A stretch of 63,749 bases of DNA, counting the filler, from Reclinomonas americana ATCC 50394 (lineage: Eukaryota), in assembly GCA_048213135.1 (NCBI GenBank). It is 5 parts of 4 records of this genome, joined end to end, with 100 filler letters (N's around TTAATTAATTAA, not from the genome) between each part and the next. Parts side by side here need not be neighbours in the genome. Positions count along the whole stretch, not along the records: positions 54,627 to 61,826 come from PS015389.1; 4 more parts are not named here. One strand, written 5' to 3'. A model generated the notes under the pieces. The model saw only the letters and a list, made by a program, of their open reading frames with translations. It made no database searches and had not been told where the DNA came from. Positions 1-63,749 of the stretch are shown in pieces; within the stretch, counting starts at the first letter, position 1, and the number at the start of each line of letters is the position of its first letter. The position numbers and the translations under genes were made by a program.

Positions 1-1462
1 GAACAGGTCGGTGACGTCGGTGCCGGGTGCGGCGACCGCCGAAGACTCGGCTGGTGGCGGTGTTGCAGGTGGCAGTCTCGGCGTAGGCGATGCCGGCGGT
101 GACACTGTTGGCGGCGGCGGCGGTGACGGCGGCTGCTGCAATGCGGAAGACACTGGCGGCGCCACAGGCACGCCAGCCAGGCCTTCCACACTGGCCGCTC
201 TCTGTACAGGCTGCGTGTTGGGGACATTGCGCCCAACTGCAGGTTCCGCCACTGCCGGGCTTGCCGGCGGTGCCACGGGGTGTTGTTGACTCGTAATTTC
301 TGCTGCCGGCGTCTCCACAGCAGGCGTCATAAATTGCACCGACACACTGGATGTCGGCTGCGATGGCGTGACCTGGTTCGATGGCACCTCCGAGGCCACA
401 AGCTCAGCACTCACCAGTGACGGTGCCATGCTCGCACTGTCGGTGTCGCTGTCTGCGTCGATCACAGCCGCCGCCGCAGAGGGCTTGTCGTGAATGAGCA
501 CTGCTGGTGCTGTGGGTGACTGTGGCGCGCTCCACTCCGTCGCACTCGTGGGAGTGGCCAGCTGACTCGTTGGTGGCTCCGTCTCGGTCGGCGTGGCAGA
601 CACTGCGTCCTCGGCCAGAGCGGCAGCCGACAAGACGGCCGTTACAGGGATTCTCGATTGCTGCTGCTGCGGCTGTGCTCGAGGGCTGTCCTCCTTGGGC
701 GCCGCGGAAGTCGGTGGCTGACGCTCCACTTGCACTCCCTCCGCGCTGCCGCGAGTGGTGCCTGACCGTACCACAGGTGGCGGTGGCACTGGAGCTGCTA
801 ATGCGGCGGTCGACGGCAGTATGTCTGTGGCCGAGGGTTCCGACTGCTCAGCGCTGGCAGGGAGCGGTTCAGCGCTTGCCTCCACGTGCGTCTGCTCGGC
901 TCGTTCAGTGCAGGTTGATTCCAGTGCCGACAGCGCAAGCGGTACTGGCTCCACGAATACAGGCGGTGCCTCCTCGGCGCACGGCACATTCGCAACCGAT
1001 CGCTCGTTCACCGGGGACTGCACCTCTGGCAACTCTGATTGCGATGACGGTTGCTGCTGGTGGGGCTCTTGGTTGCCGATTGTGCTGAAGACGGCGCGGT
1101 TCTCCACGGTTGCGGCTGGCGACATTGGAACAGCTGCAGGTTGTTGTGGTACAGAAGAGCGGCGGCGAGGTGGAGTGGAAGATCTTTCTGAAGCCACTGG
1201 AGTCGTGACAGCCTTCTCCGACTGCTCGACTGGTAGTGGCACGGCTTCATCCACAAGTGGCTTGTGAGCCTGGTGAGCGTCACCTGTTCCCCTGTCGTCC
1301 TCCTCCTCCTCCTCCTCCTCCTCATCTGTCGGTGCTGGTGGTGGCGGTGATTTCAGTCGATACCTGCTCTCGTGGCCGACAATGTCGCCGCCAAAGTGAG
1401 CATGCGAAGCCGCATGTGATGCTGCATCGCCTGCACCATGATCCTCCTCCACACCGCCACGT
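1..1462 (-). CDS. Partial low-complexity Pro/Ala/Ser/Thr/Glu-rich protein (runs off the window edge; 5' end in gap)
   Basis: The minus frame reads ...SRYRLKSPPPPAPTDEEEEEEEDD...KPLVDEAVPLPVEQSEKAVTTPVASERSSTPPRRRSS... I saw no stop in the stretches checked, and it is absent from the ORF track because it is open-ended. The plus-strand ORFs here look like antisense shadows. Confidence 0.6.
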
Positions 1463-1967
1463 TNNNNNNNNNNNNNNNNNNNNNNNNNNNNNNNNNNNNN
1501 NNNNNNNNNNNNNNNNNNNNNNNNNNNNNNNNNNNNNNNNNNNNNNNNNNNNNNNNNNNNNNNNNNNNNNNNNNNNNNNNNNNNNNNNNNNNNNNNNNNN
1601 NNNNNNNNNNNNNNNNNNNNNNNNNNNNNNNNNNNNNNNNNNNNNNNNNNNNNNNNNNNNNNNNNNNNNNNNNNNNNNNNNNNNNNNNNNNNNNNNNNNN
1701 NNNNNNNNNNNNNNNNNNNNNNNNNNNNNNNNNNNNNNNNNNNNNNNNNNNNNNNNNNNNNNNNNNNNNNNNNNNNNNNNNNNNNNNNNNNNNNNNNNNN
1801 NNNNNNNNNNNNNNNNNNNNNNNNNNNNNNNNNNNNNNNNNNNNNNNNNNNNNNNNNNNNNNNNNNNNNNNNNNNNNNNNNNNNNNNNNNNNNNNNNNNN
1901 NNNNATCGTTGCTCTTTTTTTTTTGATTGTGTGAGTGTGGTGGTGCTAACCCTGTCCTCGCTATCAG

Positions 1968-2697
1968 CAACGGCAATGGCATCTTGTCGTTTGGCGAAAT
2001 CCAACGCGGTATCTGCGACGTGCTGCGCATGCCGCAGGCGGCGAAACTCAAGACAGCCGTGCGGTCGGCCATGAACGCGGCCAAGGCACTCTCTCTACGG
2101 CGTGATCCGCATTATCGTCCCGACGACGATTGGAGCGAGGGCTACATTCGCTGGAAGGAGTTCCGCCTGCTGCTGATCGCCTTGCGACAGGTACTGTCAT
2201 GGGCGACAGAGTGGGGCTCCACTGTGTCTTGCTTGCCTCAAATCGTTGTCGGTGCAGCTGTACATGTGGTACGACATTTTCAACGACATGGACGAGAATG
2301 GCGACAAGCGAGTGACGTGGGAGGAGTTCAAGGTGAGCAGCGCGATGAATGAGAAAAAAAGATTGCACCTCTCACATCCATTCCCCATGCAGACATCCCT
2401 GCCGGAGCTGGAGCGTTGGGGTGTGAACATACCGTCCGTGAAGCAGCAGCGACGCTGGTTCCGTGATATTGCGCCGACCGGAAAGAGCGGCTACATTTTG
2501 TTTGCCCAGTTGCGTCCTTGCGGTGGCTAACCGCGCGTTCGCACCGTGACACGCACCTGACTTGTACATGCAGGTGGGCCGAGTGGGCGGTTCACAAATT
2601 TGTGCTGAATGGTGTCAGTGATGACTCGGAGCCGGTTGTTGCCGCTCGTGTGCCATCAGTCCTCGCTCATCGGGAGGGCAGCACCAAGCACAAGTGA
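1968..2697 (+). CDS. Flagellar calcium-binding protein (calflagin/FCaBP-like EF-hand), 5' end in gap, 4 visible exons
   Basis: Spliced product NGNGILSFGEIQRGICDVL...EGYIRWKEFRLLLIALRQ|LYMWYDIFNDMDENGDKRVTWEEFK|TSLPELERWGV...SGYILFAQWAEWAVHK matches the FCaBP pattern (EFRLML, EEFK..P.LE.WG, F.EFA.WA). Confidence 0.8.
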
Positions 2698-2810
2698 TCG
2701 CACAAAAAATTGTTATTGATGACACAAGAAAAAAGAGAAAATTGTATTGGCTTCCAAGTGTTTGTTTGTCTTGTGTAAAAAAGAGAGGGCGCCGACAATG
2801 GCAGCGCAGC

Positions 2811-4442
2811 TCACTGGCTGCTGGACGCCGCACCACCGACAAACGGACCACGATGTGTCTGTAGCACACCTGCAGGCCACGAACGAGAGTCAGTATCTCC
2901 CCAACTCTGCTTGCATTTTTTAGGGTAACACTTACCACCCTGGCGAGTGGACGTGATGACGATCTCACCCACTTGCACACGCGCCGGTCTGCACAGGCAA
3001 GCACGATGAGTGGAAGAATACACACACACGCGCGCGCGCACACACACGGCCACTCACCGAGTGGCGATCCACACCACCGCATCGGCAATGTCTTGCGGTG
3101 AGAGAGCCACGTCGCCCTCCAACACCTTGGAGGCGGCGGCCTCGTCACCGTCCAGACGCTGCACAAAGAACTCGGTCTCGACGAGTCCGGGACTGACCAT
3201 CGACACATTGACGGGCGTGTTGACCAGCTCCTTGCGCAGCGACTCGGTGTAGGCGCGCACGGCGAACTTGGACGCGCAGTACACCGAACCGTGCGGGTAC
3301 GTCTCAATGCCAGCAATGCTGCGAAGCGGCGTGAGGTGAGGTTGGGGAGGGAGAGAGAGAGAGAGAGAGAGAGAGGAGTGTGTGTGAGTGCACACGCACC
3401 TCGCCACATTGATAATGTGACCGGAGCCTCGCTCAATCATGCGCGGCACGAACAGACGCACGAGCTGGATCAGCGCCTTCACGTTGGTGTCAAACACCTG
3501 GTCGACATTGATGGCGCTGGCCTCCCACGCCTTGGGGTAGCCCTGCGCAATGGGGGGAAATCGGTGTGAGGGCGGGGGCAGCAGAAAGAGGGGGGGTGAA
3601 GAGTGGAGGGCGTACCCTCGCAAGGCCTGCATTGTTGACAAGAATGTCAATGTCACGCATGTCTTCCGGCAGTGAATCGCGCAGCCCCTCCGTCTCCTCG
3701 CGGTTCATCAAGTCGCAGCGGGCACAGTGCACGCGCACCGCATCGCCATGCTTCGCCTCAATGTCAGCCTTGACCGACTCGAGGCGCTCCAGACGACGCG
3801 CCACCAACACCAAGTGGCACCCTGCACAGCCAATGAGTAACACGCACGCACAACAAGATGAACGAACGCACAAGCACGCACCTTCCTCGGCAAAGGCGTA
3901 GGCCGCGGCCATGCCAATGCCAGCCGAGGCTCCGGTGCTGTCCGAGCACACACAAGATGTCATTCAAGAGGAAACGAGGAGCCAAGAGAGAGAGAGCGAG
4001 AGAAAGAGAGAGAGTCAAAAGCTGAATCAATCATGCATGTCGGAGTAAGAAAGGCGAAGAAAGGAGCCAAAGGAGGAGCTTATGTAAGGTGAGCGGAAGG
4101 GACAGGGGAGAGAGCAGAGAAACTTGAAGAGGAAGAAGAGGAAGAGTCACGCAAAGTAGAGAATGAGAGAGAAACAACATGCACAAGTCATCAGTCAAAA
4201 CCTCAATCAATCATGCATGCATGTCGGAAAATGACAGGCGAAGAGAAAAGCACAAGGAGGAGCTTATGTAAAGTGAGTGCAAGAGGAGGAAGAGCCACAG
4301 ATGGAGGAGCCAACAGAGTGATGCATTGCACGTGAGAAAACACACTTTGCAAGTTGCACAAGCAAAGAGTGATCTCGGAGGTGATTGTCTGTGTGTTATT
4401 GTGACGCAACATGAGAACAACCTTGCCAGCGATGCGCACCAT
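2811..4442 (-). CDS. Short-chain dehydrogenase/reductase (YdfG/YMR226C-like), about 7 exons
   Basis: Spliced product MVRIAGKVVLI|TGASAGIG, DILVNNAGLA, GHIINVASIAG, YCASKFAV, VSPGLVETEF, LSPQDIADAVVW; all introns GT-AG. Confidence 0.92.
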
Positions 4443-4512
4443 GTCTTTGCACACAGAGAGAGAAGTAAGTGAGTGGGGGAAGACGCAAATTCATTTCACA
4501 CACAAACACACA

Positions 4513-5105
4513 ATGGAATCACTGAGCGGCCGCACCATTCACAAGCGCCCACGTCGCACGCGCAAGAGCAAGAGTTACACACACACGCGCACTCTTCCTT
4601 ACTCTCTCTCTTCCCCGCTCTCCTCTCACACATGTGGAACAGGCATTCGCGCACTGGTCCGAGAGCACCAATCGACACTGCATCCGAGCCACTTTGTGTG
4701 GCCAGTGTTCATTGAGGACTCGCCCGAGGGCACTCGCACGCCCATCTCTGCACTCCCCGGACAGTTCCGCTTCTCCATCGATCAGGTAATGCACAAGTGA
4801 CTCACACACACTCTCTCTCTCACTCACTCGGGCTGCAGTGTGTGGAGGCGTGCAAGCATGCGTATGAGCTCGGCATCCCCGCAGTGGCGCTGTTCCCCTC
4901 GATCGACGAGTCACTGAAGAACTCGACTGCAGACGAGGCACTCAACCCCGACGGGTGTGTGCCGGCGTCACTCGCCTTGTCTCTCACATGCTCATTGCTC
5001 TTCTATGCTAGCCTGGTTCCGCGATGCATCCGTGCGCTTAAGGAGGCGATTCCGGAGCTGGCAGTGGTCACTGACATTGCGCTGGATCCGTTCAACAGCG
5101 ACGGA
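4513..5105 (+). CDS. hemB: Delta-aminolevulinic acid dehydratase (porphobilinogen synthase), Asp-rich non-zinc type; 3' part lost in gap
   Basis: RPRRTRKS|SIRALVRE, FVWPVFI, PISALPGQFRFS, ELGIPAVALFP, ALNPDGLVPRCIRALKEAIPELAVVTDIALDPFNSDG. Confidence 0.92.
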
Positions 5106-5400
5106 NNNNNNNNNNNNNNNNNNNNNNNNNNNNNNNNNNNNNNNNNNNNNNNNNNNNNNNNNNNNNNNNNNNNNNNNNNNNNNNNNNNNNNNNNNNNNNN
5201 NNNNNNNNNNNNNNNNNNNNNNNNNNNNNNNNNNNNNNNNNNNNNNNNNNNNNNNNNNNNNNNNNNNNNNNNNNNNNNNNNNNNNNNNNNNNNNNNNNNN
5301 NNNNNNNNNNNNNNNNNNNNNNNNNNNNNNNNNNNNNNNNNNNNNNNNNNNNNNNNNNNNNNNNNNNNNNNNNNNNNNNNNNCACTCGTGCCTGTCGCCG

Positions 5401-6225
5401 ATGCAGACGGCGCGAATCATCAAGGATTTGGAGAAGCACGTCGGCGTCCTGGAGCAGGAGCTGAAGGGTGCACGTCTCGCGTCGCCGGCGTCTGCCGCCG
5501 CCGCGGTCGGCGTGTCGGGCGCCATTTCGCGATTCACGTGGAGCCCGCGGTGGCGTGGCGACAAGATGCTGCTGACGAACCACGGCAAGACCGCAACAGG
5601 CCACAGCTCGCGGTGCACGGTGGTGACGGAGCAGCTGATGGTGCCGCCACACGTGTACACGTTGTATGTGCAAGTCGAGCAGAAGCGCGACACCATGTGC
5701 AACTACTTGGGCGTGGTGCCGGCAAGCTTTGTCACGGAGCTGTCGTCGGGCGCTTACATTGAGAAGGCCATCACCATGGGTGGCTGGGGACTCCACGACG
5801 CGTCTTCGTACGGCATTCGTCTGCAGCAGCCTAGCGGCTCCTGCCTCTCCATTGGCTACAGCAATCGTTGCGTCGCTGCTTCCCCCCCATTTCGCTTGAC
5901 TCTTGATGAGGACGAAGTACTCACCGCCCGTTTCCACTCACTGCAGAGACTGGCTGGGATGTGGGTGACGTGCTGGTCATCACACTGGATCTGGCACTCA
6001 ACGTGCTCTCCTTCCACCGCAACGGCGTCAAGGTGGCCGACGCACACCTCGTGCATCACATGGATTTGACGCCGGAGCGTATTCGGCAAGGATTTTATTT
6101 TGGCGTAACGCTGGACGATGCGGTGAGTGGTAGATGCAGAACGAGTGCCACGACGAATCATGGATACTGATTGGGGGTGTGCATGTGCGCAGGGCAACCG
6201 TGTCTCAATTGTCGACCAATCATGA
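5401..6225 (+). CDS. Coiled-coil + SPRY/B30.2-like domain protein, C-terminal part
   Basis: LLTNHGKTAT, NYLGVV, GWGLH, then spliced QTGWDVGDVLVITLDLALNVLSFHRNG...FYFGVTLDDA|GNRVSIV; typical SPRY C-terminal pattern. Confidence 0.7.
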
Positions 6226-6369
6226 TGTATGTAATCGTAAATCGAAAGTTTCAATCATGTTTACCGCGCAGCGAGACACTTGTTGGAAGCACACACACAC
6301 TATACACACACACACACACACACGCACACACTTCTCTTCTTGTCGGCCCGCCATTCGTTTTCCCCGCAC

Positions 6370-6639
6370 TCAGTCGTTCCGGTCGGGATCGTGGCTCACC
6401 TCCAGATTCCGATCGTTGGCGTTGAGAATGTGACGACCACGCGGCGGCGCATGGCGCAGTGCACGCTGTCCCGCGTTTACCAGCTCCTGGTGCAGGCGCA
6501 CCTGCTGTTCAGACCGCGCTTGGCGCTCCACGCGTCTGTACCCCGGTGGCCGAGCAAAGGCGTCGCCGGCACCGTTGTGCTCCATTTCGCGACGACGCTG
6601 CTGCATGGCCAGCGCGGCGCGCACAAGTTCTTGGTTCAT
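6370..6639 (-). CDS. Small hypothetical protein (89 aa from ATG 6639)
   Basis: Open frame MNQELVRAALAMQQRRREMEHN...HDPDRND with coding-like GC content, lying between an AT-rich segment and a CA microsatellite; no recognisable motif. Confidence 0.4.
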   Translation of the reverse strand: MNQELVRAALAMQQRRREMEHNGAGDAFARPPGYRRVERQARSEQQVRLHQELVNAGQRALRHAPPRGRHILNANDRNLEVSHDPDRND

Positions 6640-6868
6640 CGGCGAAGGAGTGGAAGCAGTAGTGGTGGGTGGGTGAGTGGGTTGATGAGGGGAGAGCTCT
6701 TCTCTCTCCAACGACTGGCGGACTGTGGCGTGTGGTTGTGGTGTGGTGTGAGACCGGGCCCTTTATAGGTGAATATTACTAATTATAGATAAACTGCGGG
6801 CCTTGCGCGAAAAAGAGTTCCACCGAAGAGGGTCATTTTTATCTCCATTATGCTGCGGTGTTTTCATC

Positions 6869-8867
6869 TCACTTGGCCTTGGCGCCAGCCTTGCCGCCCT
6901 TCTTGCCCTTGGGTTCGGTTTTCTTGCGTTTCGGATCGGATCCGCCCTTGGCAGCCGACTTGTCCGACAACTGCAAATCAGGGAAAAAAATCAGCCACAG
7001 CCGCCCGAGTTAGCCTCATCCTCCACGAAACTGCTCTCTTGGTGCCGGCCAGTGGAGACCTGACGGCATCAGAGGAGCCGCTGCCCTCGCCAGCCGTGGC
7101 CGGCGCAGCGGCAGTTGGGCGGGTGAAAAACGAGTCCATGCGCGCCTGGGTGCCCTTCTTGCTCTGCGCCTTCTTCAGGCGCTCGATGCCGGCACGGATG
7201 CGATCGGCGGAGAACTTCTTCTCGTCCACCATGTACGCCACGAGACCGGCCTCGTCCACCGGCAGCCATTTCAGCTCAATGTCGTCGACTGGCGTGATGT
7301 CCGGATTCAAGAACAGATCGCGCACACTGTCCAGGTTCCAGTCCTCGGGAATTGGGTACTGCGGGAGGGAGAGGGAGGGAGGGAGAGGGAGGGAGAGGGA
7401 GGGAGAGGGAGGGAGAGAGAGAGAGGAGGGCGAGTCAGTCATGGCCCTGTGCAAAGCACCATCATTACACTGATGAAAAAGCAAAAACTGTAGAAGGTAA
7501 GCACACGAGACTTGTTGACAATCACTGGTGGATGCTCATTGTTGTGCATGGATCAGTGAAGTTTCTATTATTAATCTGTTATCAAACCTTGGTTCGGTCC
7601 AGCGTCTCCAGCACCGCCTCGATCGTGCCGTGCTCCTTGATCAGCTGGTACGCGCGCTTCTGTCCAATTCCCTGCACTCCTAATGTGAGCAGCTACAGAA
7701 GGTGTTGAAAGACAGGCAGTGTGGGCACGCACTCGAATGGTGCCGCAGTAGTCGCATCCGCACAAAATGCACATGTCGACGAACTGGCGGTGGGTGAGGC
7801 CAAGTTGTTCGAGGGCCACCGAGAGGTTGAATTCGAGAATGTTCTTCTTGGGGTCTTCGCCGGCCACGGCTCGCAACAGTGCACTGGAGAGAGGGAGAGA
7901 GAGCGAGAGATCAGTGTCAGTGAACAGGAGGGAATCGACACGCATCTCTTTCTCACCTCTTCTTCTCCGACTGCTTCTCCGTCGATGTCAAATTGCGCAG
8001 GAGAATGGGAGCACCAAATGTCAGCGTGTCCATGTCCTCGCTGCCGACAGCCCACACACGACCCGCTCGCGCCAAGGCCGCGCATTGCGCCTCTGCCTCG
8101 CCGGGAGACTGTGCGACGCTCAGGAAGAGATGGAAAAGATGCTGCTGTACGCAGGTGACACAAGNNNNNNNNNNNNNNNNNNNNGAGGAGGGAGAGTGAC
8201 AGCAAAGGAGAGCGAAGTGAGTTTACTAGAGTGCTCGGAAGGGCAGACTAGTTTGCGCAGCTGTGTGATAAATGAACTGGATCTGTGTTCCTCTCCGATC
8301 ACAATGCTGTGTATTTCTCCAAATGGCCCTTGCTCACTTTTTTCTCTCTCACACACACATACACTCTCCAGAACTTGCCACTTTCTCGGATAACCATTCT
8401 TCATCTGCTGGCCACTCTGCTCGTCCCCGACTGTCTCTCTCGCTCTCTCCGTCACTGCATCCTTTCTGTTCACACAATCGATCAAACTCTCCCTGCCCCC
8501 TTCCCTCTTTCCTTCCTGGCCTTCTCTCGCTCTCATTCTCTCTCGTAACGAACTTCTCTGTTTCCCCCTCATCTCATCCTGCATCATTCCCTCACTTTCC
8601 CATGCTGTCTCTTCCTTTTTTGTTTCTTTCTCTTCATCGGAAAATGTTTCTCCGTCACACTGCCACACTGCTCGTCTCTCACTATCTCATTTCTCTCTTT
8701 CTCACTGCATCCTTCCGCCCTTTCCCCTGGCCTGTTTTCTCATCTCATCTCTTCTCCCTCTCTGAAAGTCTTTCTCCGTCACAATTGCCACACTGCTCGT
8801 CTCTCACTGTCTCATTCCTCTCTCCCTCACTGCATCCTTCCGCCCTTTCCCTCTGGCCTGCTCTCTT

Positions 8868-8898
<31 letters not shown>

Positions 8899-9753
8899 TC
8901 CTCCACTCTTCTCTCTTCCTCTCTCGACATTCGCCACTTTCGCGGACCATCTCCCCCTACCTCTGTTTCTCCGCAAGTCTCTTCCTCTCCCTCCTCCCTG
9001 ACCTGTTCTCCCTCCCTCTCTCACCTCCTCCAACTTGAGATCCGGTGCCTTCCCGTCAAACACAAACGCCGGCTTCAGTCCACTCTCCATCATCTTGATC
9101 GTGCGGAAAAACATGCCCGACAAGTGACTGCACGTGAACACACAACAGAGGTGAGCAACAATAGCAACCACACGAGAACTCGCACAAACAAAGAGACCTC
9201 GTCACTTCGCCCGTGTCAGAGGTCAAATCAATGCCAGTTCCGCGCAGCGCAATCTGCACGAGAAGGTGTGAGGACACTCTGCACTGTCACACTTGTCCAC
9301 ACTTTGCACACTCTACAACACACTCTTACACACACTTTCGCACTCTTTCCTGCACACTTTAGCACACTTTTGCACACCCTGCACTCTTGTACCCTCTCGC
9401 CCACACTCTCACACGCCTCTTTTGTACACTTGTCCACACTTTCGCACTCTTCTGCACACTTCTACATATCCACACTTTGCACACTTGACTCTCTTCAGCA
9501 CACTTTCACACCCTCCTTACACACTCTTGCCCACACTTTGACACACTTCATGCACTCTTTCCTGCACACGTCCACACTGTTGTCACACACTTATCCACAC
9601 TTTTCCTCTCCCTTGCACACAAACCATGAACTGATACATGGACATGGAGGCATCAATCGCCACTTTCCGGCCCTGATAAAAGTCCATCGCATGCGCCACA
9701 ATGCATCCGGGCGCATTATCCGCAAGGATCTTTGTCAGGTCCTTAATGCCCAT
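6869..9753 (-). CDS. FEN1: Flap endonuclease 1 (a middle exon is probably in the 8165-8184 gap)
   Basis: [107 protein letters not shown] box QARMDSFF, Lys-rich tail. Confidence 0.97.
8330..9020. repeat. CT-rich low-complexity tract within a FEN1 intron
   Basis: Degenerate (CT)n/(CA)n runs across the interval. Confidence 0.75.
9270..9620. repeat. Degenerate CACACT(T/C)-unit minisatellite in FEN1 intron 1
   Basis: Many imperfect cacacttt/cacactct units in tandem. Confidence 0.75.
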
Positions 9754-9994
9754 GGCAAACCCCCCTGAGACAAATCAAGACCGCACGGGACACCGCCAGG
9801 ACGCCGTTAACTTCCCATAAATCATTGCGCGCGTGAGAAGAGGTGCGCGCATCATCCACACTCTCACACACGCGCATCTACACATCTGGTCATCGCACGC
9901 GCACTTTGTGCTCGTTTGGCTTGTGTGGCGAAGTATGAGGATCGCGCGCGCCATCTAACACTGTCGCCCCCTTTTTTGTGCGCTGCGTAGAATC

Positions 9995-10212
9995 ATGGGC
10001 AAGCTTCACAAGACGTATCTGTCGGGGAATCGTATCTATGCGTGCAGTGTGTGTCGATGTTGCGTCTCTCTCTTTCTCTCTGTGAAGTCGCGGGCCTTTT
10101 TTTGTTGGTTGTTGCTCACGCTTTTTGGATCAGCACACTTGGCGCAACAGGATGAGGTGATTTCCAAGTCGTTTCATGGGCGGCATGGTCGCGCGTATTT
10201 GATGAACAATGT
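9995..10212 (+). CDS. Yippee-like (YPEL/Moh1) protein, 5' exons; remainder in gap
   Basis: MGKLHKTYLSGNRIYACSVCR|SHLAQQDEVISKSFHGRHGRAYLMNNV; Yippee motif CxxC..HLA...ISKSF.GRHGRAYL. Confidence 0.9.
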
Positions 10213-10224
10213 GTTGCGTGATCT

Positions 10225-10259
<35 letters not shown>

Positions 10260-10267
10260 CGAAGAGC

Positions 10268-10313
<46 letters not shown>

Positions 10314-11556
10314 GAGGAGGACGNNNNNNNNNNNNNNNNNNNNNNNNNNNNNNNNNNNNNNNNNNNNNNNNNNNNNNNNNNNNNNNNNNNNNNNNNNNNN
10401 NNNNNNNNNNNNNNNNNNNNNNNNNNNNNNNNNNNNNNNNNNNNNNNNNNNNNNNNNNNNNNNNNNNNNNNNNNNNNNNNNNNNNNNNNNNNNNNNNNNN
10501 NNNNNNNNNNNNNNNNNNNNNNNNNNNNNNNNNNNNNNNNNNNNNNNNNNNNNNNNNNNNNNNNNNNNNNNNNNNNNNNNNNNNNNNNNNNNNNNNNNNN
10601 NNNNNNNNNNNNNNNNNNNNNNNNNNNNNNNNNNNNNNNNNNNNNNNNNNNNNNNNNNNNNNNNNNNNNNNNNNNNNNNNNNNNNNNNNNNNNNNNNNNN
10701 NNNNNNNNNNNNNNNNNNNNNNNNNNNNNNNNNNNNNNNNNNNNNNNNNNNNNNNNNNNNNNNNNNNNNNNNNNNNNNNNNNNNNNNNNNNNNNCCGCTA
10801 CTGCGAGTGGTGTAGGCCAGTGGCAGAGTGGCAACGCTTGTATATAGGTCTGCCAATGCGTGTTGTATTTTGCGCGTGCGTGCGTGCGCGCGCCGCTGTT
10901 TGTTTGTTGTATCGATATAAGTGTGTATTGTGAGTAGTGGAGACACGCAGTGCGCTATCCGCTGTCAGTGCGCTTGCGTGTGCGTGTGTGTGTAAACGGA
11001 TGGTGATTACCGGACGTGTGGGCATGACAGCGTGAAATTTCTTTGTCATCACACACACACTTCTTTTGTCGGTGTGGTGAGTGCAGCTCGTGGCATCATG
11101 CTTGCGTGTTTCTCACACTTCGCCGCTGCTATCGTGGGGGGCGTGTGTGTGTTTCGTTGTGTGTGTGTGTGTAGTTTGCGAACACACATTAGAGTGCGAG
11201 AGACAGCGCGCGCTTCTCTTTCACGCACACACACTCTCAATCCTTCTCTTCCTCCTCTAAAATACTCCCACTTGTGGTGTGGTGGTGGTGGCTGCGGCTG
11301 TGTGTACTTGGGAGTGAGGCGCACGAACTCTCGCAGCGACATTTCCCCGCGCGCGCGCGCGTGGCAATATCCGCAAACTGTCACGCCTCCCTCACTCCCC
11401 CCATTCGTTTCTTCTGCGCGTGTCTTTCGGGCTTCTCCACGCACTGGCACTCTTGTGCATCGCAAGTGTGTTCGGAATGTGAGAGCATGTTTGCGTCGCA
11501 GGTCCCCTTCCGCCCCGACGCGCATCCCTGCCTTCTCCCCGTCCCTCACATCTATC

Positions 11557-14500
11557 ATGCGGAGTATTACACTCCACATCGTGCTGATTGCACTGGCGCT
11601 CTGCGTGGCCACGTTGGATGCAGCGCAAGGTGAGCCGTGGCACAATCGGACACATATTCATCACAATGCGAACATATTGCTCATCATTGTCATCCGACTC
11701 TCAGCTGCCAGCGTGAGCTCGTTCTCGCCGCTTCATGCGCGCGCGGGCATTGCAAGCAGCGAAGACGTTCTCACCATCACCGGTGCGCGACGCGAATGTT
11801 TTATTGCTTGCTGCCGAGTGGTTTTCTCATATTCTCCGCGCGCTGTGCAGGCACTGGCCTCGCCACCGCTGACTCCGTGTGTCTGAGTCTCGGCGGCTGC
11901 CCGGCCGCGTGCGCTGGCACGACTTCAACACTGACGAACGCGTCCACTGCGCTAAATGGTTGGTGACCGCACTCAATGAGTGGCGCAGTTCTCTATGACT
12001 TGTCTCAACTTGGCATGCACGCAACAGGCGCGAGTGGCACCTCGACCGAGCACTACGTCATGCTCACGAGCATCACGGCTGGTGAATACTACGTGTGCTC
12101 TGGACCCGGTGGCGGAACCGTGACGTTTCGTTGCCGTCATCACTCGCTTCTGAATCCTCGACACTGACACTTCGTGCAGCCAAGTCGGCACTATGTTGCT
12201 GCGCTTGGTCAGCATCTCGGGCCTGTTACCGCCCTCCATAACTTCGTTGGATCCGACTGCGGTGGTGATTGTCAAGGTACTATGAGCCTCGAGAGTAGTG
12301 CTGTTGTTGCCGAAACTCACCTTCTTTTCACAGGGCCTGTACTTGAACCCGACCGACGTGGTGCAGTTCTCGACGTCGTCGACCTGTGCCGTGGTCGCTG
12401 CCACGGCGACGGGCATCACGACGACGAACCCGCAGCGTACCGAGCTGACGGCGTACATCGGCGGCACCGGACTGGCGACAGCGGCGACGTATTACGTGTG
12501 CTTGCAGGTCAATAGCAATCTGCCGTCGCTGGTGTTGTCGTCGCCGACAATGAGTGCCGTCAGTGCGTCATTTATTGTCGATGCCCCCCTCTTTGAAAAG
12601 AAAAAAGGACCCACATCCAATGTGCCTGCAGATACTGCGGTCCTGACGGGCTTCTCTCCCTCGAGCATTCCGACGTTGGACATTGGCGCCGTGCTCACTC
12701 TGTTGCGTTTGAGGGTGTGGTCCGGCAAGTACGTCTGATACCCCTCCTGCTCATCTGGTATGGGGACGATCAGTACTGGCACTGGCCTGCGCACGACGGA
12801 CACGATCATGTTTACGCGAAGTGCGTGCGCCATTGTTGCTGGCAGAGTGCTACATTCTTGGTGGTTGCTAAGTAATGTGTTGAACAGACACGTGCAGCGA
12901 CACCGCAAACGTGTACACATCGACTGGTCCGCGGCAAGTGATCATGGACAGCTATGCCTACACCTCCAATGACGGTGGACCGAATCGACGCATGATCATC
13001 ACCGTGGGTGGCATTGGGCTGCCAGTGGACAACCTCGGCGCATCGCAGACATACAAGATCTGCTACACTGGCTACGTGGCCACGGGCACTGCTTCTGCTG
13101 CTCTCTTTGGCACGAATCTTACCTCAGGTTCGTTTTATGCTCTCACGTGAGTCTCATGAACGTGATGTTGAATGGTATGAGTTGTGCAGTGGCGTTCTAT
13201 CAGATCGACAAGTGGGCAGTGGACACGAGTTCGACTGCCGCGACAATCACCATCACTGGCGGTGTGACCACAAGCGACAAGGCCATCATCGTGGCTGGGT
13301 ACGATTGCCCGCACGCCGGAGTGAGTTCGGGTATCGTGAGTATCAATGGATCCAATGCCCTCACGTCTGTGTCGCTGAGTTCCAGTGGCAACGGTGAGTT
13401 TGGTGATGTTTTGATTGCCCGCCGTGCACACTAACATGTTGCTTGTCTATTCCTTGACGCAGGACCATACACGGTGTGCGTGTTGATTGGCGGCACGCAA
13501 GTAGGTGCTGTCAAGACGGTACAGGTGTGGAACCCCGGTTGGGGATACTCGTCCACGAGTGGCCTGGCAACAGCTGGCGGCAGCGGTGCTGGCTTCACCA
13601 TTAACATCAGTACTGTCACCAGTGGCATTCTGAGTGCCACCATGTCAACCGGCGGCACAGGCTACGTGGTCGGCGATACACTCACCGTTACTGGCGGATC
13701 GAGTGGCCAACTTGTGGTGCTTACGGTGAACGGCAGCGCGGTGCAGACGGTGGCTGTGTTTACTGCCGGCAATGGGTACACGACGACTACATCTTCACCG
13801 TCCGCCACCAGCGGCGGCACTGGGTCGGGCTGCACGGTCAACATCCTCTCTGGCACCATCTCCTCGGTTGCAGTCAATGCCGGCGGCTTTGGCTATCAGG
13901 TCGGCGACATTATTGATGTGGTGCAGACGAATGGTGCCAGTGGCCAGTTGTTGGTGGTGGAGACAAGCACGGGAACCAACTGGCGCAAGATTGGCGACAC
14001 TGCTCGCCCTCCGACTCCGATTGTGGAGAGTTGCGTTTTTCGTCTCTTGTGATCATCTCTCAGCACGTCAAAGAACTCATTCACCTTGCTTTTTTGTTGT
14101 CCATCTGCAGAGTACGCGTTTGAGCCACGGACGATTCCCGAATCGACTGCTGGTGCTGTGCTGACACTTACTGGTGCTTCGACGCTGGCGTCGGTCTCTG
14201 TCAAGGACTGTGGCAGTTCGACGATCATCTGCTCGGTGGCAGCAGGCGCCGACTGGGGACCGACGAACGGAGCATACTATGCGCTCTGCACTACCAGCTC
14301 CGTCGCAGCGGTTAGTAAGTAGCGTACATAGTGGTGATGCATGTCACATGCATTCCTCGGCAGGCGATGCTGATGGAGTTTTGTGTGCGCAGGGCATCTA
14401 TGATTTGTGCATCTCGTCGACGTCGACTCAAATCAACCAATCCGGATGGCCGCTGATTGTGGGAAAGTGTGGCTGGTACAACATCAACTTCCGGCCGTCG

Positions 14501-16058
14501 CAGTACACCAACACGGTGCCCAATATCACCACCCGCGCGCAGAGTGCTGGTGCCTGTGCAGGTGTGTGTTCCTTTTCGTCCTTGCATAGTCTTTTGTGGT
14601 GTGTCTCACTCTTGTGATTGTCAGGTGACACAACCATGAGTACCAGTGGATGCAAATGGTGTGAGATACTGCTGCATCCTGTCGTTGAGCTTGTTGTTGC
14701 TTGCTCACTACCAAGGCCCTTTGTTGTGTCTCTGCAGGTGCAACCAATCTGGTCAGCTCCGTGCGCTGGGCGACTGGACAAAGTCGACACAGTCGTCTAC
14801 GCGCGGCTATTGCGTCAACTCGGGCACATCTTGCAGCAACAGTGTCACTGGTATGACAGCCGCTGTGAACATGCTGGTCAACCAGGATGCTGTTGTGGCG
14901 TACCCGGTGCACGACAAGTGGAAGGAGAATGGCGACCAGGTGCTGGAGGAGGTGTTCCCGAACCGCTTTGCGTACTACAAGATCGCACCGCCACATCGGT
15001 GAGTTGCTGTTCCTGTGATCGCGTGCTATGGTCTACTCTTTCTCTCGCCCTTGTACTGACCTCCACCAACCACAATGCAGCAACTTTGACCTGCATGTGA
15101 TGGCGCGGAGCATCGACTATCTGCGACTGGGCGACAACCTGGACATGTACATCCAGCGCAATGCGGCTCCGACAACGTCGTCGTGGGCGTTCACGTCAGT
15201 GCGCGAGAGCAATCCGTGGGCGATTGATGTGTATTCGGAGGATTTGTGGGCGAACGGTTTGATGTGGATTTGTGTACGAGTTGAGTGGCGTGGTGTTTCG
15301 GAGCTCTCACACGATTCTGCTGTCGTACAGCTGGGTGCACGACGTCTGGATGCAATCCGTACTTCATTGGTGTGATGGGCGACAATCAGTTCCCGCAGAA
15401 GAGTGGGGCGTCGCAGTATCAGATGCAAGTGTGGCTTGGTGCGCTCGTGTTGGTCGATGGTGGTGTTGCTGCAATTGTGTTAGTTTTGGCTTCTCACAGT
15501 CACTCATCTCACAGAGATGAACTTTACTGATTTCACATGTGCGGACGCCAGCAGCAACAACTGCCTCAATCTCAAGATCCGCGACGGTACTACGGTGTCG
15601 GCGGGCGTCACTGCCATGCTTCTGTCGACGGCCGATTCAACCGGCAACGCAAATACTGATGCAGTGACGGTTCGTTGTGATTGGTGTCGGCAATCATGAG
15701 GTCATGGTTGACAAGAACTCGAGTGGCTCACTTTCACTGCTTTTGGCGTGCACAGTTTGTTGCTGACGATTTGACGCCTGTCAACAATGTCATGCGGCTG
15801 ACGAAGCAGAAGGCCGGGTCGATTCTGTCGCTGACCGATCGCCATCGCCGCTCGCACGTGTACTATGGCGACCAACTGTATCTGAAGAACGGTTTCGAGG
15901 CTCGTTTCCGGTTTCGCATCTCGTCGCTGGGTCTCTGCACAGAACTCGACGGGTGCGTNNNNNNNNNNNNNNNNNNNNNNNNNNNNNNNNNNNNNNNNNN
16001 NNTTAATTAATTAANNNNNNNNNNNNNNNNNNNNNNNNNNNNNNNNNNNNNNNNNNNN

Positions 16059-16092
<34 letters not shown>

Positions 16093-16093
16093 G

Positions 16094-16134
<41 letters not shown>

Positions 16135-16382
16135 CTCCTGTCTGTCTCGTTTCGTCGAAGCTGACTCGCCCCGCCCCCGTGTGTGTGTACACAGGGAGTG
16201 CTGGACTCGAATGGCTACGGATACATGGGATTCACGGCTGGCGTTGGCGATGTGACGCAGAATGTGGACATTCTGTCGTGGGCGTTCTGCCACAAGCTGT
16301 TGCGTGCGGAGTGCGCGTCTTGCAATGTCGAATCATGCTCACTCTTTTGTGTGTCGTGCGCAGCGGCTGTGTGGCGTACTGA
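11557..16382 (+). CDS. Large secreted protein: signal peptide, Ig/TIG-like Cys repeats, Gly-rich GYxVGD module, C-terminal legume (L-type) lectin-like domain; many exons, spans a gap/linker
   Basis: Signal peptide MRSITLHIVLIALALCVATLDAAQ; repeats FSP...LTxTGTGL..D.V.F...C...YxVC; lectin-like VMRLTKQK...YYGDQLYLKNGFEARFRFRI and GYMGFTAGVGDVTQNVDILSWAF. I traced the splice phases by hand to TGA 16380-16382. Confidence 0.8.
16003..16014. other. Artificial contig linker TTAATTAATTAA flanked by Ns
   Basis: The identical 12-mer, with stops in all six frames, sits inside N-runs at 16003, 30096, 54571 and 61871. Confidence 0.95.
16059..16132. repeat. (TG)n microsatellite (intronic)
   Basis: Direct reading. 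Confidence 0.95.
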
Positions 16383-16545
16383 ACTGGCGTGTCAGCAATT
16401 CTGCGACTGTTCTTTTCCCTATTGTATGTTTTCTCTCCTTTCTCTCCCACTGCACCATTCCTCTTCTTCTTCTTCTGCGGTCCACGAATTCCACCGCGGA
16501 CTCGCTTCGCCAATGTACTCATCTCCCTCGGTGCACGTATCACTT

Positions 16546-19500
16546 TCATTGGTGCGGAGGTTGCTGTCGTAGTGGGGGGATCTGACCGATGAAGCGCAGT
16601 GTGGCTTGGGGAAACGGCGGAACTGTGAGTTGCCACGGCCGCTGCTCTTGCGCCGGCGCCCGCTGCAGCGACTACCGCAAGTCAGAAGAGTGCACATATC
16701 GCTTCACGACAAATTCGCAGCTCACCAGTGCAGGCGGAGGTTGCGTCGCTGTTGCGAGCACACGAGGACTTGCCACCACCGGTGCGTACGTGGCCGATGA
16801 CAAAGGCGGTGGTGGTGGGGGGGCCATACGAAGAGGCGGCGAGAGGAGGGATGCGGTCGGCTGCGACAGAGGTGGTGGTGGTGGAGGTGGTGGCGGTGGC
16901 GGGGGAGGGAGTCGTGGTCGACTCACCACCTCCGTATTCTCGTCTTCGTCAACGGACAGACTACCCATTGAGTAACTGTCAAAGCCGTACTCTTCGTCAT
17001 CCTGAGCCGCCGCGGCGGTGGCTGCAGGAGAGAATGCAGTTTCTGCCAACGGCGCCGGCTGTCGTGTCGCACTGACGGCGTACTGTCCTGCACGCGATGC
17101 CTCGGGGACAGTGTTTGCCTGCAAGACAGCGAGTGTTGGACGTGGTCGGCGAGGGAAAAGCAGCCAAGAACGTCAGGCTTACCTGGCCAGCCGACACGGA
17201 TAGTCCGCGAACCACTACATTTACAGCCAAGATAATGAGTTGTCAGCTTCAGTGGTGACCCAATGAACATATGTTTACCTGGAGGGCGACGGGCCAAAGC
17301 CTCCAAGTCACTCATTGTCGGCGGCAGAAACTGTAAGCGTGGCACAGACATGTCCACTGTCGTCGTACGCCGCGGGGTCGGCGAGGCAGCAGCTGCGCGT
17401 GCCTTTGTCTGGCGTACATTATGATTACAATGAGCCGTCAGACACGCATCCACATGAGCAAGCATCAACACACCTTGCCGATGGCTGACGACAGCAGTGT
17501 GTCGGGCCATCGCCGTCCGCCATAGGCCACATCCTCGAAGCCATCGAGCGAACACCACGCTGACGGGTGCCGAAGGAAGCGCCAGAAGGGCATGAACGGA
17601 GATGGCATACCGCTGACTGGAGTGCCGGCGGGAGACTGCGCCAAGCGCGCCTGGTATCTTTGCGTACAGGATCGCATGCTGCGCTGGTACAAGACAACGA
17701 GCAGGAGAAGACAGCCGACAAGGACCGCGCCAACACAAATGACAACGTAAAACCACCACGGTCGACCCGGCGAGGTCGGCGGTGGTTTGTCTGTGAAGAA
17801 TCTCCGAGTGAGGGACATGCGCTTCACCTCACAGCTAAGCGGTGTGAACAAACCGACAAAGACAGCAGCAGCGGTAGGCGACAGCGAGTATTGACTCGAG
17901 TACGCATCGACAGGAGATAGCCTTGCCAGGTACACCACGTGACGCAACGCCCACGGCGCGTCACGTACCGGCACAAATACGGCTCGATTCACAATCTGTG
18001 ACAGCATCTCAGGTGCGCGACGAGGGGAGATGTGCCTGTCAGTCGACGACGTGCAACTCACCGGCGTCGCTGTGCCATCCAGTGCGATTGGACCTGGAGA
18101 GCACGATCCAGTCACGCGTGTCACATTTCGATACTCGGCCACCGCGCCTGTCACGCTGTCAACGGCTGCAAGCTGCCGAGGCCGATGAAGTGGTGGGTTA
18201 GGGAATTGCGTGGCACAAGAGTGGCTGCGGAGATATCACCAACCTGCAAGTAGAAATCCTGCTGATTGCGGACGACGTGTTCGCAAACGTACTCGACCAC
18301 CACCTCGCTCTGTGCGTATTGCTCGAGTGGATCCACTGTCTGTGATGCACGGGTCCAGCTGGCGCTGACTCGCGGTACTGTGTACACTTTCCTCGTGAGT
18401 CGACGCTTGATCGATCAGCCACATGCGCAGAGCGAACCAAAGAGTGCAAACGACCGCGAGGTGGCCAGTCGGTTCAAGTTGCTCGTGTCCTCAACCACCA
18501 ATGCGTACTCGGCTGTCGAGGCGGCGCCGAGGTCATTCAAACGTGATCCGACCGCTCCGAAATCGATTGGCAGTGTCGCGTTGTAGAGGATAGAATAAGC
18601 AGTCACCAGAGTGGACAGAGTCGTCCATGGTGAATCTATCAGCCGAAAGCAAAAGTGAGACAAGTGAGAGGAAACGCAACGAATACTGCCTCGCGACAGT
18701 GCACGTGACGCACCTGTATCTGGTCGACTGACCAGGCGCAGATTCACTTGCTGCACGTCGACCTGGGTGAGAACGTTGACACTGGCCGCACCTGCACACA
18801 CGCAAGTTGAGTATCGACTGAACTACAGAATGACATGCATCATTCCTGGTACTCACTGCCAAAGTACACGATGCTGTCCAAGGTGGTGTTTGCCGAGGCG
18901 CCTACCAGTGGCTGGCCAATGAGCACCTTCTCCGAGAAAGTGGAAGTGGCTGTGGATTGTGTGAGTCGCTTATCAATAAAAGGCGCCGTACCACTCTCTC
19001 ATGCGCGCAACTGCAGCGCAGTATGTCGCCAAAATTCGACCAGCCGACTTCGTTCTCTGCCTGTGCTCGCAGGTAATACACCGTGTTGGAGAGTAGATTC
19101 GAAAACGTGGCGTCCGGCTGAATGTCGTAAAAGTACGTCACGCTGGTGGTGTTCGTGGCCTGAAACGTGTTCTCCCGGGATAACTGGACGAGAAAGCGAC
19201 GAGTCAGCGGACTGCCGTTGTTGCTCGCTGGATCGCGCACGGCCGCGCGGAGTGAAAACATGGTCAGCTCTGCCAGGTACACCACGGGTGGCGACGGGAC
19301 CGTCGGCGTGGCTATCAAAGGACAACACAGGAGTCAGCGCAGCAGGGACACACACACGAGTGTCGAACGCTGTGAATGGACGCAACCAACAACCAGCGGG
19401 CCTGCGTACGTGTAGGTCGAGTCGCCGGCCAGTAGGACACAGACAACGTAGCTTCCAATCGGTGGCGCGACACCCAGGGTAACGGCCAGACTAGAAGGCG

Positions 19501-22500
19501 GCACGATGGATGTGGCGCCCGTTAAAACAAGGGTGCCTGTCACACCGGGACCGGTGACCGAGCATCTCTGCCCCGGCTCCAGTCGAACTTGTGCACCGGT
19601 GGTCAAGCCGTAGCCCTGCACTGTGAATGCGGCTGTTGTGCTGCTGGCCACGTTGGTCGGCTTAACACGCTCATACACGCGCGCGACTTGAAAACACGAT
19701 AACGCTGGTAAGCAATCTCAAGAAACTGACGCAAGTGCTTCGACAGAAACAACGCACAAAAGACGATCTGCGAGGCCGACACTGCAGTAAATGTCGTCGT
19801 TCCCGGATGCATGATGCACACGCTGTACGAGCCTGGGGGCACGCCATAGTCGCCAGGGTTGACAGTGAGTGTGGACGCGTACGCTTCAGCGGCGTCTGAA
19901 AGCAACCGCAAGCCGCGCATTGTGATCGTGCCGCTCGTCGGCAAAGCTCCCACTGGACCAGTGCACGAGACGCCGGGCTCTACTCTCACAACAGCTGCTG
20001 TGGACAGACCCAAGCCAGTCACTGTTAGTGTGGCCTGCGGATCGCCACCCAATGCGCTGTTTGGAGAGAAGCTGGATGTGGATGGCACTGCAAAGGCAGA
20101 TGAGCAGCAGTCCTGTTGGTTGTGAAGACGAACAAACACTGTTGTACGTCGCGCACCGGCAGAGAGTTGCGTGGTCGCCGTCGCGTCGAAAACCGGGGTG
20201 GTACCACCGACGGCCACACACACACGCCAGGTCCCCGTGCCGAGCACGCCAGCCGCCACGCTGGCTGTCAGCAGTGTCTCGGTAGAGTCGAGTGCCGACA
20301 CAGAGAGTGGGAGTCGTGCACTCGGGTCACTGGCCACCGTGGTAGAGCACGATGCTGTCGACGGGATAAAGTAGATCACATCGAGACCGGCAGACAAGAA
20401 GCGGCCGGTCACTGTCAGAGTTATGGCAGTCCACGCGCTCACAGTGGTTGGAGTCAGTGACAGTGCAACAGGCTGGCCTCCCGTGGCTCGCGTGGCTGCG
20501 CGGCAATAGTGCACAATGAGCGCGAGAAGTGCTGCGAACAATACTCTATTCCATGATACTCACCAACAGACACAGTGGAGCCGGTGTCCGCGTACGTTGA
20601 ATTGATGAGCCACTTGACGCACAAGCGGTAGGTGTCGAGTGCAGCGCCTGCCGCATCCACTCGGAGGACCGTAGAGTTGCGCGGGTCGGTGGCCGGATTC
20701 GAAGCGGCAGTGAAGCTGATCACGGTGATTGATGACGCGGCGAGCGCGGTGGGCGACATGCATGTGGTGGTGGACAACACAAAGGCGCTGGGGTAGCCGG
20801 TGGTGTCCGTGAGTGCACACCCGGTCTGCGCGATGACATCGGCAGCAAGTGAGGCTACTTGACTAGATGTGAAGCAATTCGGCATCGGCACTCACCAGCG
20901 TGATCAACTGATTCGAGGCAGCTGGAATTTGATTTGTCGACATGAACATGATGCCTGAGAATGAAGCACGGTGTTTAGCGACACCGCAGAGCACTTTTCT
21001 CCTCTTGCAGCACTCACCACTGCCGCTGGTGATAAAGCGAAGCAGGGAGTTGGCGGTGTCGGCCACAATCCAATCGGAGCCACTTCCGCGCATCCACAGT
21101 CCAGTAGGCGCGCTGAAGCGCGCTGCGAGCCCAGCGCCATTGGCGTAACCAGCAACGCCGCCTGTGGAGCCGGCAAGAGTCGCTACGGTCCCATTGCCTC
21201 CGACGGCGAGTACTCGCAAACGATGTCCGCCCTGTAACATTAAACGGAAGGGAGTGAGGGAGCGCGGTGCAGACAGCTGGTCGCACAGCAAGCAACTCAT
21301 CAAGTCGGACCTTTTCAACAAAGAAAACCACGCTCTGCGCCGAGTCGTACACCAATCCGGTAGGGGTGCTCTGAGACGCGACACCGAGCGGAGGTGGATA
21401 CGACGCGTCGCCATCAACAGATCCAGCCGTCGGACCCAATCCTGCCAGCCGAGTTACGCGGCCCAGTCCTCCGTTTCCGCTAGGGTCAACGCGCACGACA
21501 GAATGCGAGCCGGCCACCAAGTAGGAGCCGTCATCCAAGGCAGCAACGTCGATTGGTGACCTGCGGAGCACAACCACCAATTAGCGCCACTATCGTCGTT
21601 GCAGCTTCACGCGAGCGCTCGCAACGTTAATGTGGCGGCCGAGAGAAATCCCGTGGTCCACCCAGAAAAGCCGGTTCCTACCGCCGTCGACACGGTACCT
21701 GGGTGTGGGAATTTTGGTAAGGGCAGGCAGAGCGAGGGAGAATCCGAATTGCAGCGCACTACGTACAGGTGGTGGTGGCGGTGCAGGTGCCCCCAGAGAG
21801 CCTTCGAACCTTGTGCACCGTCTAAAACGCAACGCCATGAGATATGAGGCATAAACTGAAGCGACAAGCGACAACATACCGGCTCTGTCACGAGAATGTC
21901 GCCCGACACCAACACCGACAGTCCTTGCGGGCTGAAGAAACTGGCGGCTGTGCGTGCATTGCCGTCGGCGGTGCCAGAGAGTGAACTCGAGCCGGCCACC
22001 GTTGACACGGCGGTGGTGGCCAGATCCATGGCTCTCACTCCGTACTGCTCGGTCCACAACAGACGATTCAGTGACGCTTGGTACGTGAGCGACTGCGGGC
22101 TGGTCAGGCTCGCATCGGTACCAACGGCAGCGTCAACGCTTCCGGCAACGCCGTCCGCGCGTCCCGCCACTCGCTTTACGGTTCCATCGGGAGCAATGCT
22201 TCGCACTCGATTCTGCAACTGTCATGCGGGTGAGTGATGAAGTAGCACGACGGTGAAGGTGGTCGTTCAAACAATACACACACCGGTTCTGTAAAGTAAA
22301 TAGTTTGCCCGACTTGTACGAGGTCCGCAGGGTTGCTCACGGTGGCCACCGCCAACGGGCCGTCCTTGCTACTAGTGTCGAATGCCGTGCCGACCATGTC
22401 GCACACTGACTGAGTCGCTGTGGCTCCCATGCGGTTAGGAGTCCATGAACAACAAAAAGCGGATCTGCAAATCCCTCCGCACTCACCGACACGTACGGTT

Positions 22501-23400
22501 GCAATGGACACGTGAACCATGGTGGCTGCCAATCGCAAGCACAAAAAGTAGGAGCCGGGCGCAACCGCACTGGTGTCAAACAGGACAGTGAGACGCGACG
22601 TTGATCGGAGAGTGGCCCGTCCGAGTGCCACCGCAAATCCCGGACTGCGAGAAACCAATCAGCAAGTGCACGGCGCAGCAGAGACACAGTAAAGTGAGTG
22701 CAACATTGCCGTGCAATCCGTGGAGAGTGCCACTGCATTCGAGTCGAGCCGCACATCCAGAAATCCACCACCACCAATGGCAACCACCTGCACGGTGGTC
22801 GTGGCCAGGGTCACCGGATACACTGACGTCACCGAGTCTGCGTCCGCACGTGTCAGCAAACCCATCGGCGCACACGTCGACCTTGAAAACACGATACGCA
22901 ACAGATGGTGAGCGGAACGCCAGCGTCATCGTATCCACTGGCTGAGGTTGACACGGTCCACTGAATGCATAGCCGAGCAGTCCCGGCACTCACACCCGTG
23001 GCATCGATCGTCAGAGAGATCGCCTGAGCGATCTTATCCACCAGTGTCACCGTCGTGGTGCCGAGCACCGTCGGCGCGGAACACGAGGTCGACGACAGCA
23101 CGATTGGCGATCCACTCGCTTGAGAAAGATCAATGGCAATACCACAACCAAACTGCGACACGCACGCGCGCGGTCACAACGGATGGCTCAACACGATGCG
23201 ATGAAGAACGCGCTACACGCACCAACTGCACTTGCTGAGCGGCGGCGGCAGCAATTACGGGCGGCGTGACAAACATGACGGCTGGGAGCATGGCACGTTA
23301 GCAACACACATAAGGCTCATGCTGCGCATGAGAGGGAGGCTATAACGTACCGCCAGCCATGGTTGCAAAGCGGATCTTGCGATTGCCCTGGGAGTGACGA

Positions 23401-23431
<31 letters not shown>

Positions 23432-25479
23432 CAGAAGAAAATATGCTCGCGTACAAAAAAGAGCCAAGGAGGAAAACACTGTGTGCAGACAACGGTACGC
23501 AACCGAGTCGGAGAGAATGAAATCACGAGCAGAGGGCTGCACGATAACGTCCATGGGGTTGTTGAATGTGGCCGAGGCCAGCGCGCCGTCGTTCGCCCCC
23601 GAAATGCCAGTGCCAGCAATGGTCGACACAGTAAGTGGGTTCGAGAGGGTGAGTTGGCGCAACTTGTTACCCGCCGGCGCAGGAGCGACAAGTTGCTGTG
23701 ATGCGGAGGCACACACAGAGATGAGCTAGTGAGACCATGATACAAGACGTGCGTGTGGCAGACCTGTTCCACGAAAAAGAGAGTGTTCGCGAGTGGGCTG
23801 CAAGGAAGGTGAGTGGGTGATGAGTTGACCAGCTAGCGCGCTACGCAACAGGACAAAGAGTCACTCATGCTCACCTGTACGCCACTCCAGCTGGATTCGT
23901 CAGCAGCGCAACAGTGGCGGCGGCGCCGTCGGTGCTGCCGCTCGTCGAATCTGCACCAGCCAGCCGGCTCACCGAGTTCCCGACAGCCGAGACGCTGACT
24001 AGATTGTGCGCGCCTCCAAAGTAAAATGAATTTGTCGCGCTCCCAGGCACGGAGGCAATGCCGGATGGCGAACTGTGTGGCGAATGCATATCTAAGAAAC
24101 TCCGCTTGCGGGGTGAACGACATGAATGTAGTCACGCAACGTCATGGTTGATGCATTGAGGGCACCAAACGACCACCCGGCAACACTGCCGAGCAGCGTG
24201 GACACCGTACCTAGATTGATACAGCGAGTGAGGCACAGGGTACGGCAGACACAGACGACCACACACAACGGCGCAACATGAGGATGAGAACTCGCACACG
24301 CCAGTTTGCAAGAGACGAATGCGGTTCTGGCTCTGTAGCAGACACGGCTTGTGATAAGAAGGCGATACACTTATCTAGTAGCGAGTCCCAACGCTCCACT
24401 CAACATTGTCGGCAATCACCAGGGTGCCGTCGCCGAGCACAGCGACTCCGTCGGCACGATCAAACGTGGCGACGGTCAGTGCATCGCCGTCGGTGGTGCC
24501 CACCGAACCCTGTCCCGCCAGCGTGGTGACGCCAAAATACACAAGCTCAAGGGCGCGGACACGCCTGCCGGCCCACTCGCTGAAAATGATACGCGAGTTG
24601 TTGCTGTCGTACGTCATGCGCCGTGGACTCTGCAGGCGCGCCTGCGAGCCCTCCAGTGCGTCGGTGGACGCCACCGAGGCGCCATACACGCCAGCCACGG
24701 TCTCCACTCTGTGCATCGACACCATGCGCAGTGAGTACGTGCACTGAAAAACACAGGAGGGTGGCTGGCTGTCACACAACGTTCCGTCGACGCGGATTCG
24801 TCGAATGGTGTTGGCATTCTGACCCACAAAAAAGACGACAGTGAGCGATGCAGAGAGAAGAAAGGGGCTGAACAAGCGCGCACCGGGTCTCCATCGGCCA
24901 CATATACGTCGCCATTGACTTGCAACAGACCCCACGGCGCCGAAAACTGCGCAATCGTCCGATCGCCATCCGCTGCACCAGCCGAGCCCAGTCCCTGCAG
25001 CCACAGACACAGACACACAAGACGCAGTGGGCTCTCTCCATCCATCCATCCATTCACGCGTGCCAGAAAGCAAACGAAACAGCATAGAGACACACTCCAC
25101 CACCGACTTGCACGGTGATCGCCGGGCCCTCATCGACCACTCCCGTGTCCACAAACCGCACACACACACTGTACACCAGAGGCGCCATGGTCGCACCCGC
25201 AGGCACCACAAACGTCACCGTCGCCGCGGCCCCACCCGTCTGCACCGCCAGCACACTCCCACTGGGACACGCAGGCCACGCAGCACCCGTGCACGCAGTC
25301 CCTTGCTGCACAATCGACACCTGCGCATTGGCGGGCGTGGTGAAGCGCGTCATCCCGCCCGTCTCTTGCACCACCAGCGTGTTGGTGAAGCCCGAGAGGA
25401 GGATCGCCTCGGGTGTCACTTGCAGACCGCGCACAGGATCCATCACCAGCACCAGCAGTGCAAGCACCACTGTCCACAT
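16546..25479 (-). CDS. Large type I membrane protein: signal peptide, alternating Ig/TIG-like repeats and NHL-repeat blocks, FN3 domain, TM helix, Pro-rich cytoplasmic tail
   Basis: Signal peptide MWTVVLALLVLVMDPVRG (alternative ATG 25554); NHL motifs AGTGISGANDGALASATFNNPMDV and AGQGSVGTTDGDALTVATF; FN3 PSPP...NNGSPLT...NLLSNTVYYLRAQAENEVGWSNF; TM WWFYVVICVGAVLVGCLLLLVVLY; poly-Pro tail. The junctions I checked keep one frame; the 3' end is approximate. Confidence 0.8.
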
Positions 25480-25739
25480 CACAGACACCACTCTCCTCCC
25501 GCGCTTGTGCGGTCGCCACTGTGCGTCGCGAAACAGACCGCCTGTCCGAAACATGAAAGAAGCAGACACAGACGCAGATGGAGAACAAAGGCGTGCAGGC
25601 AGCACACACACGAGCAGAGAGAGAGAGACAGTGGAAGACGAGGTGTGTGGAGGAGAAGCAGTGCGCAGTGGCGGGCTGCAACTTGTGGTTGGGACCTCTC
25701 TCTGCTCGCACTGTCCTTTCCCATTCCACACTCATTCTC

Positions 25740-41400: not shown

Positions 41401-43226
41401 GTTTCGCGACGGCTCCTCCGACTTTCACGCCGAAATCAGTTTCGTTGGGAGCGAGTGCTGTGTTCACATCACAGTAGGGTGTGATGACTCACCGTGTTCT
41501 CTCCTCCGCTTGCCAGTTTGCACACCCGAGATTGCTGAATACGGCTCCATGTTCACCGTCAAGTGGAACTTTCCGTCGGAGATTCTGCGCATGGAGTCGC
41601 TCGATTACTGGTGCGTTGCCTCTCTCTCTTTTCTGGTTGCTCATCATGTTCATAACACGCGATGCAACAGGCGATACCCGGCCGGCGGCTCGGTAGATCC
41701 ACACGATCTGAGAGACAAGTTCTGGGTCGGTCTCTTTCGGCCACACCACGGTCATCGCACACCGCCGGTCGGCAAGTCGTGGGAGGAGGTGGATCATTTC
41801 TTCCCCACCTACCGCATCATGGTGTCGGAGCACAAGGGCAGCGCAGTGCTGGTGCCCATTTACAACAACAGAGAGCCGGCGAGGTGGGTGTTGACCTCGC
41901 TCAAAGCATAGTGCGACGATATATTTGCCTCACACGTTATCCGCAGTGGCCAGGGCGTGTTCGAGGCGCGTATCATTCGAGAGGCACCAATATCGGGCGA
42001 CATGCGGTGTCTGGCCACCTCCAACACCGTGTTTGTCGGTCCCTACGGTGCACCCGTCACCACTGAGTTGCCAGAGACGGGCATTCTCGAGATTCTGTAC
42101 CTCGATTTTGACTCGGAGCTGGTGGAGATGACCGAGGACGAGTTTGCGTTGCTTAAGGTGCACCCGACATGCATTCCATCTCGCTTGCTTGCTTAGCTGA
42201 CAAGAAAGCGTGCAGCGTGACATTTTTGCGGATCCCTTCATGAGCGGCAAGCTGTACACGATTCGCAGTGCCATGTCCACCGGCTACTTTACGTGTCGGC
42301 AGGCGGCCGAGATCGTGTCGATTCTGGAGCACACGTATGTGGCCAATCGTGACGACTTTGAGAACCATTTGGTGTGGACTGTAGTTGCGTTGGTGGTGGC
42401 GAGGGGGAAGGGAAAGGGAGGGAGGGAGGGAGAGAGAGTGAGAAACAGAGGGACACTCAAAGCTTCTCGCATCTTCGCTTTGCCATTCTCTTACACTTTC
42501 GTGAACTGATTCGTGCATCATCAGGCATGCATGTACACGCGGTTGACGGACTCGGAGGACTTCTCCATTGTGCTTTATTCGGTGGGCAACGCGTCTCTGC
42601 GTCAGCGGATCTTGACCATTGTGCAAGCCGAGGTTGCTATTGGCGGGAGCGATCGGTGAGTGGAGAGAGAGCACGAGAGAGAGCTTTGTTGCACCCCGTG
42701 ATCTGAACTATTCCGTGTGCACCAGAGTGCTGGAGGAGGCCGAGTTCGGGCGTCTGATTGCAGATGTAGAATTCGAGGTGACAGCCGACCGCAAAGCCTC
42801 AGTGGCCGCCGCTCGCACCTCCGACTGCCTGCTGACCAGTGCCATGGTGAAGCGATTGATTGCCACTGTGCGAAATCAAGATGTCAAGGTGTGTGTGTGT
42901 GTGTGTGTGTGTGTGATTGAGAGAGAGAGAGAGAGAGTACGTGTATCTTTCTTGGATATTCATCGGGCGTGCAGATCGCCATGATTGAGTCGCTGTCGGA
43001 GCGCATCACCGACCTGGACAACGCGCGAATGTTTATTGAGGATTTGGACGAGGCCGAGGATCGTGCCGACATGTACGAGCTGGTGGAGGAGGTGATCCAG
43101 GGGAAGAAGGCGGCGATCGAGGCGTCCGCCGCAGCAGCTGCAGCAGCGGCCGCCGCCGCCGTGCGGGCAACTGCCGTGCCACTGGTGGCCGCTGTGCCCG
43201 CTGGTGTCATCGCACGTCCCAGGTGA
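38136..43226 (+). CDS. LRR protein with three DUF4476-like helical repeats and a putative SKICH-like beta domain
   Basis: LRRs VMNLSHNMLSVIP, TLNLSQNYLHEFP, VLDLSHNGL, TLNLRHNRLETLPGELSRL; repeats FFTCAQVRQLI, YFTCRQAAEIV, LLTSAMVKRLI; FNPKL|PAGFYRLDMS; KFWVGLF...GVFEAR...LATS. Confidence 0.75.
38340..39440. repeat. Intronic CT-rich minisatellite with a recurrent cttgcacttcatcac...cgctcactgcgtctcctgttcatcctcc unit (spans gap)
   Basis: Similar units at about 38357, 39217 and 39378. Confidence 0.7.
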
Positions 43227-43808
43227 TGTCGGGGGGAGACGATCGGGGAGACGACAAAGGCCACATCGACAGGACTGTCGCATTGAGATGGCCAGGCCAT
43301 CCACGAGAGGTGTCAGGCTGCCGATAGGCAAGCGGTGATGACGTGACGACGTGCTGCATCATCGAGGCAGCGGGATCGCGTCTGAGAGTGAGTAAAGGTA
43401 CTTGCACTACAGGTCGATTACAGGCGCGCACATCTCAGCCGCACCTCAGTACGTGTCAACACGGCATCTCCTGCGTTCTTCCCCTTGTCAGTCTTGCGCC
43501 TCAGGTAACGCAACACCCCTCATCCCTCGCGGCTCAACCGACACATTTTCGAGATCGATGGGCAGTGGGTACTCTCTCTGCTGCTGACGTTTCCTGACAA
43601 ACGTGTGATGTATCGATATCAGCGTGCAGACATTGCTTGGCCATGGATTGACGGCATCACTACAATGGCAAGTACAACACACGCGCTCACCTTCTTCCCC
43701 GCCTCTCTTGCACACAATGGTCGCCAACAGACGGGAGTTGGCTCATGCTCTTACGCATTTACAGTGCCATTTCGCTGCCTGGCGAACATGCACGCCTGGC
43801 GAGCTCGC

Positions 43809-43848
43809 GCTGCTCGCGCCAGATATCCGGAGGGGAGTGCTCTTCGCC
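43809..43848 (+). promoter_or_regulatory. Putative promoter element conserved between the two tandem paralogues
   Basis: GCTGCTCGCG..AGATATCCG..GGAGT..CTCTTCGCC occurs here and at 44945-44989, while the flanks have diverged. Confidence 0.5.
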
Positions 43849-43892
43849 ACACTCTTCTTTTTTTCTCTCCCCGTGCGCACAGACAAACAGAT

Positions 43893-44530
43893 ATGCGTGT
43901 CTCTGTCATTATTGCTCTGCTGCTGGCCGTGCTGGCCGTTGCTCTCTTCTCCGCTGCCGAGGTCACCGCTCGCCGCATGACGCGCGAGGAGATGCGTGAG
44001 GTGCTGCAGGATTTGGATGGTGAGCTGGCGCGTGAGAGTGACGTGTTGTTCACACATGCGCATGCGTGCATGCCCATCGTCGTGTGTGTGTGTGTGTGTG
44101 CATCACAGCGATGGGCTTCTTCGAGGCTGACGAGGACGAAGCCGCCGACGAGTTCACTGAGTCGTCGTCTGGCAACTACGTGTATGCCAACACCTACAAG
44201 TGCTCGGCTGCGCTCAACCCCGCCAACTCACCATGGGCGTCGTGTGGCCTGCGCACTGTGACGGTCAACGTCGCCGGACAAATCTCGTTCCCACACTCGT
44301 TCAAGCCCGGCTCGGCCACCATCGACGGCCCCAACAGCAAGTACCTTCTGCTGGCCGACGAGACCTACAATGGTGTCAACTACAAGATGATCCAGGTCTT
44401 CGGCGACAAGAAATACAAATTCGGCTTCGCCACCAACAAGGACCGCTGGACGTTTGGCAGGAGGGCGCAGCTGACGCTGGTCGGCATCATCGGCGCTCAG
44501 GCGCTGCCTGATCAGGAGCCCAACAACTAA
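43893..44530 (+). CDS. Secreted protein of unknown family, paralogue A (2 exons)
   Basis: Signal peptide MRVSVIIALLLAVLAVALFSAAEVTA, then RRMTREEMREVLQDLD|AMGFFEADEDE..., then a 2-Cys beta-rich domain; intron 44020-44109; strongly C/G-ending codons. Confidence 0.88.
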
Positions 44531-44944
44531 TATGATGGGGTTGCTGCGAAGGGAGTTGTGCACAATGAACCTGCGTTTGCAACTGGTCCAGTGGTGTGTG
44601 TTTCGAATTTCTTCCATGCGTGAATTTGTGACCATGCATTCGCTCGCATCACGTCGATTGCATGGAATAACGCTCCATCGCAAGAGCATCCGTACTCCGA
44701 GCTGCTCGCACATGGATATCTCCTCCAGCAAACAAGGGAAGCGGGCGAACAGCAGCATTTGAATTCGCGATACATCATGCCAACAACAGATTGATGAGTA
44801 TTAGTAAACTTATTCTCGGTTTCTTCCTGGTGCTCTCTCCGACAATGGAGACCGCCATGTTGCTGCCTTGCTGATTGTTGTCGCTCTTGCGGTACACGCA
44901 ACGCATCGCGCTTACAGTCAATCCCGAACACGCTGCGCTGTACA

Positions 44945-44989
44945 GCTGCTCGCGACAGAAAGATATCCGACGAGGAGTCACTCTTCGCC
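44945..44989 (+). promoter_or_regulatory. Putative promoter element, copy upstream of paralogue B
   Basis: Same motif blocks as 43809-43848. Confidence 0.5.
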
Positions 44990-45053
44990 CTTTCCCCTCT
45001 CTTTCTCTCTGTTCCCGTGCGCTCAGACAAGCAGACAAACTAACAAACAAAAC

Positions 45054-45682
45054 ATGCGTGTTTCAATCATTGTGGCTCTTCTGTTGGCCGTGCTGGCCGT
45101 GGCTCTCTTCTCCGCCGCCGAGGTCACTGCCCGTCGCATGACACGCGCTGAGATGCGTGAGGTGCTGCAGGATTTGGATGGTGAGCACATTTGGTGTCTC
45201 TTCATCACGAACGACGTGCACAAGCTCAGCATTGTTGCCTCTGTGTGTGTGCGTGTGTGTTCGCGACAGAGATGGGTTTCTTCGAGACTGATGAGGACGA
45301 CGAGTTCAGCGAGTCGTCCTCCGGCAACTACGTCTATGCCAACACCTACAAGTGCTCGGCTGCGCTCAACCCCGCCAACTCGCCGTGGGGCTCATGCGGT
45401 CTGCGCACGGTGACTGTGACCATTGCTGGAGAGATCTCGTTCCCGCACTCGTTCAAGCCCGGCTCGGCCACCATCAATGGTTCCACCAGTCAGTACCTGC
45501 TGTTGGCCGACGAGACCTACAACGGAGTCAACTACAAGATGATCCAGGTCTTCGCCGACAAGAAGTACAAGTTCGGCTTCGCCACCAACAAGGACCGCTG
45601 GACGTTTGGCAAGAGGGCACAGCTGACTCTGGTCGGCATCATCGGCGCCCAGGCGCTGCCCGATCAGGAGCCCAACAACTAA
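45054..45682 (+). CDS. Secreted protein of unknown family, paralogue B (2 exons)
   Basis: Near-identical protein to paralogue A with the same intron position, a diverged intron and many synonymous differences. Confidence 0.88.
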
Positions 45683-45817
45683 TATGATGGGATTTGCTAG
45701 CTACGAGGCAAGGAGTGAATCGAATGTGTCTTTGGATATCCCAAGACCCCATGGTGGCACTCGACGCCGTCACTCCGTCAACGGGATTCACCCCTCTCGC
45801 AACAACATTCACTTGGC

Positions 45818-47720
45818 TCACAGCGGTTGCACGGTGACCACTGCGCATCGTCGTTGGTCAGCAGTCGTGTGACGTGAAAGAGAGACACGACGCATGGTGT
45901 ACCTTTGACGCCGCCGGTTGACGGCGACTGAACGCTGTATGTGAACACCCAGCCGCACGCGGCTCCTGCATACTCACCAGTGTTGGAGAGCACCACGATT
46001 CCGCCCTGCAACAGACAGGTGAGCGGGGGGAAAGAGAGAGAGAGAGAGACACGTGGTTGGAAGCGAGACCTTGAAGGTGGGAAACCGTTTCTTTATCCTC
46101 AGCACTGCAGCGCAATCCTCATCCATGAGTAGATGGTGATTGACATGGAACAGAGAAGCAGCAGCAAGTAACTGGCGTCAGTGGCAGCACTCGCTGGTGA
46201 CATGCCGAGTCGCAGACTCTCCACCGCTGCGATCGCACAGATGAGATGAGGAGCGTGAAGCGCAGGATCCATTATGACCACCAGCAGCACACCTTGATAG
46301 CACGGCAAGAATCGCATCATAATGTCACCATCACCAGTGGCCGCACAGCCTCCCACCTGACTGTCGACATATGCTCCACTCCTGCATGCAGCGATAAGTG
46401 AGAGAGGAGAGTACCTCGTGAATGCCCCGGTGCCGACTCACCCAATGATGGGACTGTCACCGACACGACCGGCCAGCTTGTGGCTGGCGCCATTGGTCGA
46501 CGTGCCCGCCGCCATGTTGCCATTCGGACTGAGGACCACCATGCCGATGGTGTCGTGGTTCGGCTCCTCGCTGGTGCCACTCGGCCGGATGTGCGGATTG
46601 GCGCGCATCGGTGTCGGCTGCAGAGAGGGACTGAGATTGGGAGAGAACAACAAGAGCACGAAAAAAAAGGCGAGGCAACTGTTCGTGGTTTGACGGGTTT
46701 GTAGGGGCCACACGAGGTGGTGGGATCCGGAGTGACGTTGCGCCAGTAATTCGGCTGGCATCGGTTGGCCTTCCAGTCCGTGTAGATCTTTTGACTCGCC
46801 GGCGTCGACAGCGTGGTCAGCGGGAACCCTGCGTACGTCGATCACTGCGTGTATGAGCGCAGAGAGAGAGAGAGAGAGATAGAAACGAGGAGCACAAGCA
46901 CACTCACCCATCTGCACAGCAAAATCGCTGGCACTGTAGCCGACCAGCAGCTGTCGCAAACGCTGCATGAGACTCTCGGGGCACAGACGCTTCCCGCCCA
47001 CCCATCGCCCCACACTCACCGTCTCCTGCGTGTGCTCCATCACCGCGCGTGCCACACCAATCGCATTCTTCACGCTGTGCAAGTCGGCCACGGAACCTGC
47101 CGGCCACCACCCATTGAGTATGGAGGCTCCATCAACATCAGCAACGGGCACGAACCACAGTCCATGGTGTCGCCCGACATGATCAGCGCTGTCACGACAC
47201 CACATGAGCTTCGGAGCGCACACAAGAGACAACACAACGACGCGCACACCATCAAGAGTTGTCTCGCCTGCACAGACTCGAAAATCAGCAACTCATGACC
47301 TCAAGAATGATCACTCTGCTCGCACACACGCGTACCGGTCTCATCGGGACTTCCACCATACCCGACAGTACCATCGCACTGCGCAGTCTCACACGCCGCA
47401 CAACCCTGCGCGCACACGCACAATGAGCTCCCTCCCAACACTCACGACGCGCGCTCTCTCAGCACCTGCTCCACAGCATCCAGCACAGTAGTCACATTGG
47501 CTCGCGGTCCAGCAGCCATCAGCACGTCCCACGCTCGCTGTACAGAGCGAGAGAGCGATCAAGAGCTCATTCAGATCCCCGCAACACATCAACAACAGAC
47601 CTGCGCGGCCACCACAAATGGTCCTCCCCATGTGTTGATCACCACTGGCGTCACAGCTGCGCAGTGTACAACTGCCACGCTGAACAGCAGAAGCGCGAGG
47701 AGAAGCACCCTCGTCCTCAT
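45818..47720 (-). CDS. AGA: N4-(beta-N-acetylglucosaminyl)-L-asparaginase (aspartylglucosaminidase)
   Basis: Signal peptide + [80 protein letters not shown] (autocleavage), [33 protein letters not shown]. Confidence 0.97.
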
Positions 47721-47800
47721 GAACGACAAAGACGAGGACTGAATTTTCCGAGTCATTCACAGCTGCAGGAAAGAGAGAGAGAGAGAGAGAGAGGGCCAGG

Positions 47801-49258
47801 ATGCATCGCTCGTCCTCTTCCTCCTCCTCCGCCGAGTCCTCTTCATCTGCGACTGGCTCCCCGTCGTCGCCAACACTGACCGGCTCCTCCTCTGCAGAGG
47901 AAGCACTCTCGCCTTCGTCGCCCGCAAGCTCCTCATCGACAGCGTCGGATCCTCCGCCTGAATCTGCGTCCTCCTCCTCGTCGTCATCGTCATCGCTGCG
48001 ACACTCGTCTCCAGGTCTGCAAGCCGACACACCACCCGTGGTTGTCCTGTCGCAGCCGGCGCGTGTTCATCTCCACCATCACCATCATCATCATCAACAT
48101 CTCCTGCATCATCACCACCAGCGACATCACTTGCCGCTGGCGGCCGCGCGTGCGTATCAGATGCTGAGAGGCGCTGGACACTCGACGACGACGACACCGG
48201 CTGCCGCAGCCTCGGGCGCCACCAAGGAGGACTATGCGAATGCCAGCTTCTGGGATTGTCGGTATGCGGAGTCGCCGTCGGCATCGTTTGAGTGGTTTGC
48301 TTGGCTTGTGCGCTTGCTGGTCTGTGATGCCGTGCGTCTCTCACGTGGGTGCATAGGCTGCAGTCGTGGTCGTCGTTGCACGATGTGCTGCAAAAGTACA
48401 TGGTGCCGGGCTCCAAGGTGCTGGAGATTGGCTGCGGCAACTCCAGTTACGGATGCATATTCTCCCTGCATATTCTCGCCCTCACCCTCTCCCCCTTGTC
48501 TGTGGACGCAGATCTGTGCTCTGAACTCGCCAAGGCCGGCTTTGCGAGTTTCGTGCTGCGCATGTCTGCTGTTGTTGCTGTTGAACTCACGTTGCTCCCA
48601 AATGGCCAGATGTCACCGGCATCGACTTTAGCGCGGTGGTGATCTCGCAGATGCAGGAGCGCTACGCACAGCGGTCGGAGATGCAGTGTTGCGTGGTGTG
48701 CGCTCTGCGTATCATGTGCGCGTGCCCGGCTCTCATCGTGTCGCCGGTGCGCAGTCACCACCATGAACGCAACGTCGCTGCAATTCGATCCAAACACTTT
48801 CAACATGGTGATCGACAAGGCCACTCTCGACTCTATCATGTGTGCGCGACAGGGCGCCGACACGGCACGCGCAGCAGTGCTGGAGGCGCATCGCGTGCTT
48901 CGCGACGGCGGCGTGTACGTTGTTATCAGGTCTCGTTTCCCCCTCAACTTTTGCTCGCTGGCATTTTCTTTGCTCTTCTCACGTGCCCTTTTCCCCCTCG
49001 TCGCAGTCACGCGGTTCGTGGCCATCGCCAATCCTCTTTCCTTTGATCTCCCGGCTCACTCCTTTTTGCATGCAGGGTCCGGCGGAGCGCCTGTCGTTGT
49101 TGGAGACCGAGGGCACCTCTTGGCGCGTCGAGTGGACGACGCTACCGTCAGCGACCGAAGGTCGTTCGCACTACGTGTATGTGGTCAAAAAGTCGCTGCG
49201 GCGTTCGCGCTCCACCAGCATCGCCTCGCAGCTGTCTCTAACGGGATACCCAACATGA
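47801..49258 (+). CDS. Class I SAM methyltransferase, EEF1AKMT4/METTL13 N-domain-like, with Ser/His-rich N-terminal extension (start uncertain)
   Basis: DYANASFWDCRY...FEW|LQSW, KVLEIGCGNS|NL, NVTGIDFSAVVISQM, FNMVIDKATLDSIMC, HRVLRDGGVYVVIS. Confidence 0.88.
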
Positions 49259-49307
49259 ATTGTGTGATACTTTTTTTGTGGTACGTCTTCTCATCTATTG
49301 TCGATTC

Positions 49308-52300
49308 TCATCGCTTCTTGAACGAGAAGCCGCTCGCCTCTTCCTCCTCGTCGTCGATGACCATTGACGAGGTGGTGGTGGCCGCACGCTGCAATACAAA
49401 CACGATGGGTTACTTCCTCATACTAACCGCTGAACACAGCACAGCACCACGTACCGACAAAGCCTGCTTGGTGGCATCGCTGATCTTGCCGCCCTTGAAC
49501 AGCTTCTGCTCCACCATCTCCTTGGCCTTGGCCTTGGCCGCCGCCTTCTTAGCCTCCTCCGCCTTTTCGGCCGCCTGCCCCACCCACACATGAGTGAGCA
49601 TTCGATTGACATCATCATCAGCATCAGCGTCGTAACGTACCAGTCGTGCCTCTCGTGCCTCCGGAGTCTCTGCGTCGACTGGGGCGCGCTTGGGCGTCGC
49701 CGGTGCCGCCGACGGCTCAAACGTCGATGGCGTCGCAGACTGCGTGCACGTGAGTTATGCAGGGAGCAAGAGAAGGTATGGAAGCGGGGAAAAACCGCAC
49801 CGACGCGGCCGCCGAGCCCTTGACCGGCGTCACGCCAATGACAGCATCGAGTGGTGCCTCGGCCACACCCGTCACCTTGTTGGGCGAGAACTTGACAAAT
49901 TTGCTCTTGCGCGCACTGGCCGGTGTCTCGGGGGCCTTGCTCGCAGTGGTGCCCTTCTTGGCCGGCGTGCGAGGAGCGGATCCTCGTCGAATCTTGCCGC
50001 CCTCCACTTTGCCGCCGCTGCCAAACACCATCTCCTGTTCCTCTTCGTCTTCGTCTTCGGGTTCGTCGACAGCCGACTCCACAGGCGCAGTCGCCTTGGC
50101 CGTGGTGCTTGGACCGCGCTTCGACGGTGAGGGGGCTGAGGGCGAAGGCGCACAGTCAGAATGCAGCAAACAAAATGAGGAGTACGTCTCTCGTGCGACA
50201 ACAGACCAGTGTCACTGGACACCGCCACGTCTTCGTCTTCGTCCTCGGAATCCGAGGCAGCGCCACCAGCAGTGGCCGCACTGCCGTGTACAGGTCGTGC
50301 CGAGTTGAATGACTCGCGCTGCGTCACTTGCATGGACGATGCAGTGGCGGTCACCGTCGTGCTCGTCGCGGAACCAGTGTAGCGTGACGCTGGTGCAGCA
50401 GCAGCAGCGGCAACAACAACAGGCCGAGAGGCCAGTTCCTCCTGCAAGAGCAGCGCATGTGATCAGCCACGCACAACGACAACCATGTCGAAGATTCCGT
50501 AACACACCAACTTGCGCTGCAGCGCGGCCACTTGTGCGGAGAGCGTCTTTTCCACGTTCTTTTGTGCCACATCAACAGCATTCGTGACAATTGCCTGCGT
50601 CTCCGCACTGTTCGTAATGCATGTAGGTGTGAGCAACTGAGAGTGGGAGTCTGGCGGCACACACATACACACACTGACCGTCGCATGTTCTCCTCAAAGT
50701 GCGCCAGCTGCGCTTCCACTTGTCGCTCGGCAAACGCAGTGGTGATGCGCTGCGCCACAGCCGGATAATTCATGTGGTGCACCAGTCGGGCAGCGGTCTC
50801 TGCAGGCACGTACACCCCGCAGCATATCGAGTGAGACACACGAGACTGCGGTCGTGAGAGTGACAGAAACCGCACGTACCGACAGCCTTGTCGGTGCACA
50901 TCAACAGCGCCAAATCAAACGCCTTGGTCACATGTTGCTTCTCAATGGCGCTCTGCGACACGGACGAGAAGGTTGAGCTGTGGCGAATCGGACTCCTGTC
51001 ACCGACAAACGAGTCACCTTGATCATGCGCAGCAGCGTCTTGTCAATGGCATTCTCCAACGCCTGCTTGTCTGGCGGGTTGTGCGGGCGGGCGGCCATGC
51101 ACTCCAGACCGAATTGCTGGTGAATAATGCTGCACAGCACATGCGGAGGAAAGGAGAGCGCGCGTCAGCAACTACCAGCGCCATGGGAGAATCAGCTGTC
51201 TTGTCTCCTCACCCAGCCTCCTGTCCAGTAAACGCCATGCCCGGATTCAACAGCGGCAGCGACATGGCCACCGAGTTGACAGACGGCGGTCGAACGACGT
51301 CCGGGAACGGACGAGACGCCTGTGTGGTGTGTACGTACATGTAAGAAGACGATAGACAATTGGCACAGAGACAGCAAGAGCGTACAAACCGTGCACTCGA
51401 CGACAAACACATCCTGATTCTCGTGACCAAACACCCACAGTGGGCGGGCGCCGTTCTGCGACAGTGGGCTGGAACGCAGCTCGCACATGACGGCCCATTG
51501 CAGAGGCGTCTTCAGAGGCACACCGCGGACAACGCCAGTGGAATCGGCAGCGATAAAAAGCTGTGTGGGATGTCAGCAGCGGCACGATGTTGGGTCGCAG
51601 GCCGGCATGCAACACGCAACATTGGGATCCGACTCGGAGAACCCAAGCCATGTCAATGCTGCTCCCGGCGACACAGGCACCACGCCATGATCGACCTGAC
51701 ACCGTGAGCGCATGGCCACGGCCAAATACTCGAAACCGCCTGTAATGTGGTGAGCAGCGGATGATGGAGAATGAAGTAAGAACGTCGCGCGCACCGCAAT
51801 TGTCGTCAAAAACCAGCACCAGCATATCATTGCTGTTGGCCACCACGCACACGGGCTCGCGGTGCACACTGAATAGGCCGCATTGCACGCCTCCGCTGGT
51901 GAGCACACGCACGAACAGCCGGTTGGTCACGCAAGCGCAAAAGTGCCGACCGAGTCCAATACCCAGTGGTTCCTACACAATGCAATGGCGTGAGTCGGAA
52001 CTCCTCTCACCTCAGCGTGTTGTGTGCACGCGCACAAACCTCGCCAGGCGACAAGTGCAGCGACCAATCGGCGTCCGGTGTCCACTTGTCAAAGGCGCGG
52101 AACATGACCACTGCGGGGTTGCCGCCGTTGCTGTGACTGGCAAACAAGGCACCCGTCGCCGCTGCGTTTCGTGGCGGTGTAAGCGAGGAGCAGCAATAAC
52201 GCGCGTTGTCATTCTCAGCTCACCCATGGACGCCATGCGCAGGCCGTGATGCTCGGTGAAACGCACAGTGGGGTGCGACTTGTCGGAGAACTCGATCTCC

Positions 52301-54417
52301 ACCGACCACGACGTGTGAGCAAATGTCGACTTGATGCGACCCAGCAACGTGTAGGCGAGGAACCGACGACCCTCGACTTCAGGAGTGCTGCCGGGGAAGA
52401 GAGGCGGGTGTGCCGCGACACTCCGCAACCGACCGACTACACACCACGACATTGTTGAGAGGAGCAGTACATTTGCGCAGACAATAAAACGCGTGTACGC
52501 AACCACCGCCACGGCGCCTGTGACCACCCGCCTCTGAATCGTCGTCATCGTCGCTATACGCACGTCGCTGGGAGTGTGTGCTCACGATGAGCATCAAGGT
52601 GACTGCAATTCCCTTGGAAGAGCACATCAACTCTCACCCGTCGCTTCCGGGGTCCTGCGCCAGACAAACCAACCTGCAGGTCCTCATCCTCCTCCGAGTA
52701 GCCCTCACCATCCTGTTATCGCAACATACGTGAGTGTGGAGGTTGGCTAGCACTCATCGAACAAGCACAGTACCTCGTCGTCGCTGGCTTCCTCGGCCTC
52801 GTCATTGCTCCACGCGTCGTGGTCGCCACCTGTGCGGCGCCGGCGCTTACGAATGCGTCCTGCAGCAGCAGCAATCATAACGTGAGACATGGACCCGAGC
52901 AAAGAGAGTGGAAGCGCATCAAACGAAACGCTTCTCGGTGCGCTCGTCGCCCGACGACTCGGCGTCGAAATCAAACATGTCGGTGGCAGGCGCGGCAGGT
53001 TTCGCACCCGCTGCCTGCGAGTCGACGGCAGATGCCGATGAAGCATGAGCAGCAGCAGAAACAGCTGCAGTGGGAGCCGCAGCAGAGACGGGAGTGCGGT
53101 CCACATCCATCGAGTCGACCTGTGTGGCGATGACGACTGTAAGATTGCTTTCCACGCACACAACAAGTTCGTCTGAGCGGCGCGACTGACCTTGCGCAGC
53201 TCCTCCACAGACACGTGCGGCGGTGGCATGTAGTCGGGAATGACCTCGGGCCAGTACAGTACACGACCATCGCCGTCGGCAGCCGCCAGCGCATTGGACA
53301 CCAGAGACCACACGACCACGAGCACCGGCGAGTCGTGCTTGAAGCGATCGAGGCATTCCTTCTTCGCCACGTCCCACACAGAGACAATGTTGTCCATGCC
53401 ACAGGCCGCCAAGTAGCGCCCAGTGCCGGAAAACGACACGGCGGAGATCGACTGCGTGTGCACCGAGCCGACCAGCATGGCCTTCAATTCGAATGACCGC
53501 GCATCGTACACCTTGATGTCTGGAGATGCGGTGAGGAGAAGAGGGGAATGAATGCAGCCTAGATTGTCCATGATTCGCAACTTTTGCCATCTGGCACCGC
53601 AATCGTCTCGCCACGGGGATGCCAGTCGAAGCGCAGTGAGTCGAGGTCACTGAGAAGCGGCCAGTTGAGCAAACACACAATAGGCTTCACAACACGTAGT
53701 GCGAATTGTGCACGAAACTCGGGAAGCACTTTCTGGATCGGCAGCGAGTGCACCGCTTCACCGCCATCGACGTTCCACACGCGCAGGAATCCGTCGCAGC
53801 CGGCCGTGGCCTGTCGGAAAACATGAGCACGACAACGGTGCAGTGCAGGCGGTGAAGACACGCACCACACGCTTTCCGTCAGGCGCAAAGCGCACATGCT
53901 TGACCGCGTTGGTGTGCCCACGCAGCGGCGTCGACTGGCGATGATCAAACGTGCTCACCAACCGCACCAGCGGCTCACTAACACGAGCGACAAGTATAAC
54001 ATTAGCGACACGGACGAGGGCTGATCGCTGCGCCCCGCACGCAACTCAGAGGCGCACGCCAGCAGCGCGCCACTCGGCGAGAAGCACACGCTGCGCACGG
54101 GCTTGGTGAAGCGCGTGACCGTGCCACCGGCAGTCGACAAGCCCGGCAACGACAGCAATCGCACTCCATGATCCTCGGAACCAGTCGCCAACTGATCGCC
54201 CTACTCACACGCACAGACAATCAGCTCCATGCACGCACACATGCAACTCACAATGCATTGTCGTGCACTGACCTCGGGCGACACACTGAGGCACGTCACC
54301 GCCGCCTCATGCGCAGTCTCCGATCGCTTCACTTGCTCGAACTCGGCCACCGAGGAGTCACTCGGCTTGACACGGAACGAGCACACGGCTCCGTCGGCGC
54401 CGCACGTGAACAGCAGA
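49308..54417 (-). CDS. WDHD1: WDHD1/AND-1/Ctf4 replisome factor; 5' end in gap
   Basis: N-terminal WD40 (LFTCGADG, ATGSEDHGV, TRFTKPVRSVCFSPSG, LRGHTNAVK, FDWHPRG), acidic linker, SepB domain PLFPGSTP..GRRFLAYTLLG...VEIEFSD, GGVQCGLFS, LTWLGFSE, WPLWV, helical DKTLLRMI. Confidence 0.88.
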
Positions 54418-54435
54418 CTGCAGTCGCCGGTCAGT

Positions 54436-54439
<4 letters not shown>

Positions 54440-54521
<82 letters not shown>
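54440..54521. repeat. (GA)n microsatellite at contig end
   Basis: Direct reading. Confidence 0.95.
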
Positions 54522-54522
<1 letters not shown>

Positions 54523-54570
54523 GTAGNNNNNNNNNNNNNNNNNNNNNNNNNNNNNNNNNNNNNNNNNNNN

Positions 54571-54582
54571 TTAATTAATTAA
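54571..54582. other. Artificial contig linker
   Basis: TTAATTAATTAA within Ns. Confidence 0.95.
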
Positions 54583-54637
54583 NNNNNNNNNNNNNNNNNN
54601 NNNNNNNNNNNNNNNNNNNNNNNNNNTTTTTTGCGCA

Positions 54638-57600
54638 GCGACCGACACTGTGGGAGCGCTGAAGCAACGTGTGTGCGACGAGTTTGGAGTGCCTGGAGTC
54701 GCCGGCGACACACTCGTGCTGGTGGACGATGGCGCGGAGCTGGGTGTGGACAGCAATGATCGGCGTCTTGGTCAGCTCGGCAGTGTTGCGGGTGGCAAGC
54801 CGCTGGCTGTGGTGCGTGCACTGTGGCTGGTGTGGTGAAGACAGTCTGCGATATTGACACTGTGTGTTGGTTCGTACCACCGCAGCGATGGTTGCCGTAT
54901 CCGGTGACGGTGGGTCGATGGAGCGGCAAGAAGGATGTGTGCACTGTGACAGGTGAGTATATGAGCTGCATGAAGGGGGGTAACGATAATTGGCTGGCTG
55001 ATTTCGTCTTCGATGCTCCAGCGGTGACACCGATTAGTGCACTCCGCGAGCACGCAGTGGCGCAAGAGCACTTGCCCCCTGCGGTGGCCAAGGAGGTGGT
55101 GCTTCGCGACCGCCAGGGTCATGTGCTTGCCGAGGGCGATGATGCCACGCCAGTGGCTCGTGTCGGCATCCGTCCGACCGATGAGGTCGCAGCGGTTCGT
55201 GTCGAGTGAATGGTGCGTCAAGAGTGGAGATGAGTAACGTGACTGTTGTCGGCAAGCAGGAACTGAAGACGGAGACGCTCGACATTGAGCTGCCGAGTGG
55301 ACGAGTTGTTCAGGTTCCAGATCTCCGAGGTCTGTGCATCACAACGTGTTTGAATGCTGTTTTCTTGCTTCTAACCTCTCGTGTTACGCATTTGTGTTCT
55401 TCTGTTGCGTGTTTGGTGCAGCATCGGACGGCCTGCGACGCCTGCAAGAGCAAGTGTGCGAAGCCGAGGGTCTCCCGAAGTCAGCCGCCAATCAAGTGGA
55501 GCTGCTGCGCGACGACCGCGCGACTGCACTGCCGACTGGCGACGAGGGTGCGAGTGTTGGTGGTGTGGGACTGCATCACGGCAGCAAGGTGGTGGCACGG
55601 TGGCACGAGTCNNNNNNNNNNNNNNNNNNNNNNNNNNNNNNNNNNNNNNNNNNNNNNNNNNNNNNNNNNNNNNNNNNNNNNNNNNNNNNNNNNNNNNNNN
55701 NNNNNNNNNNNNNNNNNNNNNNNNNNNNNNNNNNNNNNNNNNNNNNNNNNNNNNNNNNNNNNNNNNNNNNNNNNNNNNNNNNNNNNNNNNNNNNNNNNNN
55801 NNNNNNNNNNNNNNNNNNNNNNNNNNNNNNNNNNNNNNNNNNNNNNGCCGCTGAACGTGGTGACGTGGAGCGGGCGATCTGTGCCTGTGCGAGCCACTCG
55901 TTGCGTCCGGCGTCTCCATACTTTGATGGAAGGTGGTGGAATTTGATGGTTGACTGACTAAGTGTGAATGCAGCGGCGACGACACTGGGAGCCATTGCAG
56001 AGCAGGTTGCTGCGGCCGAGAACCAGCCAGCGCCGGTGGCGCAGAACATTGTGCTGCGAGCTGGCGGCAATCGTGATCTTCCTCGCGATGGTCAGACACC
56101 GTTGGGAGCGGCTGGAGTGCAGCCGAACGAGCGCGTCGAGGCTGTTGCGTGCTTTCGATCATTTCCACTTGTGGATTTCGCTCTCTCACCACTGCATGCC
56201 ACCAGATTGTGCTACCGATGAGCATCGAGGTCGTCACACCTGCCGGTTCGCGCACTGCGATCGACAATCTCAAGCGTGCGTTTATGTCGTCTTTCTGTCA
56301 CTCACGGCCCATACCCGGTCTCAGTCTGGCATTGTCATTCGCAGCGACCGACACTGTGGGCGCACTCAAGCGCCGTGTGGCCGACATTGACCACATGCCC
56401 GAGTCGATTGCTCCTACTCTCGTACTGCGCACGGCCGAAGCTGGAGCTCCGCTGGCGGCGACCGACCAAGACAGTCTGGCCGTCGCTGGTGTCGGTGCGC
56501 GCTCTATTGTCTTGACGGTTGGTTACGCTTCTCCATCTGCCTCCTGTGCTGTGATCGTCTTGTGTGTTCTCACGAAGCAATCGTGGCAGTCGTGGCCGGA
56601 GAAGAAGCTCACGTTGCGCACGTGGACTGGGCGTGCTGTTGAAGTGTCGACTGTCGGTACGTGGAACCTCTTTCTTCGCTGTCGCCCTGTTGACACTTCC
56701 GTTGACTTTCGCCAACAGCCTCCACTCCTCTGAGCGACTTGCGCGTGCGTGCCGCACACTTGGAGGGTCTGCCACCGGGCGCAGTCAAGTTTGTGCAGCT
56801 GCACGATCGCCCTGCGCAAGCCGCAAGTCGGCAAGTGGACGGCGAAGGAAAGCAGATTCTCGCCGACGCCAATCTTGCCGGAGACGAGATTGTCGCGGTT
56901 CGTTCACCTGCCCAGGTTGCTTGGGAGGGAGAGAGAGTGACAACACGTGACTGACCAGGTGCTGTTTGATGCAGGTTTTGCGGTCCCCGGTCTTCACGCT
57001 TGCCACTCCGCTGGCGAAACCTGTTCCTGTGGGCGACATCAGTGGTGAGTTCGTCAGTGCCGAAAGTTGTGTGTTATGCCGAGTGGGTTACTCACATGAG
57101 GTTTCAGCTGCCGAGCCGCTGAAAGTCATCCAGGAGCGCGTATGTATTGCCGACGGAGTGCCATTGATGGCCGCGCCGGATCTTGTGTTTGTGCGCGCAT
57201 CAGGCCAACCCATCGAGCAGAATCCATCGCATTCATTGGTGGCGGCTGGTGTCGATGACAATGATGTGCTGGTGACGGTCTGTATTCTCCTAGAATACAG
57301 AGGTTCGGGTCGCGTCACCTCTTCGACTCACGTCATTATTTGCAGCGCTGGAAGGAGCGCACTCTGCGTATCGCCACGTGGAATCGACGCACTATTACCG
57401 TCAGTGTTACTGGTGCGTGCATGTGTCTTGCCGCGTCAGTTTCCATGTTTTTCACTGACGTCGCTTTGTTTTCCGGCGAGCAGCGGTGACTCCACTTTCG
57501 GAACTGCAGTCGACTGTGGCGCACGTGGAAGAGCTGGACCCGTCACTTGGCGCCGCAGCAGTGGTGTTGTCGTCGCAAGATGGTCGACCGTTGCCGCACG

Positions 57601-60600
57601 ATCTGTTGATTGCACAAGTGCCGGAGTTGGTCGACGGTGCCACCATTCAGGCGGTATGTATCTACACATCTAAGCTTGCGAGTGGGGTTCTGTGCTCACG
57701 AGAACGTTTGTCGACAGACCCTCCAACAAGTTCCGCTCACGGTTGTGCCACCGTCTGGTCGTGAACCGGTTGTGGTTTCCGACGTCCCTCGTTCGTCGCG
57801 GCGTGCACACATCTTTGAGTTGTGTTTCAACTCTGCGTACTCATCCGTCCGCTTTGCTTGTGCAGTGACGGGCACCTTTGCACCGGTGGTGGAGCGCATG
57901 TGCGTTGCCGATCGTGTGGCGCCTGCAAGCGCCGCTCGCCATGCTCGCCTGTTCCACAATGGGCGCGAAATCCCACACCCACTGGAGACCATCGTGGCGG
58001 CGTCTGGCGTGCCCGCCGGTGCCACTCTCACCTCGGTCAGTTGACCCGATCAGCATGCGAATTGTGTTCCGCGCGCTTTTGCTAATTGTGTGGACTGCGC
58101 AGTCTTGGGCTCCGATGCAGCTGAATGTGCTTCCGGCAAGCGCCGCTGGAGGGCAGGCGGCAGTGCCGATCTCTGTTACTCGTTGCGTAACTAACACACA
58201 TGCCGCGCGATTCTTATGTGACGTGATGCTCACTGGACGCAATCAGCCGCCACCACAATCAACGAGCTGAAGCAGCAGTGCGCCGAAAAGTCTGGAATGC
58301 CGCCGTCAGTGGCCCCATTCCTGGCTTTGCGCAGCGCGCAATCAGGAGCTCCACTTGGTGGCGACCATGTGCAGACGGTGTCGCAGTTGGAGCTGACCGG
58401 TGGCGAGTCCATCCAAGTGGTGAGTTGTTTCACCAATGTGTTGCGATGACGTCTGCGAGCGTTGACCATCTCCCTTGCGTTTACAGGATGGAGTCCCGGT
58501 CACTGTCAACGTGCAGTTGGAGGATCAGAGCGTGGTGTCTCTGCGTGCGCCAGGTGCGATTGCCTTTCGTGATGACGATTTCATTCGTAGCTCTGCTGAC
58601 CGACATTGCACTGTGGTCTACCAGTCACCGCCCCGGTCAGCAGCCTCAAGGAGCAAGTATTGCAGTCCTCTGGCATTCCAGTCGCCGATCAGGAGCTTGA
58701 GTTTGACGGCATCGATCTCGACAATGATGCGTTGCTCGGGTCGTTTGGCGTGGTGGATGGAACTACGATTATCTTGGTGCGTTGGGCTTACACTCTCTTT
58801 GGGATCTCTCGTGATTGCTCACATGCGCGACAGCGCGAGGCCGTCGAGGTTGTGGTGGAGACGCACACACTGAAGACGATTACTCTGCGCGTGCACTGTT
58901 GCGTCTCATCGATGTATCCACGATTCGTGACCGCGTGCTGATGGTGGTGCCGTGGGCAGATGACACGACGATTGGCAGCATCAAGGAGACCATTGTGGGC
59001 GTGGAAGGCCTCGACGTCGGCAAGGTACAGATGGGCAACGACAGCGGTCCGCTGGGTGATGCGATGACCATTCGTGATGCGGGTGTCACCAAGGGCTCCG
59101 TTCTGAAGATGGTGAGCCGTGCATGGTTGCTGTCTGTGAAGGGTGTGATTGATTCACGGTGTACTCTTTCTTGTCACAGACCGCGGTGGATGATCAGAGT
59201 GCGGTTGCAGCGGTGTGTTTCTCCTCAATCGCAGTGCTGTTTGCTCGTTGATGCCGGCTGCTCAACTCATTCATACCTGTGTACAGCCGTCTCAGCGCCC
59301 GCTTTTCTTCCGCAAGAAGCGTGAGGTGGCGGCTGATGCGCAGATTGTGGATCGTGCTGCGGCAGCGCCGCTTGGCGCCTCGTGGATGGAAATGGACGAC
59401 GAGGATGTGTCTGTCGGTCCTGCTTCGCCACTGTCACCACAATTCTCCGCGGTGCCGCCACAGCTGCCGACGATGATCGATTCGTGCCCGTATCACTATC
59501 GCGTACGCGCCAAGAAGAATCGACGCCCTGGCTCGGCTGCGCCGGACAAGAACTTGGTGAGTGCGCGCTAAGATTACATTCGTGGTGTGCCCTCGCTTGC
59601 CAACCTCGCGAGCTGTCGTGCAGTACCCGTTGAAGCCGAAATTTGGTGTCGAGCTGGCTGGTGAGTCGTGTGTGTAGTAGGTAAGCGTGACGTTACCGAG
59701 TTGCTGACAACGGCGGTGCTTTTGCAGAATCGGAGATCAGCGGTATGCTGGTCGACTTTACGGCCACCATTACCGTGTTGCAGCGCTTTGTGAACCGCGG
59801 ACCGGCTGGTCAGTTCCAGTACGTGCTGCCGCGTTTGCAGCCCAGTGCAGTGATCACCGAGGCCACGTTGAGGATGCAGCGCACGGAGTACAAGGTTTAG
59901 TCTCCGTCTGCGGTGATCAAGGAGAATCGGAGCTGCACACATGACTGACTCGGTGCCCCGCCCAGGTTACGGCCCAGCGCGGCACGGCGCAGCAGTTCGA
60001 GGAGTTCGACAAAGAGGGCGAGAGCAACGAACAGGCGGCTCTCATCCGCGACAGTGAGCAGGAGGTGCTACTGATCGACGTTGGCCGACTTGAACCCGAG
60101 GAGGAGGTGCGAAGGGTTGAAGGAAAAAGGTGCTGTGCATTTCATGATACTCACGCGCCTCCACCAATCCACCAACAGGTCGTGGTGCGCTTCTCGTATG
60201 CCTTCGAGGCCGAGTACGACAAGGACACGCGCAGTATTCGGGTGACGGTGCCATTGTCGGCATTGCAGGAGGAGCAGCTGTAAGTCGCCGGTGTACGTGC
60301 TGTGCTTGGCGCTCCTTCCGTCACTCACGTGTTGGATTTGACAGGTCGTCAAAGGATGACTTGGTGGACATCACGTGTCGCATGTCGCGCCCCGTGCTCG
60401 AAGTGCTCTCCCCGACCCACCTGTGTCGCCTGGAGCGCACGGAGAACCAGGTGCAGGTGGTAGCCATGGGCAGTCAGCCGGTGTACGACCAGTTCGTGCT
60501 GCACGTGTATCTGCAGGCACCGACGTTCCCGCTGTGCTCTTCGTACCGCCACCCCGGTGCTCCGCGCAACGCGTCGCATGCCATTGCAGTGGCTCTCGGT

Positions 60601-60823
60601 GCGTTTTTCTGGGAAAAGAGGCTTATCGTGCACAGAGAATGATTGACACGTATCAATGTGCAGTGCCGCCGCCCGACATGGCGCCGCGCACCTTGAACAC
60701 GGTCATGACCTTTGTCGTGGATTGCTCCGGCTCCATGGAGGGTGATCGCATCAGAGAAGCCAAGAGTGCGCTGATGTTGTTCATTCAGAGTCTGGCGGTG
60801 GATGTACCGTTTAACATTGTCAA
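54638..60823 (+). CDS. Protein with at least 12 tandem divergent ubiquitin-like domains followed by VIT and vWA domains (VWA5A-like C-terminal module); both ends in gaps
   Basis: Ubl units such as VTVNVQLEDQSVVSLRAP|VTAPVSSLKEQVLQSSGIPVADQELEFDGIDLDNDALLGSFGVVDGTTIIL; VIT ATITVLQRFVN...FQYVLP...AVITEA...IDVGRLEPEEE|VVVRFSY; vWA FVVDCSGSMEGDRIREAKSALMLFIQSL...FNIVK. Confidence 0.8.
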
Positions 60824-61723
60824 GTGAGTAAGCGGGAAAGGGGGATAAGAGGGAAAGTAGAAGGGAAAGGGGGGATAGAGGGAAGGGGAGAGGCGGGGGA
60901 AGAGAGGGAGCGGAAAGGAGTGGGAAGGGGTGAGAGGAAGGGTAAGAGTGAGTGAGGGAGGGGGAGGGAGGGAGTGAGAGAGAGAGAGAGTGAGTGAGTG
61001 AGTGAGTGAGTNNNNNNNNNNNNNNNNNNNNNNNNNNNNNNNNNNNNNNNNNNNNNNNNNNNNNNNNNNNNNNNNNNNNNNNNNNNNNNNNNNNNNNNNN
61101 NNNNNNNNNNNNNNNNNNNNNNNNNNNNNNNNNNNNNNNNNNNNNNNNNNNNNNNNNNNNNNNNNNNNNNNNNNNNNNNNNNNNNNNNNNNNNNNNNNNN
61201 NNNNNNNNNNNNNNNNNNNNNNNNNNNNNNNNNNNNNNNNNNNNNNNNNNNNNNNNNNNNNNNNNNNNNNNNNNNNNNNNNNNNNNNNNNNNNNNNNNNN
61301 NNNNNNNNNNNNNNNNNNNNNNNNNNNNNNNNNNNNNNNNNNNNNNNNNNNNNNNNNNNNNNNNNNNNNNNNNNNNNNNNNNNNNNNNNNNNNNNNNNNN
61401 NNNNNNNNNNNNNNNNNNNNNNNNNNNNNNNNNNNNNNNNNNNNNNNNNNNNNNNNNNNNNNNNNNNNNNNNNNNNNNNNNNNNNNNNNNNNNNNNNNNN
61501 NNNNNNNNNNNNNNNNNNNNNNNNNNNNNNNNNNNNNNNNNNNNNNNNNNNNNNNNNNNNNNNNNNNNNNNNNNNNNNNNNNNNNNNNNNNNNNNNNNNN
61601 NNNNNNNNNNNNNNNNNNNNNNNNNNNNNNNNNNNNNNNNNNNNNNNNNNNNNNNNNNNNNNNNNNNNNNNNNNNNNNNNNNNNNNNNNNNNNNNNNNNN
61701 NNNNNNNNNNNNNNNNNNNNNNN

Positions 61724-62006
61724 TGAGTGAGTGAGTGAGTGAGTGAGTGAGTGAGTGAGTGAGTGAGTGTGAGAGTGAGTGAGTGAGAGAAGAGTGAGTG
61801 AGTGAGTGAGTGAGGGAGGGAGGGAGNNNNNNNNNNNNNNNNNNNNNNNNNNNNNNNNNNNNNNNNNNNNTTAATTAATTAANNNNNNNNNNNNNNNNNN
61901 NNNNNNNNNNNNNNNNNNNNNNNNNNAGAGTGAGAGAGTGTGTGAGTGTGTGAGAGAGGGAGAGAGAGAGTGAGTGATGAGGGAGTGTGTGAGTGAGCGA
62001 GTGAGA

Positions 62007-62049
<43 letters not shown>

Positions 62050-62135
62050 AAGTGAGTGATGAGTGAGAGTGAGAGAGAGTGAGTGAGTGTGAGACAGAGT
62101 GGGTGAGTGAGTGAAGAGCGAGGGAGAGAGTGAGG
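61724..62135. repeat. (GAGT)n/(GA)n simple repeats around a gap, including the linker at 61871-61882
   Basis: Direct reading. Confidence 0.9.
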
Positions 62136-62850
62136 GAGTGTTTGTGTGACAATCCTCACATGATCATGTCATTTCACGTCACCTTCTCCCTCCTTCCCTC
62201 TCTCTCTCCCTCCCTCCTCCTCCCTCCCTCCCTCTCTTCTCTCGCGCACACGAGTCCATTTTCAAACCTCGCTTTCCCCAATCACTCTGAATCAACTGCT
62301 CCGCGGTGGCCACCAGCGACCGGGCGGTGCGCGCTGCATTTGCTGCTGTTCCCGCCAACATCTCCTCGCTCTCGTCACCTGCGCTCATTCCAGGAGAAAA
62401 GAGAGAGAGGTTGACAGAGATGATGGATTGGATGGAAATCGAACATTGGGTATTGGTGCTGTTTCGTTTGTGTACGGAAGGTTTTTTTTGGGTTGCCGCA
62501 GACTACGAGTACATGTCAGTGCGAGAGAACCCTCCAAATAGCGTCGTGAGAGTCATGATCTTGCAAGAGAATGATCGTGATCCGCAGCGCTAGCGTGAAT
62601 GTTTGCAATCAGGAATTCGAACCCTCTATGGCTGCAGCTGACGACACGCTAGCGCTGGGATAGACTGAGAGTTCATCACCTGTGCTCATTCCTCGGGCGG
62701 TGAAGTGAGAGAGGTTGACAAAGAGGATGGATTGGATGGAATAAAAAACGCTTCATCCACTGTAATCCAATAATGCCTTGCCGACAATGACCTTGGCACA
62801 CCGACAATATACTAAACACACAATTACTTCTCCAACAGTCATTTTCCCTT

Positions 62851-63222
62851 TCAGGAGGCAAAGCCAATCAAACGCGTGTTGACCTCGAAAAAATTTCGTG
62901 GCGCGCGCAATTGAGCCAAGTACGCAGATATCAACTGTGCCAACTGGTCTTCTCCTGCTGGCATCGAGTTCTGTGGGACCTTCTCAGCGTAGAAGACTGC
63001 CTCGCTGTGCACACTCGATTCACTGAGTTCTTCGCCCATATACAGTCGACGTCGACGTCGACGTCTGCGAAGTTGTGACGACCAACGACGTCGATCTCTC
63101 CCATGGTCCATGGTCACTAGCAGCGGAGCCAGCCAATCGTCGTCAGCCAACGAGTCATGATCCCACGTAATCCGCCAAGCTGCTGCGATCTGCGCATGCA
63201 GCAGGTGCAGGTGGCGCCCCAC
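62851..63222 (-). CDS. Possible hypothetical protein fragment
   Basis: 123-codon open frame with a non-ATG start and no recognisable motif. Confidence 0.25.
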   Translation of the reverse strand: MGRHLHLLHAQIAAAWRITWDHDSLADDDWLAPLLVTMDHGRDRRRWSSQLRRRRRRRRLYMGEELSESSVHSEAVFYAEKVPQNSMPAGEDQLAQLISAYLAQLRAPRNFFEVNTRLIGFAS

Positions 63223-63749
63223 GTGAAATCAGACAGGCGTACACAAGGGCGCCGTCGTTAGGGGTGCGCGAGAGTGCGGAAGAAGAGAGGCAGAAGGAGA
63301 GGGAGACAGAGAGGAAAGAGGTGTCGGCGTTCGGTTCGTCGTCACGAATTCGAACACAAAAGTTCTCGCACCGTCCTTTTCTTCATCATCGTGCGCGCAG
63401 CTGGTGAGTTGACGTGTCGCTGTTCTCTCTGCTTCCTTCTTCCACACTCCGACGAAGAGGGCCGGCTGTTCGATAGTCACGAAGCAGACACGTGTGACTC
63501 TCTCCCTTTGCGTTGCGCATGTTGCGCGCTCTCCCGCACCGCTTCGTTGTTTGCACACGCTCTCGCATCCGCGCTCGCTGCGCTGCACACACACTCACAC
63601 ACACGCACACATACACACATATGCACACACACACATGCACACACACACACTCACACTGTCTCTCTCTCTCTCTCTCTGCACGGTCATGGTTTCGAATTCG
63701 AACACACGGCGCTGTGGACACGTGCACACACACACTCAGAGAGAGAGAG

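Follow-up and report, generated by a model that had tools for sequence, protein, structure and literature searches.

A second intron-start signal, GTTGCGT, in short introns of a 64-kb window of Reclinomonas americana DNA

The window analysed here (a whole stretch of 63,749 nucleotides from Reclinomonas americana ATCC 50394) raises the question of whether GTTGCG, with which about 32 hand-spliced introns were said to begin in a preliminary description, is a donor signal in its own right and, if so, what reads it. GTTGCGT is a second intron-start signal, used by about four in ten of the short introns in the window. All 32 of the listed coordinates do read GTTGCG on the strand given, with T next in 27. 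The two strands of the window together hold 78 copies of GTTGCG and 39 of GTTGCGT, the latter against an expectation of 14.26±3.64 from 100 dinucleotide shuffles, none of which reached 39. The density of GTTGCGT is 0.64 per kb, compared with 0.073 per kb elsewhere (342 kb from 80 other eukaryotic loci); among metagenome PLRG1 loci (n=80), the nearest reaches at most 82% on a conserved exon. Full-text literature searches found no paper giving GTTGCG or GUUGCG as a donor consensus.

Tests that take no account of the donor bear out both the motif and the class. A strict 3' module (CTVAY, with the first AG 8-32 nt on, a pyrimidine before that AG, and a position 50-110 nt from the GT) follows 1107 of 8306 GT sites of all kinds, a background of 13.3%; after GTTGCG it is found in 28/78 cases (p=4e-7), and after GTTGCGT in 19/39. 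Conversely, GTTGCG is the top-enriched hexamer 5' of 252 modules defined only by branch motif plus YAG, and a looser 3' module is present at 21 of the 32 listed sites. An unsupervised mixture yielded two donor classes, H/GTTGCGT (class A; the slash marks the exon end) and G/GTGNGT (class B), together with a microsatellite class. At a false-discovery rate near 10%, class A makes up about 40% and class B about 60%; these sizes are approximate, as the 64 kb that trained the position weight matrices is also the sequence they scored. The scan gave 141 hits at a score of at least 8 and 95 at a score of at least 10 (27 and 10 in the reversed-sequence null), and class A alone gave 36 hits at score 10 against 2 in that null; the scan backs 21 of the 32 listed sites at the lower threshold and 18 at the higher. 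Class-A lengths are tight (median 65, interquartile range 61-70.5), and the open reading frames that these introns bridge are longer than background (median 61 vs 47 codons, p=0.005), although continuity of the reading frame, on which we take the preliminary hand-splicing to have mainly relied, is itself a poor discriminator, passed by 49% of all GT sites. Codon-usage clustering in the window did not separate coding reading frames, a Viterbi gene model given a flat donor recovered next to nothing, and GTGAGT could not serve as a clean canonical set because most of its copies lie in microsatellites. Seven of the 32 sites first proposed are weak or ambiguous (Table 1); at 18680 there is a canonical CAG/GTGCGT at 18713, 33 nt upstream in frame, giving a 78-nt intron.

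Table 1. Introns and candidate donor sites in the window, with scan scores where given (A, class A; Av, class-A variant; B, class-B comparator)
Positions	Strand	Length (nt)	Type	Donor	Score	Gene or remark
2509..2573	+	65	A		11.3
3938..4410	-	473	A	AT/GTTGCGT...CAG/C		first intron of short-chain dehydrogenase gene
5867..5946	+	80	A		12.2
6971..7031	-	61	Av	GTTTCGT	11.8
10059..10133	+	75	A		11.9	Yippee-like
10213..10219	+		listed	GTTGCGT		GA repeat, then N gap downstream
12125..12179	+	55	Av	GTTTCGT	11.2
12702..12773	+	72	A		13.1
14030..14110	+	81	A		14.6
16299..16363	+	65	A		14.4
18674..18680	-	45	listed, doubtful	GTTGCGT		intron only 45 nt
18950..19011	-	62	A	GTTGCGC	11.1
19312..19386	-	75	A		8.9
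21561..21625	-	65	A	GTTGCGA	10.6
22838..22902	-	65	A		13.2
23497..23503	-		listed	GTTGCGT		unchosen by scan; 116-nt option leaves frames open
24134..24140	-		listed, weak	GTTGCGT	3.2
26873..26935	+	63	probable A		7.2	GH28-like
27000..27060	+	61	A		14.6	GH28-like
31178..31247	+	70	A		11.7
32124..32190	+	67	probable A		6.9
32740..32812	+	73	A		14.9
35308..35378	-	71	B	GCG/GTGCGT		ortholog-placed
35491..35565	-	75	B	CAG/GTTTGT		+3T with +5G and exon -1G; ortholog-placed
35788..35851	-	64	Av	GA/GTTTCGT		PLRG1/Prp46-like
35971..36048	-	78	B	CAG/GTGTGT		ortholog-placed
36244..36305	-	62	B	AAG/GTGCGT		PLRG1-like; ortholog-placed
36649..36717	-	69	probable A	AAG/GTTGCGC	9.5	PLRG1-like; in frame, stop-free
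39592..39598	+		listed, weak	GTTGCGT	2.2	purine-rich downstream
40124..40188	+	65	A		12.8	leucine-rich-repeat
41183..41244	+	62	A	GTTGCGC	12.8
48548..48609	+	62	Av	GTTTCGT	11.0
48688..48754	+	67	A		13.1	methyltransferase-like
51561..51620	-	60	A	T/GTTGCGT		absent from earlier list; posterior >0.8, 3' module at 60 nt
52497..52503	-		listed	GTTGCGT		unchosen by scan; 67-nt TAG-ended option leaves frames open
53520..53581	-	62	A	A/GTTGCGA	12.4	WDHD1/Ctf4-like
53650..53718	-	69	probable Av	GTTTCGT	7.9	WDHD1-like
53978..54045	-	68	A		7.9	WDHD1/Ctf4-like; below scan cut-off
55900..55906	+		listed, weak	GTTGCGT	-0.9	by eye, CTGAC...CAG 3' end at 74 nt
56144..56205	+	62	A		10.4
58182..58246	+	65	A		9.5
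58898..58959	+	62	A		13.3	ubiquitin-like-domain

The two classes differ in what they require of the donor. Class B needs the exon -1G and +5G and never has +4G; class A, more fully H/GTT(G/T)CGT, needs +3T, +5C, +6G and +7T (at scores of at least 10, +3 is T in 32/36, +6 is G in 34/36 and +7 is T in 27/36), has seven well-conserved positions and leaves the exon unconstrained. The one-base displacement noticed at the outset is borne out: class A is the local consensus moved into the intron, so that its conserved GU occupies +6/+7 in place of +5/+6, and even the weaker preference for G then T lies at +8/+9 in class A and at +7/+8 in class B. The observation that the exon seldom ends in G stands as a count (G in 4 of 32) and falls as a depletion, because 5 of 46 non-donor GTTGCG copies are also preceded by G, as are 18% of all GTT sites. 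Canonical donors do need this G, since GGT..GT is followed by the strict 3' module in 54/185 cases and HGT..GT in 84/763, which is background; among pattern-defined class-A donors it occurs in 2/34, with no enrichment, and in the pattern-defined sets a one-base shift on the exon side past position -1 is non-significant (log-likelihood -96.2 shifted vs -95.5 unshifted). Only T serves at +3, with GTAGCG (0/11), GTCGCG (9/60) and GTGGCG (16/111) each at background, so that a shifted register or a degenerate U bulge fits better than a generic bulge; C is strictly needed at +5, as GTT.[AGT]GT (8/54) is likewise at background. Of the parallel forms first put forward, GTTTCG is supported (GTT.CGT 25/57, with 35851 placed by homology and 7031, 12125 and 48548 scoring at least 11), and GTTAC, which lacks +6G (4574, 46172), finds no support.

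Beyond the donor, the two classes look alike. CAG closes 90% of the 40 class-A introns examined and 94% of those in class B. Each class has CTCAC as its leading branch motif and a branch distance of 18, none of the positions around the branch distinguishes them (all p>=0.22), and their lengths are the same (61-73 nt). Both occur interleaved within the same genes (same-strand neighbour pairs: AB 38, BB 37, AA 11). The analysis thus shows the difference between the two sets of predicted introns to be confined to 5' splice-site recognition.

Six class-A junctions were set by protein similarity, five from tool output (4410, 10059, 35851, 53581 and 54045) and one by eye (40124); two of them owe their placement to homology, 4410 lying outside the scan range with its long intron and 54045 falling below the cut-off. 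In line with the preliminary description, splicing at 4410 gives KVVLI/TGASAGIG, with the downstream exon aligning from TGAS to a solved short-chain dehydrogenase chain and to the adh_short profile, and the exons flanking 10059 match residues 1-22 and 24-48 of the YPEL5 chain 8qbn_Y (E 0.093 overall, a weak match), the split codon closing the gap in 8qbn_Y without an indel and a +1 shift of both ends producing a stop. Splicing at 40124 gives NLRHL/HTLNLSQN, read by eye against the leucine-rich-repeat pattern, with an LRR_8 match nearby. At 54045, positions 57-106 of PF24817 lie in the upstream exon and the profile resumes at about 106/107 downstream, both frames fitting only this GT and a TAG acceptor; at 53581 the same profile stops at position 201 in the upstream split codon and restarts at 201 downstream. 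The in-silico spliced product across 35851 aligns without gaps to the ortholog P0073 over 323 residues. Class A accordingly matches U2-type GT-AG introns in its ends, of which the GT is given by construction, in branch motif and spacing, and in restoring protein at six junctions; judged from sequence, the window is shown to carry two discrete 5' splice-site consensi, and their introns to be genuine GT-AG spliceosomal introns.

Homology said less elsewhere in the window. At the GH28 junctions (26873, 27000) the Pfam matches stop short and PDB searches returned nothing or chance matches, the N-terminal region of the PLRG1-like protein is too divergent for 36717 to be placed, and at 53718 there are 19 additional residues within the reading frame relative to PF24817. 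Homolog searches with the large 17-24 kb gene (seven listed sites) gave only 7 weak relatives and with the 31-32 kb gene (three listed sites) no relatives, and a WD40 exon query matched generic repeat proteins. The window also carries a FANCE-like reading frame (protein atlas), an FCaBP-type EF-hand and a GH28 gene, and in a quick PLRG1 tree its sequence sits on a long branch outside the chytrid clade, which gave the best identities.

What reads class A was approached through predicted pairing with the textbook 5' end of U1. Class B pairs canonically, averaging -7.4 kcal/mol where decoy GT sites average -3.0 (AUC 0.90), and the textbook end ranks second of 1024 variants for this class. Class A pairs worse than the decoys (mean -1.8 to -1.9 kcal/mol, AUC 0.33) and in no consistent register, its +1G meeting C9 in 9/36 best folds and its +5C expected to mismatch. 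A 5' end reading ACGCAAC, the complement of GUUGCGU, gives an AUC of 0.89 for class A, and no single end suits both classes (best minimum AUC 0.75). Such weak pairing leaves room for ordinary U1, because the U1 end was the textbook sequence rather than this genome's own, pseudouridine was treated as U and help of the U1C/Luc7 type was left out. Scanned for Rfam families and for tRNAs, the window gave no matches and no snRNA.

We infer from the poor predicted binding of textbook U1 that an extra or altered recognition factor may be involved, with a variant U1-type RNA as the leading guess. In this tentative first choice, which falls slightly short of an even chance, class A would be read through base pairing with a putative RNA that carries ACGCAAC and sits one position off the class-B register. 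The simplest candidate would be an additional snRNA of the U1 type, or a paralogue of U1 whose 5' end has changed, alongside canonical U1; cleavage would still be set at GU by downstream machinery common to both classes. Few known RNAs are as conserved as U1 is at its 5' end, which counts against an altered U1. Variant snRNAs are also reported in human (PMC8457000), and a precedent is offered by the diplonemid S. specki, in which two U1 genes differ in their 5' ends and both are reported to fit one donor logo (PMC12621601), in contrast to the two discrete logos here. A diplonemid origin of the window, which the EF-hand and the GH28 gene had suggested, was rejected: the donors of other diplonemids are (G)/GTATG, and in D. 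papillatum introns number 1.6 per gene, with a median below 1 kb, whereas the window is intron-dense and its introns short.

The main competitor, which we consider rather unlikely, is ordinary U1 pairing one base along (+1) or around a bulged U, while lineage-specific changes in U1C, Luc7 or Prp8, or later U6 proofreading, offset the weak helix. Roca and Krainer are said to have described in 2009 how U1 reads atypical 5' splice sites that begin with GUU by shifting its register, and Roca and colleagues reportedly added, in 2012, U1 helices in which a nucleotide at +2/+3 bulges out. Human shifted sites resemble class A in their GUU start, G and U at +6/+7, G+1 in place of the exon G-1 and cleavage at GU; they differ in that class A accounts for about 40% of short introns and that its G and C at +4/+5 pair poorly with textbook U1. 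The bulged register similarly shares one extra U directly after GU, ahead of the remaining consensus, although here the extra base is only ever U and the exon -1G pair expected of it is not enriched. PMC4856993 treats both registers as proven in human cells, illustrates the bulge in Fig. 1C and puts all validated noncanonical registers together at an estimated 1.5% of human 5' splice sites. The preliminary description's idea of routine shifted pairing keeps its sequence-level part: class A repeats class B at an offset of one base, down to the weak positions that follow the conserved GU, -1G is dispensable in class A only, +3 is restricted to T as a shifted register requires, and the consensus with favourable flanks folds on textbook U1 in that register at -4.7 kcal/mol. 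What finds no support is pairing by ordinary U1, since the actual sites fall below decoys; GTTGAGT-type sites should moreover outpair GTTGCGT and yet sit at background, and the strict +5C is left without explanation. On these predictions a variant U1 fits better than ordinary U1 in a shifted register. The poor pairing of so information-rich a motif would also suit a reader other than U1, either a sequence-specific protein or direct early U6 or U5 pairing in U1-independent or U1-light splicing, an improbable reading given that no complementarity to the conserved U6 box is apparent (reasoned from its sequence); no non-U1 donor-reading system is known that serves a large share of introns.

It is very improbable that there is no real donor class, and that the signal comes from hand-splicing in GC-rich DNA with long random reading frames, from an introner family or from cleavage at a nearby GT. 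The leniency of frame bridging and the weak listed sites speak for such an artefact; the donor-blind statistics favour a real class, other GT/AG pairs break the frame at the six homology-placed junctions, and when 40 class-A intron bodies were compared all against all by blastn, a single weak 17-nt pair emerged, hence no introner-like shared body. Nor do the intron ends pair in excess (run 4.98 vs 4.96±0.16 permuted), which, with their GT-AG ends, sets class-A introns apart from Euglenozoan nonconventional introns, whose ends pair and which lack GT-AG. Least probable by far is a separate, transformed minor spliceosome. U12-type introns, reportedly expanded en masse in Physarum (Larue and colleagues are said to have described this in 2021), also have a second information-rich donor, long and highly conserved, with no exon requirement and in genes shared with ordinary introns, and may be comparable in having their own snRNA reader; class A, however, has no class-specific branch site or spacing, is indistinguishable from class B in branch motif, context, acceptor distance, length and GC, and has a donor unlike the U12-type consensus.

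Where donor diversity has been studied, it is explained by one mismatch-tolerant U1 end plus rare alternative registers. The fuller arrangement that we regard as possible, and hold more loosely than the variant reader itself, is one U2-type spliceosome with two readers, canonical U1 for G/GUGNGU and, for about 40% of introns, a putative second U1-type snRNA with a 5' end complementary to GUUGCGU, displaced by one base; if true, the major spliceosome would have a division of labour like that between U1 and U11. If some 40% of introns indeed use a displaced, conserved consensus that binds U1 poorly, they would form a natural experiment that could show how the cleavage site is set without regard to the register of U1, and whether duplication and specialisation are open to U1. 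In practice, a gene finder trained with only one donor model would splice a large fraction of this genome's genes wrongly.

Two kinds of 5' splice site are distinguished here: class A introns, with the donor H|GTT(G/T)CGT, and class B introns, with the canonical local donor G|GTGNGT. All 32 positions that the preliminary description had hand-spliced as GTTGCG donors carry that hexamer on the strand named, with T next in 27 of them. The window has a G+C content of 55%, abundant GA/TC and GT/AC microsatellites and interrupting runs of N, including four identical 100-base blocks of the form N44 + TTAATTAATTAA + N44, each adjoined by a microsatellite and resembling a scaffold linker with stops in all frames. 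It contains 78 copies of GTTGCG and 39 of GTTGCGT; dinucleotide shuffles contain 14.3±3.6 copies of the heptamer and reached 39 in 0 of 100 cases, and its frequency per kb is ninefold lower in 342 kb from 80 other eukaryotic loci.

Random reading frames are long at the G+C of the window, and the test of bridging from a GT to a YAG 45-150 nt further on, with each side open for 40 codons or more, is passed by 4094 of 8325 GT sites (49%). GTTGCG passes it in 46 of 78 cases and is unremarkable against all GT sites. Codon bias in the window is too weak to aid the judgement of splice sites and hand-splicing is insufficient; tests blind to the donor were therefore used. A strict 3' module (CTVAY, the first AG 8-32 nt on, a pyrimidine before that AG, 50-110 nt from the GT) stands behind 13.3% of 8306 GT sites (1107 qualifying), and behind 28/78 GTTGCG (p=4e-7), 19/39 GTTGCGT and 25/57 GTT.CGT; a looser module gives 27/78 for GTTGCG and 18/39 for GTTGCGT. 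In the region 45-115 nt upstream of 252 3' modules, the most enriched hexamer is GTTGCG (30 against 10.5 expected), followed by TTGCGT, GGTGAG, GGTGCG, CAAGGT and AAGGTG. An EM mixture fitted to the 1107 qualifying sites against a background of every GT in the window yielded three components: a GT microsatellite, '....|GTTGCGTgtc', and 'g..G|GTGaGTg', the last with G at 0.94 at -1 and 0.86 at +5.

Protein similarity places six class-A junctions (see the table), at each of which use of the alternative GT (the second in GTTGCGT), or a shift of the two ends by one base, produces a frame break or a stop. When the class-A variant intron of the PLRG1/Prp46-like gene and its four class-B introns (AAG|GTGCGT, CAG|GTGTGT, CAG|GTTTGT and GCG|GTGCGT) are removed, the product gives a gapless 323-residue alignment to its ortholog; this protein shares ~70% identity with its orthologs, those of chytrids among them, and its branch in the tree is long and unplaced. 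Between them, the donor-blind tests and the protein-placed junctions show that the GTTGCG donor class of the preliminary description is real, and more strongly so than was stated. The dehydrogenase intron is the first of its gene and by far the longest found, and by eye shows a segment of roughly 150-200 nt in two similar copies.

Class sizes were estimated with a score that combines donor PWMs, branch, acceptor and length, with the same scan of the reversed sequence as null. At score 10 there are 95 real hits against 10 null (36 class A, 59 class B), and at score 8, 141 against 27 (52 and 89). Of the short introns that can be detected in the window, class A thus accounts for about 40%, a share that is approximate because these 64 kb also served to train the models. 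Not every hand-spliced donor fared equally well: 21 of the 32 score at least 8, and seven are weak or ambiguous. At two places a class-B GT (G|GTGCGT, G|GTGAGT) overlaps a class-A-like GT, the candidate donors standing in tandem with a spacing of 4 nt; such pairs are possible frame-shifting alternative 5' splice sites.

Features of the window by position
Feature	Position (strand)	Length	Detail
Class-A intron, WDHD1/Ctf4-like gene	donor 54045	68 nt	PF24817 positions 57-106 upstream, resumes at ~106/107
Class-A intron, WDHD1/Ctf4-like gene	donor 53581	62 nt	PF24817 stops at 201 in a split codon, restarts at 201
Class-A intron, short-chain dehydrogenase	3938-4410 (-)	473 nt	splicing gives dinucleotide-binding start ...KVVLI|TGASAGIG
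Class-A intron	donor 10059		YPEL5 residues 1-22 and 24-48 match exons; split codon is residue 22/23; weak E-value
Class-A intron	donor 40124		splicing rebuilds leucine-rich-repeat unit (sequence reading)
Class-A variant intron GA|GTTTCGT, PLRG1/Prp46-like gene	donor 35851		ortholog alignment
Weak or ambiguous GTTGCG donors	18680, 10213, 39592, 55900, 24140, 23503, 52503		scan
Tandem candidate donors	41611/41615 (+)		
Tandem candidate donors	59661/59665 (+)		
EF-hand gene	1927-2527 (+)		best Pfam match: FCaBP (flagellar calcium-binding protein) EF-hand family
Very large multi-exon gene	~16900-24400 (-)		carries seven of the 32 GTTGCG donors
GH28 glycosidase gene	26100-27680		
Long exon, FANCE (Fanconi anaemia group E)-like	27978-29228 (+)		language-model features, score 0.93; no Pfam match
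Filler blocks	15959-16058, 30052-30151, 54527-54626, 61827-61926	100 each	

Pattern counts, taken as strict 3' module tallies and so independent of the classifier, define distinct rules for the two classes. Canonical donors are enriched only when the exon ends in G (GGT..GT 54/185 against HGT..GT 84/763; with G at +3, GGTG.GT 33/94 against 46/450 without -1G). GTTGCG is enriched when another base precedes it, the module following 26/69 such copies and 2/9 of those preceded by G. That exons before GTTGCG donors do not end in G, as had been proposed, holds as a count but not as a depletion, G standing at -1 in 5/46 non-donor GTTGCG and in 18% of GTT generally; what is absent is the requirement for G. 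Class A tolerates only T at +3 (GTAGCG 0/11, GTCGCG 9/60, GTGGCG 16/111) and only C at +5 (GTT.[AGT]GT 8/54), and class B has no G at +4 (0/59 at score 10, 0/89 at score 8). Class B is unusually strict on the exon side, with -1G in 86/89 at score 8 and patterns lacking it at background, and G is scarce at -2. The proposed one-base register relation between the classes holds at the sequence level, a class A donor being a class B donor moved one base into the intron; a likeness of class A -1/-2 to class B -2/-3 appears in classifier-defined sets only, and is not significant in pattern-defined ones.

Beyond the donor the classes are alike. The acceptor is CAG in 90% of class A and 94% of class B, the branch motif spectrum is the same, the branch-to-exon distance is 18 in both, no position of the branch context differs (all p>=0.22), and G+C and length are similar (medians 65 and 69). 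Among branch-like motifs CTCAC leads in each class (about half of introns), ahead of CTAAC and CTGAC, and intron length is very tight window-wide (interquartile range 61-73 nt). The classes alternate inside the same genes (same-strand neighbour pairs AB 38, BB 37, AA 11), and neither shared sequence among class-A intron bodies nor pairing between intron ends was found. The matching 3' features, gene mixing, unshared bodies and unpaired ends argue against an introner family, Euglena-type introns and a separate minor-type spliceosome.

Among other genes, no close relatives of the lineage-specific ones were found; for the very large gene, 1.8 billion representatives include only seven weak relatives, the best at E 2e-10, and there is a single marginal fibronectin-III match. 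The EF-hand and GH28 genes at first hinted at a euglenozoan origin, a reading that did not hold up.

Each donor (-3 to +9) was folded on the U1 5' end, with pseudouridine taken as U and the textbook U1 sequence in place of R. americana's own. Class B pairs canonically in 42/59 cases, at a mean of -7.4 to -7.5 kcal/mol against -3.0 kcal/mol for 300 decoy GT sites (AUC 0.90); because textbook U1 ranks second for this class among 1024 variants of positions 4-8, a canonical U1 is suggested to be present in the genome. For class A the mean is -1.8 to -1.9 kcal/mol, a weaker pairing than that of the decoys (AUC 0.33), and the register is inconsistent. Its best variant is the motif's own complement, ACGCAAC (AUC 0.89), and none of the 1024 fits both classes (best minimum AUC 0.75).

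Human shifted-register sites function because +4 and +5 pair with U1, whereas class A requires a C at +5 that would mismatch the textbook sequence. This mismatch, the weak fit to textbook U1 and the fit to ACGCAAC underlie our ranking of candidate readers, in which a putative second U1-type RNA that would read class-A donors is tentatively placed first. Reading by ordinary U1, aided by proteins and paired in a shifted or bulged register, would agree with the register relation, but given the required +5C and pairing weaker than that of the decoys it is rather unlikely; plain shifted pairing to canonical U1 is the less likely version of the mechanism. Recognition by some other reader appears improbable.

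Neither GTTGCG nor GUUGCG turned up as a donor consensus in full-text searches of the literature. A genome paper on the species may already show both logos. One diplonemid carries a pair of U1 genes that differ at the 5' end but has a single donor logo (PMC12621601). Shifted and bulged U1 registers are established in human cells, at an estimated 1.5% of sites (PMC4856993), whereas class A comprises about 40% of detectable short introns here.

Follow-up and report, generated by a model that had tools for sequence, protein, structure and literature searches.

A chain of at least twelve ubiquitin-like domains, predicted to be joined to a VIT-vWA module, in Reclinomonas americana

The window, i.e. 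the whole 63,749-nucleotide stretch of Reclinomonas americana ATCC 50394 DNA that was analysed (assembly GCA_048213135.1), consists of five contigs joined via spacers of 44 N, TTAATTAATTAA and 44 N. The plus strand of a 7.2-kb scaffold (54627-61826), which has inner gaps at 55612-55846 (235 N) and 61012-61723 (712 N), carries a predicted gene for ubiquitin-like (Ubl) domains and a VIT-vWA region; the gene is a fragment, truncated at both ends by the scaffold ends. The initial annotation had described an array of Ubl domains ahead of a linker, a VIT domain and a vWA domain at 54638..60823. In our coordinate-based model, 54639-60822 (+) splices into 31 exons and 29 fully read introns, with the domains in that order, which bears out both the extent and the content of the annotated region. 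An Rfam search of the whole window gave no match. The features are listed below; Ubl units 2 to 8 and 10 are each called from the exon model and a leave-one-out HMM.

54639..54811, + strand: Ubl unit 1, second exon only; the acceptor CAG ends at 54638 and the first exon is lost at the scaffold start (25.0 bits, leave-one-out)
54886..55194, + strand: Ubl unit 2; exons 54886-54952 and 55022-55194, separated by a 69-nt in-frame intron
55260..55611, + strand: Ubl unit 3; exons 55260-55329 and 55422 onward, the end entering the 235-N gap
55847..56143, + strand: Ubl unit 4; first exon 55847-55899 clipped by the gap, second exon 55974-56143
56206..56517, + strand: Ubl unit 5; exons 56206-56275 and 56345-56517
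56590..56897, + strand: Ubl unit 6; exons 56590-56656 and 56719-56897
56975..57277, + strand: Ubl unit 7; exons 56975-57044 and 57108-57277
57346..57653, + strand: Ubl unit 8; exons 57346-57412 and 57484-57653
57718..58035, + strand: Ubl unit 9; exons 57718-57790 and 57866-58035; among the two most divergent units (19.2 bits, leave-one-out)
58103..58419, + strand: Ubl unit 10; exons 58103-58181 and 58247-58419
58487..58776, + strand: Ubl unit 11; exons 58487-58553 and 58625-58776; second exon alone 32.7 bits against the Pfam ubiquitin cut-off of 25.4
58834..59111, + strand: Ubl unit 12; exons 58834-58897 and 58960-59111 (18.5 bits, leave-one-out)
59180..59556, + strand: linker of ~101 aa with two basic clusters; two phase-0 exons, 59180-59212 and 59287-59556 (exon model)
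59624..60279, + strand: VIT domain; four exons, 59624-59660, 59728-59894, 59966-60106 and 60179-60279 (PF08487 halves; alignment with bacterial VIT-vWA proteins)
60345..60598, + strand: segment between VIT and vWA (Hyb-1a position) with an SPTH motif (aligned to the bacterial consensus, SPSH)
60664..60822, + strand: first vWA exon with the MIDAS motif DCSGS; GTGAGT donor at 60823 (VWA_2 23.2 bits, VWA 21.4 bits)
60823..61826, + strand: purine-rich, microsatellite-filled intron entering the 712-N gap and the scaffold end; the remainder of the gene lies beyond

The gene model is coherent throughout. All 29 introns have GT..CAG borders and are short (57-92 nt, mean 68.8 nt), and GC content is 61.4% in exons versus 52.3% in introns. 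GC at the three codon positions of the spliced exons was 0.68/0.46/0.70, indicating coding periodicity, and the spliced frames are free of stops for 223 codons upstream of the 235-N gap and 1075 codons downstream of it (~1298 in total). The junction between the Ubl array and the VIT part falls within uninterrupted sequence (55847-61011), and the introns that link unit 12, the two linker exons and the first VIT exon (68, 74 and 67 nt) belong to the same class as the rest. On both sides of the first Met in the second linker exon, GC3 is 0.67. With respect to the fusion claimed initially, the units were found to run in frame into the VIT-vWA part; it is the splice model by which array and VIT-vWA are predicted, with high probability, to form one transcript.

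Twelve head-to-tail units of 72-84 aa were counted, the first of them partial, with ~4 residues between successive units. Each consists of a ~22-aa exon that covers the β1-β2 hairpin and a ~57-aa exon, the first of these being lost in unit 1. As the 5' end of the gene is missing, the initial figure of at least 12 units is correct; elsewhere in the window no further Ubl units were found. When each unit was scored with an HMM built from the other eleven, all twelve were recognised (18.5-61 bits), and for every unit none of 1000 shuffles reached the real score. A 12-row profile of the second exons matched polyubiquitin (E 2e-27), ISG15 (E 5.4e-7) and FUBI (E 3.6e-5) in the PDB, corresponding to ubiquitin residues 20-67, and the full-unit profile aligned with a ubiquitin unit in hhalign over 67 columns (96.4%, E 1.1e-9; ubiquitin residues 1-67). 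Taken singly, four of the twelve second exons matched Pfam PF00240 at E<=1, the best at 8e-8. Three units that can be read through their in-frame introns had no Pfam ubiquitin match, probably because the ~21-23 intron-encoded residues disrupt the alignment. This repeat-by-repeat comparison supports the ubiquitin-like identity proposed for the repeats: judged by sequence profile, the units are domains of the ubiquitin (β-grasp) family.

None of the twelve units ends in Gly-Gly, the next unit following directly, and the units are only 12-38% identical to one another (mean 22%). The missing Gly-Gly and this divergence together rule out a cleavable polyubiquitin, in agreement with the initial annotation, and the lack of Gly-Gly ends implies that the units would not be released as modifiers. 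A recent tandem duplication of units was likewise ruled out, as no repeat was detected among them at the DNA level. The hydrophobic core is conserved, each position being retained in 10-12 of the 12 units (11 for I13, a column that unit 1 lacks), and across the 12 units compared surface positions vary and a conserved surface patch is absent. The position equivalent to ubiquitin Ile44 is hydrophobic (Val) in only half of the units (6/12), an equivalent of Lys48 occurs in none and one of Lys63 in a single unit, so that a uniform ubiquitin-receptor surface is not evident, which bears on the hypothetical scaffold or decoy for proteasome, p97 or DUB-type readers suggested initially; the state of the Ile44 position and the absence of a conserved patch also make it less likely that ubiquitin receptors dock uniformly along the array. 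Nor is there an acidic position common to all units. The array does show a two-unit super-repeat: units of the same parity are 24.7% identical versus 20.4% for units of different parity, a difference reached by 16 of 5000 random labelings.

For the ~101-aa linker we found no family match. Downstream of it, the N- and C-terminal halves of Pfam PF08487 were matched in the correct order (17.3 and 14.2 bits). Neither half reaches the cut-off of 26.5, because introns split the VIT domain; the exon for the N-terminal half alone retrieved nothing from the PDB. The spliced C-terminal part (387 aa) matched 76 of 403 ORFs from 80 bacterial loci. In the best match (E 7e-15), residues 105-387 of the query aligned to residues 21-315 of the target, and all six top ORFs contained Pfam VIT (97-107 bits) plus VWA. 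A profile of 40 matched bacterial ORFs scored 85.8 bits (E 1.9e-25), and none of 1000 shuffles exceeded 4.0 bits. The hybrid-type segment at 60345-60598 aligned to the bacterial consensus, with SPTH in place of SPSH, and the best PDB matches of the first vWA exon were ITIH1 (E 0.0094) and ITIH4 (E 0.027), in both cases where the vWA domain begins. Of the vWA domain here, the scaffold encodes no more than the initial ~53 residues, and the remainder lies beyond the intron that enters the gap; the DxSxS motif is intact (DCSGS) and the remaining MIDAS residues fall in the missing part of the gene. These alignments confirm at the sequence level that VIT, hybrid-like segment and vWA start follow one another in the C-terminal part as they do in bacterial VIT-vWA proteins, as had been proposed for the linker, VIT and MIDAS-bearing vWA.

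Both parts of the predicted protein have known counterparts. Polyubiquitin precursors of the UBB/UBC type and linear (M1-linked) polyubiquitin likewise consist of head-to-tail ubiquitin-fold units with ~4 residues between folds. However, polyubiquitin repeats are near-identical, in contrast to the 12-38% identity here, and the units of R. americana, with no Gly-Gly, no Lys48 equivalent and one Lys63 equivalent, would be neither released nor chained. ISG15 gave the best single-stretch PDB match, and the array shares a two-unit organisation with it; ISG15 ends in Gly-Gly and is conjugated, whereas the units here are integral domains. The bacterial VIT-vWA proteins (80 loci, L002-L081) are the closest relatives among those fetched: they align from the VIT domain to the MIDAS in the same order and are 40-59% identical over the first vWA exon (e.g., ORFs of L016, L017, L011 and L003). 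They differ in having a median of 64 residues before the VIT domain and no significant Ubl unit, the best unit-HMM match among the 403 ORFs having an E of 0.034.

In PARP4 (vault PARP), the added region is made up of BRCT and the PARP catalytic region and not of Ubl domains. The same protein nevertheless provides a precedent for extra domains before a VIT-vWA core, as described in the available part of PMC10539598. That source, in the part at hand, reports intracellular VIT-vWA proteins across eukaryotes and describes them as binding hubs (Boland et al. 2023, PMC10539598). Dictyostelium Vwa1 and Vwa2 co-purify with FbxwD, the F-box protein of an SCF ubiquitin ligase, and these two proteins as well as human VWA5A/BCSC-1 contain a VIT domain, a hybrid segment and then a vWA domain with a DxSxS MIDAS, as does the R. 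americana protein (PMC10539598, same portion). Their VIT domain is N-terminal (PMC10539598, as far as available), whereas the one here comes after at least 12 Ubl domains and a 100-aa linker; the comparison extends from the VIT domain to the start of vWA, as the remaining vWA, Hyb-1b, helices and CTD are missing from the scaffold. A pairing of MIDAS-type and ubiquitin-like domains as receptor and ligand is described for Rea1/Mdn1 and the UBL domains of Rsa4 and Ytm1, where the partners are separate proteins with demonstrated binding; in the present case both would sit in one chain and their binding is hypothetical (PMC6624252, available portion).

Long Ubl arrays as such already exist. A library of 1.84 billion proteins contained many with 11-24 head-to-tail Ubl domains lacking Gly-Gly ends (P0001, P0003, P0005, P0009, P0011, P0013, P0035 and others); each of these has none or one Gly-Gly close to a unit end. 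These arrays averaged 10-30 bits per domain versus 29 for the canonical polyubiquitin P0015, and are therefore no closer to the R. americana units than ubiquitin itself. Several of them show alternating unit types. None of the 150 Ubl-array proteins among the matches listed carried a VIT-vWA region like the one described here, and none of 29 scanned Ubl-array proteins contained Pfam VIT or vWA. A search for homologous proteins with the hybrid-segment exon, the 12-row unit alignment and the first vWA exon returned none that scored, a result of little weight, and the ESM Atlas, queried with the hybrid-segment exon, was uninformative (best score 0.75). A metagenome locus retrieved with the same exon (L001) was rejected, being a bacterial contig of 38% GC that shares one word only with the query. 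The literature search yielded no publication that describes a Ubl array combined with VIT-vWA; the term "ubiquitin-like" does not occur in the available text of PMC10539598, the supplementary alignments and domain diagrams of which could show such a protein. Of the novelty suggested initially, the length of the uncleavable array did not stand, and the combination did: what appears from sequence to be new is at least 12 Ubl domains together with VIT-vWA, found nowhere else in the searches run.

Together, these data are best read as a single intron-rich eukaryotic gene whose large product would begin with a chain of at least 12 integral Ubl domains, possibly grown from a two-domain, ISG15-like module, and continue through a ~100-aa linker into a VIT/hybrid/vWA(MIDAS) module, the whole serving as a non-enzymatic multivalent adaptor. 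We regard this reading in its entirety as plausible, if somewhat short of probable. The MIDAS-bearing VIT-vWA head would bind a partner via its metal site, and the Ubl chain may provide readers of Ubl or ubiquitin with numerous weak sites at which to dock, or act as a spacer that keeps the head at a distance. Considered separately, the adaptor function is tentative and rather doubtful. For the protein as a whole we infer an intracellular location. A bolder and quite improbable version is that the protein is an uncleavable mimic of linear polyubiquitin tethered to a MIDAS head, which would recruit chain readers such as proteasome receptors and p97 adaptors by avidity to the cargo of the head, or whose head would bind the Ubl units of its neighbours, as Rea1 does with Rsa4/Ytm1, to give a self-assembling scaffold.

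Other explanations account for parts of the same evidence. The Ubl chain could have a purely mechanical, passive role as a stalk or spacer, much like the Ig or FN3 arrays of adhesins, and present the vWA as an adhesion head, possibly at the surface or outside the cell, with no link to ubiquitin signalling. Conservation confined to fold-core positions with a freely varying surface, units joined by ~4 residues without linkers, the extracellular ITIH chains among VIT-vWA proteins and the bacterial nature of the closest relatives fetched are all consistent with a stalk, and the missing N-terminus leaves room for a signal peptide. Paired cysteines were not evident when the units were read by eye, however, and we know of no case of ubiquitin-family domains forming an extracellular stalk. 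Together with the predicted intracellular location of protist VIT-vWA proteins (available part of PMC10539598), this makes a stalk unlikely. A different use of the head, in which the vWA MIDAS binds an acidic loop of Ubl units in its own chain or in a neighbour's, by analogy with the Rea1/Mdn1 MIDAS and the Rsa4/Ytm1 UBL, and thereby produces autoinhibition or head-to-tail self-assembly, would draw on the intact DxSxS motif and the solved MIDAS-UBL complex of Rea1 (PMC6624252, in part). Autoinhibition or homodimerisation has also been proposed for Dictyostelium Vwa1, and metal-dependent dimerisation via the MIDAS reported for ITIH1 (PMC10539598, in part). As no acidic position is conserved across all units and the rest of the MIDAS is in the missing part of the gene, we consider such self-binding very unlikely.

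Two further explanations dispute the fusion itself. The locus could hold a pair of neighbouring genes, of which the first would encode the poly-Ubl part and continue beyond unit 12 as far as a stop at 59321, and the second would encode VIT-vWA, starting at Met 59386 or at an ATG further upstream in the open frame of that Met. Indeed, no stop interrupts the frame past unit 12 before 59321, and frame 0, which contains Met codons, is open from 59194, with the earliest Met of the second linker exon at 59386; moreover, the short region before VIT in the bacterial relatives (median 64 residues in stop-to-stop ORFs) and the 0 of 150 listed arrays with a similar VIT-vWA region would fit separate genes. 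Yet the stop and the start would be only ~65 nt apart, both linker exons are flanked by donor and acceptor sites that resemble those of the other 26 introns in kind and spacing, with matching phases, and GC3 is equal upstream and downstream of Met 59386; we thus hold two genes to be improbable. Finally, a draft assembly with gaps, a short scaffold and the failure to find relatives might point to a decaying pseudogene or an assembly chimera from which no such protein is made. With ~1298 open codons over 31 exons, 29 of 29 splice sites intact, clear coding periodicity and the Ubl-to-VIT junction in the gap-free 55847-61011, this is highly improbable.

Returning to the preferred reading of a single Ubl-VIT-vWA gene, its interest lies in what it would connect. 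Proteins with integral ubiquitin-like domains usually have just one or two of them, which serve in docking to the proteasome or p97, and VIT-vWA proteins, which include the tumour-suppressor candidate VWA5A, have a poorly understood cellular role; the R. americana protein would physically link them to the ubiquitin system. The two exons per domain and the two-unit super-repeat make the locus a clean example of how a Ubl array grows. Multivalent mimicry of ubiquitin without conjugation would here reach an extreme, with at least 12 Ubl domains attached to a metal-dependent binding module, and if either variant of the polyubiquitin mimic were true, it would represent a new wiring of ubiquitin-like recognition without conjugation enzymes.

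The putative Ubl-VIT-vWA gene is located on a 7.2-kb scaffold (54627-61826), one of five contigs that are separated in the window by identical spacers (44 N, TTAATTAATTAA, 44 N). Gene adjacency across these joins is therefore meaningless; the genes on the contigs next to it are of ordinary eukaryotic kinds and are uninformative on the surroundings of this gene. Rfam gave no match in the window.

15959-16058, 30052-30151, 54527-54626 and 61827-61926: spacers at contig joins
55612-55846: inner gap, 235 N
61012-61723: inner gap, 712 N
3057-3704, - strand: short-chain dehydrogenase, other contig
35349-36258, - strand: WD40 protein, other contig
46441-47292, - strand: asparaginase-2 family protein, other contig
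51250-53646, - strand: exons of a Mcl1/Ctf4/WDHD1-like WD40 protein, other contig

Three-frame reading of 54627-61011 revealed short open segments with frame switches at GT donor and CAG acceptor sites, giving a coordinate-based + strand model of 31 exons. Each of the 29 fully readable introns follows GT..CAG and measures 57-92 nt (mean 68.8), with G at donor position 5 in 24 and T at position 6 in 21 of them. The exons have a higher GC content than the introns (61.4% vs 52.3%), and the spliced frame shows a codon-position 1/2/3 GC of 0.68/0.46/0.70, a periodicity that is missing from the introns. No stop interrupts this frame, which runs for 223 codons ahead of the first gap and for 1075 beyond it. 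Since the first 12 bases of the scaffold are the 3' end of an intron, and a GTGAGT donor after 60822 leads into a purine-rich, microsatellite-filled intron that enters the gap, the gene is cut at both ends.

(GAGT)n/(TGAG)n microsatellites in purine-rich, low-complexity intron DNA flank the 712-N gap on both sides (60823-61011 and 61724-61826), and this intron probably caused the assembly break there. Donor position +3 is T in nine of the 29 introns (GTT.GT, 54812-60663), where most eukaryotes prefer a purine; together with the CAG-only acceptors and the uniform intron length, this could help in placing the organism. Five introns are divisible by three in length and free of in-frame stops; if retained, they would only add ~21-24 residues to a loop without truncation. 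The main parts of the gene are listed below.

54639-59111, + strand: Ubl array, units U1-U12
59180-59212 and 59287-59556, + strand: linker exons, phase 0, together ~101 residues, two basic clusters
59624-60279, + strand: VIT, four exons, two Pfam VIT halves in the right order
60345-60598, + strand: exon between the VIT and vWA exons
60664-60822, + strand: first vWA exon with DCSGS, vWA families at 23.2 and 21.4 bits
54953-55021, 56276-56344, 56518-56589, 57045-57107 and 60107-60178, + strand: stop-free introns of a length divisible by three

The initial annotation had described at least 12 divergent Ubl domains, none ending in Gly-Gly, and both observations were confirmed. Each of the twelve units (72-84 aa) consists of two exons, one of ~22 aa (phase 0 at its start, phase 1 at its end) and one of ~57 aa, and the intron position is identical in every unit. 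U1 is without its first exon (scaffold start), and U3 and U4 are clipped by the 235-N gap. Apart from ~4 residues between the last strand of one unit and the first strand of the next, there is no spacer, and Gly-Gly occurs at none of the 12 unit ends. A leave-one-out HMM built from the other eleven units recovered each unit at 18.5-61 bits, a score reached by none of 1000 shuffles of that unit; the twelve units are thus one family. No further Ubl units were found elsewhere in the window.

Searched against all PDB chains, the profile of the twelve second exons (A1) matched nine-unit polyubiquitin chains (2e-27), ISG15 (5.4e-7, a single matched stretch) and FUBI (3.6e-5), aligning to ubiquitin residues 20-67. 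Alignment of the full unit by hhalign to a single canonical ubiquitin unit taken from library protein P0015 gave a probability of 96.4% and an E value of 1.1e-9 over 67 columns (ubiquitin residues 1-67). The first exon thus corresponds to the beta1-beta2 hairpin, with the intron near ubiquitin residue 19. The core positions Ile13, Ile36, Leu43, Phe45, Leu50, Leu56, Ile61 and Leu67 are hydrophobic in 10-12 of 12 units (Ile13 in 11, its column being missing from U1), and surface positions vary between units. At the Ile44 equivalent, six units have Val and the remaining six have Glu, Gln, Arg or Ala; Lys48 has an equivalent in none of the 12 and Lys63 in one. In contrast, Pfam PF00240 recognised only 4/12 second exons taken singly at E<=1 (best 8e-8), and the Pfam ubiquitin search of three units readable through in-frame introns gave no match. 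From the sequence, we infer that the units adopt a ubiquitin-like fold.

The units are old copies: pairwise identity between them is 12-38% (mean 22%) and Tandem Repeats Finder detected no DNA-level repeat across the array. Units of the same parity share 24.7% identity, those of different parity 20.4%, a difference reached in 16 of 5000 random labelings. Furthermore, three of the six even units (U2, U6, U8) have an Arg/Ser-Trp start and a Trp at the ubiquitin Leu8 position; of the other three, U10 shares the Ser-Trp start alone, U4 (its start falls in the gap) the Trp alone, and U12 neither feature. This pattern of identity and Trp features indicates that the array grew from a two-domain module, and the preservation of parity across the 235-N gap argues against an odd number of units hidden there.

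The linker (~101 residues) had no family match. As introns split the domain, the Pfam VIT halves (17.3 and 14.2 bits) individually fall short of the 26.5 cut-off. The best PDB matches of the vWA exon were to the beginning of the vWA domains of ITIH1 (E 0.0094) and ITIH4 (E 0.027); only ~53 residues of the domain are present here. For the module as a whole, we fetched 80 bacterial loci with 40-59% identity to the last exon, yielding 403 ORFs. The spliced 387-residue C-terminal part matched 76 of these, the best at E 7e-15 with query 105-387 collinear with target 21-315, and all top six ORFs carried Pfam VIT (97-107 bits) and VWA. A profile of 40 bacterial ORFs gave the C-terminal part a score of 85.8 bits (E 1.9e-25; best of 1000 shuffles, 4.0 bits), covering the VIT end, the SPTH motif (consensus SPSH) and the MIDAS stretch. 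This substantiates the order of VIT and MIDAS-bearing vWA (DCSGS) proposed in the initial annotation, which is the same VIT, Hyb-1a, vWFA layout as described for ITIH1, VWA5A and Dictyostelium Vwa1 in PMC10539598.

The array and the module might instead be two genes in a stop-start arrangement with ~65 nt between them, as with intron retention the frame after unit 12 meets no stop until 59321, and frame 0 is free of stops from 59194 onward. However, the three introns leading from unit 12 through the linker to the VIT exons (68, 74 and 67 nt) match the rest in size, signals and compatible phase, and within the second linker exon GC3 is 0.67 both before and after the first Met (59386). The junction lies within gap-free sequence. 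The array and VIT-vWA are thus very probably a single gene.

With a threshold of E<=0.001, a search of A1 against 1.84 billion representative proteins retrieved 340 (83 at <=1e-10, four at <=1e-30), of which the best 150 were taken further. In each of eight top library proteins, 11-24 Ubl domains follow one another head to tail, with 0-1 Gly-Gly near the ends of units; long arrays of uncleavable Ubl domains are therefore not unique to the Ubl-VIT-vWA gene, and the uniqueness initially implied for such an array goes too far. Unit types alternate in several of the eight. Along the chains of P0005, P0009 and P0013, all library proteins, two unit types alternate, and such arrays may repeatedly have started from a two-Ubl module. 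Units of the array proteins average 10-30 bits per domain against the units here, compared to 29 for canonical polyubiquitin (P0015), and are no closer to them than ubiquitin; the best 150 of 340 matches included no specific relative of this array.

A combination with VIT-vWA was found in none of the proteins covered. All 29 long proteins scanned with Pfam (among the best 150 of 340) had 6-23 matched ubiquitin stretches and none had a VIT or vWA family; one had a GNAT domain and one an Ig_VWA7 match over a Ubl unit, with no stretch passing alone. Likewise, phmmer with the 387-residue C-terminal part found nothing at E<=10 among those 150 array proteins, and the 403 bacterial ORFs gave no Ubl unit (best E 0.034). 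Word-based protein searches, a metagenome scan and the ESM Atlas added no relatives, and full-text literature searches yielded no report of a Ubl array linked to VIT-vWA. We infer that the combination is not described, the architecture being an apparently new arrangement of known parts.

The predicted protein presents an integral Ubl chain that can be neither released nor chained, and behind it a VIT-vWA head in which the first MIDAS motif is intact. Proteasome receptors, p97 adaptors and UBA/UIM proteins dock on integral Ubl domains, and vWA MIDAS sites bind acidic ligands via a metal ion. VIT-vWA proteins of the intracellular type are viewed as binding hubs, and the SCF F-box protein FbxwD co-purifies with Dictyostelium Vwa1/Vwa2 (PMC10539598 for both). 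Given that conservation is confined to fold-core positions, a passive stalk or spacer is a serious rival for the role of the Ubl chain. A bolder possibility is that head and array bind each other; the UBL domains of Rsa4 and Ytm1 are ligands of the Rea1 MIDAS domain (PMC6624252). Overall, the initial interpretation of the gene is partly supported; in the best-supported reading, the protein would be a non-enzymatic multivalent adaptor.
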